A stretch of DNA of 64,000 nt, from NCBI GenBank assembly GCA_963799775.1, contig CAWCYD010000003.1, positions 448,001 through 512,000 on the forward strand, in the 5' to 3' direction. Every line of letters begins with the position of its first letter. Position 1 is the first letter of the stretch. Below, one piece after another: positions 1 through 64,000 of this stretch. The DNA is from an uncultured archaeon (GTDB taxonomy: Archaea > Thermoproteota > Nitrososphaeria > Nitrososphaerales > Gagatemarchaeaceae). The notes under the pieces are model-generated. The model was not told the origin of the DNA. It saw only the letters and a list, made by a program, of their open reading frames with translations, and did no database searches. A program made the translations under genes and the position numbers.

Positions 1-1
1 T

Positions 2-1036
2 ACGACCGCCACGACACTCTCGGAGTCGACGCCCAGCTCGGGTTCCTCGACCCAGACACAGACTCTGCAGACCTCGAGCTCGACCATCCTCTCATCTTCT
101 TCCTCATCGACGGCCTCGACCCCAAGCGGCTACTCGACATCGTCTTCCTCCAGCTCCGTCGCCTCGCTCTCTTCGTCCTCCTCTCTGAGCTCCTCCAACT
201 CGCAGCCGATAACACACGTCGTCATCATCCTCATGGAGAACGAAGAGGAGAGCAGCGTCATCGGGAACCCGGAGGCCCCCTATCAGAACAGCCTCGCTTC
301 TAGCTACGCGCTCGCGGGTAACTACTTCGGGGTCGCCCACCCCTCGCTTCCCAACTACCTTGCGCTGATATCGGGCAGCACCTTCGGGGTCAACAGCGAC
401 TGCCTGCCCGCGCAGTGCACCCTCCCGGGCAGCGTGAGCACCATCGCGACCCTGCTCGACTCACACCACCTTTCGTGGAAGGAGTACGCAGAGTCGATGC
501 CCGCGAACTGCTCTCAGACCAACAGCCCTGACGGCTACTACTACCCGAAGCACGACCCATTCGTCTACTTCGGCGCGATCACCGGGAACAACGGGACGGG
601 GGCGACCTCGAGCTACTGCGAATCCCACGTCGTCTCCTTGAACCAGTTCTATATCGACCTCCAGGCGGGCAACCTTCCCAGCTACTCGTTCATCACCCCC
701 AACATATACGACGACGCCCACAGCGCCCCACTCTCTACGGGCGACGAGTGGCTCTCGACCTTCGTCTCCAAGATAATCAACTCGAGCTCCTTCTCCTCGA
801 CAGCCCTCTTCATCACCTACGACGAGGGGAACGACAACGACACGACCCTAGGAGGGGGGCAGGTGCCATGCATCCTTGTCTCGCCGTTTGCGAAGATGGG
901 ATACGTCTCTCACGTCCAGTATTCGCACTACTCGCTGCTGGCAACGGTCGAGGCGATCTTCAACCTCGGCAGTCTGGGGAAGAACGACGCCAACGCGACC
1001 GTCATGTCCGACATGTTCGCGCGCGGCTTCCCCTGA
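2..1036 (+). CDS. Secreted phosphoesterase/acid phosphatase family protein with Ser/Thr-rich linker (5' truncated by the window)
   Basis: Frame is open from position 2 through a Ser/Thr-rich stretch into HVVIILMEN; motifs HPSLPNYLA, KHDPF, DAH, ITYDEG and YSHYSLL are typical of the phosphoesterase family. Confidence 0.85.
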   Translation, partial: TTATTLSESTPSSGSSTQTQTLQTSSSTILSSSSSSTASTPSGYSTSSSSSSVASLSSSSSLSSSNSQPITHVVIILMENEEESSVIGNPEAPYQNSLASSYALAGNYFGVAHPSLPNYLALISGSTFGVNSDCLPAQCTLPGSVSTIATLLDSHHLSWKEYAESMPANCSQTNSPDGYYYPKHDPFVYFGAITGNNGTGATSSYCESHVVSLNQFYIDLQAGNLPSYSFITPNIYDDAHSAPLSTGDEWLSTFVSKIINSSSFSSTALFITYDEGNDNDTTLGGGQVPCILVSPFAKMGYVSHVQYSHYSLLATVEAIFNLGSLGKNDANATVMSDMFARGFP

Positions 1037-1081
1037 CCGGACAATCCTAATACGGGGGAGCGCCGCGGCAGGTCGTCTCCT

Positions 1082-4000
1082 TTGCAAACGCCCGTCGCGA
1101 AGCAATTCGACCTAGCCGAGAGGCTGCGCTCCCTCACAGAACCCGCGAGCGACCTCGAAGAGGGGCTCCTGGTGTCGGCGACATACGACGGCCAGACCCG
1201 GAAGGCCGTGCTGAAATTCTACGACGCGAAGCGGGAGAGGGTCTGGCTTTGGGAGGACAAGACGGGGCACAAGCCGTACTGCTACACCAGGCTCTCCGAG
1301 TCGGAGATAGCCGCGGCGGGCGTCGAGGTGGGGAAGAACGGGGTCTTGGCCATCGAGCCTGCCCAGCGCCGAGACCTTCTGAGCGACTCCGAAGTGACGG
1401 TGAGGAGGATAACCGCGTCCGACCCGCTGGCGATAGGTGGCTCCCCGGGGAGTCTTCGGGAGAAGATGGAGTGCTGGGAGGCGGACATCAAGTACTTTGA
1501 GAACTACGTTTACGACAGGGGCCTGAGGGTCGGGGCATACTACAAAATCTCCCACGGGGAGCTCTCCCCGGTGGAGAAGGAGGTCGCCGGCGAGGTGAAG
1601 CGGTCCCTTGACTCGATTCTAGCCAGGGCCACTGGCGACGCCGCCCAATACATCAACGCCTGGGCAGAGCTGCTGGGCCAGCCGCTTTCGGGATTCAAGA
1701 GGATCGCGTGCGACATCGAGGTCGCCAACGAGGAAAACCGCATCCCCGACCCGGAGCTCGCGGATAGGAAGGTGATCGCGGTGTCGTTCTACAACGACAA
1801 GGAGTCGATTGTCTACCTGCTCGACGAGTCCGGGCAGGACAAGTCGCTCGACGTGGCGCTGACGGGGTACACGCCCACGGTCTTCGCCGACGAGGCCTCC
1901 CTGCTGAGGGCGACCTTCGCGAAGATGATGGAATACCCCTTCCTCATCACTTTCAACGGGGACGACTTCGACCTCCGGTACCTCAAGCACAGGGCTTTGA
2001 GAAAAGAGATAGGCGTCAAGGAGGAGGAGATCCCGATCGCGCTCCAGAGGCAGGAGGCCTCCCTCAAGCACGGAGTCCACATCGACCTCTACCGCTTCTT
2101 CAACAACCGATCGATCCAGGTCTATGTCTACAACAACAGGTACACGGAGCACACGCTCAACGGGATCGCGGAGGCGCTCCTCGGGAAGGAGAAGATACCC
2201 TTCGAGGGCAACATCGCCGAGCTCCCCCTCGTGACGCTCGCCGACTACTGCCTGAACGACTCTACGCTCACCTACGAACTCACTGCGGCCAACGACTCTC
2301 TTCTGATGAAGATGGTCCTGGTAATCGCGAGGATCGCCAAGATGCCCATGAACGATGTCGTCAGGCTCGGGGTGTCCAACTGGATCCGGAGCATGATATT
2401 CTACGACCACCGCCGCATCGGCGCGCTCATCCCTCGCTCGGACGAGCTCAAGGAGAAGGGCGGCGCCTCGTCGGAGGCGATAATCAAGGGCAAGAAGTAC
2501 AAGGGCGGGCTCGTCATCGAGCCGAAGCCAGGAATCTACTTCGGGGTGTCGGTTCTCGACTTCGCCTCCCTCTACCCGAGCATCATCAAGGTCCACAACC
2601 TCTCCTATGAAACCGTCAACTGCATCCATGAGGAGTGCAGGACCAACCGGGTACCGGACACCGACCACTGGGTGTGCACGAAGCGGAGCGGGATAGAGAG
2701 CCTCCTCATCGGCTCGCTCCGCGACCTTCGCGTCGGCCACTACAAGGCGCTCTCTAAGGACAAGACCCTCCCCAAAGAGACGAGGGACCTCTACACCACT
2801 GTCACTCAGGGCCTAAAAGTTTTCCTGAATGCGTGCTTCACTGGGGACACGCTGGTCGTCACTCCTACCGGGATCAAGAACATCAAGGAGTTTAGGGTGG
2901 GAGACCAAGTCGTCAACGTCAACCCGGAGACCCTCGAGGTAGAGGTGGACAAGGTCGTGGCGGTTCAGGCCTATCAGTACAACGGCGACATCTACCACTT
3001 TCAAGACAAGAGGTTCGTAGACCTCATGGTCACCCCTAACCACAGACTCTTGACCGTCGATAGGCGCAGATCCTCGAGAAGCGGGGCAATGTTCAGGTCG
3101 GCCGAGGAGGTCCGAGACCTTGCGAACGTTGCCATTCCAAAACTGCGAGCGGGCCTGAGACGGGACTCGGCCAACCGCAAGGTCTCGTTGCTCAAGGTGG
3201 CCCAAGAGTGCGGCGCGTTTGCGAGCTTCTATCCACCCTCAGGGGTCCGGCTGATAGACTGGTTCCGGACGCTTCAGCCCGAGCTGCAGATGAAGACCCG
3301 CGAGCACGGACGGGTCAGGAAACTCGGAACTCAACCCACCTGGGAGATTGCGGTGAAGAACCGGCAGTCGCGCTACGAGCTGCCCGCTTACGCGGTCGAA
3401 GAAGTCGACGTCGACGCCGTCGAGGCCGCCGGAGGCCGGGTCATGCTCGGCGAGTCGCACTCAAGGCAAGTCCCAGCTCGCTATGTCGCGGGGGACCTCG
3501 CTTCGCTCTGCGGCTGGTTCGTCTCCGAAGGCAACCCACACGCCACGCCGATGAAGGTGTACGCGAGCGGCCGGGTCCGTGGCAAGACCTCGGGTATCAC
3601 GATTTCGCAAGGGTTCGGGAAAGGGAACGCTATGGGAACCCACTACAGGGTTGAGATACAAGGTCTCCTCGGCAGGCTCGGCCTCAAGAGCATCCAAGAT
3701 TCGGGCCGAAACAAGTACTTCAAAGTCAGCAGCTCGATCCTGAACCGCTGGATGCTCTCGCAGTGCTACGTCGAGGGTCAGGACCATGACGCCGCCGCGA
3801 AGAGAATCCCCGATTTCGTCTTCGAATCGAGCGAGACGTTGAGGGAATTCCTCGCCTCGGCCTACAAAGGCGACGGCAACAAAAGGGGTGTCAGGTATTC
3901 GACGGTGAGCACGCGGCTTGCGCATGACATGGTCGTCTTGCTGAGCCTCCTTGGGTACAAGGCCAGGCTGACCTACGAGAGCGAGTCCCGCATCTACCGG

Positions 4001-6345
4001 ATAGTCTTCAAGAACGTCAGTTCGAAGCTAACCTACTCCGGCCAGGAGAAGCGCAAGAGACTGAAAATCCTGCCCTTCGAAGGGACCGTCTACTGCGTGA
4101 CGACCGAGAGGAACCACACAGTCATCGCCGGCAGGAACGGCAGGTTCGTCCCTGTCGGTCAGTCTTACGGTGTGATGGGATTTGAAACGTTCGCGCTCTA
4201 CTGCCTACCCGTCGCAGACGCGACGGCCGCCTTTGGTAGGGACGCCATAACCAGGACGATCGAGAAATGCAAGCAAGAGGACGTCTCTGTGATCTACTCT
4301 GACAGCGTCACAGGAGAGAGATGCGTGACGGTGATGGATCCAGCCGGTATGGTCAAGGTGATGCCGATAGCGGAGTTCTTTGACGCTTTCGGCGAAGTCA
4401 CCACACGCTCGGACGGAAAGGATGAGGTGCATCCCAAAGGATGGAAGACCCTGGGCACCAGCATCGAGACCGGAGATACGGAGTGGAAGGAAGTGAAGGC
4501 GGCCATCAGGCACCGGAACGCGAAGAAAATCTACAGAGTATGGGACAAGTTCGGCTCAACAAGGGTGACCGAAGACCATTCGCTCGTGGCTTATCGCGGC
4601 GGCGTCCGCGTACTGTCGAGGCCGCAGGGAACCTTCAGGGGAAGCACCTGGTGCGCATCAACAGGTTTCCAGAGGGAGGCAGTATCGATTTGATTGATAC
4701 CTATAAAGTGCTCGAGCCAGTGAAGTACCGCGTTCGCTACAAAGGAAAATGGAAGACGCTCCAAGCGCACTGCGACGAGAGCAGGGTTTGGTACTCCTGG
4801 ACTGAGAGAGCGAGACCAATCAAGCTGAAACGGTTTATCGGAATCGGGTCGCCCGAGTTTAGGGCCCTCGTGGAACTCTTGGGCGCTTACGTCCCAGAGG
4901 GAAGCTCAAGCACGCCAGAGACAACCAAGTCTCACATCGGCGCTTCGATTGCGTGCTCCGACGTCCAATGGCTCGAGCGCCAGCGGCAGAACTACTATTC
5001 CTTGTTCTCAGATGCAAAGGCGTCGATTACCGAATCAAGCCCAGGAACGCGTGAGCTCACGTATGTCTCGACGTCAGGCAAGACCATACAAATCCAGTAC
5101 CAAGATAAGACCCACAAGCTGCAGATGATGAACGAGATCTCAGCCGTTTTCTTCAAGGCGTTCTGCGGCCAGAAGAGCTTCGGAAAGCAGCTTCCAGACT
5201 TCATATTCAATGCGCCGGACGAGTTCAAGCGACTCATGCTCGAGAACCTGATTAAAGGAGATGGCTCGCGCAAGTTTGGGAGAGCATACTCTCAGGAATA
5301 CAAGCTGAAGAACTTCAAGTACGAGAGCAGGTCTCTTCGATTGACTAGCGGGTTGTCCACGCTTCTCATGCAGCTGGGAATAAACCACACTGTCGCATTT
5401 CGACCGAGCAAGAACACATATGCTATCGCGACTTCGACCAAGTACAACAATACAAGCCGATCGCCTCGGACAATCGAGGAGAGCTATGAGGGATACGTCT
5501 ATGACCTGTCCGTCGAAGGATATCACACTTTCAGCGACGCGTGCGGAAGCGTGGTGCTCAAGAACACGGACTCTTTGTTCATCGAGAACCCCGACAAGGA
5601 GAAGGTCTCCGGCGTGCTAAAGTGGGCCGAGAAGGAGCTCGGGGTGGAGCTCGAGGTCGACAAGGCGTACCGATACGTCGCGTTCAGCCAGCTCAAAAAG
5701 AACTACTTCGGCGTCCTGCAGGATGGCACTGCCGACATCAAAGGATTGACGGGCAAAAAATCGCAGACCCCCGAGTACCTCAAGAACCAGTTCTACGAGA
5801 TGCTAGGCATTCTCGGCGCCGTCTACAGCCAGTCAGACTTCGACCAGGCAAAGGCCCGGATCAAGAAGCTGCTGACTGACATGGTGACTAGCCTGAAAGA
5901 TAGGAAAGTCCCCATCGAGGCCATCTCGTTCAACGTCATGATGGGCAAGTCCATCGGCGGATACAAGTCCACGCGGACGCCAGAAGCCCCGAAGAAGGAG
6001 GCCCAGCGCAGCGGCGCTCAGGCATCTCTCCGCGAGGGCCCTCAAGAGCCGCCGCAGCAACCCGGCATCTCGGCGGCAGAGATGAGCGGCCTCCCCCAAC
6101 ACGTAAAGGCCGCGATCCTCATGAGAAACTCGAACAAGGAGATTAGGGCGGGCGAGCTCATCTCGTTCGTGAAGACAAAGGGCGGCCACGGGGTCAAGCC
6201 CACCGTCCAGGCCAAGCCCGACGACATCGACGTGGACAAGTACATCGAGTACGCCAGCTCCATGTTCGACCAGGTCCTCAGCGCCCTCGACCTGTCTTTC
6301 GAGCAGGTGGTCCCCAAGACCAGCCTTGATGCCTTCTGGAGCTAG
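1082..6345 (+). CDS. polB: Family B DNA polymerase (PolB1-type) with two inteins; one frameshift near 4630
   Basis: Exonuclease motifs DIEV, FNGDDFD and YCLND; polymerase motifs DFASLYPSII, KVFLNA|SYG, YSD|TDSLF and KKNYFG. ORFs 1082-4693 and 4441-6345 join in the second intein. Confidence 0.95.
2834..4162 (+). other. Intein 1 in PolB (443 aa, LAGLIDADG type, ends in Gln)
   Basis: Starts CFTGDT; block B VTPNHR; LAGLIDADG-like helices LCGWFVSEG and FLASAYKGDG; ends VYCVTTERNHT...VPVGQ followed by Ser. Removal restores KVFLNASYG. Confidence 0.92.
4304..5565 (+). other. Intein 2 in PolB (about 421 aa, LAGLIDADG type)
   Basis: Starts SVTGER; block B VTEDHS; helices LLGAYVPEG and LENLIKGDG; ends YVYDLSVEGYHTF...VLKN followed by Thr. 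Removal restores YSDTDSLF. Confidence 0.92.
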
Positions 6346-8053
6346 GCGAAAGCGCGGACCTTTTCCTTCAGCTCTGCGACGAGGTCGTCGACCTTGACCC
6401 CGTAGCGGACCTCGCCTCTGGCGGGTCTGACTGAAATCGTCCCCGCCTCCTTTTCTTTGCCTCCGAGAACAAGCATGAACGGGGACCTTCTGAAGCTGCG
6501 CGTCCCGGATCTTCCCTCCTATCGTCCCAGAGTCGAAGACCCTCTCCACGCGCAAACCCGCGCCTTCGACCTTGCTCGCCACCCCCTCCGCGTAGTCCCT
6601 CGCGTCGTCGGTGACTGTCATCACCCGCACCTGGACCGGGGCCAGCCAGAGCGGCAGGTGCCCCTGGGTCTGCTCCAGCAGATAGGCGACGAACCTCTCG
6701 TAGCTCCCCAGTATCGCCCGGTGGATGACGATGACGTGCCTCTTCTCCCCGCCTTCCTCGTAGGTCAACCCGAGCCTCTTGGGAACGACGATGTCGGCCT
6801 GCGATGTGGCGATCGTCTCCTCCTTCCCCATGGTGTTCTTGATCTGGACGTCTATCTTTGGGCCGTAGAAGGCGGCCTCGCCCTTCTCCTCCTCGTACCT
6901 TTGGCCGAACTCCTTCATCGCCGCCCTTATCTCCTCGCTCGCGAACATCCAGTCTGGGTCGCCGACGAACTTCTCAGGGTTCCCTTCAAAGTCGGGAAGC
7001 GAGAGCCTGAACCAGTACCCCGTCACGCCCATAACCTGGTAGACGTCTCGGAACATCGCGAGGAACCTTGAGGAACTCCTCCTTGAGCTGCTCCCTCTTC
7101 ACGTAGATGTGCGCGTCGTTCTGGGTGAAGCTCAGAACCCTGATCAGCCCGTAGGTCACTCCCGAGAGCTCCTTGCGGAAGTCCACGCCGGGCTCGGCGA
7201 GTCGGAGAGGGAGGTCCCTGTAGCTCTTGACCAACTGCTTGAATATCATGTGATGGTGCGGGCAGTTCATGGGTCTGAGGTAATACTGCTCGCCCTCCAG
7301 CTCGAGCGGTGGGTACATCGAGTCGGCGTAGTAGGGCAGATGGCCGGTCTTCTCGTATAGCTTCCCGTTTGTGATCACAGGAGTGCTGACGTACTTGTAT
7401 CCGTTCTTTTCTTCCACACCTCTCATGTACTCGACCAGGATGTGGCGCATGACCTCGCCCTTCGGCATCCAGAGCGGGAGCCCGTGTCCCACGTCGTCGG
7501 CGAAGGTGAAGATCTGCATGTCCTGGCCCAGGATCCTGTGGTCGTTCGGGGGAAGGTCATTCCTATCGAGGATGATCTTTCGAGATGTGACCTTGGGAGG
7601 CTGGGTGTGGGCGCTCACCTTCTCTGCCTTTACCTGGGCGCTAGCGCCGTAGACCCGCGACTGCTCGGCGAGGGGATGGCCCTTGACCTTGATCTGGAAC
7701 GCCTTGTTCCAACCGAACGGCGCCCGATAAGTCTCCACCCCGGACTCGCGCGAGTATCGCTCCATCGCCTTCAAGACCTCGAGCGCGTCCTTGGGGCGAG
7801 CCAGGTTCGAGCTCAGGTGGGCGTACGGGTAGATGATCACCCTGTTGACCTTTAGCTTCCCGAGGAACTCCCTTGTCCCCTCGTTCGCCTGTCTCGCGAC
7901 CGCGTCGTCGTCGCCGTTCTCGACGCTCACGAAGAGGGCGACGATCTCCTCGTACCTCTGTTTCTTCTTGTCCGCGATCTCCTCCGCTGATTGGATCTCC
8001 TTGCCGATGGGCTCGTACTCGATGAAGTCGAGATGCTGTTGAAGTATCCTCAT
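6342..8053 (-). CDS. thrS: Threonine--tRNA ligase (archaeal N-terminal editing domain); two frameshifts
   Basis: IIYPYAHLSS editing domain; YLRPMNCPHH, FTQNDAHI, GEAAFYGPKID, IHRAILGSYERF and LPLWLAPVQV spread across adjacent frames. Confidence 0.95.
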
Positions 8054-8074
8054 CTGGAATCCCCGGCGTCTAAC

Positions 8075-8281
8075 CTAGCCCCAGCGGGCCCTTTGCATGT
8101 CCCTTTCCTTCTTGGTGGCCTTCTTCCAGGTCTTGTAGTGGTCATGGCACAGGTAGACGCGCCTCCCGTCTCCGGAGGCCGAGAGGCCGCTCCCGGCGAG
8201 CTGGTCCTTTCCGATGGACCTCTCGCCAGCGTTCTTGCAGCCCGAGATGGAGCATCCAACGCCCTTGTCGACCTTGCCCAT
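8075..8281 (-). CDS. Small Cys/His (zinc-binding) protein
   Basis: CSISGC...LCHDHY; co-oriented just upstream of thrS. Confidence 0.7.
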   Translation of the reverse strand: MGKVDKGVGCSISGCKNAGERSIGKDQLAGSGLSASGDGRRVYLCHDHYKTWKKATKKERDMQRARWG

Positions 8282-8342
8282 CGTGGAATCGGGCTCCTCA
8301 GTCCATATTTATAGGATGTTCTCGCTTCGGCCACCACCACAC

Positions 8343-8948
8343 TTGCTCGACAGGCTTAGAGGCTCTCTCGCATCATCCCTTGCCTCTCTGGGAAAGGGCG
8401 CCGCTCGGGTCGTCCCCAATCCCACCGGCTGGACTCTGATGGGTCTCCTCTTCGCCATCGTCGCGTTCCTCTTTTACGCGGCGAGCCACGCGCTAATAGG
8501 CGGCCTGCTCCTCGCCGTCTCGGGCTTCTTCGACGTAGTGGACGGGGCCGTCGCAAGGGCCACGGGGCGGACCAGCCAAAGAGGTGCCTTCCTCGATTCG
8601 ACGCTAGACAGGGTGACCGAGGTGCTCGTTTTCGTGGGGATCCTCATAGGGAAATTGGCCTCGCCCCTCCTCGTCCTTCTCGCCCTATCCTTCAGCCTGC
8701 TTGTGAGCTACGCGCGCGCCAAGGGAGACGCCCTCGGTGTGAGCCTCGCAGGAAAAGGGATCGGCGAGAGGAGCGAGCGACTGGTCGTGCTCATCATAGC
8801 CTCGGTCCTCGGGATCCTGTGGGTCGGGGTCGCGATCGTGGTCGTCCTTGCCCTGGTCACGTTCGTCCAGAGGACCGTTTCGCTGAGCAATTCGTTAGGG
8901 CGGCGGTCCTCGGCCCGGCTGGACCAGCCACCTCCTCGCTCCCCGTAA
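8343..8948 (+). CDS. CDP-alcohol phosphatidyltransferase (archaetidylinositol-phosphate synthase-like)
   Basis: Signature DVVDGAVAR...GAFLDSTLDR; multiple TM helices; TTG start at 8343. Confidence 0.9.
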   Translation: MLDRLRGSLASSLASLGKGAARVVPNPTGWTLMGLLFAIVAFLFYAASHALIGGLLLAVSGFFDVVDGAVARATGRTSQRGAFLDSTLDRVTEVLVFVGILIGKLASPLLVLLALSFSLLVSYARAKGDALGVSLAGKGIGERSERLVVLIIASVLGILWVGVAIVVVLALVTFVQRTVSLSNSLGRRSSARLDQPPPRSP

Positions 8949-8978
8949 GGGACAGCGTGAGCTGTCCTATCGGGCCTT

Positions 8979-9254
8979 CTAGCCCATGCGTCTTTCCGAC
9001 TTGGCTCTTACGTTCACTATCCCGTAGTGTACGGAACAGCTGATGCAGTAATAGCGAACGGTCGTGGGAGACGCGATGTACGCGCCGGCCGCCCTGAGCT
9101 CTCTTGCTAGGATAGGCTCGACCATGCTCAATCGCGTGGTGACCTTCTTCGCCTTGTCCCTCGGGACGTGCGCACCGCAGTTGCTGCACGAAATGAAGCC
9201 GGAGCTGCCCTTTCCGCCCTTCGATCTGCCCCGACTCTTTCTCTTCTTTGTCAA
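8979..9254 (-). CDS. rps26e: 30S ribosomal protein eS26
   Basis: KKRKSRGR...CSNCGAHVPRDKA...YYCISCSVH. Confidence 0.95.
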   Translation of the reverse strand: MTKKRKSRGRSKGGKGSSGFISCSNCGAHVPRDKAKKVTTRLSMVEPILARELRAAGAYIASPTTVRYYCISCSVHYGIVNVRAKSERRMG

Positions 9255-9474
9255 GCTGAATACCGAGAAAGGCGCCCCCGGGGCCTGCTTAAAAGCTTGG
9301 GGCGTGGCGAGGGTGGTTCTCCCATGTCGTCGTGTTCTGCATATTTATGCTGGACGGAAGGGCATTCTCCCATTCGCTCTCTTTGGAGCATTGTGGCTTT
9401 CGCGGTAGCCTGTGGCCCAACCTGTTCCACGCGCTCTGAGGCGCAAGAACCTAACGGGCTCTAGCTCTTTTTGC

Positions 9475-10449
9475 TCAGCCGTCCAGCCTGAAGGTCTGTT
9501 CCTCCTTCAGCATGATGTACATGGCCCGCATGAGCTTCCTCGCTGCGGCCACGATCGCCACCTTCTCGCCCCTCCTCTTCGCGAGCTCCACGTAGAATTT
9601 CGTTATCGAGGAGTCGCACCACCTCACGTGGACGCGCGTGCACTGGACCATTATCCAGTTCAGCATCACGCTCCTCGTCCTGTTGGGTGTCGAGTGGCTC
9701 TTGTCCGCCGACTGTCTCAACCCTGGCACGAGGCCTGCGTACGAGCAGAGGTGCTCGTGGTCGGCGAATCTGTTCACGTCTGCGATCTCGCTCGATATCA
9801 GGAGGGCCGAGTAGTGGGAGACGCCGGGTATCGTGACGAGGAGCTTCGCATACTTGTCCTGCAGGGCGACCCCCTTCACCTTCAGGTCGAGCTCCCCGAT
9901 CTTCCCGTCCAGGAACTCGATGGTGTCCATGTAGTCGTCCACCGCGTCGATGTGGAGGGACCTCAGGAACTTCCTCCCTTCCCGCGTGAAGACGTCGCCC
10001 TCGTGCTTCACCCATCGCTTCGCGAGCTCCGCCTTCACCTTGCTCTTGAACCCGGTGCGCGTCTCGACGAGGTGATGCCTCCTCCTGACGAGGTCCCTGA
10101 CCTCCCTGGTCTTCTCGTCCGGCACGTAGGACTCGGGTATCATGTCCGCCCTCAGCAGGTCCGCCAGCGTCCTCGCGTCGACCTTGTCCGTCTTCACCTT
10201 TGCGTAGGCGATGGCCTTCACCATCAGCGGATGCGCGACCTTCACGTCGTATCCCTTCTCCTTCAGCACGTCGCGGATGTGCTGATGGTTGTACCCGGAC
10301 TCCATGACGACGCTCGCATTTGTGCCGTCGAGGAATTCCAGTATCTTTTCTTCGTCCTTCGCCACCTTCGACTCCCTCATCACCTTTCCAGCGTCGTCCT
10401 TGAGGACGCACTGTATCGATTTCTCGTGCAGGTCTAGCGCGGCATACAT
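9475..10449 (-). mobile_element. IS110-family recombinase/transposase
   Basis: N-terminal ALDLHEK, VVMESG and KTDKVDA (DEDD); C-terminal TIPGV, SYAGLVPGLRQSA and AIVAAARKL. Confidence 0.93.
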
Positions 10450-10518
10450 GCTAGTGGCTGTGGCTTTCCTTCGCCTTATCTTCTGCGAGCATCCCACCTG
10501 TTCCGTCTCTGAGATGGC

Positions 10519-10748
10519 TCAACTCGACGGTCCACTTTGGATGGTTCTTGGCTTGAGAAATGAGAACGCCAATCCGATCGCAGAAACGACGGTGATCAAG
10601 GCTGGAACTTCAACATCCATGACAACACTAGAAAGTAAGGACAGCCCGAAGCCGGACAACTGTAGCCCGTCGTCAATCCGAGATAAAGTGTGCCGACACC
10701 AAGAAGTAGCCCCATCAGAGAAAAGACCCTGATCTCCCGGCGGGTCAA
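10519..10748 (-). CDS. Small two-TM protein with CPASGCP loop (frameshifted; not in ORF track)
   Basis: Manual translation: TRREIRVFSLMGLLLGVGTLYLGLTTGYSCPASGCP, then frame change to VPALITVVSAIGLAFSFLKPR...stop. Confidence 0.4.
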
Positions 10749-10864
10749 CTCGGTGCCCTCTCTTTCCTTTGAGATGGCCCTCCTATAGGAATTCCACCCA
10801 CTGGAAGCGCGTCCGGCCCCAGCAAGTCTTAAGGCGCTTCCAAAGTGGACAGACGCGAGCAGGG

Positions 10865-11766
10865 TTGAACGTCCTCGTCGCGGGTTTCATCACCATCGAC
10901 AAGATCGAGCTCAACCTCCGACAGATCACTTCCATTGGAGGCCCTCCCTGCTATGCCGGCCTCCTTTGCGCGAGGTTCGGTTTTGACGTCACACCCCTGA
11001 CGAAGGTGGGACCTGACTTTCCCGACGAGCAGATCGTGTGGCTCTCAAGGAACGGCCTCCAACTGCGCGCCGTCGACAGGAGCAGCACGAAGAAGACCAC
11101 CCGGTTCAAGCTGCTGAACAAGGGTGAAGAGAGGTCGCTCTATCTGGTCGAGAGGTGCGAAGACCTGACCATCGACCAGGTGCCCGAGAAGCAGTTCAAC
11201 GCCTCCCTCATCAGCCCCTTGGCGCATGAGATCTCAGTCCCGCTCTTCGAGGAGGTGAGGAGGCACTCGGACTTTTGTTTCCTCGACCCTCAGGGCTTCG
11301 TCAGGATGTTCGACGGCTCTGGAAAGGTCTACATCGACGGATGGAACGACGAGAAGGTCCCTCGGGAACGTCGACGCGCTGAAGATGGACCTCGAGGAGG
11401 CCAACGCCCTCACAGGGATGAAGGACGGCAAGGCAGCGCTGGTGAAACTCTCGAAGAAGGTCCGCAAGGCGGTCGTGACGAGGGGAAGCGAGCCGGCGCT
11501 CGTGCTCGACGGCAACAAGATAACCCAGGTAGAGGTGCCCGAAGGTGAAGGTGGTGGACAGCACCGGCGCGGGGGACATCTTCGCAGGAGCCCTCATCAG
11601 CTGTTTCCTTCGCTCAAGGGACTTCCTCTGGTCCTGCTGCTTCGGCATCGCGGCGTCGTCTCTCTCGCTCACGTCAATCGCGCTGGGCAAGATAGAGCTC
11701 CCCCGGAGCGTCGACCAGCAGGCTAGGAAGCTCTACGCCTCAGCGACGACAGTCGAGACGGTCTGA
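10865..11766 (+). CDS. PfkB-family carbohydrate kinase; frameshifts
   Basis: GGPPCYAG, FLDPQGFVR and VDSTGAGDIF across three frames. Confidence 0.9.
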
Positions 11767-11768
11767 AC

Positions 11769-13205
11769 TCAGTAGGCTTTCGCGAGGTAGGCCAGCTCGA
11801 CGCCCCTCTCGCCGCACCACGTGCACGTCTCGGCGTGGCTCTCCCGGATGTCGGCGCGGCGCCCGCGCACCTCGTAGCCCACGGTCTCCGCCTTGATCTC
11901 CGCCGCGCATTCCTCTCTCCCGCAGAAGGTGAACTTGATGAACCCACCCGTCTCCCTCGTCTGCCTCAAGAGGTCGTCCTTGGTCGAGGCCTCGTGGATG
12001 TTGGAGTTCAACCACTCCCACGCCTTGGTCGAGAGGGCGGCGAGGATCTCCTTCTCCAGGGACGCCAGCCTTGCGACCACCTGGTCTTCGGGGACGCTCT
12101 CCCGCTTCCTGGTGTCCCGCCGCGTGAGCGTCAGGCACCTTCGCTTCGGCCTCCTTGGGGCCTATCTCAACCCTGACCGGAGCCCCGAGCATCTCCCACC
12201 TGTAGAACTTCTCCCCGGCAGTCTCAGAGCCGTCGTCGATCTTCACCCTGAAGCCCGCGTCGCCGATCCTCTTCGCAAGCGTACGAGCGTATTCCAGAAG
12301 GGCTGGTTCGTTCCTGATGGGGATGACCACGACCTGGACGCTGGCCGCCTTGAACGGGAGCACCAACCCGTACTCGTCGCCATGGACGGAGACCACCAAG
12401 GCTGCGATCCTCGAGACGCCCGGTCCGAAGCAGGTCGACTCGGGGACGGCTCTCTCGCCCTGGGGAGAGAGGAAGGAGACCTGGAACGGCTTTGTGAAAC
12501 GCTGGCCTAGCAGATGGGTGGTCGCGGACTGGAGCACCTGCTTGTCGGGGAGCGGGACGTCATAGGCGAGACTCCTCTCCGCGCCCGGGAACCTGTCGAA
12601 AGGCTCCCTTTCGATGGTGAGGAAAGGCAACCCGAACTCCTCGAAGGTCTTCTTCGTTATCTCGAGGCTGCCTCGAGGAGCTGGGACTCCGCCTCTTTCC
12701 TCGACGAGAACACGTCGTGCGACTCGATCCAAAGGAACTCCCTCCCCCTGAAGAGAGGGCGGGTCGCCTTCGTCTCGTGCCGGTAAACGGCGCACGACTG
12801 GAACGCCTTGAAAGGCAGGTCGCGATAGCTCCTGATCCACAGGGCGTACATGGGGTAGATGGCCGTCTCCGACGTCGGCCTGATGAACAGCCTGTCTTCT
12901 TCGGACGACCCGTCTTCTGTCTCGACGAAGAACACCTCCTTCTCGAAACCCTTCACGTGGTCCTTCTCGACGAGGAGGTTCTTGTAGGAGATGAGGAGGG
13001 GGAAGAGCATCACCTTGTGCCCCGTCGCGAGAAGGTTCCTCTCGAGCGTCTCGTAGATCTCTCGGACGATGTGCATCAGGTTTGGCCTGTAGACGACGAA
13101 TCCTTTGACGCCGTATCTCACATCGGCGAGTTCCGCTTTCTCGGACACCTGGTCGTACCACTCGCCGAACCTCTGAAACTTGTCCGGCAGGGGGGCCTTC
13201 GCCAA
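11769..13205 (-). CDS. proS: Proline--tRNA ligase (archaeal/eukaryotic type); frameshifts
   Basis: IRPTSETAIY, YRHETKATRPLFRGREFLWIESH, HGDEYGLVLP and a C-terminal Cys cluster ending LAKAY. Confidence 0.95.
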
Positions 13206-13265
13206 TTGGTTACTTGCGCCCGCGCCTGAATACGAGATTTAAGGCTTCGGCGGCGGATCGACGCG

Positions 13266-13886
13266 TCACATGCCCAGAAGGGTGGTCGCTATCACGGTCG
13301 CGCCGATGACGATGAAGACTATGATTGACAGGTACTTTATCCTCTTCGGAGAGAGGATCCGACCCAGCCTGTTGCCGAGGGCGGTCTCCACGGCGACCGC
13401 ACCGACGAGGCCGATGACAGCTCCCGCGAAGACGACGAGTGCGTCCTGGAACCGCGCTAGGAAGACCACGGTGACGAGCTCGGTCGCGTCTCCTGCCAGG
13501 TCGAGGGCGATCAGGGTGATCACGGCCGGGACGAAGATCGACCAGGCGCTCCTCCCACCGTGCCCCAGGATCTTCTTCTCCCTCTTCTCGACGTCTTGTT
13601 CCTCTTGAGAGGAACGGAAGTACTCGAACCCCGCGTAGCCCAGCATGATCGCTCCGCCGACCAACTTTATCGCGTAGACGGGAACCAGCTCTATGAGCAC
13701 CGATCCGACGCCCACGATTATGGCGGTCGATATCGCGAAAGCGACAGTCCCTGCCGCAAAGACCAGTGTCGGCTTTGTGCGCGTCGCGAGCGCGAGGAGG
13801 AACAGGGCGTCCTTGTCGGTAAGTTCGGTGACGAACAGGGTGGCTATCGTGGTGAAGAGCGCTGCGAGGATCATTCCCTGGTCCAT
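13266..13886 (-). CDS. TMEM165/GDT1 (UPF0016) Ca2+/Mn2+ transporter
   Basis: Repeated E-x-G-D-K-like motifs (ELTDKD, DLAGDAT) and about six TM helices. Confidence 0.8.
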   Translation of the reverse strand: MDQGMILAALFTTIATLFVTELTDKDALFLLALATRTKPTLVFAAGTVAFAISTAIIVGVGSVLIELVPVYAIKLVGGAIMLGYAGFEYFRSSQEEQDVEKREKKILGHGGRSAWSIFVPAVITLIALDLAGDATELVTVVFLARFQDALVVFAGAVIGLVGAVAVETALGNRLGRILSPKRIKYLSIIVFIVIGATVIATTLLGM

Positions 13887-14023
13887 CAGCCCGTCGCTCC
13901 AATTGGTCTAGGAAGGACGACTCTCTTCAAAGGAGGGTGCTTCGAGGCGGACCTCGAGCCGCCACCGCGTAAAGGCTTTCGCGCCCGCCTAAGGAAAGGT
14001 GATATCTGGCACAGAAAGCTGCC

Positions 14024-14912
14024 ATGACGAGATACCGCGTGTCGCAGCTCCTCATCGGGTTCCAGGGTGAGCACGGCGCCTACAGCGAGGAGGCGATCTT
14101 CAAGCAGTTCGGAAGAGACGTGAAGACCCTGCCGACCGTGAGCATCCACGAGGTGTTCAACCTCACCGAGGCCGGGGCTGTCGACCTCGGGGTCGTGCCT
14201 ATCGAGAACTCCGTGGAGGGGAGCATCAACGAGACCTACGACATGCTCCTCTCGTCCAACCTCACCGTGGTGGGAGAGGTCGTCCTGCGCGTCGTGCACT
14301 GCCTCATCGCCCTCCCCGCGGCGAAGCTCGCCTCGCTGAAGGTGGTGTACTCCCACCCTCAGGCGCTCGCCCAGTGCAGGAACTTCGTGACTTCGCTAGG
14401 CATCGAGCCGATAGTGACCTACGACACAGCGGGCAGCGTCAAGATGATAAAGGAAAAGCGAATGCAGGGGGCCGCTGCTATCGCTGGCGAGAGGGCCGCC
14501 GAGATCTATGGCCTCAAGGTCCATCAAGAAGGGCATCGAGGACTACGCTACCAACTCCACGAGATTCCTGATAATCTCAAGGCAGCCGAAGGGACCCCGA
14601 CGTCCGAACAAGCCTGCAGACCCGAAGGGCGGGGTCAGCCGCGGCAGCAAGACCTCTCTGATCTTCTCTCTCGCACACACCCCGGGCTCCCTTTACAACG
14701 CGCTGGAGGTATTCGCCAGGGAGGGGATCAACCTCACGAAGATCGAGTCGAGGCCCACGAAAGAGCGCCCCTGGGAATACTACTTCTTCGTGGACTTTGA
14801 GGGCCACAGGCAGGACCCCAAGGTCCTCAACGTCCTCTCCGAGCTTGCGAAGAAGACGGTGTTCCTGAAGGTGCTCGGTTCCTATCCTAGGAACAGGGCT
14901 GACAAGCTCTGA
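14024..14912 (+). CDS. pheA: Prephenate dehydratase with ACT domain; frameshift near 14520
   Basis: FQGEHGAYSE, VPIENSVEG, YSHPQALAQC, NSTRF and INLTKIESRP. Confidence 0.93.
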
Positions 14913-14959
14913 CGTACTCTCCGTCGAACGGTGACTCGCTCTCCGCCCTCGCTGAGGAG

Positions 14960-15490
14960 GTGAGGGCGTGCACGTTGTGCCCGCTTTCTCAAAGCCGGAC
15001 CCACGCCGTGCCTGGCGAAGGCGACCCACGTCCCAGTGTCGTGATAATCGGGGAAGGACCTGGCAGGAACGAGGACATTCAGGGCAGGCCGTTCGTCGGA
15101 GCCGCCGGCAAACGACTAGAGTCGCTGCTCGCCGATGCCGGGCTGGTTCGCGAAAATGTCTTCATAACCAACATCGTGAAGTGCCGCCCCCCAGGAAACA
15201 GGCGACCCACAGCGGCCGAGGTCGAGGCTTGCCGACCATATCTGGACAGACAGCTCGCCCTCTTGAGCCCGAGAGTGGTGGTTCTCCTCGGCGACAGCGC
15301 GCTGAAGACCTTCCTTCCGAGCGAGACCCTCTCAAAAGCGCACGGCAAGCTGTTCGAGAGAGGGCGCTTCGCTGTCTTTCCGACCTATCATCCGGCCGCG
15401 ATGATCTACAACAGGTCGCTCGAGAAGACTACCAGCGACGACTTCAAGGCACTAGGGAAGCTTCTGGCTTCCTTCGAAGAGACACGTTGA
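14960..15490 (+). CDS. udg: Family 4 uracil-DNA glycosylase (Fe-S)
   Basis: CTLC, IGEGPG, GRPFVG, VKCRPP and TYHPAA. Confidence 0.92.
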   Translation: MRACTLCPLSQSRTHAVPGEGDPRPSVVIIGEGPGRNEDIQGRPFVGAAGKRLESLLADAGLVRENVFITNIVKCRPPGNRRPTAAEVEACRPYLDRQLALLSPRVVVLLGDSALKTFLPSETLSKAHGKLFERGRFAVFPTYHPAAMIYNRSLEKTTSDDFKALGKLLASFEETR

Positions 15491-15501
15491 CCTGACTGTC
15501 G

Positions 15502-16098
15502 CTATTTCTTTGGCCGGACGAGCAGGAACGCGGCGAGGAGCAGGAGGACCAATCCGATCCCGAGCCCGGCGATCGTGTTGCGCTTGCCCACCTCGTAAAG
15601 AGCGGCGGGGGACGCGACGAGGAGGACGACCACGATGACGTTCATCTTGTCAAGCTCCTGCAGCTTGACCGAGGGGAGTATCGCGAAGCTGAAGAAGATG
15701 AGCAGAGCTGGGAATATGAGCGGAAACCTGCCGTCAAGGACGTTGACGACCATGTTCACCGGGTTGCCTCCGGCCGCGTAGAGACCGCATATCAGCGCCA
15801 GCACGAACGATATGCCAGCGATCCACTGCAATCGCTCGCTGAGTGCTACCGCCGACGCCCGCCTGGTTTCCGGCGAGGAAGCGTCGAAATCGAGCACGGC
15901 GGCGAAGGCTACCGCCGCAAAGCCAAGGAGGAACACGTAGGGGTTCTGAGTGACCTCCAGGTACACCGACTGGGGCAGCACGGCCGAGAAGCCGGTGCCG
16001 AACCAGAGGTATAGCGCGTAGAAGAAGTTGAGAGCGAAAGGGGCGACGTAGAGCAGAAACGCCACGTCTCCGTACTTCTGCTGCTGCCCGGCGCTCAA
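15502..16098 (-). CDS. Hypothetical multi-pass membrane protein
   Basis: About six hydrophobic segments; host-like codon use. Confidence 0.7.
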   Translation of the reverse strand: MSAGQQQKYGDVAFLLYVAPFALNFFYALYLWFGTGFSAVLPQSVYLEVTQNPYVFLLGFAAVAFAAVLDFDASSPETRRASAVALSERLQWIAGISFVLALICGLYAAGGNPVNMVVNVLDGRFPLIFPALLIFFSFAILPSVKLQELDKMNVIVVVLLVASPAALYEVGKRNTIAGLGIGLVLLLLAAFLLVRPKK

Positions 16099-16144
16099 GG
16101 ATGTCTCCCCGCGCGCCTAAAGCCGGGTTAAAACTCTTCTCAAT

Positions 16145-16930
16145 CTAGGGGACGGAATCGGCCAGCTTCCTTCCGAACACGAGATACGCCGTGTGGCCGA
16201 CCATGAACGAAGAGGGCCGCGTCATGCCGACCCTGGCCTCTATGTTTCGCATGATGAGCTCGAGCGTCTCGGTGGCCGTGAAACCTTCGTCGTGGAGCGT
16301 CTGGACGAGCCTCTCGGCCTGGTTCATCGTCGGACAGATCGCCGCGAGCATCGCCGAAGGCGCGAGCGCCTCCTTGACAGGCTTGACGAGCTCCCACGGG
16401 TCGCCCATGTCGAGAAGGGCGGCGTCAAGGTCCCTCTCCTCGACGCCGAGCTTTGCGTCCTGGCTCTTCAGCGTGACGTGCTTGTCGAGTCCGAAGCGTT
16501 CAAGGTTTCGCTTCGCACCTCCTTGAAACTCTGGATTGACGTCATAGCTGTAGACATGCCCCTCGGGGGCCACCGAGAAGGCCATGGCGGCGGTCGCGGC
16601 CCCGCTACCTGTGCCAGCCTCGAAGACCCTGCTCCCAGAGTGGATCCCACACTTGACAATGATCATCGCGATGTCCTTGGGGTAGATGACCTGCGTCGTC
16701 CTGGTGAACTTCATGACGATGTCCTCGAGGGTGGGCTTGAGTATGGTCAGCTCGTCGTTGAGCGTGGTTAGGCCACGTATCCCATAGTCCTTCCCCACCA
16801 GCGAGGTCAGGTCCAGGATGCCCAGGTGGGTGTGCAGCTTCGGAGTCTCTGAGGGGCGGACCAGCCACTTCCTCCTCTTGTCCCGGTAGACGAGAATGAA
16901 GGAATCCTCTCTGATCTTCTCGGCAGGCAT
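16145..16930 (-). CDS. trmI: tRNA (adenine-N1)-methyltransferase
   Basis: TQVIYPKD, EAGTGSG, LDMGDPW and HTAYLVF. Confidence 0.93.
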   Translation of the reverse strand: MPAEKIREDSFILVYRDKRRKWLVRPSETPKLHTHLGILDLTSLVGKDYGIRGLTTLNDELTILKPTLEDIVMKFTRTTQVIYPKDIAMIIVKCGIHSGSRVFEAGTGSGAATAAMAFSVAPEGHVYSYDVNPEFQGGAKRNLERFGLDKHVTLKSQDAKLGVEERDLDAALLDMGDPWELVKPVKEALAPSAMLAAICPTMNQAERLVQTLHDEGFTATETLELIMRNIEARVGMTRPSSFMVGHTAYLVFGRKLADSVP

Positions 16931-16956
16931 CTTCTCGGCCGCCTCCCGTGGCTTTG

Positions 16957-18186
16957 TTAACTCTTTGGTCCATGCGCGATGGAGCCAACTTGCCTGGCAT
17001 CTGCTCCTGGGATCACCGTAGTCGTGGGTTTCCCGTTCACCGCTTCACATGCAGGCCCTTCCGCCCCTTCCTTTACAGGAGGAGGCAGGGAACTGGCAAG
17101 CCTTGACAGCCCCCTATCCGCCAGATTGTCCACCGCGTTGCCGTCGCGGTGGACCCATGCCTCGCATCTCGAGCACCAGAGGTGTCTCCTGTGCCTGAGG
17201 TCTTTTCTTTCCGGTCTGCGGAGCTTCTCCCCACATGTTGAATGGATAGATGAAGACCCTCTGGTCTCTCCCCTTGTCAGCTTAACGACGGCCACTCCCT
17301 TGGTCGCCGCCTTGTAGCCCAGCATCTCGTAGGATTTTCTGTGAGGCCACGTGTTCATCCTGAACCTATAGTCTCTACCTTTTCCGTTCCCCTTCCGGTA
17401 CATCTTGTTGATGCCTGTGATGTCCTCGAGCGCGATCGCAGCTCCGGTCGACCTCGCCTCCTCGACGATCTGGTTCGTCGCGCGGTGGAGCATCTGATTG
17501 GTCCTGTCGTTCGCCTTCTTCCAGTACTTTTGCGCGAGCCTTCTCCGTATCCGCACGTCGTCTCTCTTGAAGGAGCCCAGAATCTCTCGTGTCGTCTGCT
17601 TCACTTTCACTATTCTTGAAAGGTCGATTTGCTCGAACCCTTCCCGGTTGCCGTACGTTAGGTTCTTCTCGTTCCTGTCCACGCCGAGGACTCGCCTCGT
17701 CTCGATCGGTTCGACCTCGGTCGAGTAGCATATTGCGATCCTGTCCTCCGTGATCGTCATGCTCCTCATCTTGATGCCGGGCAGGGAGACTTTGGAGAAG
17801 GCATACCTGTTGAGCTGCACCATCTCAAATCTCTCATGACCCAGGGAGACGAAGAGCTTGCCTGTTACCGTTACGAAGAATCCTCTGACTATGCATGCGG
17901 CGAGCTTCAGCGGCTTCCGATATCTGACTCGGATGCCTCTCTTCTCGCTCTTCCTTCTGCTCCTGAGGACGGCGCATGCGCGAGTGATCACTGCGACCTT
18001 GAAAGACGACGGGAGGTCTACGTCGCGGATCGATCGGTAGAACCCTTTCATCTGCCTCCTGTTATTGATACGGTTACTCTCAGCGTACTGGATCGCGCTG
18101 TATGTCAGTGTCCTGCATTGAGAGAGGATGTTGCGAAGGCGATAGCTATCGTGGGGCTGCCATACAGATAGCGTCCCGATGGGCAC
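16957..18186 (-). mobile_element. tnpB: TnpB RNA-guided nuclease (IS200/IS605 superfamily), no transposase; copy 1
   Basis: RuvC-I LGVDRN, RuvC-II ALEDI, zinc finger HSTC...CSRC, RuvC-III HRDGNA. Confidence 0.9.
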
Positions 18187-18375
18187 GAGTTACCATGATT
18201 CTGGACTAGATAAGCGCCCATGCCCAGCCTCCTCTGGCGATGAGCCGAGGAGTTGACAAACTTCCTCCCATTAACGTTTATATGAGTTGCAGGTATATTA
18301 GCGAATAATAGGCGAATCAGAACCGATTCTTCCTAGAACCTTTCCCTAGTCTCTATTCCCTCTTTTATCTCTCGA

Positions 18376-18594
18376 ATGTCTATCAATGAACGGCTCCTAA
18401 GAATCAGCCAAGTTGCTGTCCTTCTGAACGTAGGAAAGTCCACCGTCTGGAAATGGACGAAGGAGGGCAGGATCATGTCGGTCAGGCTCCCTGCTGCTCA
18501 GGGCTCGAAGAGGGCTGGGGCCATCCGGATACCTTCGACCGAGGTCTTCAGGCTGCTCGAGGGGAAGGACCCGAAGGCAATGCAGGGGTTCTAG
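18376..18594 (+). CDS. Excisionase-like/MerR-type HTH protein
   Basis: LLRISQVAVLLNVGKSTVWKWTKEGRI...IRIP pattern. Confidence 0.8.
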   Translation: MSINERLLRISQVAVLLNVGKSTVWKWTKEGRIMSVRLPAAQGSKRAGAIRIPSTEVFRLLEGKDPKAMQGF

Positions 18595-18597
18595 GGG

Positions 18598-18897
18598 GTG
18601 TCTTCGATGGAGCCCACTTCACCCGAGGGCGAAGTCCTTGATATCGTGACCCTGTCCAGCAAAGGCCAGCTCGCTCTCCCTGTCGAGGTCAGGGAGCGGA
18701 TGGGCCTGTCCAAGGGAGCCAGGCTCATGGTGATCCTCGCAAAGGATGGCAAGTCGGTCATTCTGAGGACCGTCAGCATCGAAGAGGTGGCCAAGTCTCA
18801 CATGTGGTACCTTTCCAATGCCCGCCGTCGTCCTGGCCCTGCCAAGAAGCAAGAGCCTATCCTTGACTCAAGGCCACAGGTAGAGAGCAATGGCTGA
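18598..18897 (+). CDS. AbrB/MazE/SpoVT-family DNA-binding protein
   Basis: VTLSSKGQLALPVEVRERMGLSKG. Confidence 0.85.
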   Translation: MSSMEPTSPEGEVLDIVTLSSKGQLALPVEVRERMGLSKGARLMVILAKDGKSVILRTVSIEEVAKSHMWYLSNARRRPGPAKKQEPILDSRPQVESNG

Positions 18898-19174
18898 ATC
18901 GAAATAATTTCAGATTACGTATAGCCGCGCTTCGCGCTTACGTAGATAAAGAGAGATTATAGGAAAGCGAAAAAGAGAGAAGCTGTCGCCTATATTACCG
19001 GAGTCCATCAACCAAGTCACCGGGCTGCCAAGATCAGGGCGAAAGAGGCCCGGGGGGTCCAGGCTCAGAAGCCCAAGCTGCAGGCTCGGTCGACGGAGGC
19101 ATAGGGCCTAATTCGCCCATTAGGTTATCCCCGGTTGGATAACCTCATAATGCGGACTCCCCTCAGACAGGACG

Positions 19175-19693
19175 TTGGCAGAATCCGCCGAGGTGCCTAA
19201 GCCCCCAAATCCGAAGAAGAGGAGGCTCCCCCTATCCAAACTCCTCATTCTCTACTTCCTCTCGAACCGGGGCTACGACGGAAGCATCCTTCAGCTGAGC
19301 CGAGACATGGGTTACTCGACCGATAGCAGCGTCAACAAGAACCTCAACGATCTCATTCGAGATGGCTACGTAACTGACGGCCCGGTCTACAAGCTCACCC
19401 CGGCTGGCGTGAGGGAAATCCAGTTCAGTAGGCTCCCGGAAGTCTTGTGCTACTTGATCCTTGGCCTCGGCATATCGGTGCTACTCATCTCGGGTGAAGG
19501 CGTTGCCGGTTTCGTTGCGGAGAGGACCGCTTCGCTCTCGACCTTCGGGCTAGGGGTGGCCATCGTAACCATCGGTGTCTTGTTTCTCGGAGCAAAGAAA
19601 CGGGTCTACGATGATTTCCTAGGCCTTAGGAAGCCTCTCTCACATGCAGAGAGCGCCCCTCGCGAGGACAGAGAGCCCGACTCCGCCGGGTAG
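19175..19693 (+). CDS. Winged-helix protein with two C-terminal TM helices
   Basis: HTH-like SILQLSRDMG...LNDLIRDGYV...YKLTPAG, followed by two hydrophobic segments. Confidence 0.7.
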   Translation: MAESAEVPKPPNPKKRRLPLSKLLILYFLSNRGYDGSILQLSRDMGYSTDSSVNKNLNDLIRDGYVTDGPVYKLTPAGVREIQFSRLPEVLCYLILGLGISVLLISGEGVAGFVAERTASLSTFGLGVAIVTIGVLFLGAKKRVYDDFLGLRKPLSHAESAPREDREPDSAG

Positions 19694-20055
19694 AGGTAGA
19701 ACGGCCCCCCTCGCTATAGGTGGCGAGGGGGTGAAAAAATCGACCTGCCAATACCGATATGGGCTCTCTTGATCGGCATAGTCCTTCTCGTTCTCGCGGC
19801 AGTGGCTGCCCCGGTGCTGTCGTTCGGGGTGATCGCTGTCCTCGTAGTGCTTGGAATACTGTGCCTGATCGTCGGAGTGCTCACAGCTCTTAGCTAGCCT
19901 GAGGAGAGGATGCCCTCTCCTCCTTAGGCATGGAAGGTCGGGGCAAAAACAGTTCTCCAGGCTATAGGGAAAGCACGCGTTGGGCCAAAAACGGAGCCCT
20001 TTGTCCATGATTCCAGACTCGTTGCATTATCTCTGAACTCAATACTTGGAAGGCC

Positions 20056-20310
20056 GTGAAGTTGAACAGAAGGCTAGTCCTGATCGTGGTTAGTGTCGCA
20101 GTAGCTTCCGCTCTAGCCACTAGTCTCTGGTACTCGCACGGCGGACCCTCAGACTTGACGACGAGTGTTACGGTACACGCATCGGGCTCTCCGGGGTGCA
20201 TTACGGAGGCTGCAGGAAACTACGGATCGGTCGAGTCATGTACTTTCTCCGACGGGCGTACTATCGATTGCGTGACCGCAGGGCAAGCCTTGAGCTGTTT
20301 TGGGGCATAG
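20056..20310 (+). CDS. Small secreted or membrane-anchored Cys-containing protein
   Basis: N-terminal hydrophobic helix and four Cys; the stop codon lies inside the 24-bp repeat. Confidence 0.6.
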   Translation: MKLNRRLVLIVVSVAVASALATSLWYSHGGPSDLTTSVTVHASGSPGCITEAAGNYGSVESCTFSDGRTIDCVTAGQALSCFGA

Positions 20311-20343
20311 GGCCTAATTCGCCCATTTCCTCCATCCCGCGGC

Positions 20344-20556
20344 TCAATCTTCGTCATCGTCGGTGTCAGGATCCATGCCTCGCTCGACCGCGCAGGCATG
20401 GCAGTAGGCCCGCTCGTCGACTCCGCTCACCAAGTCCCTGCGGCCTTGATGATAGGCACCCACTTTTGGAATCGTCTTTCCGCAGCCCGCGCACGAGGTG
20501 TAGGCGCTCATAGGCGGGTCGGGCATCGAGCTACTGTAAGTCTCTTTCCCGGTCAT
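20344..20556 (-). CDS. Small C4 zinc-finger protein
   Basis: CAGC...CHAC with an acidic tail. Confidence 0.55.
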   Translation of the reverse strand: MTGKETYSSSMPDPPMSAYTSCAGCGKTIPKVGAYHQGRRDLVSGVDERAYCHACAVERGMDPDTDDDED

Positions 20557-21003
20557 CTGGCCCGGCGTCTCGAGCTTCGGCCAGGCTCGAGGCTGCTCAC
20601 CCCTCAGGCTTCAACGCGAGCCAGAAGAGTCAGCGCGACTTTGACCTGCGACGGGACTTTGCTCGAGTCGAACGTCGGGCCTCGAATCCAAGGAGCTCCT
20701 CATGCGACTTGGCCCTCAGGGTGTGGTGCCGGAGGATCCCGTGCTCCTCCAGGCCTAGCAGCTGATCGTTGCTGGCCATCTCCGGCAGGGCGCCTGATAG
20801 AAAGCTCGACTCGCCATGAGATGAGGACTTGGACGGAGGCCTGGCGTGAGGGGATACATCGTCGAAGGCGTCCGGCGGCCCGTCGTCGAATGGAGAGGGC
20901 CTATGTCGTTTGTACTGAATCGGCTGGGAGTCGAAGAAGCTGAAGCTCATCAATGTTCAAAAGAAGGTCAGGTGCAAAAACGGTATCTTCTTTTTGAACG
21001 CTC

Positions 21004-22041
21004 AGGTGTGTCGAATAACTTCACGATCGGCTACTTTCGCGCATCGCTACTCCGCCCGCCTCTCGTCTAGGGGTTCGAGATCCCGACGAACAGGTTGTAG
21101 ACCTGTGCCTTCAGCAGGAGCTCGTTCACCATGTTCTCCCACTTCACCGAGGTTATGTGCTCCCCGAACGTACGCTTGAACGAGGATATCGCCGACTCGA
21201 CCCTCGCCCGCTGACCGTACCCGTGCCTCCTCTTCCACCGCTCCCTGTCCCTCAGCTGCTCCATCACGACGAGCTTCCTGGGCATGCACCCGAGAGAGTG
21301 CACAGAGGCGTCCTTTCGCACCTTGACCACGGGCTCTATCCCTTTCGAGTCCAGGTAGCTGAATATCTCCCTCGAGTCATACGCCCCGTCCGCTATCGCC
21401 CTCGTGACGCTCGCCTTCGACGACGCTCCCTCCACCAGAGGGACGAGCATCCTCCTGTCGTGCACGTCGTCCTTCGTCACCTCCATCGAGAGTATCTTCC
21501 CGGTCTTGACGTCCACGGCCAGGTGGACCTTGATGAAGCCTCGCTTCACCGCCCACATCTGCCTTATCCACTCCCCTCGGTTGGAGACCTTGATCCCGGT
21601 CGAGTCAACCGCTATGGTGACGTCTTCGTCTGGGTCTACGTTCGGGTCCAGCTCTATCTTTACTCGCGATATCCGCCACCACATCGTGGTGTAGTCTGGG
21701 ACCTTGAGCCCTTCCACGTGTCCCGCGAACATCCTGAGGAACCCCTCCAGCTCCCGGTACGGGAGCAGGTAGACGTGGATGGCTGCGAGCATACTCATTA
21801 ACGAGTCTGGATAGCGATATCTCGCTCCTTCCTTCTCCTCGTTGAGCTTCCCTAGTTCTGCGCTCCATCCAGATAAAAAATCGGTATCGAAGAGGAGCTC
21901 TCCCCTCCTCACCAGCGACTCGTTGTACTCCTTCCAGTTGCGCTTCTTCTTCGTGACCACGCCATCATGAGAGGATTCCCTCTCCTCTCATCCACCTGAG
22001 CGAGGGAACCTTGACCAAACGATTAGTTATTCGACACACCT
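21004..22041 (-). mobile_element. IS5-family insertion sequence (transposase 21067-21960)
   Basis: 17-bp TIR AGGTGTGTCGAATAACT / AGTTATTCGACACACCT; 8-bp target duplication GAACGCTC (20996-21003 and 22042-22049); motifs VDSTG, ADGAYD and R..VES. Confidence 0.95.
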
Positions 22042-22087
22042 GAACGCTCGAAAAACTTAACTCTCAGAACGTTGGTTTCTGCCCAGG

Positions 22088-22465
22088 ATGGAAAGAGGAA
22101 CCAAGGCGGCCATTTCGGTGTTCGCCGTTCTGACGGTCGTAGGGTACCTCATCGACAGCAACCTCGTGCTGGATTTCTACTTCGCGACCATCTCAGGCTT
22201 CATCGCCTTCGGGGTAAAGCGAGCCACGGGTTGGAGTTTCACAAAGGCGTCGGCGGTGTGCCTCTTTGGGTCGATGCTCGTCCCATTCTTCGCGCTGCTG
22301 CTTTACTTCCAGTATGTGGCTGGTTTCCCTCCCGCCCAAACGGGCAGTCTTCTATCCGCCTACATGACTTTATTCGTGGTCGAGCGCTTCCCGTCGGTGC
22401 TTGTGGGTATCTTGGGGGGAGTTGTCTCCGACTCGACGCTCGCTGTCTTGGGTCTGTCGCCCTAG
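22088..22465 (+). CDS. Hypothetical membrane protein
   Basis: About four hydrophobic segments. Confidence 0.6.
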   Translation: MERGTKAAISVFAVLTVVGYLIDSNLVLDFYFATISGFIAFGVKRATGWSFTKASAVCLFGSMLVPFFALLLYFQYVAGFPPAQTGSLLSAYMTLFVVERFPSVLVGILGGVVSDSTLAVLGLSP

Positions 22466-22633
22466 GTTTTTCGCGGCCTGAGATATCAGGATGTCTGGCA
22501 GTTGTTGTCCATGCTTGACGGAGGCCTATTTGATTAAAAGTCCGACCGACCCTCGCTCGCCGGCGAAACGCTGACCAAAATCAAGCGCCCGAGCAATGAG
22601 ACGATCCTGTTCGTCGTCTTAGAGTTCGCTGCC

Positions 22634-23329
22634 ATGTTGGCTTTCATAGAGGCAATCGTCTGGATCGCGCAGCAAGGTTCCTACGGAATCTTCCTCGGAG
22701 ACCTCAACGCGAGCCTCACCATTCCCCCTTTCCAGGCAGTCAACGCATCCGTTGCTCAGCAAACATACCTCTTGAAAGTGGCGGGGAACTTCGCCTCTCC
22801 TCCCACAATCCCGTCTCTGGTAGAAGTTGGACTCTTCACCGTCCTTTCGGCAATCATCGGAATCGGGTTCTCTTTTGAGAAAGACCAGATCGTGGACAGC
22901 CCCCATATCGCCGGAGGCCTGACGTTTCTCGGAAAGCAACTTCGGCCACTCTTCATATCGCTCGCGACGGCGACTTTTGCGGCCTCTCTCTTCTTCGCGA
23001 CTAGCGTCGCACGCGACCGGCAGGCAATTTTCTCCGGCATTCCGCTACTTCCTGCTTCCGTACCGACCGGCCAAAGTCTTGCAGAATCCGCGGTGATCAA
23101 CGCCATGTTGCAATATCGTGACGACAAGTTCTATCAGCTCGTCCTGCTGTTGGCCTTCGGGCTCATGGTCCTTTTCTTGTTCTGCTCGCTTGCCGCCGAC
23201 CGGCAAAGCGGTACCGCGCACCCGAAGGCCCCGTACTTCACGGCCACGTTGTTCCTGCTCTCCATGGCTGTCCTGGGGCTTATCCTTGTCGTCGTCCTGA
23301 TTCTCGCCCTCTTTCCTTTCACCGGCTAA
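22634..23329 (+). CDS. Hypothetical membrane protein
   Basis: Several hydrophobic segments. Confidence 0.6.
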   Translation: MLAFIEAIVWIAQQGSYGIFLGDLNASLTIPPFQAVNASVAQQTYLLKVAGNFASPPTIPSLVEVGLFTVLSAIIGIGFSFEKDQIVDSPHIAGGLTFLGKQLRPLFISLATATFAASLFFATSVARDRQAIFSGIPLLPASVPTGQSLAESAVINAMLQYRDDKFYQLVLLLAFGLMVLFLFCSLAADRQSGTAHPKAPYFTATLFLLSMAVLGLILVVVLILALFPFTG

Positions 23330-23509
23330 AGCCGGTTTGATGGACAACCCGATACTTCATTCTCAATGTCCTTGGATCCATGACAGGATATTTCGAGACT
23401 AAAGCAGGGGGATGCTTTCGAGGTTGTCCGCGAAATTTTGGATTGAAGCCAATTTCCATTGAGCGTGGGGAGCGTGAGAATTGGGGGCAAGCATGGACAA
23501 ATATGAGGA

Positions 23510-24172
23510 ATGGACAACAAGGCTATGGACCTCAGCACGGAGAAAGAAATCGATTGGATCGTAGCTGATATGAAGACGAATTTGACTTTCGCGAAAGAGA
23601 ACCACGCCGCGAGAGAATGCTTCACACAAATTACGGAACTCATGAACGACCTGATTGACCATCTTGGGGAGATTCCCAAGGAGCCATCCGAGGTCGTCAA
23701 ATCTTGCAAGTCGATTTACCTCATGAACGTCCTGATGCCGGCCAGCTTCGGCATATACATGGACTTTCTTGCCGGAAACGTTCCCGTCTGCTTCATGCAG
23801 CTACGCATGATCATCGAGTCGATGGCTGAATATTTCGAAGCGGACCGCGTCGCAAGAGCGGATATCTTCTTCTATGAAAAATTGCAGTTCTCAGCCGAAA
23901 TGCAGAAGCGGAAAAGAGAGTCGCTTTCCAAGCTGATTGACGAAGTCGATGGCGAGGCAGCCAAGGTTTGGCACAAATGTTCTGATTGGATGCACTCCCA
24001 AGCTCTCGCAAAGAAATTCGTTGAACAGGTGGCCGAACGCGGCGTTCCAGCGTGGGGGCTCGTGATTCCAATGGAGTACACGGAAGTCGACGAGCAATCT
24101 TTGGTGGAACTGACACGCAATCTGAATCTGTTTAGGACTTCGTTCTCTCGAGTCCTAAAAGGCTGGAAATGA
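23510..24172 (+). CDS. Alpha-helical hypothetical protein, possibly HEPN-like
   Basis: LRMIIE and WHKCSDWMH resemble the R..E and S...H patterns of HEPN-like helical domains; weak support. Confidence 0.5.
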   Translation: MDNKAMDLSTEKEIDWIVADMKTNLTFAKENHAARECFTQITELMNDLIDHLGEIPKEPSEVVKSCKSIYLMNVLMPASFGIYMDFLAGNVPVCFMQLRMIIESMAEYFEADRVARADIFFYEKLQFSAEMQKRKRESLSKLIDEVDGEAAKVWHKCSDWMHSQALAKKFVEQVAERGVPAWGLVIPMEYTEVDEQSLVELTRNLNLFRTSFSRVLKGWK

Positions 24173-24272
24173 GTCATCAGGGTCGGTGGATTGAGCGTGC
24201 ACCGTGAAGAGGCCGATTCAAATCACGGACAACTGAGGAAATCTCATATATGAAAGGGCGACTGATTGAACC

Positions 24273-25364
24273 GTGCCGTTAGACCTCAACACGATGGGAG
24301 GGCACGAGTTCGAGGATCTCGTGGAGAACCTTCTGGTAAAGATGGGGTTCGCCACGGAAGGCAGAAAGCCATCAGCGGATGGAGGGATCGACATAGTCGC
24401 AGTATCCTCCCTTCCCTTGGTCTCAGGTCGGTACATCATTCAGTGCAAGAGGTATGGCCACTCGGTCTCCTCTCCGATAATCCGAGACCTCTACGGGGTT
24501 GTCAGCGCGGAACGTGCCAACAAGGGCATCCTGATAACGACTTCAGCGTTCACCTCAGACGCCATCGACTTCGCCCGAGACAAGCCGATCGAGCTCATAG
24601 ACGGCAATGGGCTCATCGGGCTGCTGGGTAAGTACGGTTTGCTTGGAGACGCTGGACCTAGTCAGCCTGGCGCCCCTATTGCTGCGGGAGTCCTGCGGGT
24701 CGAGATCGCGGGCCTTTCCGACAAGTTTCGGAAGGAACTCGTCGACCTAGAGGCGCAGTTGACTCTCAAACGAAGTACGTTCGGCGATCCGAATAGGACT
24801 CAGGCATACAAGAACTACGGTGAATGGACTCAGAAGATGCAGGTCAGGATCGACGACATGGTTCGCGCCATGAACATCGTCGTGAAGAGCGTAAACGAGT
24901 TCCAGGCCTCCCAATCCCCCGAACTTTCCGACGCCAAACGGATTCGAGGTCAGGCAATCGAGCTCTTCAGCGAAATGTGCTCGACCTACTCTGAGGTCCG
25001 AAAGATCATGCCGCCCCCCGCTTTCTCGCATCATCAGCAAGTCGTGGCCAAGATTGTTCGCGACTTCATGTCGGACTTCACGGATTTTATCGCGAGAACT
25101 GAGGAGTCTCTAGAAAAGGGGGGCGGAGCGGTGGAATTCAAGCTCGAATTTCGGGAACGGGACGAGATGGCCCAGGCCATCAAGGAAGGGCAACAGGGGT
25201 TTCATGAAGTCGGGATGAGGACCGCCAAGCACCATCGTATCCGTCACACTGGAGGCCTCTTCTCAGACAATCGTCAGTGGGTGTGCAGCTGCGGATTTCG
25301 GAGCCCCGACAGGGGTGCAGCGATGGACCACCTGAAGACCTACACCGGAAGAAGGCCGTTATAG
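24273..25364 (+). CDS. Mrr-like restriction endonuclease with helical extension and C-terminal Cys/His finger
   Basis: EFEDLV, DGGID, IQCKRY, GILITTSAFT and IELIDG. Confidence 0.88.
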   Translation: MPLDLNTMGGHEFEDLVENLLVKMGFATEGRKPSADGGIDIVAVSSLPLVSGRYIIQCKRYGHSVSSPIIRDLYGVVSAERANKGILITTSAFTSDAIDFARDKPIELIDGNGLIGLLGKYGLLGDAGPSQPGAPIAAGVLRVEIAGLSDKFRKELVDLEAQLTLKRSTFGDPNRTQAYKNYGEWTQKMQVRIDDMVRAMNIVVKSVNEFQASQSPELSDAKRIRGQAIELFSEMCSTYSEVRKIMPPPAFSHHQQVVAKIVRDFMSDFTDFIARTEESLEKGGGAVEFKLEFRERDEMAQAIKEGQQGFHEVGMRTAKHHRIRHTGGLFSDNRQWVCSCGFRSPDRGAAMDHLKTYTGRRPL

Positions 25365-25396
25365 CAACGCACAGTCGACTAATTGTTTGCACGCGC

Positions 25397-26077
25397 CTAC
25401 TGCTTCTTGTAGACGTACTCCGGGACCCCAACCAGGAGCGTCATCAGGGCCGCGATTCCTCCGGTGCGGGTCCACCAGTCCGTTGAGAGCTCCATCGCGG
25501 AGGCGACATGAACAGGGTTAATCCCAGTCACGACCTTCGTGGTTCCGTTCGCGTATTGTGCGGTCATTACCGGAGCAGAGTCGCCTGAATTGGACCACTG
25601 GATCACTGTGGTGGTGGAGTTGAGAAATGTCATTGGAGAGATGTATGGGTTGCAGTAGATCGCCCCGTCCAAGCTGGGAGTCAGATTGACACCCCACCCG
25701 CCTCCTCCATTGATGAGATATTGGTCGGTGGGTGCCTGTCCTTGAGCACCGGGAAAGACTACGGAAACGGAATCAAGGCCCTTGGCAAGGCCAGGCGACA
25801 CGCAGCCATAAGAGACCATGTTCACAGGATCGTTCTGCTCGATGGTTGAGTTCGGAGTAAGCAAGATCTCCACTGTGATGTACTCTCGGCTGCTGGCGTT
25901 TCCCAGGTATTGGCCCGCTCCGCTTACCTGAGGGTAGTGGAGCGTTATCCAGATCGGTTGAGTCGGCTGAGGCGCGTGACTAAGGTACGGAATGGGGAAC
26001 ATCGCGATGTTCGCGAAGCCTACGACGAAGACCGCAACGTACCAGGCCACAAGCACAACGCGCGTCTTTGAGGGCAA
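25397..26077 (-). CDS. Membrane-anchored extracellular protein
   Basis: TM helices at both ends around a polar, beta-rich domain with N-x-S/T sequons. Confidence 0.6.
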   Translation of the reverse strand: MPSKTRVVLVAWYVAVFVVGFANIAMFPIPYLSHAPQPTQPIWITLHYPQVSGAGQYLGNASSREYITVEILLTPNSTIEQNDPVNMVSYGCVSPGLAKGLDSVSVVFPGAQGQAPTDQYLINGGGGWGVNLTPSLDGAIYCNPYISPMTFLNSTTTVIQWSNSGDSAPVMTAQYANGTTKVVTGINPVHVASAMELSTDWWTRTGGIAALMTLLVGVPEYVYKKQ

Positions 26078-26085
26078 CCTGGTGC

Positions 26086-26733
26086 CTAGGCTCTTCGAGG
26101 CCCGCGAACCACATGGACTAGCTGAGAGAAGATGCTCGTCGAGTAGTTGTAGGGTATCTCTTCGGGCGGGCCTGACACCGTAGTAGAAGAGTTGAGACCT
26201 AGCTTGATCTTGGCCAGCTTCATCCCGATCACCCAGAACGTGATGAGGAATAGCCCTTCGCCGATTGCGCCTCCTCCCACGGTTACGTCAAACCAGCTCC
26301 TCACCAAGGGCGACGCCGAGGAAAACGGAATCGAGTGGAAGGAGGGGACGAAGAGGTTCAGCATCATCAGCGGAGTGGCAACGAGAAAGCCTCCCTTCCA
26401 TGGCCTCAAGCGCTGGACACGGCTGCTCAGCACCAGCGACAGAAAGGCGGCGAACAGCCACACCATGAAGGGAGCCGGGCTGCCTGTTGCGAGCGCCACG
26501 TCGTCCGAGTAGATCCCTGGCAGATACCAGCCGAAGAGGAGGATGACGACCCCGAGCCAACTTCCAATGGCGACCAGGACAATCCGCCGCCTCGTCGTTA
26601 GGGAGATACGCGAAGCGAGCGACGACCCCTGCTTGTAGAGCCAGACGAGCACGTTCCAGAGGGCTATCGCTATCACTCCGTCCACGACTCCCTGCAGAAG
26701 CCCGGACATCCAGGTCTGCTTGATGCGCGCCAT
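26086..26733 (-). CDS. Hypothetical membrane protein
   Basis: About five hydrophobic segments. Confidence 0.6.
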   Translation of the reverse strand: MARIKQTWMSGLLQGVVDGVIAIALWNVLVWLYKQGSSLASRISLTTRRRIVLVAIGSWLGVVILLFGWYLPGIYSDDVALATGSPAPFMVWLFAAFLSLVLSSRVQRLRPWKGGFLVATPLMMLNLFVPSFHSIPFSSASPLVRSWFDVTVGGGAIGEGLFLITFWVIGMKLAKIKLGLNSSTTVSGPPEEIPYNYSTSIFSQLVHVVRGPRRA

Positions 26734-26775
26734 TTTCGCAAAAATCAGAGGTGCCGTCCTATATTTAATCGATTT

Positions 26776-27345
26776 CTAGCGCGAATATCCGACGGTGAAA
26801 TGATGGCCGAGCCGATAGAGCAGATAGGCCTCGCCACCCGCGAAGCCAAGACAGACAGGCCCCAGAAATGTGAATACAGTGTAGATGAAGTTGGTCCAAA
26901 GGTTGAGGGCCTGAGTGTACGAGGCAGAAGTCGAATAGGGAACAGTGAACGTCGCGAACGTAGCGCTGAAGAGGAATAGGAAGAGGAATCCCCCGGTGAT
27001 CAAGAGACCAAGTGTCATGAGGACCCGCGTCTTCCAGATACTTTCGACACCATAGCGCCCGCTGCTGAGCGCGTAGTTCCAGACCCGGTAGCCCACGAGA
27101 GCGCCCAGGTAGAGGCTCAGCAACAGCGGAACGACCCAGACAAACTCCGGAATTGGGTATGATGCACCCGCGATGAATACCGCCGCGAAAGCCAGCGCCC
27201 ACAGCCCCGCAATAGCTCGAGCTCCCTTCAACCTGAACCTCCTGCGATAAGGCCCGGACCGAGGACGATTGCGGTCTCTGTCTCTCGACCAGTCTCTCGG
27301 ATCGTTCCTCCTCGGTTGCTCGACGGAAGGCCGCCTGCCGGCCAT
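26776..27345 (-). CDS. Hypothetical membrane protein
   Basis: Basic N-terminus and four hydrophobic segments. Confidence 0.6.
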   Translation of the reverse strand: MAGRRPSVEQPRRNDPRDWSRDRDRNRPRSGPYRRRFRLKGARAIAGLWALAFAAVFIAGASYPIPEFVWVVPLLLSLYLGALVGYRVWNYALSSGRYGVESIWKTRVLMTLGLLITGGFLFLFLFSATFATFTVPYSTSASYTQALNLWTNFIYTVFTFLGPVCLGFAGGEAYLLYRLGHHFTVGYSR

Positions 27346-27374
27346 GTAGTAAGATATCCCGAGACAAGCTCCGG

Positions 27375-27841
27375 CTAGGAGGCCCGAGAAGCGGTCCTCC
27401 CGACAGCGATAATCTTTGTTGAGTCTCGTAGTAGGCCCAGATCAACGAAGGGGGGAGAAGAAGGGCCTGCCATGGAGTCTGATTTCGCTTCCAAACGGCG
27501 GCGATTCCCACTATGAGGCCAATAGGATAGAGAATCAGGGTCAGAGTCAGGAACGAGTTTGTTGAGTTGAGGAATGACGAGACATTGACCGTGCCGTTGG
27601 TGTAATATCCCGAAATCAGATTCGTCCCACTTGCGAACCATCCGAGGAAGACAGCCAGGAACCCTAGAAGTACGCCCAGGATGGCAAGGTTCCGGGGAGC
27701 GTCCAAGGGGCATTCCTGGCGGTCCAAAATTATTAAACGTGACCGCCCCAATCCCGAACGAGTGTCGGGCGGCATTTTGGTTTCTGATGCGAGCGCGCTG
27801 GTCGGGACGCCTCCTCCTTGGTCGCGCGACGTCTCGCTCAA
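27375..27841 (-). CDS. Hypothetical membrane protein (3' end uncertain, probable frameshift)
   Basis: Hydrophobic N-terminal part of ORF 26765-27841, with N-glycosylation sequons. Confidence 0.45.
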
Positions 27842-27849
27842 GCGCCGCG

Positions 27850-28417
27850 ATGATCATAGGGCTAGCCGGATTTGCCCTGGTCGTCTCGATGCTGATGGGC
27901 ATTTTCGGGACTGCCCCTCCGGGACCAGGAGTCGTAATCTGGCCCGTGGTCTTCTATCTCGCCCTCTTCCGCTTCTCGACAGCTGGCGGCAGAAACTCCA
28001 TCCCGGGGGCGATGTTCGTGATCTCCTACGCCGTAACCATCTTCACCCTTGGTTCATGGACTCTGTTTCTGGCGAGTGACGCAAATCCGGTCGTAGTGAT
28101 TCCGGCCCTTGCCTTGAACGGAACCTTAGGCATCCTTTACGCCTTCGGCTCGTCGCCATTCATCCAAGAGTTCCTTCGTGCCTCCCACGCACCGAACCTC
28201 CTAGCTTTGCACGGACCTGGTCGTGGTTCCTCTGCTAGCCGCCTCGTTCCTCTCAGCGTGCATGAGGTTCTCCTCAGTCGTGAAAGCTGCCCTGCTCATG
28301 TCGCTCCCGATGATTGCGCTGCCCCTTGCGGTCTACGTCTTCGACCCCCAGGAGTTCAACGTACAGGCCGCCCAAATGCTAATCGGCCTGCAGCTGGGCT
28401 GGTTCACGAACAGGTGA
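27850..28417 (+). CDS. Hypothetical membrane protein (frameshifted)
   Basis: Hydrophobic stretch from MIIGLAGFALVV continues in ORF 28223-28417. Confidence 0.45.
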
Positions 28418-28555
28418 CCTTCTCATCGGCTCGCTCCTCGTCTTTGGAGTCAGCAGCCTTGCCCTCCTGCTAAGGAGGAGAGCGCGATAAGGCACGAGCT
28501 CTGGCCTGAATCGAACCTGTGGCATTTTGCCCGTTCGACTAGTTTTACTCATTGC

Positions 28556-28954
28556 ATGCAAACCTTACTTCAAACAACAACAACCCAGCAACTCACCTCA
28601 GCAATCCAAGCTCGCACATTCGCCGCAATCCTGACAGCTCTCGCCCTGGCTGACGCAGTCCTGGGCACGAAGTTCGTCGACCTCTTCACCCACTCCCGAC
28701 CCGGAATTCAACTCGTAACGGGCGTGATAATTCTCGGCGTCATCGGGATAGTCGTCGTCATCGTCTACGTCGTCGTGGCATCCTTCGGGAACAACATCCC
28801 TGCCGGGACTCTTTCGGCCGGGCAGCAGAGCACCATGACAACCTTGGTCAACGCAGCTGGGAACTCACTATCCCTAGTTTCAGTACTCGAGATAGTAGTC
28901 GCTGCTGGCTTGATCATAGGAGGCATCTTTGCTTTCCTATCCTTCGCGCGCTAG
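28556..28954 (+). CDS. Candidate spindle-shaped-virus-type major capsid protein (or pilin-like hairpin)
   Basis: Leader of about 50 aa, then two long hydrophobic helices separated by a small/polar linker, ending in a basic residue; a hairpin GGAGGCCGCT-GGAG-AGCGACCTCC follows the gene. Confidence 0.55.
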   Translation: MQTLLQTTTTQQLTSAIQARTFAAILTALALADAVLGTKFVDLFTHSRPGIQLVTGVIILGVIGIVVVIVYVVVASFGNNIPAGTLSAGQQSTMTTLVNAAGNSLSLVSVLEIVVAAGLIIGGIFAFLSFAR

Positions 28955-29308
28955 TTCCGGACGCGAATCCCACACCCCTTGCACAGTCGGAGGCCGCTGG
29001 AGAGCGACCTCCTTCCCTTCGTTATCTGACAGATGGGCGCCCGAATCCCTATTCGCTCTTTTCCGTGGTGAAGCCTTGCGGAGTTAGGACGAGGGATCTC
29101 TACGTGGGGATGGAGCATGTTTGCGGAATCCTCTCAGTCACACCCTGCTCGGTTCACACATGCAAGAAGAGAGAGGCGTGGGGAGAATGTGGATTTGGGT
29201 GGATCGACAGCCTTGAGCGGAGCGAACACCTTGATTTCATGACGCTCGACTGGAAGCTAAGGATTGCCGAGAGGCTTGAGGCGAGGCGCCGTCCACTGTT
29301 TCCCTGAG

Positions 29309-29698
29309 TCACTCTTCCATGGCGGCCAGAAAGCGGGGAATGGCCTGGGCCTCGATGGAGTCCGCTTCGACTAGACGAAGGGTTCCTTCTTGGCGCTGAT
29401 AGACCACTTTGACCTCAGGCTGGTAGGCGTCGAACCTCGCGAACCAGAGAAAGGTGATGTGAAGTCGACCTTTCAAACACTCCTTAGCAGAGATCTCCGA
29501 GCCGTCCAACAAGTTCCGGAGCCAAACATACCCGTGACCGTTGAAAGAACCCCAGAACACATCAGGCAACGCCGTCGGGCCTTCATGACCTATCGCGGTT
29601 CGAAGTATGGTCTGAAAGAAAGCATCCGGCTCGAGTTGACTGAAGTCATGGACAATTACTTCCCGCCAAGTTTCGAATCTGACTGTTGTCGGCATCAA
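29309..29698 (-). CDS. Possible ThermoDBP-related ssDNA-binding protein
   Basis: VRFETWREVIVHD...VFW...LKGRLHITFLWFA pattern recalls ThermoDBP-related proteins; judged by eye only. Confidence 0.4.
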   Translation of the reverse strand: MMPTTVRFETWREVIVHDFSQLEPDAFFQTILRTAIGHEGPTALPDVFWGSFNGHGYVWLRNLLDGSEISAKECLKGRLHITFLWFARFDAYQPEVKVVYQRQEGTLRLVEADSIEAQAIPRFLAAMEE

Positions 29699-29710
29699 CA
29701 GGAAAAAGGG

Positions 29711-29947
29711 CTATCGCTTCTCGGATTTGGAGGTGAGCCACCATTCGAGATAGTCTTGATTTCTGCGGTACCTAGCCTTGGACTCGTCCTCCGCGGAGCT
29801 CACCTCCGACGTCTTCTTTCTTCGCAGCGCTGAGACCTCCTCACCGGAAAGAAAGAGCGCGCAGCCATGGCAGGAGAACCTGCGTTGGATTTTGTCGAAG
29901 ACGAGCTCTCCGCCGCATTCGGGGCAGACTCCCGCCATTCGGCTCAC
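29711..29947 (-). CDS. Small zinc-ribbon protein
   Basis: CPECGG...CHGC...DYLEWW. Confidence 0.75.
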   Translation of the reverse strand: MSRMAGVCPECGGELVFDKIQRRFSCHGCALFLSGEEVSALRRKKTSEVSSAEDESKARYRRNQDYLEWWLTSKSEKR

Positions 29948-30160
29948 TCAAAATGCGGGGAGCGATATCGCTGGAGGTGCCGAGGCTGGACCTTTCTTTG
30001 GGAATGACCCTATCCTCTCGTCCTCTGCTTGATGGGCTCCCTTCGCGTCTTCAGCTACGTGTGGGCTCCGCCCTTCAGCCACCTGGGGCGAGTGAGCTCC
30101 TTCGAGGAAGCTAGCTAGGAAGTCTCTTTCCTTCTTGGTCTTGGCCACGAGTCTCACTGA

Positions 30161-30658
30161 CTAAAACCACGAAGGAAGCTCGAGCGGGTTCTCCTTCTTC
30201 TTGGCTGAACCGTTCCCTGGAGGCATTCCGAAATCGAAAAGGGGGCCGCCTAGCTCTGCGAAGTTCCAAGCATCCGCAGCCTTCGGACTCTTGTCGGGGG
30301 TGGTGCCCGGAAGATCCCACATCGACGGCGCTGATTCCTGCCTCTCTATTCGAAGGTTTCTTGCAGCGTTCGAAGCTGCACGCGAGACCTTCGCCGCTCC
30401 CCTCCCTCTGACGTCTCGCGCCTCCTCCCTGGCGCCACTGAGTCGGCCCGTGGGTCTGGCGATCTCTCTTCTGGCTGCCCGTCTCTCCCTCTGCAGGGCA
30501 ATCTCCCTAGTCGCCTGCTTTCTGGCGCTTTCGTGGGCCTGCTCGAGCTGCTGCCGTCGCTTCTCCTTCTCCTTGGCCGCAATCTCATTCTTAAGCGCCC
30601 GTTCCTTAAGAGCGCGGTCGACGGTGCCACGGAGACCGTGTTTTCGGGGGGTTCCCAT
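30161..30658 (-). CDS. Basic coiled-coil hypothetical protein
   Basis: Arg/Glu/Ala-rich; lies in a tightly packed minus-strand gene run. Confidence 0.55.
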   Translation of the reverse strand: MGTPRKHGLRGTVDRALKERALKNEIAAKEKEKRRQQLEQAHESARKQATREIALQRERRAARREIARPTGRLSGAREEARDVRGRGAAKVSRAASNAARNLRIERQESAPSMWDLPGTTPDKSPKAADAWNFAELGGPLFDFGMPPGNGSAKKKENPLELPSWF

Positions 30659-30698
30659 TTCGACTCTCTGACCACTCCAACACGCAAAAAGGGTCTGC

Positions 30699-31169
30699 TC
30701 AGCGCCGGCGACGTTTGGGCTTCACATCGAAGATATTGACGCTGCTTCCGAGCACCCCGACGTCTGGGCCCTTTGAAGGACGACTCTTCGATAGGGCCTT
30801 CGTGTCGAAGAGGCTCTTCGACCCCTTCAAGGTCGGCATCTCAACGATCAACGGCCGAGCCTTTGTCGGCTTGCCCTCTGTGAAGACGTTCCGAGAGCTC
30901 CCCAGGATCCCTGCATCTATCTTCGGCGACGTGGACGCCTTGGTGCTTCCTGAGCTCTTTGATGGTCCCTCGGCGCCGGTGCTGAGATAGCCCTTGCCGC
31001 CGACCAAAGCAAATTCCTCGATGCGTCCGGTGAGCAAGTTTCTGAAGGGATGGCGTTGCTCCGAGAACCAGGCGCCCTCCTTGCCCTTGGGAGCGCGGGG
31101 TCCGAGCGGCACGTTGAGGTTCAGGAGGATCGGAGGGAGCTCGTCGCCTTTGGGCTGTTTGAGCGTCAA
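30699..31169 (-). CDS. Basic low-complexity protein with an internal repeat
   Basis: DAGILGSSRNVF and DVGVLGSSVNIF. Confidence 0.5.
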   Translation of the reverse strand: MTLKQPKGDELPPILLNLNVPLGPRAPKGKEGAWFSEQRHPFRNLLTGRIEEFALVGGKGYLSTGAEGPSKSSGSTKASTSPKIDAGILGSSRNVFTEGKPTKARPLIVEMPTLKGSKSLFDTKALSKSRPSKGPDVGVLGSSVNIFDVKPKRRRR

Positions 31170-31172
31170 GAC

Positions 31173-31463
31173 TCAGGGTCCTCGATGGACATCAAGAAGC
31201 GTCCCAAAATATGCTTCAGCCTCCCAGCTGAAGGCCTCCATCTGGACCCGGTCTCTAGAAAAAGTTCTCAGCCCCACGACCAAACGGGTCGCCGTGAGCA
31301 AGGGCATGAGCTCAGCCCTCATCGCCGGTCCCGGTTCCCAGTTCACGATGTCAGAGTCACCAAGACTCTCCATCGTAGCGAAGAACTTCTCGCTGCGGTA
31401 GGCCCTGAGAAGCTTGAGGTAGCCGAACCGAAGTGCGCTCCACATCTGCGGTCTACTCGACAA
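31173..31463 (-). CDS. Hypothetical protein
   Basis: Overlaps or abuts its neighbours in the minus-strand run. Confidence 0.45.
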   Translation of the reverse strand: MSSRPQMWSALRFGYLKLLRAYRSEKFFATMESLGDSDIVNWEPGPAMRAELMPLLTATRLVVGLRTFSRDRVQMEAFSWEAEAYFGTLLDVHRGP

Positions 31464-31914
31464 AACGCGATTCGGGTTCCTGAGCTCTGACGAGGATTCG
31501 GGTGAGGGGGCCTCGAGCGAAGGTCGCCCATTCGCTGTCCTCTCTGGCCTTGATCTTCCTCTCCTCCACCTTCCAATAGGCCTCTGCGTACTTGTCGTGT
31601 TTGCCTGGAACGACCCTGGTCAGCCTTCCCAAGATGTCGTACTCCAGGTTGTCGATGTTTTCTTCGGCCTCATATCCGCCCCAAGACAGATGCCCGGTAG
31701 CATCTCCAGCGGCCAACTCGACGGTCAGCGAGCGGTGCCATACCTCAGTCGCTATGCCTAGACTGCCGTCAGGATCGCGCCACCAGCTGCTACCGGTGAA
31801 CCAACAGGTAAGTCCTGGGTCGAGCTTCAGCCCCTCGCCCATCGTCCTTTCGAAGGCGGCCGAGTGATAACGGTGGAGATAGAGCCGAATCGCGAGACGT
31901 TCAAGGGTGAGCAT
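31453..31914 (-). CDS. Hypothetical protein
   Basis: Start overlaps the stop of the upstream ParB-like gene (TGATG). Confidence 0.6.
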   Translation of the reverse strand: MLTLERLAIRLYLHRYHSAAFERTMGEGLKLDPGLTCWFTGSSWWRDPDGSLGIATEVWHRSLTVELAAGDATGHLSWGGYEAEENIDNLEYDILGRLTRVVPGKHDKYAEAYWKVEERKIKAREDSEWATFARGPLTRILVRAQEPESRFVE

Positions 31915-33196
31915 CAGGCTCTCAGCTGAGGCTTCGCAGGAAGGGCGAAGATTGCCCTCCTATCCCAGTCAACAACCATCTGCGTCCCACATCCGGCGGG
32001 GCACGCGAACTCTTCCCTCGGACGCCCGACGTACTCCGTGATCAAGGTCTGCCCCTCCTGCTGGGCCTTGGCCTTCGCCTCGGCCTCCTCCTTCACGAGC
32101 TCGATGGCGCTTTCGACTCCCACGCCGCTCTTCTGCATCCTAGCAAGGACGAGAGGGACGCTCGAAAGCGGGAGCTCCTTCTCGTCGACGACCTTGGATG
32201 TGAGCTCCCCGACCTTGCGGGCCCTCTCCTGCCTCTCCTTCTTGTTACCTGCCTCCTTGATGAACTCGGCCGAGAGCGTCCCCATCCGCTGGTCGATGAG
32301 CTTGTTTTCGAGGGCCTTCTGGAGGACCGCCGGGTTGATCAGCAGGTCGAGCCGAGCTCTCACGGTGTTTTCGGCTCTGCTGAACTTCTTTGAGATGTAC
32401 GGAATGTCACCCCACCCCTTGTCGATGTAGCCCTGGTAGAAGCGCGCCTCGTCCATGGGCTCCATCATGAGCCGCTCCAGGTTGGTGAGTCCGGAGACCT
32501 CGTAGGCGGTGCGGTCGTCCATGGACGGGTCGATGAGGCATGGTACCTCGGGAATCATCCCCAAGCACCTAATCGCCTGGAATCGCCTGAACCCGTCTAC
32601 GATCTGGACTCTCCCATGATGCTTGCGAGCTGTAATCGGGTCCGAAGTCCGTGCTCCTGGATGGAGCCCATAAGCGAGACGATGTTTCCAGGATTCCGGA
32701 TTATGAGCTCGGGCGGCTCGAGTTCAGTGACCTTGACCATGGTGGCGCCGGCAATCGGCTTCAGCGGCATTGGGCGCATGACTTGGTAGAGGACGCCACC
32801 ATTAGACCTGTTGTGGGGCGAGACGTATAGGTTGGTCTTGCACTTGGGGCAGATGTTCGCTCTCGTGGGCGCGACCGAGAAGACGGTCCCGCACCCTCCG
32901 GCAAACGCACGCGTCTGGCACTGCCACTCCCGAACGGTGATCAGCTTCGTTTCCGACATCTCATCGAGGACCATGCCGATGATGCGGGAGTCCTCCCCGC
33001 CCATGATCGTGACAGGGAACTCCTTCTGGTGGCGCTGCATGTGCGAACGTATCTTCCGGTAGTCGACCGTAATGTCCGAGCCTAGGCTCCCTCTCACATA
33101 GTCGCCGTAGGCAAGGATGACCCAAGGCCGTGCGTCGTCGAGGTTGTTGATGTCCTGAACTCGGGGCGGCCTCTGCTGGGTCAGTTGAGAAGTCAT
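31914..33196 (-). CDS. ParB/Srx-domain protein with zinc-binding motifs; frameshift near 32640
   Basis: SLMGSIQEHGL continues in another frame as PITARK...QIVDGFRRFQAI and joins ORF 31914-32564 (NLER, HTH); Cys clusters at both ends. Confidence 0.75.
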
Positions 33197-33737
33197 ACAG
33201 GAATCAAAAGAGCCGCCAGTAAAGTATGTCAGCCCGAGAGATAGCGCCCGAAGACTGCGAGGAGCTCCTCCCTGACCGCGCTGGGCTTGTTGGGACCGCC
33301 CAGCGTGACTATCGAAGACCTCACGATGTACGGGTGATGATAGATGAGTGACTCGGAGCCATATCGGGGAGTTGACATTACCAAGGCCCGAAGGAAACTC
33401 ATCTCCTCGAGGCTCAGCCGTGGATGAAAGGTCGCGGCCTCGTCCTCCCAATGACGGTCAAGGTCGAGCCTGGCGAGTCGTTTGGTCAACCGATTCACTT
33501 CGCGAAGTCTGGGGTAAAGCGGCTGCGCGCTGGCCAAGACCATGTCCGGCGCCATCACTCCCATTCGAGCCCAACTGCTCAGTTTCCCGACCTCATGAAG
33601 GATTCGGCGCCGCTCCAGGTAGAGAAGATCCTTCAGTAGACGAACCTGGCCGAAGGTGAGCTCGGGCCTTCGCGAGACCATGCACTCTAAAACTCACGTT
33701 TGAATTGACGCTTGTTTGGTCGTTGGCCCCTTGCCCG

Positions 33738-34313
33738 CTATTGCGGGAAGACTATTGTTAGGTTGCCTGTCGTGGCATTCGTTTCAATAGAGAACCCAAT
33801 CGACGATGACTTGGCATTCTCCGACGTAACCCTCAAAGTTCCTGTGATTGGTGCTCCAGCGGCGCCTATCATGCGGGGAACCGCTGAGTACCCGGCCTCT
33901 GTCGGGGCCACAACCAATCCGTGACCGACAACAAGGGCGCAGAAATCAATCTCGCGCTGGTCTCCAACGTTGATGTCGACGGTCGCGTGACTCCCCACCC
34001 AAGAGAGCTGAAATCTCTCAGTGGCCCCCTCCAATTCCATCCACGCCGTACAGTTGCGCGCCGCATCGTTAAGCACCCATCTCTCTCGATTGATAACGGG
34101 AACCCTGATGGCTTGCAATATCACAGGCACGGTCCCTTGAATGACTGGACCGGGAGGCAGGAGGCCGGAGTAGAGATCGAAGTTAGGCAACAGCACCGTC
34201 GAAGAGTGACCGCGAATTCGTAGGACGGGCGACTTGAGCTGGTCGAAAAGAACTGCGAACGCGAACCCCGCTAACGCCCCCAGGAAAGCGGCGACTATCG
34301 TGAAATCTGCCAA
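33738..34313 (-). CDS. Hypothetical protein with N-terminal TM anchor
   Basis: Hydrophobic N-terminus and beta-rich body. Confidence 0.6.
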   Translation of the reverse strand: MADFTIVAAFLGALAGFAFAVLFDQLKSPVLRIRGHSSTVLLPNFDLYSGLLPPGPVIQGTVPVILQAIRVPVINRERWVLNDAARNCTAWMELEGATERFQLSWVGSHATVDINVGDQREIDFCALVVGHGLVVAPTEAGYSAVPRMIGAAGAPITGTLRVTSENAKSSSIGFSIETNATTGNLTIVFPQ

Positions 34314-34347
34314 GCCTCTCCTCGAGGGAGGTCCCTTTTACTTAACA

Positions 34348-35001
34348 ATGGCGACCACAAGGCGACCAAGACAGGACATCAAGGCAGACTCGAGGCTAGT
34401 CGAGCAGCTTGACGGCCTGAAGGAGGAGCTCGGGACGAGCTCCCGGACTTCGACGATTAGGAGGCTAGTCGTGCACTACAAGGAGAGCTCAAAGTCGAGG
34501 GAAGGCCTGCCAGTAGCCACGGCGTCGATTATGACAGATGACCGACCGGCTCTCATCACTGGATCGAGTGGAGCAGGAAAGACCACTACGATCAAGGCCC
34601 TCCTCGATGGTTGGGCCGGGCCTGTTTTCGCTTTGGACGTAAAGGGCGTCGACTATGTCGACTTCGAGAAACTCGACCTGGGAAAGGTCTCATCCTACGA
34701 GTGGGCCTCAGTGGATGGGCCTACAAGATTGCGCTTCACCCCCACCACGGAGCTCTCCGCGCAGGGGGAGTCAGAGGCGATCCTGCAGCTCCTGGCGCTG
34801 ATTCTTCACCAGGATGGGCACCCTTTGAAATCATGGGTGCTGATTCTGGAAGAGGGGCAAAGGTTCGCGAAGAACTCCAACTTCAAAGAAATCCTCTCGG
34901 AGGGACGCGTGTTCTGCAGGAAGATCCTCATCGCCTCCCAACTCTCAAGGCCGTTTCGAGAGCTGGTACCAGTGTACGTGCCTCCCCCGAGGCCTGTCTA
35001 G
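34348..35001 (+). CDS. RHH-like domain fused to a HerA/FtsK-like P-loop ATPase
   Basis: Walker A GSSGAGKTT, Walker B VLILEEGQRF, and SEGR...IASQ; N-terminal LVEQLDGLKEELG...IRRLV. Confidence 0.75.
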   Translation: MATTRRPRQDIKADSRLVEQLDGLKEELGTSSRTSTIRRLVVHYKESSKSREGLPVATASIMTDDRPALITGSSGAGKTTTIKALLDGWAGPVFALDVKGVDYVDFEKLDLGKVSSYEWASVDGPTRLRFTPTTELSAQGESEAILQLLALILHQDGHPLKSWVLILEEGQRFAKNSNFKEILSEGRVFCRKILIASQLSRPFRELVPVYVPPPRPV

Positions 35002-35357
35002 GTCAGCAGGAAGTGCGCTTTTAGCAGCGTCTTCACTTCGGCAAGTTCTGTTGGGTTGAGACAACCAAACTTCTCCTTGATAAATCGGCCGTCCATCACT
35101 GTTACCTGAAAGACCAAGGCCACGGAGTCCTTGTCTAACCCGTTGACTGAGTGCTTTTTGATGGTGACAGTGAGAGGGAATCTTCTGGACTCAATGGTTT
35201 TAGTGAGCGGAATCACTGTAGCCATGTTCATCCCTGGGACCTTCGCAACTATGATCGCGGGTCGCTCTCCCGCCTGTTCGTGACCATCTCCTGAGAACTC
35301 TGCAAGCACTATATCCCCTATCGCGAAGCTGCCGACGTTGGGAGTCAGCGCTGGCAT
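34998..35357 (-). CDS. PemK/MazF-family toxin
   Basis: GDIV, GHEQAGERPAIIV, VIPLT, GLDKDSVALVFQV and D.R. Confidence 0.93.
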   Translation of the reverse strand: MPALTPNVGSFAIGDIVLAEFSGDGHEQAGERPAIIVAKVPGMNMATVIPLTKTIESRRFPLTVTIKKHSVNGLDKDSVALVFQVTVMDGRFIKEKFGCLNPTELAEVKTLLKAHFLLT

Positions 35358-35375
35358 TTTGTGTAACCGAGCTCT

Positions 35376-35912
35376 TTAGGCGGGTTGAGAGAGTATCGAG
35401 GCGGAACCGAGTCTCGTCCACGCAGAAAGCTCGTTCTTCAACTCGGGGGTGACATATTGCTCCTTGAACATCAGCTTCTTGGCGTCGTTCATGGATATGG
35501 TCAACTGCTCCTCGGAGAAGTTCTCCTTCCACAGCCTGAGTTTCTCCCTGATCCCTAACTCGTCCATCTTTGGATATGCATCGTACATCAGATAGACTGC
35601 ACTCGCAGCTCCTTCGAGCCTCGAGACCTCGATTGGCACACTCTCCTTGACGTGATTGAGGATTCTCTTCTGGGCTGCTGTGGGCTTCGGACTTTGGAGT
35701 GCCTGATATTCATCCCGATATATCCACATCTCCTTGTCGAGGTTCATGGAGTACGGGCCGCGACTGCGCCTCTCGAACTTGAAGTTGATTCCGAACCCCA
35801 GTTTCTTCAGGAGGTAGGTTATCTTCTGGATTACTATCCTGTCGTCTTGGCTGTCGATATTCGGTGCGAATCTCAGATACCCAAGTGCAGTGAGGATTTC
35901 GTCAGTTGCCAA
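35376..35912 (-). CDS. YwgA/Panacea-like winged-helix protein; putative antitoxin
   Basis: RIVIQKITYLL...F.F....GPYS motif; directly upstream of the toxin gene. Confidence 0.6.
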   Translation of the reverse strand: MATDEILTALGYLRFAPNIDSQDDRIVIQKITYLLKKLGFGINFKFERRSRGPYSMNLDKEMWIYRDEYQALQSPKPTAAQKRILNHVKESVPIEVSRLEGAASAVYLMYDAYPKMDELGIREKLRLWKENFSEEQLTISMNDAKKLMFKEQYVTPELKNELSAWTRLGSASILSQPA

Positions 35913-36510
35913 AGTAATCTTCCACGACTTCCAGCTTTTTGTATGGTTTTTACCGTATTAAGACTTTGTGAAGAAGGTGCCTCAGGTCCGGGGTTCAAAT
36001 GGTTAGGTTTTCGCCCCGAGCCCCTGGACGCCTCCTGGCTAACCTTAATACAGAATTCCCCGCACAAGGTGAGGAATGAGCAAGGAGGACTAAATTTACT
36101 ACTGTTCGAATCGTTGGTCCCCCCGAGGACGGATAGCCTGATTTCATGACTCAAGTTCGATTCTAACTGCTTGAGTTCAGATTTCCTATAAAGACCTCCG
36201 AATGACGTATAAATTGGGGAGAGCGGCGACAAAGCCGTGCCCGCCCTACGAATTCCTTGCGACGCGAGAAGAATGTCCAGGGCCTGCGAGAATGCCATTC
36301 ACGAAATCCCCGTCAGCATCGGGAATGGATCGGTTCAACAATGGGATGCCACTGCGGCGGAGATCTCGTTCTGGAGACATCTCACCAACGATCAACAGAA
36401 TGCTCTAGTTCAAAGCCAATACCAAGGGTGCTTCCTGTGCAACCTCGACTCGATGATGCCTTGAGCTGGCCTCTACAAGACTAAATAACGCGGCTGGCCG
36501 GAAACCACCG

Positions 36511-37152
36511 TTGGCGGCTCAGCAGGAACTTCTTCTCGTCGAAGTTGTCGCGGACAAGGACACTTGCACTTCGATTGAGAACGCGCTACAGAACTCGCAG
36601 TTCTTTCATTCCATCGAATCCCGCGAACCCTTGAAGTTTAGAGTGATCGCTCATCCAGTGGTTCTCGCAATGCTTCTCACTTTCCTTGAAACAAGGGCGG
36701 CAGCGATTTCTGGCAAGATTACGATGAACGATGGGACAGTCTATCAGCTGGACGCCTACGGGATGGATGAACTCAAGAAGGCGACAGCCAGAAAACTAGG
36801 GGCGACGCCATCAGCGACTCCCTCATCTCCTGGCCCTCAGACCGGTCCAAACGTCGTTGATCTATTCATGGCCGCCCTGAGCAATCCAGAGGCGACAGGG
36901 AAACTCGTGAAGGAAATCGCGAGTGCTTTGCGGGGAGATCCGGCAGTCGCGCTTGAGGAAACCAAGCAAATCTCCCGCTTCACGTTAGCGATCATGAGCC
37001 TAATGGCCGCCGTGATTATTGGGGCCTCAGTCCTGGGCTACTTTGGAAAGATCGGCGGCGACACCGTCGGCATAGTCTACGGGACAGTGATAGGCAGCTC
37101 CTTCGCGTTTCTCTACAAGTACCTTGGCGCACCTGAGGAAGGCCAATCCTAG
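36511..37152 (+). CDS. Hypothetical protein with C-terminal two-TM hairpin
   Basis: Soluble N-terminal domain, Pro/Ser linker, then two TM helices. Confidence 0.65.
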   Translation: MAAQQELLLVEVVADKDTCTSIENALQNSQFFHSIESREPLKFRVIAHPVVLAMLLTFLETRAAAISGKITMNDGTVYQLDAYGMDELKKATARKLGATPSATPSSPGPQTGPNVVDLFMAALSNPEATGKLVKEIASALRGDPAVALEETKQISRFTLAIMSLMAAVIIGASVLGYFGKIGGDTVGIVYGTVIGSSFAFLYKYLGAPEEGQS

Positions 37153-37157
37153 CAAAG

Positions 37158-38138
37158 TCAGGAGGCAGGCAGGGCCCGGCCGATACGTCGCTCATCGAGC
37201 TGGTACACTCCGTAGATGTCACCAAACAACGTATCACGATATTGCCAAGTGTTTGGAAGGGTCAAGGTCACGAAGAATTTCTGTCGAGTCACATGATGCA
37301 AATTGGAATACACGGCACGTCCTACTAGCACCTGATTCTTTTTTGCAATGCCGCAGATCTTGGCGGCGACGTTCATGGTGTAGCCTAGCAGATCTCTCGA
37401 ATTCTTGATGTCCTTCGACCCCAGCTCGACTATCTGGTTCTCGCCGCAATCGACACCAATTCTAAAGCCGATTTCCGGATAGCCTTGCTCGACCAGGGCC
37501 GGGATCAAGACCTCTCGCATGAACATCCAAGCGACGATAGCGCAGTCGCCTGCATTGTCAATCATTCCGGGGAAGTTCCTCTCGGCCGGGAAATACCCGA
37601 TTAATCCATCACCGGTGTACTTCAAGACATAACCTCTGTAGCCGTTTATCAGGAGAGTTATCTCGTGTGATAGGACTGTCACGATCTTGTTCATCTTTTC
37701 AGCACCTAGAGTTCTGCTCATCTCTGTCGAACCAACCAAATCGATGTAGAGAACAGCGAAGACCATCGTCTTGTCCTTGTTGAGCTCCAGGAAGTTCTCG
37801 GAAAGGTCGATTCCCCTCTCGATCTTTAATTCCTCTGACAGAAGTTGCTTGACTCTCGGCTTGGCTTCCTGAAAATACGCCGTAAGATCTTTGATGGTGG
37901 GTGGAGATTGTACGATTGGAACCTCCATTGAGCGCATCCACCCCTCGATCAATTCTTCTTCGAGTAGGACAATCTTGCTGCCCTTGTCACGCCAGGCCTT
38001 CTTGCCGTCCAAGTCAAACTGCTCGTATCTGGTCGGGTCGAGTTCGATTTCAAACCTCAACAGTCCCTTCTCTTTGTCTATGACCTCGACGTTCTTGATT
38101 TGAAGGTCGATTCGAAAGGGGCCCTTGCCGATTGGCAA
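37158..38138 (-). CDS. Class III nucleotidyl (adenylate/guanylate-type) cyclase
   Basis: LYIDLVGST, KYTGDG, RIGVDCG and DLLGYTMNVAAK. Confidence 0.9.
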   Translation of the reverse strand: MPIGKGPFRIDLQIKNVEVIDKEKGLLRFEIELDPTRYEQFDLDGKKAWRDKGSKIVLLEEELIEGWMRSMEVPIVQSPPTIKDLTAYFQEAKPRVKQLLSEELKIERGIDLSENFLELNKDKTMVFAVLYIDLVGSTEMSRTLGAEKMNKIVTVLSHEITLLINGYRGYVLKYTGDGLIGYFPAERNFPGMIDNAGDCAIVAWMFMREVLIPALVEQGYPEIGFRIGVDCGENQIVELGSKDIKNSRDLLGYTMNVAAKICGIAKKNQVLVGRAVYSNLHHVTRQKFFVTLTLPNTWQYRDTLFGDIYGVYQLDERRIGRALPAS

Positions 38139-38301
38139 CAGCTCTCATGAGATAGGGCTGATATTGAACTTTCAAATCCACAGGATTAATGACAGCGTGG
38201 ACAACCCGAAAACAGCCTAATCATGGACAAACAGAGATAGCGAGAGCGCCTTCAGAACAACGGGGGCGGAAGCTGGTTGTCCATGGCAAAACGCGCCGAA
38301 A

Positions 38302-38649
38302 TTGACCCATAATTGGCACAGGTTTTTAGACTCGTCTCGTCTTCTCTATTCCGCAATGACGGGAAAAGTGAGCGAGAAAGAAATCATGGACAACGAATTT
38401 CAGCAGTGTCCATTCTGCGACAGACTCTTCGAGAAGTCCTACCGGATTGCGGTGACCACGGAGCTAGAGGAGCACATCAGAACACAGCACGGGAGGGTGA
38501 AGGTATGGCGGGGTCGAAACGTGCGGTGGTGCCCCGCCTCCGAAGTAAGAAAGAAAATGGCCAGGGCGCCCGACAGCGCCCAAGGCCCAGCAGAAGGTCA
38601 ACCGTTCAGGGCGGCCGATCCTTCACATGGCAAAAGCGAGCGAAGTTAG
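38302..38649 (+). CDS. C2H2 zinc-finger protein
   Basis: CPFC...HIRTQH; the true start is uncertain. Confidence 0.7.
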   Translation: MTHNWHRFLDSSRLLYSAMTGKVSEKEIMDNEFQQCPFCDRLFEKSYRIAVTTELEEHIRTQHGRVKVWRGRNVRWCPASEVRKKMARAPDSAQGPAEGQPFRAADPSHGKSERS

Positions 38650-38890
38650 AGAAACGTCTTCGGAGCGTGACGAGCTCCGCGTTCGCAGGCCCTGGCCTCG
38701 CGTGCAGATAGAACTCGACGCGCACAATCAACCCTATCTCGCGCGATATCTCCACACCGAGACCGCCAAGCCGGCAGAACTCAGCGACGAAGTGCTGAGA
38801 CTCGCCAACGCATTGATGTGCCTTCGGCTCCCCAAGAGTCCGGCGAAGCGCCCAGAGGAGAGTAGCCCAGAGGAGAGTAGCCGCCCATGA
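38627..38890 (+). CDS. Hypothetical protein with a 15-bp tandem duplication (38851-38880)
   Basis: CCCAGAGGAGAGTAG twice; overlaps both neighbours. Confidence 0.5.
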   Translation: MAKASEVRETSSERDELRVRRPWPRVQIELDAHNQPYLARYLHTETAKPAELSDEVLRLANALMCLRLPKSPAKRPEESSPEESSRP

Positions 38891-39084
38891 AAGGCAGAAT
38901 CTGCTTCGAAGCTGAAGCGGGCGACGTCGTAGAAGTAATGCGCCAAGGAAACGAGCTCGTTCCAGTACGCCATGAGGACTTGAAAGAGATGCGGGAACTC
39001 GCTGGCAAATACGAGACTCTGCGACAACTTCTCGGCCGGGATCCGCTCGAAACTTACCAGAAGAGGAAGTGGAGGGAGGTCTAG
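38887..39084 (+). CDS. Hypothetical protein
   Basis: ATGA overlap with the upstream gene; ends just before the helicase. Confidence 0.55.
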   Translation: MKGRICFEAEAGDVVEVMRQGNELVPVRHEDLKEMRELAGKYETLRQLLGRDPLETYQKRKWREV

Positions 39085-39087
39085 CGC

Positions 39088-40863
39088 TTGACCGATGAGC
39101 CTGAGTCCAAGGCCGTGGAGCTGATTAGTATTGCAGAGGCCAGCTGCAGTTTCTTCACTGACCAGCACGGGACTCCGTACGCTTTTCGAAATAATCCTGG
39201 GCACGTCTCCGCGCTGAAGTCAAGGGAGTTCAAAGTTTGGCTAGTGGGGGAGTTCTACAAGAGGCATGAGGAGGCTGTCGGCAGCGACGCGATCTCCGCA
39301 GCGGTCAATGTGTTGGAAGCCAAGGCCAACGAATCAGCGCGCGTGACGCTGTCTACCAGGTGCGGCATGGATGGACCGAGAAGACTCCTGATCGACCTAG
39401 CCAGCAAAGACGAGCAGACGGTGGTCATTGACGCGGGTGGGCTCAGAATCGAATCCCTCGCTGAACCGAAGTTTCGAAGATACTCTCACATGGTCCCGAT
39501 GGAGGTCGCGGCGGACGCGGCTGACCTGAAAGAGTACGCGAAGTTCTGGAGGTTCAAGGATCCGGCCGATGACGTTTTGCTTGTGGGATTCATCGGTCAC
39601 GCCTTTGTAAGTGAGATTCCTCACGCAATCCTGGTCCTCATCGGTTCTAAGGGGAGCACGAAGACCACTGCGACAAGGGCGACGCGGCAGATTATCGACC
39701 CCAGCTCGGTCGCCGATCTCACGATTGGAGAGAAGGGCAAGGAGTTTGTTCAGCAGCTCGCGCACAACTACGTCCCCCTCTTCGACAACGTTTCGAAGCT
39801 GCAGCCCTGGCAGGCCGACGACCTCTGTAGAGCTTCGACCGGAGCAGGATTCTCCAAGCGCGAGCTCTACAGCGACGAAGACGATGTAATCTTCATGTTC
39901 AAGCGGGTCGTCATTGTCAACGGAATCAACACGCCGACCCAGAGGCCAGACTTCCTGGATCGAAGCATCCTAATTGAGTGTGCCAGGGTTCCGAGGGGAG
40001 AACGCCTCGAGGACAGCCAAGTCCAGGCGAAAATCTCGGAATGGATCCCTCGCCTCCGCAGGTCAATCTTCGAGGCCCTAGCAACAGCTACGCAGCTGAT
40101 TGACCAGGTCCGCGGAGAGCTGAAAGAGCTGCCCAGGATGGCGGACTTCGCGATATGGGGTGAGGCCTTCTGCAGGGCGTCCGGATACGCCCCTCTCGAG
40201 TTCTACAATCGCCTCATGGAGAAGGTCGACGAGACCAGCACTATAGCCCTCGAGAATGACGTGATCGCCGAGCTTCTCTTCAAACTCTTCGACGATCCGA
40301 AGAGTCTGACATACGGTTCCAAAGAGTTCGAGTGCACATCTAGTGAACTCCTCAAGACCCTTGTTGCCCTCAACGAGGAGCTGAAGTATGTAGGTCCGAA
40401 GGAACTTCCATCCTCACCGGATTCATTGGGTCGGCGCCTTGGGGAGCTCGCAGCCGACCTGGAGGAGGTGGGAATCAGGATCAGGCGTAACAGGTCCAGA
40501 AGGAAGCGCTCATACATCATCAGCAGGGTCTCCCCCAGAGGTAGCGAAGAAGCGTCACACGTGTCACTAGTGTCACCCACGGTGGGCCCAAACGGGGGCC
40601 AAAATGACACTTCTGTGACACGTGACGCTTCAAAACAGACTCCGATTGAAACCCCAGTGACACATGACGCTAGTGACACATGTTCGCTACCTCTAGGGGG
40701 GCAGGGGTTAGCAGCGAAGTCCAAGGCCAGCATTCCCCATTTCTTCTGCTCAGTCTGTGGCAAGGAGATAGGGACGGGCCTTGAGCTCAGCATCTACAAG
40801 ATAGGGAAGGAAAGGTTCTGCAAGGCCTGCTACCTCGAGAAGAAAGGGGAGGCCTCGGCATGA
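39088..40863 (+). CDS. Replication ATPase/helicase (SF3-like) with C-terminal zinc finger
   Basis: Walker A GSKGSTKTT, Walker B PLFDN, KRELYSD, VIVNGI, DFLDRS and PRMADF; C-terminal CSVC...CKAC. Confidence 0.75.
   Translation: MTDEPESKAVELISIAEASCSFFTDQHGTPYAFRNNPGHVSALKSREFKVWLVGEFYKRHEEAVGSDAISAAVNVLEAKANESARVTLSTRCGMDGPRRLLIDLASKDEQTVVIDAGGLRIESLAEPKFRRYSHMVPMEVAADAADLKEYAKFWRFKDPADDVLLVGFIGHAFVSEIPHAILVLIGSKGSTKTTATRATRQIIDPSSVADLTIGEKGKEFVQQLAHNYVPLFDNVSKLQPWQADDLCRASTGAGFSKRELYSDEDDVIFMFKRVVIVNGINTPTQRPDFLDRSILIECARVPRGERLEDSQVQAKISEWIPRLRRSIFEALATATQLIDQVRGELKELPRMADFAIWGEAFCRASGYAPLEFYNRLMEKVDETSTIALENDVIAELLFKLFDDPKSLTYGSKEFECTSSELLKTLVALNEELKYVGPKELPSSPDSLGRRLGELAADLEEVGIRIRRNRSRRKRSYIISRVSPRGSEEASHVSLVSPTVGPNGGQNDTSVTRDASKQTPIETPVTHDASDTCSLPLGGQGLAAKSKASIPHFFCSVCGKEIGTGLELSIYKIGKERFCKACYLEKKGEASA
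40549..40680. repeat. Iteron-like GTCAC/RTGAC cluster; putative element origin
   Basis: GTCAC at 40554, 40563 and 40572 (9-bp period) facing six TGAC copies between 40605 and 40677. Confidence 0.7.
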
Positions 40864-41051
40864 GCCTAACGAGTCCTCGAGCTGAGATCTACTACTGCGA
40901 AGGGTGCGGGTCGCCCAGTGAACCGGTAAGGTGCCTACGGAACATTCCACGAAGGGTCGTCGTCCTCGAGGCTTCGGCCAGGACGTACGGAGTCATTTGG
41001 AGCTTCTTCTGCCGCAGGTGCGAGGCGCGAGAGAGGAGCCGCAGATCATGA
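40860..41051 (+). CDS. Small C4 zinc-finger protein
   Basis: CEGC...CRRC; ATGA overlap with the helicase. Confidence 0.6.
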   Translation: MSLTSPRAEIYYCEGCGSPSEPVRCLRNIPRRVVVLEASARTYGVIWSFFCRRCEARERSRRS

Positions 41052-41533
41052 CCGCCCAGGAATCCGTGCCGAACGCCGGTCGGTATCTTTGCCCAAAGTG
41101 CTCGGAGGTGCCCTTGAGCTCGTCCTAGAAACCGGCGAGCTTGTCTGTCCTCAGTGCGGCATTGCGTTCGAAGACCCTGGCGCGAAGATCCTGAGGTTCG
41201 TCCCAGAGGGGAGCTCGATCAACTCGCCCGGAATGGTCCACGGGCTTGGAACGGACCAGCGCGAGCTGATTCGCCAATTCCATGCGTTAGGGATGAAGAA
41301 CGGAGGCGCTGAGAGGCCGGACGGCTACATGCTCTCCATAAATGGACCTTTGGAGCGGCCACAGCGACGATTCATTTTGGATTTCCATCACGCAGAAGCT
41401 CAAGGACAGAGGAATGAGCCCCGAGAGGATTGCCCTTGTCAGCGCGGTGCTTAGGAAGGAGATCGCTCACATGAACGCCCAGAAGACCGCAGAGTTGCAA
41501 ACCTTGCTCCGACAGATGGGGATTGACCCTTGA
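41048..41533 (+). CDS. TFIIB-type zinc-ribbon protein (frameshifted)
   Basis: CPKC in one frame and ETGELVCPQCG in the next. Confidence 0.5.
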
Positions 41534-42281
41534 TTCAGGAGATCTCTCTCGCTGATAGACCCGAACCCGTTTCAGTCGCGGGAGCCAGACGAGGGAGACG
41601 AGCTCCGTTCTGTGAAGGAGCTAGGCATGCTCAGAGTCGCCCTGATTGTCAGGCCGAGCTCCGTTGCTCAAGGACGTTTCCAACTGGCATTCGGACACAG
41701 GACCATCCAGACCCTCAGGAAACTAGGTCGAATCTACGTCCCCTGTGAAGTCCGATCCTTGAGCGACCGTGAGATGGCCAAGATGCTCCACGTCGAAAAC
41801 GAAGACAGGAGGGGACTCAGCGACGCAGAGCGAGGCCGATTCTATCAGCACTACATGAAGGACTTTGGCCTGTCAACCAGGGAGCTCGAGCGAGAGCTCG
41901 GCGTCGACCAAGGCAGCATCGTCAGGTGCGTCGGGATTGCCGACACCGCAAAGGCGATGGAAGGCTCCATCAGCGAGCCTCTTTCACGAGCGTTCGAGTA
42001 CGCCGTCACGGAGATCAAGTACAAGGAAGCCTCGAAGCTGAAGGACGAGGCGAAGAAGGTTCAGGTCCCTCGCCCAAGTTGCGGAGCATGACCTGAGTAG
42101 CGATCTGACGAAACTGCTGGTCGCAAAGGCCCAAGCAGGGATGACCGTGGCCGAGGCGGCGGCTGAGGTGGTAAACCTCAGGGAGGCCCGGAAATCCGAA
42201 TCGTACGCAGAGAGGAGAAGGCGGGTCGAGTGTCCCACGTGCAAGGGAGCCGGATTCATTTTGAGGGATGAGAAGGCTTGA
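41530..42281 (+). CDS. Second ParB-like protein; frameshifts
   Basis: FQLAFGHRT, VENEDRRGLS, HTH STRELERELGV, C-terminal CPTCKG. Confidence 0.75.
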
Positions 42282-42323
42282 GCGAGCAGGACTACGTCAG
42301 GGTGCCGAGGTCCGAGCTCGCCG

Positions 42324-43565
42324 CTATTCTTTCTGACCTCGAGCGCCTGAGGAAGCTGGTTGAGAAGACTCAAGAGAAGCAATCCTCTTCTGAAGGCTCA
42401 CGATGAGCTCCATCATGGGCTTCAGCTCCTTGTCCTTCTCGTCCCTAGCTATCGCCTCGTTGAAATCAAGTGAGACGTGCGGCTCGATCCTGAGATAGGC
42501 CTGTCTCAGGTCTTCGGGATGGACCTGGTCTCTGTCGTCGTAGACGGCCGCGATCCCTCCTTCGTGCCCCATCATCTCCTCGACGAAAGCGGACTTCACC
42601 CCGCAGTGCTCGGCTTCGGTCTTGAAGCTGTGTCGCAGCATGTGGCTCCTCCAGCTCGAGGGTTCTCCGTTCTCGACCATCCCCTGGGCGTGCATCCTCA
42701 AGGCGATCTTCCTCATTTGCTGATTGAGCCACTTTGGGTCGACTCCGGAGCCCTGTAGCTTGCCGGCAAATACCAGGTCAGAGGGCAGGGGTTCTCGCGC
42801 CATTTCCTCCGCCCATCGCTGCCGGAGGAGCCTCAAGTGCTCGATAGAGTCGCGCCCGAGGAACGTGTACCATGGTTTCTTGTGATTCTTCCTTCCCAAG
42901 AACGAGAGCTTCAGTGGATGATCCGCCCTGCGAAGGCCCTCGTCGATGTCCTTCCAACGCAACCCGAGGATCCTGTTGACCTCGCAGCTCGACTGCCAAA
43001 CTAGAAGCAGCGGCGTCCGTATCTGCAGGGGGAGGGCCTTCAGCACCTTGCGGATGTCCTCCGAGCTCAGGGGCTTGTCTCGCGGCTCCCCGTCCGACTC
43101 CGCTATCCTCACCTCCCCGAACAAAGGGCTGTCGTTCCGCTCGTACCACTTCTTGACCGTCGACGCCGCCCCCGCCCTGTAGCTCATCGCGTACCCCTCG
43201 AGCTCCTTGTTGACGAAGGTCTCGAGCCATTCCCGGTGCTTCCTCTTCTGCGCGACGTCCTCCGCCTCCGACCGGTAGATGCACCTCAGATTGTCCGTGA
43301 TGAGCTCGTCGGGCGCCAGGTTCGTCGTCCCCGACCCCTTGAGCCACCTGAAGTACAGCAGGAGGTGGAGCGAATACACGGATTGCACCCTCACCTTCCC
43401 GTAGGAGCTGAGGAATCGCTTCACCGCCTCGCTTGGCCCTATCTTCCTTAGGTTGTTCTCGAGAGCTTTCTGGGCTCTCCGGATGACGGTCGGAGTGCTC
43501 CGACCCGCCTCGATTGCCGTTGCTTGCATGTTCCTATCAGTAAAAGCCTTCTTGGTTGTGGACAT
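42324..43565 (-). CDS. Tyrosine recombinase/integrase
   Basis: HMLRHSF, MMGH and catalytic Tyr (AVYD); box I is atypical (SSCEVNR). Confidence 0.88.
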   Translation of the reverse strand: MSTTKKAFTDRNMQATAIEAGRSTPTVIRRAQKALENNLRKIGPSEAVKRFLSSYGKVRVQSVYSLHLLLYFRWLKGSGTTNLAPDELITDNLRCIYRSEAEDVAQKRKHREWLETFVNKELEGYAMSYRAGAASTVKKWYERNDSPLFGEVRIAESDGEPRDKPLSSEDIRKVLKALPLQIRTPLLLVWQSSCEVNRILGLRWKDIDEGLRRADHPLKLSFLGRKNHKKPWYTFLGRDSIEHLRLLRQRWAEEMAREPLPSDLVFAGKLQGSGVDPKWLNQQMRKIALRMHAQGMVENGEPSSWRSHMLRHSFKTEAEHCGVKSAFVEEMMGHEGGIAAVYDDRDQVHPEDLRQAYLRIEPHVSLDFNEAIARDEKDKELKPMMELIVSLQKRIASLESSQPASSGARGQKE

Positions 43566-43616
43566 TTGCCCCCGCCACGTTTATATTGGTTCTTGCGCCA
43601 ATTGGCACTCACGGGC

Positions 43617-43907
43617 ATGAGCAGCGGCGCAGACGAAGGGGGACAAGGTTCCGGGATGGGAGAAGGCTCTCAGCCACGCCAAAAGTTCCCCGGTCAGGCC
43701 TCGAAGGAGAAGCCCGTCAAGGTTGGAGAGGAGATAGAGGTCACAGTTTCCGAAGTCAGCAGAAGGGGCGAGGGCGTCGCCCGAATCCAGGGATTCGTCA
43801 TCTTCATCCCCAACACCAAGCAGGGCACACACGCAAAGATCCGAATCAAGGAGATCCGGCCGAACTTCGCCACGGCGGAGCTGATCGAAGGCGGCACTTC
43901 TAGCTAG
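43617..43907 (+). CDS. Stand-alone TRAM-domain RNA chaperone
   Basis: KPVKVGEE...RRGEGVARIQGFVIFIP...FATAE. Confidence 0.9.
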   Translation: MSSGADEGGQGSGMGEGSQPRQKFPGQASKEKPVKVGEEIEVTVSEVSRRGEGVARIQGFVIFIPNTKQGTHAKIRIKEIRPNFATAELIEGGTSS

Positions 43908-43921
43908 GATATCGTTTCCTT

Positions 43922-44485
43922 CTACGCGCGCCACCAGTCAAAGCCGAGGAAGTCCACCCTTCGGTCCTCCACGTTCACTATCGCGACTATGAACTGCTTC
44001 CTGACCGTAGTGGCCAACCTCCCGGACCTGACCATCCCAGTAGCCGTCACCTGAGCGGTGTCGTTCTCGACCTGGACGAGGTACGGGGCATGGTCGATCC
44101 CAGGCCCATGCTCATAGACCGCGAAGTCAGACCCGAACTTTATCCCAGGGCCGACGACGAAGCCAGATTCTCGCAACAGGCTGTAGACCAGATACTGCTC
44201 CCTGAAGTTAGGGTAGCCCGAGGCGCACAGGGCCTCCACCTGCTTCGCGGATAGCATCTCGCCCTGCTCGCTCTCCACCCGAAGCTTCCTCTTCTTCACG
44301 AGGTAGTAGCTCTCCATCAAGTCGAGGATGAGGGGGGCATCGAACTCGAAGTCCTTGGGCTTTGGGATTCCTAGGGGCTTCCCGTAGTAGGAGTCCTTGA
44401 AGAGCCTCCTCGAGGCCTCCACATCCCAGACCACTATCCTGTTCTCGAACAGCCTGCCGGTCGCGGTCTTTTGGGTATGGGGCAT
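43922..44485 (-). CDS. endA: tRNA splicing endonuclease, catalytic subunit
   Basis: GIKFGSDFAVYEHGPGIDHAPYLV...VRK (Y/H/K triad). Confidence 0.93.
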   Translation of the reverse strand: MPHTQKTATGRLFENRIVVWDVEASRRLFKDSYYGKPLGIPKPKDFEFDAPLILDLMESYYLVKKRKLRVESEQGEMLSAKQVEALCASGYPNFREQYLVYSLLRESGFVVGPGIKFGSDFAVYEHGPGIDHAPYLVQVENDTAQVTATGMVRSGRLATTVRKQFIVAIVNVEDRRVDFLGFDWWRA

Positions 44486-44533
44486 GGCGCGGGCAGTCGG
44501 CCCGAACCTGGCCGCTATATCTGCGTGTCCTAG

Positions 44534-45188
44534 CTAGACACCTAGCGCGACGATTGTCGTCGCGTCAGCCGCTGTCAAGGCGGCGTCGGCAGTGTCCTCG
44601 ATCGCCTGTGCCAGGCCCCTCATCGTGATGAGGTGCCCTGTAACCCTTCACCGACTTGATCAGCTCAGTGATCAGCTCCCTGTGCTTCGCGTCGATCTCG
44701 CTCTCCAGCTTCTGGACCTGGGCCGCCATCTCTATGGACTGGTCTGGGTTGATCGAGAGCGCTCTCACGCAGTCGTTCTGCTTCGAGATGGCCTCGATCA
44801 GCGTGTTCAGGAGCTCACTATAGGCGTCCTTGTACTTCTTGAGTTTGATTACGCTCCTTCTGACCTGGGATAGCTTGAAGGCAGACCCGTTGACGTGTCC
44901 GACGACGCTCTCGATAGCGAAAGCGACTCTCAGCAGGCCCTCCTTGTTCATGAGCAGAGTCCCCACTTGGGCGAGCTCCCTGATCAAGGAGCGCCGGAGG
45001 GTGACGACGTCTTCCTCGGCCTTCTTCACGCGTTCGAGGCATGATTTCAGCGACGCCTTGTCGTTCGAGAGCACCGCCTGAAACTCTTCTCGGAGGACGC
45101 GAGCGGCGTCTGTTACCCGCCGAACTTCGTCTTCTAGGACCAGAAGCGTTCTTCTTCGGGCCTGAAGGTCAGCCTCTGAACCTGACAG
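44534..45188 (-). CDS. DUF47/PhoU-like protein; frameshift
   Basis: Helical repeats (KAEEDV, QKLESEID..R) and C-terminal IEDTAD in a second frame. Confidence 0.7.
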
Positions 45189-45311
45189 TATTTTTTCCCC
45201 GCTCAGGCTATGAATGTTGAGAATATAAAAGGGGCGGAAGGCGTCGGGCCTCCACAGCCCGAAAAGCAAGCGGCACCTAGGCTTTTATCGAAGCCACGCT
45301 AAAATCACTCC

Positions 45312-46616
45312 ATGTTGGGGGCTGGGAGACGTTCGCTTCTTGGGAGATCCCCTGCGGCGACGCTCGCGTTCTTGGTCGTCCTGATGGTCCTCGCAGTCTT
45401 CGCCCCAAGGGTCCATGCGGCAAGCGAGAACTCGAGCGTCCTCGTCGTCAACTTCGACGTCCCCGTCGACCCTGGTTCCTCCACCATGATGGCAGCGGCG
45501 GTCGCCACGGCCAAGTCCACAAACGCCTCGGCCATCGTCATCGAGATGAACACGCCCGGCGGCTACCTCAGCGACATGCTCGGCATCGTGTCGAGCATCC
45601 AGCAGGCGAACCAGTCCGGCATCCCCACCTACACCTACGTCCCTCCCGACGCCCTCGCCGCGTCGGCGGGCAGCTACATCGCCATGGCGAGCAACGGGAT
45701 CTTGATGGGTCCGGGCTCGGAGATCGGGCCGTCCACCCCGATAGTCGAGGGGGGCACCGCGCTGGAGCAGAACCACACGGAGGACGCGATGATCTCGCTG
45801 ATGGTCAGCCTCGCCGACATGTGGGGGCGGAACTCGACAGCCGCCCAGGCCATGGTGGTCTCGGACATCGCGTACTCTGCCGCACAGGCGTATCAATACC
45901 ACCTGACCGAGGGGAACGCCACCACCCTCCAGGGCGCGCTCTCGCAGTTCGGGCTCGGCCCCAGCTACACCGTCGTCCAAGAGGGCGTCTACGACCAGTT
46001 CCTCAGCGCGCTCAGCGACCCCAACCTCTACGGCATCCTGATACTCCTCGGGGCCTTCGCCATCGTCCTCGACCTCTGGCACCCGACGTTCGTCCTCTCG
46101 ATCGCGGGCGCCATCGCCCTGGTCGCGGGCCTGGTCGGAGCCGAGGTCGTTGGCTCCTCGTTGCTGGGCCTGGTCGTCATCTTCACGGGCGTTGGGCTCA
46201 TGTTCCTGGAGCTCAGGCTCGGGCACGGGTTCGCCATGATGGGCGGCGCCGTCGTCGGGGCTGTGGGCGTCTACCTCCTCTTCCAGGGGGTCCAGTACTC
46301 CTCCTCAACTATCATCGACTATACCCAGGTGGAGGCGGTCGTCTTGGGAGCCGTCGGAGTTTTAGGGGGGCTCTACATCAGGTGGGTAGTGGGGCCGTTG
46401 AGACACAGGCGGAACTTGACCGGTTCGGAGTCGCTGGTAGGGAAGCGCGGCGTCGCAATCTCGCCCACTGAGGTCAGGGTCGACGGCGTAATCTGGCGCG
46501 CGCGGATCGACTCGGGCGAGCTCAAGAAGGGGACCCAGGTGGAGGTGAAGGCGGTCGAAGCCCTGGTCCTCCGCGTGGTTCCGGTCGAAGAGAACCGCGC
46601 GCTCGATGCGCTCTAG
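45312..46616 (+). CDS. nfeD: NfeD-family membrane-bound ClpP-class serine protease
   Basis: MNTPGG and AASAGSYIA; TM region; C-terminal OB fold (VRVDGVIWRA). Confidence 0.9.
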   Translation: MLGAGRRSLLGRSPAATLAFLVVLMVLAVFAPRVHAASENSSVLVVNFDVPVDPGSSTMMAAAVATAKSTNASAIVIEMNTPGGYLSDMLGIVSSIQQANQSGIPTYTYVPPDALAASAGSYIAMASNGILMGPGSEIGPSTPIVEGGTALEQNHTEDAMISLMVSLADMWGRNSTAAQAMVVSDIAYSAAQAYQYHLTEGNATTLQGALSQFGLGPSYTVVQEGVYDQFLSALSDPNLYGILILLGAFAIVLDLWHPTFVLSIAGAIALVAGLVGAEVVGSSLLGLVVIFTGVGLMFLELRLGHGFAMMGGAVVGAVGVYLLFQGVQYSSSTIIDYTQVEAVVLGAVGVLGGLYIRWVVGPLRHRRNLTGSESLVGKRGVAISPTEVRVDGVIWRARIDSGELKKGTQVEVKAVEALVLRVVPVEENRALDAL

Positions 46617-46695
46617 CTCCCTCGATTCTGGCGACCAGTAGACCGACAGAACGCCTATATGGGGCGTCGGCCTTCTGGGGTCTTGATGAATTGAT

Positions 46696-47541
46696 TTGGT
46701 GGATGTAGCTTCGCTCGCCGTAGAGGTTCTCGCTGTCCTCATCGTCTTGGGGATCCTCCTGAGCGGGGTTCGCGTGCTCCGCGAGTGGGAGAGGGCGCCG
46801 ATCCTGAGCCTCGGCAGGTACAAGGGCCTCAGGGGTCCTGGCATCATCTACGTCGTGCCGTTCATCAACAGGGTTCCTTTCGTCATATCGACCCGTCTCC
46901 AGACGGTTTCCTTCAAGACGGAGCAGACCTTCACGAAGGACAACGTCCCCGTCGTGGTCGACTCCGTGATGTACTTCCAGCCCGCTGACCTGCAAAAGGT
47001 GGTCCTTGGAGCTGAGAACTATATGGTCGCGACCCAGCTCGCGGCCCAGACCACCCTCAGAGAGGTGATAGGTCAGGTGAGCTTCGACGACCTCCTCACC
47101 GAGCGCGAGAAGATTGGGGCCAAGGCGCGAGAGGTGATAGACAGCAAGACGGAGGTGTGGGGCGTGAAGGTCACGGCCGTAGAGATAAGGGACGTCGGGA
47201 TTCCTTCCGCGCTGCAGGACGCGATGTCTAGGAACGCCCAGGCGGAGAGGGAGAGGAGGGCGAGGGTGACTCTCGCGCTCGCCGAGTTCGAGGCAGCTCA
47301 GAAGATGGTGGACGCCGCGAACCTCTACGCGAACAACGACAGGGCCTTCCAACTGAGGTGGATGAACATCATCTACGAGCTGGGACTGCAGGGAAAGAAC
47401 ACGATCCTTCTCATCCCGTCAAACATCCCCATTGCAGGGACGGTTGCAGGGACGACCGGTGGGTCGACTATCGCGCCCGTGGGCGTGCTGGGCATCCAAG
47501 AGCTGGCGAAGAAGGCACAGGCCGCTTCGGACGATAAGTAG
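46696..47541 (+). CDS. SPFH/stomatin-family protein
   Basis: GPGI, TKDNVPV, AQTTLREVIG and AQAERERRA; usual partner of nfeD. Confidence 0.92.
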   Translation: MVDVASLAVEVLAVLIVLGILLSGVRVLREWERAPILSLGRYKGLRGPGIIYVVPFINRVPFVISTRLQTVSFKTEQTFTKDNVPVVVDSVMYFQPADLQKVVLGAENYMVATQLAAQTTLREVIGQVSFDDLLTEREKIGAKAREVIDSKTEVWGVKVTAVEIRDVGIPSALQDAMSRNAQAERERRARVTLALAEFEAAQKMVDAANLYANNDRAFQLRWMNIIYELGLQGKNTILLIPSNIPIAGTVAGTTGGSTIAPVGVLGIQELAKKAQAASDDK

Positions 47542-47715
47542 CCTCCCAAAGGCTGTAAGCCAGCGGCTTCTCACGCCTTCGACTGGACGCGCTTCTGCAC
47601 CGAGTACATCTCTAGTATTGCAGAGAAGGCCGAGAGCAATCATGGCCGAGGCGGTTTCAGTAGCACCGTTACGGCGGTTTTCTCTATCAAGCTCTAAGCT
47701 TTAGGAGCATACTTG

Positions 47716-48288
47716 CTAGCTCGACAGAGTGAGAATCGTCTGAGAAGAGTATCCGCCGATGTATAGATCAAGAGTGTACTCGCCCGCCGTGATGAGAACG
47801 CCGTTTGATGTGGTAACAGCGTCCCAAGAGGTGTTCCATGAATACGACTCCCCTCGGCCTAGCGAAACCTGCGAAAGTGGGGAAATCTGCTGGTGGAAGA
47901 CAACGCTCCCTTGCTCGTTCGTGATTGTCATGTTAGAGAAGGATACCTGTGCGCGAGAAGTTGAATTGTCGTTCACGAGAATCCCCTCGAAACTCACAAC
48001 GCTGCCCACCTTCGCCACCTCTGAAAAGCACGTGATTAGAGTCAGACCTGCGGCAAAAGTGCTGGACTCGTTTTGCCCCGACGGACACGTCGGCAACCCC
48101 GTCGCCGAACCCACAGTCGCTGAAACTGTAATCGCACTGCTCGTTGCTCTAGCAGCCGAGGCACCCGTTGAGGTAGAAGCTAATGGCGTCGTTGTAAGGG
48201 ACCCTGTCGTTGTCACATCACTACCACCGCTGCCCGAAAGATTGGATAGGACGAGCACGCCAGTAGTCACAATCAGGGCAACCACCAC
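47716..48288 (-). CDS. Cassette 3 gene: membrane-anchored Ser/Thr-rich protein with a beta-sandwich-like domain
   Basis: N-terminal TM, Thr/Ser linker and YSWNTSWD...AGEYTL; start may lie a few codons upstream. Confidence 0.7.
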   Translation of the reverse strand: MVVALIVTTGVLVLSNLSGSGGSDVTTTGSLTTTPLASTSTGASAARATSSAITVSATVGSATGLPTCPSGQNESSTFAAGLTLITCFSEVAKVGSVVSFEGILVNDNSTSRAQVSFSNMTITNEQGSVVFHQQISPLSQVSLGRGESYSWNTSWDAVTTSNGVLITAGEYTLDLYIGGYSSQTILTLSS

Positions 48289-48464
48289 AACAATGACAAT
48301 CTTGTTCAGGGTTAATCACACGCGCACCATTCTTGCGGTAGAGCCTGTGGTTGAATTGGGGAATCCTTCGGGATAAAGTCTTCGGACTTTCCTACTGTTG
48401 TTTGGATTGGACTCGTTTTTGTAGACCGTACATCTCTAGCAATGCGTTCGACTGGCGGTTGATT

Positions 48465-48677
48465 CTACTTTTCCATCTTGTCTTTTGCCAAAAAGCTCCA
48501 AGACAGCAAGATTAATCCGAAAACAAGAAAAATCAAACCGGAATAAAGATAACCGTAATCATGAATGGGACCAGTGCAACGCCCCTGACAGAAAATCTCG
48601 TAGGGGTAGCCCACAATCATAATGTAAATTCCAAATAATGAAAGCAGAAGGCCGATGACTAACAATGATATTCTCAA
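48465..48677 (-). CDS. Cassette 2 gene: small two-TM protein with CxxxC loop
   Basis: Two hydrophobic helices around FCQGRC; AT-rich codons. Confidence 0.7.
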   Translation of the reverse strand: MRISLLVIGLLLSLFGIYIMIVGYPYEIFCQGRCTGPIHDYGYLYSGLIFLVFGLILLSWSFLAKDKMEK

Positions 48678-48865
48678 GATTGGCTACCTCTCGACTGTTC
48701 TACTCTTTGCTAGCGTTCTGAATAAGTGCTATCCACCTGTTCAAGGATTCCGGGCAGGCTATCTTCGGTCCTCAGGGCACGCTCATTGTTGTTTTGATTG
48801 GACGCGTTTCTGTAAACAATACATCTCTCCCTGATTCTTATGGCTGTAACATATCGGCGGAAGTC

Positions 48866-49102
48866 TCAGGGTTTTCGCCCTAACTGGACATTCTCGTCTA
48901 TAGTGAGTTCGTGTTCGTAGTCGGCATCTTCGTATCTTATCATTTGGCCTCCAACGGCAAGAATTGCACCCTGTTTGAACTGCATTCTCCTCCTGATGAC
49001 TTGTGGCTCAAGCACTTCGATCTCTGCCGGATGCTCTGCTAGGAACAGTGTCCATCCCTCGCCGAGATACTGGCCGACTTTGTGCAATGTGAGATACGTC
49101 AT
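48866..49102 (-). CDS. Cassette 1 gene: small soluble hypothetical protein
   Basis: 78-aa ORF co-oriented with lig and contained between two repeats. Confidence 0.5.
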   Translation of the reverse strand: MTYLTLHKVGQYLGEGWTLFLAEHPAEIEVLEPQVIRRRMQFKQGAILAVGGQMIRYEDADYEHELTIDENVQLGRKP

Positions 49103-49245
49103 TCATTGCGACCGAGGATACTCAATCCAATTTGGGTCAAGCACGAGTTCCGTGAAGCTGATGAAAGTAGTCGCGCGACCCTGCATGAAGTTAAGCAATT
49201 GCGGATTGATTTAGCCTTGGTGGCCGGCTTAATCATGCGCCGGAT

Positions 49246-51015
49246 TCACTTTTGTTTTGATTGGACGCGTTTTTGTAATCCATACATCTCGACCAGCTCC
49301 TTCACGGTCGTCGCGTCTTCCGGCCCCTTCTCGTCGCGTATCTTGCCCGTGAACTTCGGGAACCTCAGGGCGAGGCCGCTCCCCTCCCTCATCTTGTTCA
49401 TCGCCGCCGGGTGGACGGGGGAGAGGGTTATCTCCGAGGCGATCGTCTCTATCACGACCTTGGGCCTGTACCAGACGTCCGGCACCAGCTTTGATTCCAC
49501 GTTCGGCGGTCTGACCAGGCTCTCGTAAGGCTTCAGCAGCTTTGGGAACCTCTCCAAGTCCGCGTCTGAGAAGCCGGTCCCTATCTTCGTGACGCTCGGG
49601 AACGTCTTCTTCTCCGAGTCGTACGCGGCGAGCAGGTAGGCACCGTAGACTCCCGCCCTCCTCCCCCTGCCGTGGAAGGCACCGATTATCGCCAAGTCTA
49701 TCGTGTCGGTGAGCTCGCTGCTGTACTCGCGCTTCAGCTTGATCCAGCCGAACTCCCTGGCCCCGGCCCGGTATGTCCCGTCGGGCTTCTTCGCCATTAT
49801 GCCCTCGCAGCCCTCGGTGATCGCAAGCTCCATGAACTTCTCCATCTCGTCGGCGGTCTCCACCATCTTCGACGGCACGGGACGCGTGAACTCCGTCACC
49901 TCGACTATCCTCTGGAGCTCCGCCCTCCGCTTCAGGTATGGGAGCGACGTGATGTCCTTCCCGTCCACGTAGAGGGCGTCGAAGAAGTTGACGGCGACGG
50001 GGTACTTCTTCATGGCCTCCTCGATGCCGTGCTTCCTCCTCCTGTGCATGAGCTCTTGAAACGGAAGGTACTCGTTGGTGTCCGGGTTGATCGCGACCAC
50101 CTCGCCTTCGAGCACGGCGCGCTTCGACTTTACGTGGTCTCTTACGAAGCGGACGACGTCCGGGTAGTTGGCGGTGATCCTCTCGAGCCTCCTTGAGAAG
50201 ACGTCGACCTTCTCCCCGTCCTTGTGCATCTGGAGCCGCTCCCCGTCCAGCTTGTACTCGACGGCCACAGGCTTGCCTATCTGGTCGAGTATCGCCTGGG
50301 CCGAAGGCAGCCTCTCGGCGAGCATGGGCCTTATCGGCTTGCCGACCTCCAGGTGGATCTTCTCGACCCCTGCCAGGCCCTCCCCTGCCGCGACCTCCAC
50401 CACGTATCCGAGGTCGGAGGTGACGTTGTACGCCCTCTCGAGCGCCTTCCTGTTTGTCTTGCCCCCGAGGTGGGCGACGGCCACAGCGTCCAGGATGGTG
50501 TAGTCCGCGACCCCGAGCCGAAGGACGCCCATCGCGGTCCTGAGGATGTACTTCGCCTCGAGCGGCGTCGCGTCGTTCAGCAGGCTCACTAGCTCTCTGA
50601 GCTTCGACTCCACCGAGCCGCCGCCGCTCGTCTTCGCTATCTTGAGCAAGGACTCGTAGACCCTTCTGAGCGTGAGCGGCTCCGCGACGAGGGGCCCCTG
50701 CCTCGCGCCGCCGCCGGAGGAGAGCAACGCCTGTCCCGCGCTACCGATGTCACCGGCCTTGATGTACGCCTCTCTCACCTTCTCAGGAGACTTTCCTGAA
50801 GCGGTCGAAAGGGCCCGGAGCGCGAACTTCTCGGCGATGCCTAGCTCTATGCCCTCGTAGTCCGGACGGAGCTTCCCCTGCATGAGGTACACGAGGGTCG
50901 GGAGCTCGGCCTTGGGGGTCTCCTTGAAGAGAGAGGCAAGGATATCGGTCATCTCCAGCCTTCCCTGCGTGCCCTCCAGCTTCTCGAAGTATTCTGCGAC
51001 GAGCGAGTACTTCAT
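49246..51015 (-). CDS. lig: ATP-dependent DNA ligase
   Basis: EYKLDGER, VLEGEVV, EGIMAK, WIKLK and ALRFPKF. Confidence 0.97.
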   Translation of the reverse strand: MKYSLVAEYFEKLEGTQGRLEMTDILASLFKETPKAELPTLVYLMQGKLRPDYEGIELGIAEKFALRALSTASGKSPEKVREAYIKAGDIGSAGQALLSSGGGARQGPLVAEPLTLRRVYESLLKIAKTSGGGSVESKLRELVSLLNDATPLEAKYILRTAMGVLRLGVADYTILDAVAVAHLGGKTNRKALERAYNVTSDLGYVVEVAAGEGLAGVEKIHLEVGKPIRPMLAERLPSAQAILDQIGKPVAVEYKLDGERLQMHKDGEKVDVFSRRLERITANYPDVVRFVRDHVKSKRAVLEGEVVAINPDTNEYLPFQELMHRRRKHGIEEAMKKYPVAVNFFDALYVDGKDITSLPYLKRRAELQRIVEVTEFTRPVPSKMVETADEMEKFMELAITEGCEGIMAKKPDGTYRAGAREFGWIKLKREYSSELTDTIDLAIIGAFHGRGRRAGVYGAYLLAAYDSEKKTFPSVTKIGTGFSDADLERFPKLLKPYESLVRPPNVESKLVPDVWYRPKVVIETIASEITLSPVHPAAMNKMREGSGLALRFPKFTGKIRDEKGPEDATTVKELVEMYGLQKRVQSKQK

Positions 51016-51105
51016 CAGCGGCCGTCGTGTCGGACGGCCTGACCGTTATAACCTGTTTTGGAAATGTCGCCCCTGCCCTCCAAACTTAAAACGCCACCCT
51101 GAACG

Positions 51106-52494
51106 GTGTCCTGGCGTGGAATTCTCGGGCGCCGCGATCGGCGAGCGGACGACGGATTCTCGGATCACGTGAAACTCAAGAAAATGGAGAAAGTCGGGAT
51201 AGAGCACGTCGGCGACGACGCGAGGCACGGAAAGACCTTCAGCGCCTTCACTCTGTGGTTCGGCGCGAACCTCACCATCGCCGACTTCGCCCTGGGGTCG
51301 CTGTTCCTCGGGCTTCCCTTCTCCAGCATCCTCCTGGCGATAATCATCGGGAACATCCTGGGGGGCCTAATGGTGGGCCTGATGGCGTCTATGGGGCCCA
51401 CCTTCGGATACCCGCAGATGATGATCTCGAGGGCGGTCATGGGCCGCTCCGGAAACGTCCCCTTCGCGCTCGCGAACTGGATAAGCACGGTGGGGTGGTT
51501 CACGGTGAACATCATCCTGGGCGGCTTCGCTCTCCACCTCGCGTTCGGGCTCCCCTTCGCCGTGGGCGCGGGGATCCTCGTCATCGTCGACGTCGTCCTC
51601 GCCATCTACGGGCACGACATCATCCACACCTTCGAGAAGGTGATGTCGATCGTCCTGGGAGTGATGTTCGCAGTGATCATCGCGGTGGCCTACACGCGGA
51701 TGGGCTCCAGCTTCTCCACCTACGAGTCAACGGCGTCTTTCAACCCCTACTTCTGGGCGCTCGTCGTCGCTGTCGTCTTCTCATACCTCATGAGCTGGTC
51801 TCCCTACGCGAGCGACTACTCGAGGTACCTGCCAAGGACCACCTCGAGGCTGAAGCTGGTGGCCTTCACCACGGCAGGGGGCGCGATCGCGAGCGCCTGG
51901 GCCGAGCTGGCGGGTTTCTTCGTGGCGGTCGCCGCGAACAATCCAAAGCTCGACATGATCTCGGCGCTGCAGGCGGTCTCCGGGAGCTACGCCGTCTTCA
52001 CCCTCACCGCGATCGTCCTAGGGGCAGTGGCCGCCGACGCCCTGAACCTCTACACGAACTCTCTCTCCGCCCTCGTGCTGTATAACAAGGCCGGTCGCGT
52101 CAAGACCGTGTTCCTCGCCGGTGCGATAGGGTTCGCCTTCGCCGTGATAGGGTCCACTGACTTCAACACCTTCTACCAGAACTTCCTCCTCACTCTGGAC
52201 TACTGGATCACGCCTTGGATCGGCGTCATCGCCGCGGCCTTCTTCGTCAAGAAGATCAGGTCAGGGGTGGAGTCTGCTCCTCCGTTCCTGAAGACGGGAC
52301 TATCGGCCTACGTCCTCGGACTGCTCGTCTCCGTGCCCTTCATGAACCTCAGCTCCTACGTCATCGGCCCCTACAGCATCAACTACGTCGGGCCTGTAGC
52401 CAACCTGATAGGGGGGGCCGACATCAGCTACTTCGTGGCCGCGATAGCCGCATTCATCTTCTACGCCCTGATATCTCGACGGGACAAGCCTTAA
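51106..52494 (+). CDS. NCS1-family purine/cytosine permease
   Basis: LWFGAN, GYPQMMISR and WSPYASDYSRY; about 12 TM helices; start uncertain. Confidence 0.9.
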   Translation: MSWRGILGRRDRRADDGFSDHVKLKKMEKVGIEHVGDDARHGKTFSAFTLWFGANLTIADFALGSLFLGLPFSSILLAIIIGNILGGLMVGLMASMGPTFGYPQMMISRAVMGRSGNVPFALANWISTVGWFTVNIILGGFALHLAFGLPFAVGAGILVIVDVVLAIYGHDIIHTFEKVMSIVLGVMFAVIIAVAYTRMGSSFSTYESTASFNPYFWALVVAVVFSYLMSWSPYASDYSRYLPRTTSRLKLVAFTTAGGAIASAWAELAGFFVAVAANNPKLDMISALQAVSGSYAVFTLTAIVLGAVAADALNLYTNSLSALVLYNKAGRVKTVFLAGAIGFAFAVIGSTDFNTFYQNFLLTLDYWITPWIGVIAAAFFVKKIRSGVESAPPFLKTGLSAYVLGLLVSVPFMNLSSYVIGPYSINYVGPVANLIGGADISYFVAAIAAFIFYALISRRDKP

Positions 52495-52527
52495 TTCACC
52501 CGTTCGGGCGCGGTCCCTCCGATAGAG

Positions 52528-52899
52528 ATGGGCGGAACCAAGAAGAAGACGTTGGCGTCGATGGAGAAGTCGCAAGACGACAACGCCAACGCGGCTCCCG
52601 GTGGAGAACAAAAGGGTAAGAAGACAGAGAAGGCAAAGGGGCCAGGAGAGAGAAAGAAAGTCGACGTCCTCGTCCCGCGGTCCAGCGACCAGGAGCTGCT
52701 CAAGAACCTCGCCGGTCTAAAGGCAATAACGATCTACGGCGCTGCAAGGTCGCTCTCGGTCAACGCTGCCGTGGCAAAGCTTGTCATATCGTCTCTAGAG
52801 TCAAAGGGCCTCCTGAAACGAGTCGGCGGCTTTAGCGGCCACTACATCTGGACGCCAGCCGGTGTGACCGCGCCTGCGATTCAGGCGAAGACTGCGTAG
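52528..52899 (+). CDS. rps25e: 30S ribosomal protein eS25
   Basis: Lys-rich N-terminus (MGGTKKK) and winged helix KAITIY...LESKGLLKRVGG. Confidence 0.75.
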   Translation: MGGTKKKTLASMEKSQDDNANAAPGGEQKGKKTEKAKGPGERKKVDVLVPRSSDQELLKNLAGLKAITIYGAARSLSVNAAVAKLVISSLESKGLLKRVGGFSGHYIWTPAGVTAPAIQAKTA

Positions 52900-52911
52900 T
52901 CAACGGGGTTT

Positions 52912-53172
52912 CTAACCCTCCTCGATCCTCTCTTCCGTCTTGCTGACGCTGATGATGCTGTAGGACCAGATCAGCCCTCTGTCTTTGTAGGCCCTCATCT
53001 CAAGGCGCTTTGGGGAGTAGAAGCTGGCGCGAAGCGATTCTCTCGGGATGATCACTCCCTGGCGCCCCATCTGGTTGGCGAACGTCTCCAACGTCCTGAT
53101 GTCTACTATGTACTTGAACTCGATCTCTGGTCCCTTGGGTTCTTGAGGAGAGGTGTCTGTGTGCGCGTCCAA
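52912..53172 (-). CDS. Hypothetical protein
   Basis: Host-like codon use; fills the gap between core genes. Confidence 0.55.
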   Translation of the reverse strand: MDAHTDTSPQEPKGPEIEFKYIVDIRTLETFANQMGRQGVIIPRESLRASFYSPKRLEMRAYKDRGLIWSYSIISVSKTEERIEEG

Positions 53173-53251
53173 GAATGCACTTGTCGGCCGCTCGTAGCCC
53201 GGTTAATTGGGTATGGAACAATGTTCCAGAAGCTGAGGGGCCGCGGAGCTC

Positions 53252-53647
53252 TTAGACTTGCGCGCCTGTCTCCGGGACAGGGGCCCCGGCGATCTGCACC
53301 ACGTCGCCCGCGGCAATACCTAGAATGGAGTCGAGACCTTCTTCCACCTTCCCCACGGGGTTGAGTGGCCGGTCGCTCTTTGCGTTCTTCAGGAAAATGC
53401 AGATCGAGCCGTTCGCCGCGAAGAAGGCAACGTCGCCTCTGGTGTATTCCAGCCTATGCTTCTCGACTCCGGTCTTTATCTTCGTCAGCAGGGTTATCAT
53501 CCCTGGATAGATCATCACCCTAGATGCGATAGGCATCTCGTCCAGCAGCGCCGTGACCGTGACCGGAGCTAGGTGGCGATAGAGACCGATCGTGAACTTT
53601 CCCTTCCCTCTCACAGTTGCGACGCAATCCACCTTGGAGACCGACAT
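53252..53647 (-). CDS. Cyclophilin-like fold protein
   Basis: HLAPVT...P, GDVAF, ICIF and NPVGKV. Confidence 0.8.
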   Translation of the reverse strand: MSVSKVDCVATVRGKGKFTIGLYRHLAPVTVTALLDEMPIASRVMIYPGMITLLTKIKTGVEKHRLEYTRGDVAFFAANGSICIFLKNAKSDRPLNPVGKVEEGLDSILGIAAGDVVQIAGAPVPETGAQV

Positions 53648-53819
53648 TCTTGGTTTTCTAACCGATGCATCGCCGGCTCCCTATTTATGCCATGATGGAG
53701 GCTCGTTTGGCTCGCTCCGTGTTCGGTCGAGACCTTGACCGGCGAGCTGCGCTTATCTCGCAGAGCACAAGACTTATACCACTTCCCAAAAAGGCCCTCC
53801 GTTCTCTAGGTACTTCTTC

Positions 53820-54116
53820 TTGGTGACAGTTGCAGCCTCTAAAGATAAGAAACGTGGAAAGCGCGCCGCAGAAGAAGGCTTCGAGATACTCATCGGCCCG
53901 CAAAAGCTCACCAGGTTCGAGAAGGCGAGGATAGTCGGAGCAAGGTCCCTCCAATTGGCGATGGGCGCCCCGGCGTTCGTCCCGATCGACGAGAGCGTCA
54001 GAGACTCGATCGCGCTCGCGATGATGGAGCTGGCCAGCGACGCCCTGCCGATATCTATCCGCCGGTCGCTTCCGAACGGCAACTCGCAAGACATCCCGAT
54101 AAAATACCTGCTCTGA
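53820..54116 (+). CDS. rpo6: RNA polymerase subunit Rpo6 (K)
   Basis: LTRFEKARIVGARSLQLAMGAP...LPISIRR. Confidence 0.95.
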   Translation: MVTVAASKDKKRGKRAAEEGFEILIGPQKLTRFEKARIVGARSLQLAMGAPAFVPIDESVRDSIALAMMELASDALPISIRRSLPNGNSQDIPIKYLL

Positions 54117-55386
54117 GCGGCGAGACTCGGTTCCGGTCGATTTCTTCGGGCTCTGTCAACTCTTCGGCTAATGATGCCTTGGAGCCAACTTGCCTGGCAT
54201 CTGCTCCTGGGATTACCGTAGTCGCCGGGTTCCCATTCATCGCTTCACATGCAGGCCCTTTCGCCTCCTCCTGAGAAGGAGGGTGCAGGGAACTGGCAAG
54301 CCTTGACAGCCCCCTATCCGCCAGATTGGCCACCGCGTTGCCGTCACGGTGAACCCATACCTTGCACCTCCCGCACCAGAGGTGTCTCTTGTGTCTGAGG
54401 TCGCCTCTCGCCGGTCTGCGGAGCTTCTCCCCGCATGCTGAATGGATGGACGATGAGCCTCTGGTCTCCGCCTTCGTCAGCTTGATGACGGTCACTCCCC
54501 TGATTGCCGCCTTGTAGCCCAGCATCTCGTACTGTCTTCTGTGAGGCCACGCGTTCATCCTGAACCTATAATCTCGACCTTTCCCGTTCCCCTTCCGATA
54601 CATCTTGTTGATGCCTGAGATGTCCTCGAGCGCCATCGCAGCTCCAATGGACCTCGCGCTCTCGACTATCTGGTTCGTCGCAAGATGGAGTATCTGAGTC
54701 GTCTTGTCGTTCGCCCTCTTCCAGTACTTTTGCGCGAGCAGTCTCCTGATTCGCATGTCGTCCCTCTTGAACGAGCCCAGGATCTCCCTGGTCGTCTGCT
54801 TCACCTTGACTATTCGTGACAGGTCGATTTCCTCGAACCCTCCCCGATCACCATACGTGAGGTTCTTCTCGTTCCTGTCCACACCGATCACCAGCCTTGG
54901 CTCGATCGACTCGACCTCAGAGGAGTAGCATATCGCGACCCTGTCCTCAGTGAGGGTCAGGCTCCTCATCTTGACGCCGGGTTTGGAGACCTTCGAGAAG
55001 GCATACGTGTTGAGCTGCACCATCTCGAACGTGTGATGCCCGAGAGAGACGAACAGCTTGCCCGTCACGGTCACGAAGAATCCCCTGACTATGCAGGCGG
55101 CGAGCTTCAGCGGCGTTCTATGTCTGACCCTGACGCCTCTCCTGTCGCTCTTCCACCTGCTTCTGAGGACGGCGCATGCGCGAGTGATCACTGCAACCTT
55201 GAAAGACGACGGGAGGTCCACGTCGCGGATCGATCGGTAGAACCCATTCATCTGTCCCCTGTTGTTGATACGGTTGCTCTCAGCGTACTGGATCGCGTTG
55301 TATGTCAGGGGCCTACACTGAGAGAGGATATCACGAATAAGAGCGCTGTCGTGAGGCTGCCACACGGAGAGCGTCGCGAGGGACAT
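54055..55386 (-). mobile_element. tnpB: TnpB RNA-guided nuclease, no transposase; copy 2
   Basis: Colinear paralogue of 16957-18186 (IGVDRN, ALEDI, HRDGNA); ATG at 55386; similarity to copy 1 stops at about 54149. Confidence 0.9.
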
Positions 55387-55513
55387 GCGCTGAAAAGTGC
55401 CTAGAGTAAATAAGCGCCCATGCTGCCTCGGGCCGCATCTTGTCCTGAGTTGAAGACTACGAAGTCTTTCTTCGGTAGGCATAAATAGCCAAAGACCGGC
55501 GAACAGCGCGACA

Positions 55514-55891
55514 ATGTCAACCAAAGTCACCGCAAAACGACAGCCCAGGTCCAAAGACGAGGAGAGGACAGAATCTCCTTCCCAAGAAGCACCCGCAATG
55601 GCACCTATGCACGAAAGGGGGCCATCGAACCACATCTACGTGGGAAAGAAGCCAGTGATGAGCTACGCGATGTCAGCGCTCATCCAGCTCTCCCAAGCCG
55701 GCGAGGTCAACATCAAGGCAAGAGGCCTCGCAATCAGCAGAGCCGTCGACGTGGCGGAGATCGTAACAAAGAGACTGGGCAATGGAACCTTCTCTGTGAA
55801 GAACATCAACATCACCACAGAGCAAGTGAAGAGCACCGAGACAGGCGAGATGAGGAACGTCTCCTCAATCGAGATCCTAGTAGGCAAGTAG
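55514..55891 (+). CDS. albA: Chromatin protein Alba
   Basis: IYVGKKPVMSY, IKARGLAISRAVDVAE and RNVSSIEI. Confidence 0.95.
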   Translation: MSTKVTAKRQPRSKDEERTESPSQEAPAMAPMHERGPSNHIYVGKKPVMSYAMSALIQLSQAGEVNIKARGLAISRAVDVAEIVTKRLGNGTFSVKNINITTEQVKSTETGEMRNVSSIEILVGK

Positions 55892-56011
55892 GACCACTGT
55901 CCAGAGCTCCAGTCATCTCCAAGAGCGAACAAGAACACTTGGCAAGAGAGGCCGCGCAGCCTAACGGAGGTTATGCCGCGGATTCGGGCCTGGCCAGTCG
56001 AGGGGTTCGAC

Positions 56012-56683
56012 CTAGAGCGTCCGCGTCATTATTATCACGTCGATGCTCTTGCCGCCTCTCCGGATCTTTTTCTCTACCACGCCCGCCTTGTTGAACCCAG
56101 ATTTCGCGTAGAGCTTCATAGCTGCCGGGTTTGTCAAGAGAACGTGGAGCTCGAGGGTCTTCAAGCCCGCTTTCTTGCTGAGCTCGACCAGGCAGGACAA
56201 CATCTCTGTCCCGATCCCCATCCCCCTGTAGCCTCTAGAGACTGAGATTCCTAGCAGGCCGTGCGTCGCTGTGGTAGGCAGCTCTCCGCGCACCACCTCG
56301 GAGTTTGCGACCAGTTGCCCTCCGACCTCCGCAACGACGCTGACCTCCTTGCCGCTCTCCATTGCGACCAGCTTGTCCGCGAGCCACCGCGATTCTTTCT
56401 CTCTGGTCACCGGGCCGCCGATCAGAGTGCCGAATCCAGGGTTCTTTCGTTGCTCTTCGACGAGCCCGCTCGCGAACCTGAGCAGTCCATCCAGGTCTTC
56501 CCACCTCGCTGCGCGGAGGGTCACAGGTTTCCCGTTGGACGCTGTGAACTTCCTGTAGACGCGGCCTGCCTCGACCGGCAACGGGCCTCGAAGAAGTTCG
56601 TGAGCGACATAACTCTTTTCATGAGATGCTGCGGCGCCCGGGAGGGGATTCTTCGGGCGAGAATTTTTTCTTGGACCTCGCAA
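56012..56683 (-). CDS. GNAT acetyltransferase (true start probably further downstream)
   Basis: GISVSRGYRGMGIG and NPAAMKLYAKSGF. Confidence 0.85.
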   Translation of the reverse strand: MRGPRKNSRPKNPLPGAAASHEKSYVAHELLRGPLPVEAGRVYRKFTASNGKPVTLRAARWEDLDGLLRFASGLVEEQRKNPGFGTLIGGPVTREKESRWLADKLVAMESGKEVSVVAEVGGQLVANSEVVRGELPTTATHGLLGISVSRGYRGMGIGTEMLSCLVELSKKAGLKTLELHVLLTNPAAMKLYAKSGFNKAGVVEKKIRRGGKSIDVIIMTRTL

Positions 56684-56798
56684 AGGAGTTTTTTCTTTCC
56701 AGATTCGAGATACTTTTTCGCGGAAAAATTTCGTGCGGGAAATTTTTTTGGGAATATGTTTTTAAATTGAATGATGAGAGGATTGCGCAACAAGAAAA

Positions 56799-58127
56799 TT
56801 GCCTGAAAATCGGGCGCAACCGGTGTCACGCACGCGGAATGTGACACCCAAATTCTCTGACCAAGAATTATTCTATCTGGCCGAGAAGTTTGGAACACCA
56901 TACTTTCTGATAGACGAGGCGGCACTACGAAGGACTGTGAGCGAGCTCGAGCAAGCGTATCAAAAGTTCAAAGGGCCCTTCCGCATGGCTTACTCGATAA
57001 AGGCCAACTACAACCCGAGCGTGATCAAGACGTTCGTCTCGGAGGGCATCATGTTCGACCTGACCGCGAGCAACGAGCTCTACTTCCTTCTAAAGTGCGG
57101 CGGGTCCCCAGAGAACGTAATCTACACTAGCATCACCGAGACGATGGCCGAGTACGAGCAGATAATGAAGCTCGGCGTGAGGAAGATAGTCGTCTCCAGC
57201 TACAACGGCCTCCTCAACCTGATCGAGGCCAGAGCGAGGGTGAGCGAGGACATCGAGGTGCTCATCCGAGTGAACCCAGAGGTCAGCGTAAAGGCCGAGC
57301 TCAGGTTCTCGATCAAGCACGGGAAATTCGGGGTGCCTCTCGACTCGGCAGACGAAGACAGCGCGATCTCGCTTCTGAGGAAGATCCTTTCCACCCCGGG
57401 GATGACCTTCGACGGGTTCCATTTCCATCTCGGGAGCCAGATCGATGACCCGTCATGCTTTGCCGTCGCGCTCGAGAAGCTCGAGAGCTTCGTGCTTGGC
57501 GCGAGGCGGGAGCTCGGCGACTTTGAGGTCCGGACGATAGACATCGGCGGTGGGCTGCCAGCGCCCTACGGCAAGAGCGTGCCAACGGCAGAGGACTTTG
57601 CCTCACAGCTCTTCGAGCAGCTCAACAGCATCATCGAGAGCCTCGGGAGCAAGTTCACGCTGATCGTCGAGAGCGGGCGGTTCCTCGCAGCAGAGTCCAC
57701 CATCATGGTCTCACGCGTAGTCAACGTCAAGAGGTTCCAGGAGACGAAGTACGTCTACATCGACGCAGGCTACCACAACCTGCTCGATTCCGCCCTGCTG
57801 AAACACGAGTATCCTGTAGAGGTGATCCCAGGAGGGTCGTCCTCCCCGCGCAAGACGGTCCTTTCCGGGAGGCTGTGCGATGCCCTCGACATCTTCCCTA
57901 TCTCGAGCAGGTCGAAGCTGGGAGGGGCGGAGCCCGGCAAGCTCGTCGTCTTCCGAGACGTGGGCGCTTACTCCTTCGTTATCGGGTCTCAGTTCCACTG
58001 CCAGCCCAAGCCCTACATCTTGATGCGGACCACGCAGGGCAATCACGTCGTGGTCCGAAAGGGACATGACCTTGACGAGCTCTTCAGCGAGGAAGGCGGC
58101 GACCTCGCCAACCTAAAGCATCAATAG
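56799..58127 (+). CDS. PLP-dependent Orn/DAP/Arg decarboxylase (LysA-like)
   Basis: YSIKAN, KFG, HFHLGSQ, IDIGGG, ESGRF, GRLCD and VGAY. Confidence 0.9.
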   Translation: MPENRAQPVSRTRNVTPKFSDQELFYLAEKFGTPYFLIDEAALRRTVSELEQAYQKFKGPFRMAYSIKANYNPSVIKTFVSEGIMFDLTASNELYFLLKCGGSPENVIYTSITETMAEYEQIMKLGVRKIVVSSYNGLLNLIEARARVSEDIEVLIRVNPEVSVKAELRFSIKHGKFGVPLDSADEDSAISLLRKILSTPGMTFDGFHFHLGSQIDDPSCFAVALEKLESFVLGARRELGDFEVRTIDIGGGLPAPYGKSVPTAEDFASQLFEQLNSIIESLGSKFTLIVESGRFLAAESTIMVSRVVNVKRFQETKYVYIDAGYHNLLDSALLKHEYPVEVIPGGSSSPRKTVLSGRLCDALDIFPISSRSKLGGAEPGKLVVFRDVGAYSFVIGSQFHCQPKPYILMRTTQGNHVVVRKGHDLDELFSEEGGDLANLKHQ

Positions 58128-58201
58128 CTCGCTCGTGCCGCCAGAGCATCGGTTGAGAGACAGAGAACCCGATAGCCTGAAGTCCTCGCCTTGCGCACAG
58201 G

Positions 58202-59575
58202 ATGGATGAGAGGCACTTGGCTAGGCGTGCGATAATAATGGGGACTGCCGGCAGAGACTTTCACAACTTCAACACATACTTCAGGGACAACCCATCTTAC
58301 GAGGTGGTGGCGTTCACGGCCGCCCAGGCCCCTTACACATCCAGCAAGGCCTATCCTGAATCACTGGCAGGCAGGCGCTACCCCAACGGAATCCCGATCC
58401 ACCCTGAGGACCAGCTGGAGAATCTCCTGCAGAGCGAAGGAGTCAACGACGTCTTCTTCTCTTACAGCGACACGTCCTACGACTACCTGATGCACAGGGC
58501 CTCGATAGCCCAGGCGAAGGGCGCCACCTTCCACCTGCTCGGCCCTGCCGACACGATGATCAAGGCGAACAAGCCGGTCATCGCGGTCGTGGCCGTCAGG
58601 ACCGGGGCAGGGAAGAGCACGATCAGCAGGAAGGTCTCGGACATCCTGGTGAAGCACGGCCTCAAGCCGGTGGTGGTTAGGCATCCGATGCCTTTCAACG
58701 ACTTTTCTGCCCCGTTCCAGCGCTTCGAAGATCCCGAGGAACCTGGACAACTATCACGTCACCGTCGAGGAGAGGGAGGAGTACGAGGGACACTTGAGCC
58801 GCAACCTAGTCGTCTTCACAGGAGTCGACTACAAGGCGATCATGACGGAGGCCGAGAAGGAAGGGGACGTGATAATCTGGGACGGGGGGAACAACGACTG
58901 GAGCTTCTACAGGCCTGACATCAACATCGTGGTCGCCGATCCCATCAGGCAGGGCCACGAGACGCGATATTATCCCGGGGAGACCAACGTCCGCATGGCC
59001 GACGTGGTGGTCGTCAACAAGGTGAACGTCGCGACCAAGGACGACGTCGACAAGACCCTGGTCTCTTGCGCCAAGCTCAACCCGCGAGCGAAACTGGTCC
59101 GGACCCGCTCAGAGGCCGTCTTGGACCACCCCGATTGGATACGAGGGAAGCGCGTAGTGGTCGTCGAGGACGCTCCCTCGGTCACTCATGGTGGGCTCTC
59201 GTACGGAGCCGGGACCGTCGCAGCGAAGAACGTCGACGCCATTCCCGTTGACCCACGCGACAGGGCGGTCGGCGGCATCCGCGCTGCCTTTGAGAAATAT
59301 CCTACTCTCGGCAAGTGGTCCTCCCGGCCCTCGGCTACACCAGCGCGCAGCTTGCCGAGCTCGAGGAGAGCATCAACGCCATAGAGTGCGACGCCGTGGT
59401 GCTAGGCACACCGGCAGACCTGACGAAGCTGATCAAGATCGGCAAGCCGGTCGCGCGGGTCGCCTTCGAGGCCTATGACGAAGGCAAGCCCACACTGGAG
59501 GAGGTGATAGCCGAGAAGATCGAGTCGTTCAAGCGCGCTCCTGTGGCGACGCCGCCTGCCCAAAGGCCGACTTGA
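58202..59575 (+). CDS. cDPGS-like P-loop protein (COG2403 type; possible arginine synthetase); frameshifts
   Basis: MGTAGRDFHNFN, VRTGAGKST, VVRHPMP, WDGGNND and YYPGETN. Confidence 0.8.
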
Positions 59576-59580
59576 GTCTC

Positions 59581-60825
59581 TCAGGACGAGAGTATGCTTC
59601 TCAGGACGTTCTTTCCCATGAGCGTCCCGAGCGAGCCGCGCTTCGCATCCTTCTCGGTGAACCTGCATGTCGTGCCTCTCCCGTCGCCGGTGACGAGCAA
59701 GGGCACCGGGTCTGCCGAGTGCATCTTGAGAACGCACGGTGTCGCGTGGTCGCACGAGACGGCAAGCGTCGCCTCGTCTCCTAGGGTCTCGGCCACAGGT
59801 CCGAAGAAGTCCCTGTCGATCCCCTCGATGTTCTTCTTCTTCCCGACGGCGTCTCCATCGTGCCCGAACTCGTCGGGGCCCTTGATGTGCGCGTAGACGA
59901 CCGTCCCGTCTCTGAGCTCTCTCTTGAACTGTCTTGCCTTCCCTGCCACGTCGGACGGGTCGTCGACCTTGACCATCTTCATCTTCAGAAGGATCGCGAT
60001 GCCCACCTCCGCCGGCATCTCGACGAGCGCGACGCCCTTGTAGTGGTGAGTCTCCTCAAAAGACGGCAGAGTCGGGATACTGGATCCTGAGTCCCGGAAT
60101 AGGATGAGGTTCGCAGGCTTCTTGCCCTCTCTCCTCCTCACTTGGTTCACCTTGGCGGAGTCGAGGATCCCCATGGCCTGCTGCGAAAAGGAGTTGACAA
60201 ACTCTGCGGCCCTCTTGGCAGCTGCCGTCCTCTCCAGAGGCTTGCAGGTCTGGATGGCTTCCACGTCCTTCGCCTCTCTCGCCGCGCCGAACCCCTTCAT
60301 CCGCACGTAGCCCGGGTCGGTGTTAGAGATCTCAGCCGAAAGAGGTTCGTCGGCCCGAATCACGAGGGCCGCACGGTGCCCGATTGTGCTGCGGAAGTCG
60401 AATTCCGCGTTCGCCAGCTTGACAGCTTTGAGCTCCTCCTGGAGGTTCTTGGCGTCGCTCGCAGTCATGTCCCTCCCCGCCCGGCGGTCGACTATCTTCC
60501 CCCCTACGGCCGTGGCGAAGTTTGCCCTCAGCGCCAGGTCGCCGTCCTTCATCTCGATCCCGGCACCGATCGACTCGATCACCCCGCGCCCCGGATATCC
60601 CTTCTCGAACCCGTATCCGAGCATGTTGAAGACCGCGATGTCCGATTCCGGCGAGATGCCCTTGCCAACTGTGATCACCTGGCCCATCTCTCCCCTTCTC
60701 GCCATCTTGTCGAGATTCGGCGTGTTAGCTACCTCGAGAGGGGTCGTGTGATTCAGCGAGGGGACGGGCCTATCGCTGCAGCCGTCCAAGAGGATGTATC
60801 CGACCTTCTTCTTCGCCTCGGGCAT
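59581..60825 (-). CDS. apgM: 2,3-bisphosphoglycerate-independent phosphoglycerate mutase
   Basis: LLDGCSD, PESD, GRGVIE, HIKGPDEFGHDG, DHATP and HSADPVP. Confidence 0.92.
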   Translation of the reverse strand: MPEAKKKVGYILLDGCSDRPVPSLNHTTPLEVANTPNLDKMARRGEMGQVITVGKGISPESDIAVFNMLGYGFEKGYPGRGVIESIGAGIEMKDGDLALRANFATAVGGKIVDRRAGRDMTASDAKNLQEELKAVKLANAEFDFRSTIGHRAALVIRADEPLSAEISNTDPGYVRMKGFGAAREAKDVEAIQTCKPLERTAAAKRAAEFVNSFSQQAMGILDSAKVNQVRRREGKKPANLILFRDSGSSIPTLPSFEETHHYKGVALVEMPAEVGIAILLKMKMVKVDDPSDVAGKARQFKRELRDGTVVYAHIKGPDEFGHDGDAVGKKKNIEGIDRDFFGPVAETLGDEATLAVSCDHATPCVLKMHSADPVPLLVTGDGRGTTCRFTEKDAKRGSLGTLMGKNVLRSILSS

Positions 60826-60996
60826 CTTCCGCCGAGCGCGACAATCTCTCGCATATAACCTTAGAAGCCCCAAGGGGCCATTTGAATTTCAGAAAGAGCC
60901 TCGAACCTGACGGTCTGGGCCCGCAGAAGTCAGGTGCTAGGCCGATTTCCGCTACAGAGAGGTAATATATCGTGAAGAACAACACATACGCCATCC

Positions 60997-62035
60997 ATGG
61001 TCGAGATAAGGAAGGACTACTTTACAGACAAGCTGTCTGTAGTCACGCTAGACAGAGGCTCACGTTCCCAACTTCGGCCCTTCTCCGACCATGGCGCCAA
61101 GTGCCCGTTCTGCCCGGGCAACGAAGAGATGACACCTCAGGCGGACCTCGTCCTGGTGAAGATGGGCGACACGCTCGTGAAGCAGTCAGATTCCGAAGGC
61201 GACCCTGTGCGCGGATGGGTTGTCAGGGTCTTTCCCGACAAGTTCCCGATAGTCACACCTAACGCCGCGCCTTCATATGGCGAGGCGCCCCATTACAGCG
61301 AGCCTGCCGTGGGCTACCACTACATCATGGTCGCTACCCCAAAGCATGACATCACCTTCGCGAAGATCGACAAGGACCAGTGGACCAGCGTGCTGGCGAC
61401 GATCCAGGACAAGACTAGATGGCTCTACGCCCAGCGTGGGGTCGGGTACGTGGCGATCTTCATCAACCAAGGAAAGACCGCGGGCGCCCTGGTCGACCAC
61501 CCTCACATCCAGCTGGTGACCATACCGAGGTTACCGCCCGCCGTCGAGGCGGAGGCGGTCACGGTCCAGAATTCCCTGAACGAGCTAGGCATCTGTCCGA
61601 TGTGCCAGGTCGTGGCCTCTGAGACGGGCGGACCGAGGCAGTGCCCTCTCGACAGAGTTCTTCATCGCGTTCGCCCCCTGGGCGTCTGCCCATTCGTACG
61701 AGTTCTGGATCTACCCGAAGCGTCACCAGACCAGCCTCCTCAAGCTCTCCCAGAAGGAGCTCATGGACCTGTCCCTGATACTGAGGGCGACCCTAGGCGG
61801 GATGGCCAAGGTGCTTGGCGACTGCGGATTCAACCTCGTCGTCCACAACTCCTCCGAGAAGAAGACGACCAAGCAGATACACTGGCACGTAGAGGTCTAC
61901 CCCAGAGTCTCGACCTGGACCGGCCTGGAACTAGGGTCCGGGGTCTTCGTCAACGAGGTCTCTCCGGAGGTGGCCGCCGAGCAGCTAGGGGCTGCAAGCA
62001 GGCGAGAGCTCGCCCACCTAGTCGGGATCACCTGA
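60997..62035 (+). CDS. galT: Galactose-1-phosphate uridylyltransferase-like protein; frameshift
   Basis: CPFCPGNE, HPHIQ, CPMC and HWHVEVYPR. Confidence 0.88.
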
Positions 62036-62041
62036 GCACGG

Positions 62042-63092
62042 TCAGGGCCCGGCAACCGTCGACTTTAGTCGGTCGATCAGCTTTATGCTTGAAGGCTCCA
62101 CCCCGCGGATTATCGCTGCGTAATACGTCGCAAAGTCCACCTGGTACGCCAGGGTGACAAGCTGCGCTAGGTTCCCCTTCCCCTTGCCGTGTATCTCCAG
62201 GCTGCGTATCCCCTTCATGCCCAGGATGTCGACGAACGAGTCCAACCGCATCCTTTCGTATTTGGGCTCCGCCGTGTGCCTCAGGAATATCGGGACCATC
62301 TTCCTCTCTGGCGTCTCCCAGACCTCGACCTCGTTGTGGAAGAGCTCCGGGCCGCAGTCCCAGGAGGCGTTCATCTTCGCGTTCTCGTTGAGGCAGTCCT
62401 TGAAGCGCTCCGCGATGCTCTTCGTCACGGATGAGCCGTAGATCTTTGGAAGTGACCCCCGACGGCGCCACCAGCTGCGCGCACTGCTTCGCAGGGTTCT
62501 GCGACGTGGGAGAGTTCGACGAGAGCGAAGGCGCGACCTTCTTCATCGACTCGATCGCCTCACGGACCTCCCCCCACCTCTTCTCTCCTACGAGCCCCGC
62601 GCTGCGAAGATGGGCAATCGCGGCGAAGAGCACGTGCGGCAGTGAGTACCTCGGGGCCATCTCGATCGGGATGGTGATGTGGGTGACCTTCAGCTCCATG
62701 GCCAGCTCTTGGAGCTTGCCGCCGGAGGAGATGGCGACCATATTGGCCTTCCTCGCCGCAAGCCTCCGCATGAGCAGTATCGTCTCCTCCGTGCTGCCAG
62801 ATGTGCTGCAGACGAGCACGAACGTCCTCGAAAGGTTCACCTTGGGGAGGTAGCCCTTGAAGACGCTGACCTCGGCGCCTCCCGAAGCGAGGAACCAGTC
62901 AGCGATGATGTCGCCGGCGGAGGCCGAACCGCCGTTCGCGACGTAGATCACCCTGTCAAAGTGGCGTGGGGCGATCTCGACCTTGAGGGAGGCCTCTTGC
63001 TCGGCGAAACGCGGCCAGGCCTCGTACACTCGGTAGATGTTCTTAGGATCCGCTCGAGCGATTGCCTGGGGAGATAGTTGGTCCTGGGGCAT
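62042..63092 (-). CDS. Bifunctional phosphoglucose/phosphomannose isomerase; frameshift
   Basis: NGGS, STSGSTEET, SSGGKL, PRYSLP, LNENAK and PELFHNEV. Confidence 0.88.
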
Positions 63093-63201
63093 CGTTTGAT
63101 CGCACTTGTGTTTCCTGGGTTTCTGAGCCGTTGCCTCGAACGACGAGTATTAAATGCAGCGCCGAAGGGCCGGGTGTGAGAAGAGCGGGAAGACCCTTCT
63201 C

Positions 63202-63939
63202 TCAGGGAATCTTCCCGTAGCGCTCGATGTAGGCCTTGTCGGCCGCCTTGTGAGCGTCGATGTCACCGATGTCCGTGAACTCCCCCTTGACCTTGAGAGC
63301 ATAGAGCGCCCTGTCGTCGTCCATCGCACCTTTGAACGCCTCCTTAATCCCGTATACCTGTCTAGGCGGGATGTAGCTCAGGAACCTCTTGTCGACTACG
63401 TAGCACCCGACGTTGATCTCGCTCGTCATGACCGGCTTCTCCTTCCACTTCTCGACGCGACCTGAAGGAGTGGTCGATATCACCCCGTAGCTCATCTTGG
63501 TCTCGTAGTCCATGAGGGCCATCGTGACGAACGCTTTCTTCTTCGCGTGGAAGTCCATGAGCTTCCTGAGGTCGAAATCCAATATCGCGTCCCCGTACAG
63601 GCAGACGAACGTCTCGGGGAGGAGCTTCTGGGCGGACTTCAACTGTCCTGCGTGGCCGAGCGGCCTGTCTGACCTCGCATACTCGATCTGCACCCCAAAG
63701 TCTCCGCCGTCCCCGAAGTACTGCTCGATGAGCCTCCCCAGATATCCCGTCGCGATGACGACCTCGCTGATTCCGTTGCGCCTCAGCCAGTCGATTATGT
63801 GTTCCAGGATCGGCTTCGGGCCGACCGCGAGCATAGGTTTCGGCAGGAAGAGGGTATAGGGCCTGAGCCTTGTTCCGAGACCGCCCGCGAGGATTATGGC
63901 CTTGGTCGGCCGTTTAGGTTCTTGGTTGCGACGAGACAG
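63202..63939 (-). CDS. Sugar-phosphate nucleotidyltransferase
   Basis: Frame extends upstream to KAIILAGGLGTRLRP...PKPML; also LYGD, KEKP and DIG. Start is approximate. Confidence 0.9.
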   Translation of the reverse strand: MSRRNQEPKRPTKAIILAGGLGTRLRPYTLFLPKPMLAVGPKPILEHIIDWLRRNGISEVVIATGYLGRLIEQYFGDGGDFGVQIEYARSDRPLGHAGQLKSAQKLLPETFVCLYGDAILDFDLRKLMDFHAKKKAFVTMALMDYETKMSYGVISTTPSGRVEKWKEKPVMTSEINVGCYVVDKRFLSYIPPRQVYGIKEAFKGAMDDDRALYALKVKGEFTDIGDIDAHKAADKAYIERYGKIP

Positions 63940-64000
63940 AAGGGGTCACCTGAGACCTGAAGGTCGATATCGCGTCCCTATATGCTTCAACCCCTTGCTC

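Follow-up and report, generated by a model that had tools for sequence, protein, structure and literature searches.

A 25-kb mobile element bounded by a 10-bp repeat is inserted upstream of a TRAM-domain gene in a soil archaeon

The window analysed here, a stretch of 64,000 nt from the chromosome of a soil archaeon, contains one inserted 25-kb mobile element with bounds at positions 18274 and 43586. An initial annotation had proposed an integrated element of about 25 kb, and the boundaries it gave proved exact. Counting one copy of the terminal core repeat, the element measures 25,303 bp (18284-43586), or 24,239 bp without a nested IS, and its G+C content is 56.7% as against 59-60% in the flanks. 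The locus comprises the following features.

16145-16930, minus strand: trmI, divergent host gene (context)
16950..18253, minus strand: TnpB-only unit, outside the element and inserted between trmI and attL (context)
18274..18283, unstranded: attL core ACGTTTATAT, with the host-type left flank TA kept, as at empty sites
18376-18594, plus strand: excisionase-like HTH_17 protein, 72 aa (Pfam 1.1e-9; TIGR01764 1.1e-7; phrog_66)
18598-18897, plus strand: AbrB/SpoVT-type DNA-binding protein, 99 aa (PF04014 1.6e-5; TIGR01439 6.8e-10)
19098..20327, unstranded: segment between perfect 24-nt direct repeats (19098-19121, 20304-20327)
19175-19693, plus strand: wHTH protein with 2 TM helices, inside the direct-repeat segment
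20991..22054, minus strand: nested IS with 30-nt terminal inverted repeats; DDE_Tnp_1 transposase at 21067-21960
22088..23329, plus strand: two multi-pass membrane proteins, 125 and 231 aa, without family in Pfam, PHROGs or NCBIfam
23510..25364, plus strand: 220-aa protein without assigned role, then the Mrr nuclease gene
24273-25364, plus strand: Mrr_cat (type IV-like) restriction endonuclease (Pfam 2.5e-32; mREase_IV 1.5e-18)
25397..27345, minus strand: three membrane or secreted proteins, 226, 215 and 189 aa
28556..28954, plus strand: 132-aa three-helix membrane protein, probably the "hairpin" protein of the initial annotation; a capsid role is not supported
29309..34313, minus strand: leftward run of nine ORFs without family, including a weak ParB-like one (31914-32564)
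33738-34313, minus strand: ORFan TM and beta-rich protein, within the nine-ORF run
34234-35001, plus strand: RHH and P-loop ATPase of FtsK/HerA-like look, with only sub-cut-off P-loop matches
34998-35357, minus strand: MazF/PemK toxin (1.5e-19)
35376-35912, minus strand: putative antitoxin, 178 aa, preceding MazF
36511-37152, plus strand: 213-aa protein ending in 2 TM helices, convergent with the cyclase gene
37158-38138, minus strand: Pycsar-like nucleotide cyclase (PycC 3.1e-22)
39088-40863, plus strand: primase-less D5-like SF3 helicase with a C-terminal zinc finger, 591 aa (AF2 model, fold search); putative replication protein
40554-40682, unstranded: iteron cluster, 5 partly palindromic copies of GTGACACRTG, located where the helicase gene encodes a linker of low model quality; candidate origin
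41612-42091, plus strand: ParB/RepB-like protein, 159 aa (TIGR03454 3.2e-15, below its cut-off), common to an element in genome G095
42324-43565, minus strand: intact tyrosine integrase, 413 aa (PF00589 38 bits, cut-off 27.1; phrog_1 2.7e-21), start codon 11 nt from the att core
43577..43586, unstranded: attR core ACGTTTATAT, also the probable TATA-box region of the TRAM gene (-37 from the ATG at 43617), with an element-derived left flank, CCCCGCC
43617..43907, plus strand: TRAM-domain host gene, with the att core in its probable promoter (context)

Most of the gene inventory in the initial annotation was borne out. The excisionase-like HTH and AbrB genes that it placed at one end and the tyrosine integrase at the other are backed by Pfam, NCBIfam and PHROG matches. 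It had also mentioned many zinc-finger ORFs and about ten membrane proteins; CxxC-type pairs occur in 7 of the 37 ORFs of the element (two pairs in 3 of these 7), and 10 of the 37, the IS transposase included, contain at least one hydrophobic 19-mer. Both of its ParB-like genes were recovered, one with a match below cut-off and the other, which has a zinc ribbon, with a weak one, as was its RHH-ATPase, whose start is likely the internal ATG at 34348. The nested IS belongs to the host, whose genome has 3 further copies (99.5-99.7%), and about 600 nt of the direct-repeat segment hold no convincing ORF. No role could be assigned to about 20 ORFs and the 10 membrane proteins. The Mrr nuclease, MazF and the Pycsar-like cyclase make up a putative defence cargo, of which the nuclease and the cyclase may act against viruses, and the ParB-like proteins together with the MazF toxin-antitoxin pair would contribute to maintenance of the element.

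The helicase, which has no family in Pfam, PHROG or NCBIfam, had been described as SF3-like and associated with iterons, and its fold agrees with this description. Its AF2 model (pLDDT 79.5) matches D5-like SF3 primase-helicases, the top Foldseek matches (E-values of 6e-9 to 5e-7) being the SaPI5 primase-helicase, ASFV PrimPol, SCCmec Cch, MPXV E5/vaccinia D5 and NrS-1. Residues G186, G189 and K192 of the P-loop stretch are invariant, and primase domains are present in longer homologues. The family is represented in 27 plasmid records versus 2 phage records, both of one phage, and a scan of 96 further genomes from the family of the host found the helicase in 0 of them. When up to 1 mismatch is allowed, 5 of the 7 matches to GTGACACRTG in the window fall within 40554-40682; the window total is not above chance, since 28 of 100 shuffles reach 7, and it is the clustering that is notable. 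This helicase would replicate the free circular form of the element from iterons embedded in the 3' part of the helicase gene itself.

The core ACGTTTATAT, already singled out as the only shared boundary word, occurs twice in the window (18274 and 43577) against 0.01 copies expected, a count reached by 0 of 100 shuffles, and these two copies at the element borders are the only ones on either strand of the 2.47-Mb genome. It is preceded by the host-type bases TA at attL and by CC at attR, a difference that fits the recombination logic of an insertion. In agreement with the earlier view that neither end lies at a tRNA gene, ARAGORN detected none in the whole window, and Rfam gave no match at E<=0.1 between 15000 and 46000. 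The core is only 10 bp long, which we count against the explanation preferred below. The integrase is full-length and contains R203, K226, H308, R311, H334 and Y342; in an alignment with 6 homologues, K226, R311, H334 and Y342 are invariant in all 7 sequences, R203 is replaced in 2 of the 6 and H308 in 1.

The insert is absent from four congeneric genomes (G006, G008, G046 and G048), in which a single core copy lies between the diverging trmI and TRAM genes in the order trmI start codon, 24-27 nt, core, about 30 nt, TRAM ATG. The distance between trmI and endA is 26,995 bp here versus 371 bp in G006, and homology with 5 of 5 close relatives restarts exactly at 43577. In G011, G013, G017 and G018 the DNA upstream of the core varies, so that a conserved promoter begins at the right boundary, in itself a sufficient reason for alignments to stop there. 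Related elements in the same genus reuse the insertion site. One of them, on the metagenome contig L112, has an integrase and a helicase that are 59% and 56% identical to those described here and shows the gene order helicase, integrase, CCCCGCC, core, TRAM, endA, which is the same right junction. The fifth congener (G045) retains a relic made of about 25 integrase codons followed by TCTCCCCGCC, ATGTTTATAT and TRAM. The CCCCGCC arm and the core abutting the integrase start are the same in three genomes or contigs. The left junction was observed once because the L112 contig ends inside the helicase gene. The initial annotation had anticipated trmI or tnpB next to TRAM at the empty site: trmI does adjoin TRAM, but tnpB is a separate insertion outside the repeat-bounded segment, with paralogues elsewhere in the genome (85, 84 and 72%). 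The Nitrososphaerota-like host that it had suggested is in line with the trmI homologues: at 81% and 73% identity, the closest named ones carry the label Thaumarchaeota archaeon, and at 63-64% the labels are Nitrososphaerota or Nitrososphaerales.

Integration into a promoter, raised earlier for TRAM, finds further support in the position of the core, which precedes the ATG of TRAM by 37 nt and, in G006, that of trmI by 34 nt, its hexamer lying at -37 and -34, respectively. Of the 252 TATA-like hexamers present upstream of 1,239 predicted genes, 118 start at -40 to -29, and because the hexamer of the core falls where such hexamers peak in this genome, the core probably acts as a TATA-box region for both genes. 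In the uninterrupted chromosome, it would be the single TATA-box region between divergent trmI and TRAM. The element would have inserted by means of its own tyrosine recombinase, through conservative site-specific recombination at the 10-bp core, and duplication of the core would leave a TATA box to both host genes, while on the upstream (BRE) side of the TRAM promoter element DNA (CCCCGCC) would take the place of the host bases.

We conclude with good confidence that the locus holds one integrated mobile element, inserted through the core, that belongs with the plasmid-like "cryptic integrated elements" (CIE) of Nitrososphaerota. It is called plasmid-like because no virion genes (capsid, terminase, portal or others) were detected with Pfam, PHROGs, NCBIfam, IMG/VR, GenBank virus records or fold search, and no conjugation genes were found in it. 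The intact integrase, with its catalytic residues, the intact excisionase-like gene and the identity of both core copies suggest that it may still be mobile. They argue against the possible but doubtful reading that the element, although real, is now fixed and retained for its defence genes as a domesticated island. Such a fate would be compatible with a membrane-protein gene around 27631-28473 that appears to change frame, with about 1.3 kb (19700-20990) devoid of a convincing ORF and with the relic in G045, which points to decay in place of such elements. For this strain, neither an excised circle nor an attP or attB variant was observed, nor was there any alternative junction, and a host IS has landed inside the element, but not within any recognisable gene.

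The initial annotation had favoured a provirus or virus satellite with a capsid-like hairpin protein, which we now consider unlikely. The element would then derive from an archaeal virus with a membrane that has so far escaped recognition, of spindle-shaped, pleomorphic or internal-membrane type, or be a satellite packaged by one, the ATPase packaging DNA and the small helical membrane proteins forming the particle. Membrane proteins indeed account for 10 of the 37 ORFs, most ORFs have no known function, as is usual for archaeal viruses, and the helicase has its best fold match in a protein of a phage satellite; its family is nevertheless that of the 27 plasmid records and one phage. The FtsK/HerA-type matches of the RHH-ATPase and its Atlas look-alikes (0.86-0.88, below the 0.9 line of the tool), which are mostly viral clusters including A32/Zot, point the same way, but a homologue is found in a 5.8-kb integrated element of G104 that leaves little space for virion genes. 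For the 132-aa protein, the leads stay below threshold: its nearest family-bearing Atlas clusters are fusellovirus VP1_VP3 (0.84) and His1 capsid (0.82), and 2 of 33 relatives touch PHROG coat or capsid families (E-values of 0.0017 and 0.0079). A BFVD search with its model gave nothing at E<=0.001, and the protein has 0 matches in 50,697 virus records or IMG/VR. Capsid, portal, terminase and spike families are absent from the Pfam, PHROGs and NCBIfam results. An IMG/VR scan returned 8 related stretches, a result that leans towards a virus.

That the 26.6 kb between trmI and TRAM are a patchwork of unrelated insertions at a variable hot spot, with an incidental 10-bp repeat, is very improbable. 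In its favour, G011, G013, G017 and G018 have unrelated DNA at this spot, with an IS copy, genes for secreted proteins and one resembling a DEAD-box helicase; TnpB and the nested IS inserted independently, the perfect 24-nt repeat flanks 1.2 kb within the element and the defence genes could form a separate island, but the 10-mer is found nowhere else in the genome and abuts the integrase start next to the same arm in three genomes or contigs, TnpB lies outside the repeats, and the helicase, ParB and integrase modules are grouped here and found again, with this junction, in L112.

Several known systems share features with this plasmid-like element. Compared with the D5-like SF3 primase-helicases (SaPI5 7OLA, SCCmec Cch 5DGK, NrS-1 6K9C, poxvirus D5/E5 and ASFV PrimPol), its helicase has the same fold in the N-terminal D5_N-like part, the P-loop core and the helical/winged C-terminal part; it differs by a sequence identity of 10-14%, by the missing primase domain and by an additional zinc finger at the C-terminus, preceded by a disordered linker the DNA of which contains the iterons. 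In pNOB8-type Sulfolobus conjugative plasmids (PMC5861418, PMC8371274), att lies upstream of int, which stays intact after integration. The layout is the same here, whereas att is 40-50 bp in those plasmids (PMC8371274) versus 10 bp, and our element has neither conjugation genes nor a tRNA target. Lambda-like and PsiM100-like integration (PMC8371274) shares a short AT-rich intergenic core and a tyrosine integrase and excisionase-like gene at opposite ends, but here the core is a putative bidirectional promoter element reused within the genus, and there are no virion genes. The best fit is with the Thaumarchaeota CIE (Krupovic et al. 2019, PMC6563490). That survey reports sizes of 2.6 to 98 kb, att sites down to 8 bp (median 17) and, for 68 elements, 39 tRNA genes, 15 intergenic sites and 14 gene 3' parts as targets. 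It differs from our case in the host, here of a high-G+C lineage in which amoA was not found (0 in the 82%-complete genome, but likewise 0 in every control genome, so that the result is no evidence of absence), in the helicase without primase domain, absent from the 96 other host-family genomes, and in the core, here a probable TATA-box region common to two divergent genes; the main text of the survey nowhere uses the word "promoter". The tyrosine (XerC/XerD-family) integrase, short att, intergenic target, size within range, S3H-type replication protein, Zn-ribbon and RHH proteins, restriction and toxin-antitoxin cargo and nested IS are shared with those elements, and the element thereby provides a well-bounded example of an already known kind of archaeal integrated element.

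The element occupies window positions 18284 to 43586 (25.3 kb) between the host genes trmI and a TRAM-domain gene. ORFs were called mechanically and, in addition, by a codon-usage score learned from the long ORFs of the host genome (2.47 Mb, 59% G+C, 3 contigs), a gene finder that proved too weak on the foreign DNA of the element for several small ORFs. Family scans covered 49 ORFs against Pfam, 36 against PHROGs and PADLOC, and 37 against NCBIfam. All the landmarks that the initial annotation had placed in the window (HTH_17, AbrB, integrase and flanking host genes) were recovered, as follows.

Landmarks of the element ends and of the host flanks
16145-16930, minus strand: trmI (GCD14), host flank
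18376-18594: excisionase-like HTH_17 gene
18598-18897: AbrB/SpoVT gene
42324-43565, minus strand: tyrosine integrase gene
ATG at 43617: TRAM-domain gene, host flank
43922-44485, minus strand: tRNA-splicing endonuclease gene endA, host flank

The assignment of the host to a Nitrososphaerota-like lineage agrees with the labels of the nearest named trmI homologues, the closest two of which (81% and 73% identity) are labelled Thaumarchaeota archaeon and the next (63-64%) Nitrososphaerota or Nitrososphaerales. A search for amoA matched neither this genome (82% complete) nor any control genome, and thus says nothing about absence of the gene. The claim that neither end carries a tRNA also held: a tRNA search found none in the whole window, and Rfam, tRNA included, returned no family at E≤0.1 within 15000-46000.

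The attachment core is the 10-bp word ACGTTTATAT, present at 18274 (attL) and 43577 (attR). These two copies, against 0.01 expected in the window, are the only ones in the whole genome when both strands are counted, and no repeat longer than 12 nt joins the two ends. Relatives of the same genus have trmI and endA side by side; the distance between the two genes is 26,995 bp in the window versus 371 bp in G006. In BLASTN comparisons with six relatives, homology on the left stops at 16906-16948 and on the right restarts exactly at 43577 in all five close relatives, and at 43706 in the sixth and more distant one (G015). A TnpB unit at ~16950-18253 lies outside the repeat-bounded segment and hence does not belong to the element. 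A pattern of the core extended by five host bases, at most one mismatch being allowed, matched in 11 of the 23 genomes of the genus, and we read the flanks in these 11 and in the metagenomic contig L112. Four sites are empty (G006, G008, G046 and G048) and run from the trmI start codon through 24-27 nt, the core and ~30 nt to the conserved TRAM start ATGAGCAGCGGC; this is the adjacency of trmI and TRAM that had been anticipated for an empty site. In G011, G013, G017 and G018, other DNA with host-like genes separates trmI from the core, including in G017 a copy of the same insertion sequence (IS) that is nested in the element. The G002 match is an unrelated locus with one mismatch and without the TRAM start. 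Occupied sites are those of the window and of L112, and G045 holds a relic. Direct repeats at both ends, together with single-copy empty sites in relatives, identify a site-specific integration. The proposed boundaries, 18274 and 43586, are exact. The bases preceding the core are TA at attL, CC at attR and CTA, CGA, CCA or TTA at empty sites, a pattern that would be expected from reciprocal recombination inside the 10-mer. A soil read set containing 17% of the sampled words yielded contigs of 190-320 bp at a depth of 2-4 over 27000-46900, identical to the window and with no joint among them; one covers attR with 13 nt on the element side, too short to serve as a bridge. A 17-mer taken from attP/attR had no match in IMG/VR.

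Comparison with related loci points to reuse of this site. When 41 window proteins were compared by tblastn with 165 loci obtained through the helicase, only L112 shared more than one element gene. Its order is helicase (56% identical), a wHTH/zinc-ribbon ORF, integrase (59%), junction, TRAM (77%) and endA (88%); the integrase starts 14 nt from the core, and the junction reads CCCCGCC followed by ACGTTTATAT. The G045 relic consists of ~25 N-terminal integrase codons followed by TCTCCCCGCC, ATGTTTATAT and TRAM, and an unrelated membrane-protein gene occupies the place expected for the element. Element genes have diverged far more than the flanking host genes, and the site is empty in four congeners, which suggests a single attachment site used repeatedly and not one insertion inherited.

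The position of the core suggests what kind of site this is. In archaea, the TATA-like element lies about 26 nt upstream of the transcription start. Upstream of 1,239 predicted genes of the host, 118 of 252 TATA-like hexamers start at −40 to −29 from the chosen start codon. Relative to the TRAM ATG, the TTTATA of the core starts at −37; relative to the trmI ATG of G006, its ATATAA on the opposite strand starts at −34. Since both hexamers lie at these distances, we infer from position and conservation that one quasi-symmetric box serves both divergent genes. The core and the adjoining TGGTT are kept in the 9 TRAM-linked relatives, one of which has a C-to-T change. Integration would thus duplicate the TATA box, the attL copy staying with trmI and the attR copy with TRAM, whose box would now have element bases on its upstream side. 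Both host promoters would survive recombination, and this would explain why a core so short and so sensitively placed is tolerated. The suggestion that the element may integrate into a promoter is therefore supported by synteny and by the position of the core. In this genome the TnpB unit is inserted in the stretch of ~20-27 nt that separates the predicted TATA box from the trmI start, so that trmI has lost direct contact with its promoter; the unit came between trmI and attL either after the element arrived or earlier. Such units, each an IS200/IS605-type RNA-guided nuclease gene with no TnpA seen, occur on the contig as four related copies (100, 85, 84 and 72% identity), one of them near window 54149-55423. 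A non-exhaustive literature search found no published description of an att core coinciding with a TATA box; PMC8371274 describes none where it treats intergenic sites, and the word “promoter” does not occur in the main text of PMC6563490.

The recombinase itself scores 38 bits against PF00589 (cut-off 27.1) and has residues R203, K226, H308, R311, H334 and Y342, with K226, R311, H334 and Y342 invariant in all seven aligned homologues; by these marks it is a tyrosine recombinase of the phage integrase family. A phmmer search of PDB chains returned nothing. In SSV-type (“suicidal”) integration attP lies inside int, which is split upon integration, a mode ruled out here by an int that is a single 413-codon ORF with the core 11 nt outside it. 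The layout resembles instead that of the pNOB8 type, in which, according to PMC5861418 and PMC8371274, att lies upstream of an int that remains intact.

Within the host's family, 23 of 97 genomes, the present one counted, carry homologues of the integrase (39-57% identity), and no tRNA was found within ~1.5 kb of the homologue at the 11 loci examined. Among eight larger contexts, ParB is shared only by G095 and the ATPase only by G104. In G047 (44% identical, G047:C3 near 319750), host homology ends after an AT-rich 16-nt word located 13 nt before the int ATG, and the same spot in our genome is an empty 125-bp divergent intergenic region (G000:C3:1568614-1568739, outside the window); no second junction was found within 26 kb up to the contig end. 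The G005 integrase has the same divergent geometry, facing away from the 5′ end of a gene orthologous to window gene 10865-11548. In G104, by contrast, the 3′ part of a gene is the target. We therefore treat promoter targeting as a lead for part of the integrase family and not as a rule. At about G000:C2 256580-256700, also outside the window, a 39-codon ORF resembles the N-terminus of the G017 integrase and sits where G017 carries that gene; this ORF could be a relic, or could mark an att region that overlaps the 5′ end of int.

We think it rather improbable that the TATA boxes of promoters serve this integrase lineage as attachment cores, with transcription rewired on either side as a result. 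Were it so, the duplicated shared box would leave both trmI and TRAM expressed, and attL, the host-side half of the promoter, would be directed into the excisionase/AbrB end of the element. In the chromosome, int would lack the space for its own promoter because the TATA of the core lies at −21; only in the excised circle would the other end of the element (18294-18303) restore to it a TATA-like box, at about −37, and integrase expression would then be switched by element topology.

Replication of the element would involve its 591-aa protein (39088-40863, plus strand), which matches no library family in Pfam, PHROGs or NCBIfam. It has 359 database relatives among 8,000 candidates scored, the best non-self match being 82% identical, and no relative in the PDB by sequence. 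In many of the longer relatives there are also Pfam domains of primase type, PF09250 (Prim-Pol) among them. An AF2 model built on a 20-sequence alignment (pLDDT 79.5, disordered at 484-548) matched the folds of the SaPI5 primase-helicase, ASFV PrimPol, SCCmec Cch, MPXV E5/vaccinia D5 and NrS-1, and VapE-like_dom was matched by two of the 20 family members. On this modelled fold the protein is a predicted SF3 (D5-like) helicase, and the DNA encoding its disordered linker contains the iteron cluster. The family was found in 27 plasmid records, one of which is a 12-kb plasmid of Methanothrix (30% identity), versus 2 records of one phage, and at E≤1e-20 it was not found in the 96 other genomes of the host's family. 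The closest relative, P0002 (82% identical), occurs on contigs of up to 24,554 bp; that length is near the length of the element without its IS, 24,239 bp. In L084 (9068-14468), a Nitrososphaeraceae MAG contig, a 943-aa primase-helicase relative, whose helicase part is 35% identical, and a TRAM-domain gene (47% identical) are 2.3 kb apart with no integrase seen between them, a proximity that may be coincidence. About 200 nt upstream of the helicase start, 38850-38882 holds a perfect 15-nt tandem repeat of 2.2 copies. Maintenance genes comprise one ParB/RepB-like protein and a second, weaker ParB-like one. Among candidate archaeal replicons, the element is a further case, one with a D5-like helicase that lacks a primase and has an iteron cluster within its gene.

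The cargo includes genes of defence and toxin families. An Mrr_cat nuclease is present, and the cyclase in the 36511-38138 region is matched by 12 PycC models (best 3.1e-22). Pycsar, as Tal et al. reportedly described it in 2021, pairs a PycC cyclase with an adjacent effector that fuses a cyclic-nucleotide-binding domain to TM or TIR. Here the neighbouring gene product ends in two TM helices, is convergent and not co-directional, and has no cNMP-binding match; with this putative effector, the cyclase is a candidate pyrimidine-cyclase defence system carried by an archaeal element. At 34998-35912, a MazF toxin gene is preceded by a 178-aa ORF whose only matches are weak ones to the middle region of DarG antitoxin models, and which may resemble a Panacea-type antitoxin domain. 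An element of this kind thus carries defence genes (Mrr-type nuclease, MazF and Pycsar-like cyclase).

Several smaller features lie in the same DNA. The nested IS at 20991-22054 has 30-nt inverted ends and a DDE_Tnp_1 transposase; three more copies at 99.5-99.7% identity exist in the genome, and the element has received it from the host. At 19098-19121 and 20304-20327 stands a perfect direct repeat of 24 nt, found nowhere else in the genome, which brackets a single wHTH gene with two TM helices and ~600 nt without an ORF; its copies could be operators or iterons, or a scar left by a nested insertion. The membrane-protein frame at 27631-28473 seems to shift from frame 1 to frame 2 near 28190, the ORFs at the switch being 27631-28473 and 28223-28417, and may reflect a frameshifted gene or an assembly error.

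The initial annotation had labelled the element a provirus or virus satellite, a label that our searches do not support. Capsid, terminase, portal and other virion families are absent from the 36 ORFs searched with Pfam, PHROGs and NCBIfam, and the virion-related leads in the element are all sub-threshold; a capsid of unrecognised type may have escaped these family searches. The proposed capsid-like hairpin protein, probably the 132-aa one at 28556-28954 (plus strand), fared no better in family, virus-record and fold tests, which were blank or below threshold. Pfam at E≤10 yields no capsid family for it, and PHROGs, IMG/VR and GenBank virus records contain nothing similar. It has 34 relatives in 1.84 billion representatives; a scan of 33 aligned sequences (the query and 32 relatives, leaving out the 2006-aa P0251 and P0258) gave no match to His1_capsid or VP1_VP3. 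Its AF2 model shows three long helices (pLDDT 79.8) and has no BFVD match at E≤0.001. The RHH-ATPase (34234-35001, plus strand) is nearest, at 0.96 in a protein-cluster comparison (Atlas), to an archaeal AAA_22/DUF87 group; look-alikes under the 0.9 line of that comparison are mostly viral clusters, including A32/Zot. GenBank virus records gave no match to this ATPase, and an IMG/VR scan found eight stretches related to it. A homologue (38% identical) is carried by a 5.8-kb integrated element of G104 (G104:C9 about 227070-233800), along with a related integrase (38%) and a RelE/ParE-like pair. That element is flanked by direct repeats of ~430 bp, which are copies of the 3′ portion of a pilin-like gene. 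The 191-aa TM and beta protein beside the ATPase in our element has no relative, its single match being itself.

Nor is the element integrative-conjugative, as no conjugation family was detected among the 36 ORFs with Pfam and NCBIfam; the TrbC/VirB2 match of one of the 33 sequences of the 132-aa family, at E 0.0046, was read as chance. What it fits is the class of cryptic integrated elements, defined by exclusion: those of Krupovic et al. 2019 are described as having an integrase and att sites without viral, casposon or conjugation hallmarks (PMC6563490); their att sites are short, the shortest being 8 bp, and 15 of the 68 elements are intergenic. The present element is cleanly bounded and probably recent, and its host belongs to a soil lineage of Nitrososphaerota that has been little studied. 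The known classes of archaeal mobile elements are left unchanged by it. Its attachment site would be a bidirectional TATA box used repeatedly within one genus, and the 10-bp core with its defined arms offers a concrete substrate for tests of an archaeal integrase. In its short att and intergenic target the element is like the cryptic integrated elements as PMC6563490 presents them, and within that known kind its attachment site at a putative TATA box is unusually clear and reused.

Follow-up and report, generated by a model that had tools for sequence, protein, structure and literature searches.

The lig locus

In the locus described here, the last 13-14 codons of an ATP-dependent DNA ligase gene (lig) are present four times on the same strand with unrelated sequence between the copies, which raises the question of how the additional gene ends arrived there. 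The window (the whole stretch of 64,000 nucleotides that was analysed, contained in genome G000) shows the following features around lig, in the order in which lig is read.

49246-51015, minus strand: ATP-dependent DNA ligase gene lig, 589 aa (ORF; Pfam DNA_ligase_A_N, _M and _C)
49246-49290, minus strand: att copy 1 (attL), current lig tail, element type, EMYGLQKRVQSKQK and stop
48828-49245, minus strand: body of cassette 1, unit of 463 bp, GC 0.48
48783-48827, minus strand: att copy 2 (internal), displaced element-type tail, EMYCLQKRVQSKQQ and stop
48437-48782, minus strand: body of cassette 2, unit of 391 bp, GC 0.43
48392-48436, minus strand: att copy 3 (internal), displaced element-type tail, EMYGLQKRVQSKQQ and stop
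47613-48391, minus strand: body of cassette 3, unit of 824 bp, GC 0.52
47571-47612, minus strand: att copy 4 (attR), displaced native lig tail, EMYSVQKRVQSKA and stop, G+C-rich codons
46696-47541, plus strand: SPFH/Band 7 gene, convergent with lig, conserved right-hand neighbour (Pfam)
45312-46616, plus strand: NfeD gene, partner of the SPFH gene, conserved synteny only (Pfam, synteny)
42324-43565, minus strand: tyrosine recombinase gene, 413 aa, candidate only (Pfam Phage_integrase, E 1.8e-9)

The lig product can be aligned over its full length to archaeal ligases of known structure, and its C-terminal EMY motif falls on the C-terminal region of 2hiv. The body of the gene is host sequence, and cassette 1 provides its final 14 codons. 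When the window was searched with a pattern, the lig end was matched at 49256-49290, 48793-48827, 48402-48436 and 47578-47612, always on the minus strand, with no match in any of 100 shuffled sequences (chance expectation 0), and the same pattern has only these four matches in the whole of G000. The number of copies given in the preliminary description was thus borne out, as were its units of 463, 391 and 824 bp, which are the start-to-start distances of the tails, and the AT-richness of the units compared to the flanking genes (about 0.60-0.66 GC).

Taken alone, the repeat might suggest that the 3' end of lig was duplicated in tandem or wrongly assembled, and G000 is a MAG (completeness 81.67%, contamination 2.77%); nothing else speaks for such an origin. 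However, comparison of the three spacers of G000 revealed no common repeat outside the tails, the spacers are unrelated to lig as well as to one another, the four tail copies diverge by 18-36%, and independent assemblies (three related genomes and nine metagenome contigs) show this layout with other spacers. Duplication and artefact are thereby refuted, and we give them practically no weight.

Occupied and empty sites in related genomes

In the subclade of nine genomes, cassettes are found at lig in G000 (three), G022 (two), G017 and G020 (one each), and the site is empty in G011, G006, G018, G008 and G019. Twelve metagenome contigs containing the site, one of which is a duplicate, come from occupied sites in nine cases and from empty ones in three. 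At the eight empty sites the end of the SPFH gene lies ~15-60 bp from that of lig, so that the two genes almost adjoin. The occupied sites of the relatives vary in the number and content of their cassettes and retain conserved replacement tails, as expected under the repeated, att-bounded insertion proposed earlier for this gene. The ligases of G022 and of contig L053 are sisters (support 98/92), and their arrays have one cassette in common (91% identity) with different cassettes on both sides of it, a sign of turnover.

Two types of tails can be distinguished. Copy 4 and the tails of all eight empty sites are of a native type, EMYS[MVL]QKRV.SKA, and copies 1-3, like 10 of 10 tails next to lig at occupied sites, belong to an element type with AT-rich codons (EMYGLQKRVQSKQ.), which is the conservation of replacement tails that had been predicted. 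Copy 4, which shares its type with the tails of the empty sites, is the original host tail.

Probable insertion mechanism and exchange point

The 3' end of lig is probably, in our judgement and with some reserve, an attachment site at which small recombinase-less cassettes were inserted serially by site-specific recombination. In each cassette, one or two cargo genes would follow a replacement tail of 45 bp that encodes EMYGLQKRVQSKQ. and a stop in AT-rich codons. The cassette's tail would recombine with the current lig tail inside the common GAGATGTA, so that the ligase C-terminus would stay intact and would from then on be encoded by the newcomer, the earlier tail being shifted downstream. 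The native host tail would in this way finish last in the array, adjoining the SPFH gene.

The similarity of the tail copies to lig ends immediately upstream of GAGATGTA, as stated in the preliminary description; this block, there called invariant, is not strictly so elsewhere, since two internal sites in relatives start with CGGATGTA instead. From codon 4 onwards, 10 of 10 attL are of the element type and 11 of 11 attR of the native type, and the wobble base of the TAY codon is C in 8/8 attB and 10/11 attR and T in 8/10 attL. Together with the CGGATGTA starts, these distributions place the crossover within about 6 bp (GATGTA), a fixed and short exchange point. No hybrid tail was found across 34 att sites. 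Both this and the narrow exchange region favour a site-specific reaction whose enzyme is supplied in trans. In addition, 37 of the 51 minority letters among 13 distinct element-type tails fall on codon position 3; thus, the spare tails evolve under coding constraint.

Alternatively, no dedicated recombinase would be needed if small circles carrying a gene 3' end inserted through a single homologous crossover (Campbell type). The essential gene would be spared only where the inserted DNA carries its true 3' end, and selection alone would then yield arrays of tails and cargo. Tail-only repeats at other genes of G000, all without integrase, indeed vary widely in length (53 nt at a gene for a 594-aa membrane protein, 100-106 nt in the case of two KaiC-like genes, and ~210 nt for the radical-SAM gene), and the upstream reach of the homology differs between the copies of radical-SAM arrays. 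Two lig tails look mosaic (G017 attL and the empty site of L050), and all four gametes occur in 46 of 91 informative site pairs of the element tails, a signal that is compatible with exchange within tails and could also come from recurrent synonymous change. At lig, however, the homology between native and element tails amounts to just 45 bp with roughly 65-75% identity and identical runs of at most 8-9 bp, and every attL/attR pair was exchanged in the first identical block, none in the second one of 8 bp (CGCGTCCA) further along the tail. Random donor fragments would not give the same left boundary and the element-type tail in all cassettes despite unrelated cargo, and an element-type tail as the native end of lig was found in no lineage. 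Campbell-type insertion with arrays shaped by selection alone is therefore decidedly improbable in our opinion.

Cassettes and their cargo

Each of the three units in the window contains a single main ORF in the orientation of lig (78, 70 and 190 aa in cassettes 1, 2 and 3, respectively), and a Pfam scan of these ORFs identified no family above the cut-off and no recombinase. One unrelated small gene per unit without recombinase is what had been noted at first. The 78-aa ORF (48866-49102) is the distal part of a gene of ~108 aa that is split by an in-frame TGA at 49103-49105 and has its upstream part in the same frame at 49103-49198. Homologues of this cargo with 60% and 57% identity are found in G021 (108 aa, uninterrupted) and G185, and it is matched in 4 of 97 genomes of the family. 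Cassette 2 codes for a hydrophobic protein of 70 aa (48465-48677). The product of cassette 3 (47716-48288, 190 aa) is hydrophobic at its N-terminus, rich in Ser and Thr in the stretch after that, and likely to be exported; its homologue in G013 (32% identity, E 3.9e-20) is encoded within a cassette behind the tail of a radical-SAM gene.

In total, 14 cassettes of 391-2332 bp were collected at lig from G000, its relatives and the metagenome contigs. Their cargo is unrelated and includes HicAB, isochorismatase, ice-binding-like, Zn-dependent dehydrogenase, LamG, wHTH and DUF6114 proteins as well as unknowns. The main cargo gene is opposite to the lig strand in 5 of the 14, and all three are co-oriented with lig in G000. 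A Pfam scan of the cassette ORFs, from which a 436-aa ORF of the G020 cassette was left out, detected no recombinase; the sole exception to the recombinase-less cargo is a secondary IS-type DDE transposase in one cassette.

The units might also be leftovers of full-size, integrase-bearing plasmids or proviruses that had integrated at lig and were nearly all deleted, in which case the array would be a graveyard rather than a set of mobile mini-elements. Published reviews (PMC8371274) ascribe integrase-less integrated archaeal elements to loss of the integrase after integration, and 10.1101/2020.12.28.424599 describes tycheposons with serial integration, older elements pushed outward, degenerate remnants and partial target copies. 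Erosion is also visible at lig, where both tails of G020, attR of G017 and possibly a site in L053 are decaying and the cargo of cassette 1 is split. However, all 14 cassettes measure at most 2.3 kb, none being big enough for autonomy, and no integrase fragment was seen in the arrays of G000, G017 and G022 or in the scanned cassette ORFs. Except for one orthologous pair, the lig cassettes have no backbone sequence in common, and most of their cargo ORFs are uninterrupted and closely packed between the sites. Moreover, chance deletions would not stop every time at an intact 45-bp site, and equally small cassettes are present at other gene tails, at least six of them in G000 and some 20 behind the radical-SAM gene. 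We thus consider decay of larger elements an unlikely origin of the units.

Putative recombination sites and candidate enzymes

Both strands of four sites folded as DNA gave z-scores of -0.80 to +1.28, with no indication of attC-like folding, and the best inverted repeats of the lig sites scored no better than those of shuffled sequences. With the 11-6-11 arrangement, the best 11-nt dyads had 6-8 matches, inside the shuffle range at 7 of 8 sites tested; the missing dyad symmetry is unusual for a simple tyrosine-recombinase core. The GC skew does not turn at the lig site within the window; like the dyad search, this is an indirect test of dif.

Scanning G000 with PF00589 gave five matches, the nearest of which is the window integrase (42324-43565), 4 kb beyond the array. 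Genome scans placed no PF00589 match within the arrays of G000, G017 and G022, nor, in the case of G017 and G022, on the contigs that bear them. The window integrase has no repeat in common with its surroundings, and five related genomes contain a single relative of it, a 46% identical protein of G017 that is encoded on a different contig from lig. Presence and absence of integrase families in genomes with occupied and empty lig sites did not follow a matching pattern, and no link of the window integrase or of other integrases to the lig sites was found. The host, whose genome encodes a topoisomerase IB, is probably a thaumarchaeon.

An autonomous element with an element-type tail was searched for in 185,579 species genomes and, with an exact degenerate pattern, in 241 million metagenome records; 301 genomes of the order were screened with up to 3 mismatches allowed, and IMG/VR with three patterns. 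No such element was found, nor were the larger integrase-bearing elements for which a metagenome search had been suggested; the patterns were strict, and a diverged attP could escape them. Neither a circular junction nor an excised form turned up; the sole sequencing run that includes the stretch yielded short contigs of low depth, without joints. The recombinase would act in trans and would most likely be one of the genome's tyrosine recombinases or one carried by an unsampled episome. We infer that the cassettes move as circles, and likewise the order in which they arrived.

Comparison with known systems

According to PMC6563490 and PMC8371274, elements of Thaumarchaeota and other archaea integrate in the 3'-distal part of protein genes and supply the stop codon, sites are reused in tandem, and some integrated elements are devoid of integrase. 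Insertion at the 3' ends of genes, arrays in tandem and att-flanked elements without integrase have thus each been published, and the statement that no description of this arrangement exists was too strong. The archaeal iMGEs of PMC6563490, which fall into five major classes including proviruses, casposons, insertion-sequence-like and putative integrative-conjugative elements, resemble the lig units in their protein-gene target, element-supplied end and stop, direct att repeats, empty sites and tandem reuse. The lig units, in contrast, are all of 0.39-2.3 kb (n = 14), and no recombinase was found in them. The elements treated by Krupovic et al. 2019 are reportedly kb-sized and were mostly identified via their integrases or casposases; lig is not known to be among their targets. 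At lig, direct att repeats, one of them restoring the target 3' end, and empty sites in relatives are all present, and an element-encoded integrase is absent from the scanned cassette ORFs (the 436-aa ORF aside).

CIMEs and the accretion arrays that streptococcal ICEs form at the fda 3' end are att-flanked, devoid of recombination genes and arranged in tandem at the end of a housekeeping gene. CIMEs are defined by att sites common with a known ICE and are presumably mobilised by the integrase of a related element; their hosts are bacterial, and the elements are usually larger than single genes. The lig cassettes likewise lack recombination and transfer genes and are flanked by functional-looking att sites. 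They differ in that strict patterns revealed no autonomous partner with the lig att in genomes, metagenomes, viral contigs or the 301 genomes of the order. IMEX, which integrate at dif via the host Xer, and the pdif modules of Acinetobacter plasmids are recombinase-less, stand in tandem at one site and depend on an enzyme in trans, be it of the host or foreign. Recombinase-less units in tandem at one chromosomal site are also found at lig. However, dif consists of a pair of 11-nt inverted repeats that flank a 6-nt spacer (PMC8371274), a dyad not found above chance at lig in what is an indirect test, and several gene tails act as sites in one genome, which a single dif-type site does not account for.

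Tycheposons of Prochlorococcus (10.1101/2020.12.28.424599) likewise integrate serially at one site, with older elements outward and repeated partial target copies, and their cargo is adaptive; they encode a tyrosine recombinase of their own and insert at tRNA genes, whereas the lig units carry none and use protein-gene tails. Integrons, including the archaeal ones of Ghaly et al. (10.1101/2022.02.06.479319), also have mostly single-gene cassettes bounded by recombination sites, without internal recombinase and with diverse cargo including toxin-antitoxin genes, and their cassettes occupy differing positions in related arrays, as at lig. The lig sites, however, lack an attC-like folded palindrome, no conserved integrase lies beside the array, the cargo is not uniformly co-oriented, and the site consists of coding sequence at the end of a gene, constrained at the protein level. 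The term integron-like therefore stands as an analogy, and identity with integrons was rejected. As neither an attC-like hairpin nor a dif-like dyad nor a conserved adjacent integrase was found, the array is no integron and not a demonstrated Xer/dif case.

Cassettes behind other genes

The lig gene is one of several conserved genes behind whose tails cassettes accumulate in this genus. G000 has tail-anchored, integrase-less cassettes at at least five further genes, and up to eight tail copies are found behind the radical-SAM gene in relatives. A genus-wide capture system, integron-like in its working but differently built, probably of non-ammonia-oxidising thaumarchaea, in which recombinase-less mini-cassettes with gene tails as recombination sites are shuffled by a recombinase encoded elsewhere, is a tentative reading that we put forward with more doubt than confidence. 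It would comprise the cassettes stacked behind housekeeping genes, namely lig, a radical-SAM methyltransferase-like gene (up to eight sites) and the genes of KaiC-like ATPases and of a membrane protein.

Should the cassettes really be mobile as such, they would represent a second, independently built way to store and exchange single genes at fixed chromosomal sites, in archaea, with coding gene tails in place of folded attC sites. This would help to explain how soil archaea gain small accessory genes (toxin-antitoxin pairs, exported proteins, enzymes), and a 45-bp site with a ~6-bp exchange window would offer a handle for a new recombinase specificity. In practice, insertion hotspots can be recognised from repeated tails downstream of conserved genes; annotation pipelines overlook such hotspots where an integrase is missing. 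At a second site of the lig kind, a 1280-bp att-to-att unit is common to G011, where it is the second cassette, and G013, where it is the fourth (84% identity, different neighbours), which suggests that cassettes are modular there as well.

The array at the 3' end of lig

The preliminary description had placed four copies of the last codons of the DNA ligase gene (lig) on the minus strand. This was borne out with a degenerate pattern for these codons, which gave four matches in the window and none in 100 shuffles of it, and a pattern search of the whole 2.47-Mb genome (G000) found no further copy. The features are as follows:

49246-51015, minus strand: ATP-dependent DNA ligase, 589 aa, all three ligase domains present (Pfam)
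49256-49290, minus strand: lig tail, copy 1
48793-48827, minus strand: lig tail, copy 2
48402-48436, minus strand: lig tail, copy 3
47578-47612, minus strand: lig tail, copy 4

Successive copies are 463, 391 and 824 bp apart (cassettes 1-3), and in the alignment their similarity starts at GAGATGTA and stops with the stop codon. As had been described, the units are AT-richer than their surroundings (G+C of 0.48, 0.43 and 0.52 vs about 0.60-0.66) and each carries one unrelated small gene on the lig strand, with main ORFs of 78, 70 and 190 aa in which a Pfam scan found no family and no recombinase. Homology among the three spacers, which had been named as counting against a cassette model, was looked for, and nothing in common was found besides the tails. 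In cassette 1, the cargo gene is interrupted by an in-frame TGA at 49103-49105 (minus strand). Its homologue in the related genome G021 is a 108-aa ORF without interruption, and the lig-proximal cassette, presumed to be the newest, thus has a broken or recoded gene. The host of the array is probably a thaumarchaeon, judged from the presence of topoisomerase IB in G000.

The tails are of two types. Copy 4, which adjoins the SPFH gene, reads EMYSVQKRVQSKA before the stop in G+C-rich codons, and copies 1-3 read EMYGLQKRVQSKQ followed by Q or K and the stop, one with C for G, in AT-rich codons. The type of copy 4 is that of the lig tail at the empty sites of five related genomes (G011, G006, G018, G008 and G019) and three metagenome contigs (L046, L050 and L052), at all eight of which only about 15-60 bp separate the lig end from the convergent SPFH end. 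Since copy 4 shares its type with these insertion-free relatives, the distal tail is the host's and the ligase currently ends in a foreign tail. Among the 13 distinct element-type tails, 37 of the 51 minority letters fall at codon position 3 and seven tails encode exactly EMYGLQKRVQSKQQ; non-synonymous oddities (Cys, Arg, Leu) were found in displaced internal copies. Judged from the sequence, the spare tails are maintained as coding sequence. An alignment matches the EMY motif of the tail to the C-terminal region of the Sulfolobus ligase of known structure, and cassettes with a ligase-damaging tail would presumably be lost.

The same site in related genomes and metagenomes

Comparison of the region between lig and the SPFH gene, proposed in the preliminary description as a check, showed that cassette number and content vary among relatives, in addition to the eight empty sites. 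Twelve metagenome contigs matched the pattern, nine from occupied and three from empty sites.

Occupied lig sites in related genomes (G) and metagenome contigs (L)
G022: 770 bp, Cys-rich 205-aa protein; 2332 bp, HicB/HicA, IS-type DDE transposase in two frames and a 110-aa ORF
G017: one cassette, 985 bp, isochorismatase on the opposite strand; host tail decayed
G020: one cassette, 1332 bp; both tails decayed
L045: 1278 and 2209 bp
L047: 772 bp (L056 identical)
L051: 2085 bp
L053: 2108 and 1203 bp
L054: 920 bp
L055: occupied site, cut by the contig end
L048 and L049: occupied sites, right-hand end only

Further lig cassette cargo comprises a wHTH protein, an ice-binding-like protein, DUF6114, a Zn-dependent dehydrogenase, a LamG-type protein and exported unknowns. 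No recombinase was found in 14 lig cassettes, the largest of about 2.3 kb, whose ORFs were Pfam-scanned except the 436-aa ORF of the G020 cassette, and the lig arrays of G000, G017 and G022 contain no PF00589 match.

In the lig tree, only the pair G022 and L053 is resolved (support 98/92) within a clade of 12, so that independent insertions are not countable on it. These two have one cassette in common (91% identity) but not what flanks it: toward lig, L053 carries additional sequence with a 334-aa ORF, and on the distal side the cassettes of the two show no relation to each other. Moreover, three different cassettes abut the upstream side of the host tail in L054, L048/L053 and G022, where host tails and flanks are 95-98% identical. 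These differences show that cassettes are gained or lost at more than one array position.

Several minor features were seen at these sites. Where the displaced host tail is followed by SPFH, L047 (910-1662) and L048 (358-1117) have an intervening stretch of about 750 bp, 70% identical between the two and missing at the other lig sites, which may be an older insertion with a decayed outer site. A possible third, decayed site is suggested at about 6443 in L053. In G017, a genome with 9% contamination, lig is present again on another contig (C5:5037-6776), there with two TGA codons in frame, and in G007 the lig match (C1:486222-487962) is split close to the 3' end.

Where the exchange occurs

The point of exchange was tabulated for 34 sites (8 empty, 10 attL, 5 internal and 11 attR), attL being the lig-proximal and attR the distal tail. 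From codon 4 to the stop, all ten attL are element-type and all eleven attR host-type. At the third position of the Tyr codon, 8/8 empty sites and 10/11 attR have C and 8/10 attL have T; this base therefore comes with the incoming tail. Two internal sites start with CGGATGTA, their first two bases thus deriving from the preceding cassette. By this table, the exchange is limited to about GATGTA (about 6 bp), which is the size of a tyrosine-recombinase overlap region. The sequence CGTCCAGTCG, which occurs both in the native tail of lig and in a KaiC-like tail, was considered as a core motif for the different gene-tail sites and rejected as the point of exchange, since at lig neither attL nor attR mixes the two types from codon 4 onwards.

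Homologous recombination between tails, instead of a site-specific reaction, is a less likely explanation, kept alive by repeat lengths that vary among loci and among copies. Farther along the tail the two types have another 8 bp in common (CGCGTCCA), but hybrid tails from exchange there are absent from the 34 sites, which is the main ground for favouring site-specific recombination. Two tails look mosaic, the attL of G017 and the empty site of L050. The latter (about 3060-3101, minus strand) has host-type first and last codons and an element-like middle (TTG CAA AAA CGA GTC CAA), and may be the trace of an excision or conversion event, or plain local codon drift. All four gametes occur in 46 of 91 informative site pairs of the element tails; together with the mosaic tails, these pairs may stem from a degree of exchange or conversion within the tails, or from synonymous changes that arose repeatedly.

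Comparison with integrons and other mobile units

The term 'integron-like' used in the preliminary description holds as an analogy and fails for attC folding, an adjacent integrase and uniform cargo orientation. The lig sites showed no attC-like folding on either strand (z-scores -0.80 to +1.28), no integrase is conserved beside the lig arrays, and cargo orientation across them is mixed. An Rfam scan of 46000-50000 gave just two sub-threshold chance matches. Canonical archaeal integrons with attC and IntI do exist, as described in 10.1101/2022.02.06.479319, and the lig-type arrays are of another kind than those. The lig arrays are not integrons. At the lig sites, no 11-6-11 dif-like dyad above shuffles was found that would place them in the Xer/dif group.

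CIMEs, IMEX elements and pdif modules are likewise site-flanked units without a recombinase. Krupovic et al. 2019 (PMC6563490) report that 14 of the 68 integrated elements of Thaumarchaeota occupy the 3'-distal part of a protein gene, with the stop codon supplied by the element, and that tyrosine-recombinase elements build arrays through site reuse. Integrated archaeal elements lacking an integrase are noted, and attributed to gene loss, in a review of archaeal tyrosine recombinases (PMC8371274), and serial integration with remnants is described for tycheposons in a preprint (10.1101/2020.12.28.424599). The main text of the open-access literature yielded no archaeal arrays that consist solely of cassettes below 2.5 kb, most of them single-gene and all without a recombinase, in protein-gene tails. 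The lig arrangement is a form of already known site-specific integration, for which the model first proposed is in outline the best available: cassettes would move as putative circles, and a putative recombinase would act on them in trans.

Search for a putative recombinase and mobile forms

G000 contains five PF00589 matches, including the tyrosine recombinase at 42324-43565, and three more paralogues of the 430-aa integrase family (C3:48196-49197, 1347671-1348759 and 1415568-1416773; 29-32% identity) that the PF00589 scan missed at E<=0.001, hence at least eight integrases. None lies inside or beside any tail array. Around the five matches no convincing att repeats were found and no repeats link any of them to the tail arrays. 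When these five were compared with ten from G017, G022, G011, G006 and G018, no family followed lig occupancy. The 430-aa family is patchy across the genus, with no member (E<=1e-20) in G011, G013 and G019, all of which have large radical-SAM arrays. No serine recombinase (PF00239) was found in G000.

Larger integrase-bearing elements with the tail motif, for which a metagenome search had been proposed, did not appear with strict patterns: no autonomous element with a lig-type att and an integrase was found in viral contigs (3 patterns), genome contigs or metagenome contigs outside lig arrays, and none in 301 genomes of the order. Reads from one run with 31% of the stretch's sampled words, and from two others of its study, yielded just short, low-depth Logan contigs with no joints, which bear neither for nor against circles or excision.

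The 413-aa recombinase gene at 42324-43565 ends a lower-GC stretch (35000-43565, 0.51-0.57), an island for which no borders were found. Beyond it lie a small ORF labelled TRAM-like by sequence reading and, with its 3' end, a 187-aa ORF (43922-44485) read as a putative tRNA-splicing endonuclease. Only G018 gave a hint of an integrase close to a tail site, namely an integrase-like ORF (C3:437151-438197, segment L084) at a distance of 3 kb from a fragment (84 aa) of the radical-SAM tail. Further such fragments lie 29 kb and 48 kb past the first with no full gene close by, and a search over 40 kb upstream gave no second site; the region may be a composite island.

Arrays at other gene tails

A scan of G000 for gene tails repeated downstream revealed tail-only repeats retaining the stop codon at genes other than lig.

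Other gene-tail arrays in G000 (C1-C3, contigs)
L070 (C3:965500-972500), 1658-5958: 594-aa membrane-protein gene, tail VAIFKLKP-stop, three copies; repeats at 3601-3653 (66% identity) and 1658-1710 (89%); cassettes of 573 and 1943 bp with a coiled-coil ORF and PIN-domain/antitoxin-like genes
L072 (C1), 4261-6105, and L075 (C3:614500-620000), 2128-3667: two KaiC-like paralogues, each with its final 100-106 nt present once more downstream; enclosed cassettes 1068 and 763 bp long, with a UPF0175 antitoxin and a PBECR2-like nuclease ORF
L073 (C2:283000-292000): radical-SAM gene with HMPTM-type zinc ribbon, tail EEVHIQPITGT-stop; cassettes with Fic/Doc plus DUF2283 and exported proteins

A NUDIX gene is a possible further site, and no integrase was found within the other-gene cassettes of G000. 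The radical-SAM tail is a genus-wide hotspot, with eight copies in G013 (L081), seven in G011 (L080), six in G018 (L082) and four in G019 (L083). Its cassettes in these relatives measure about 0.39-4.4 kb, mostly below 2.7 kb, and carry PIN, HicA, ABC transporter, PKD protein, endonuclease V, phosphorylase, methyltransferase and regulator genes. A 1280-bp unit with sites at both ends occupies second position in the G011 array and fourth position in that of G013 (84% identical), with different neighbours, and the sole clear homologue in the genus of the 190-aa cargo of cassette 3 (E 3.9e-20) lies within a radical-SAM-tail cassette of G013. The arrays at several loci, with a cassette and cargo in common, support a general cassette habit of the genus, and this multi-locus, genus-wide extent adds to the interest of the lig array. 

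Around C2:227531 of G000 (L074, C2:226000-229000), the end of an unannotated 366-aa open frame, possibly no gene (DLQAGRLSKKS-stop), and the sequence following it form three repeats with a 177-bp period, which resemble a tandem repeat more than an array of cassettes.
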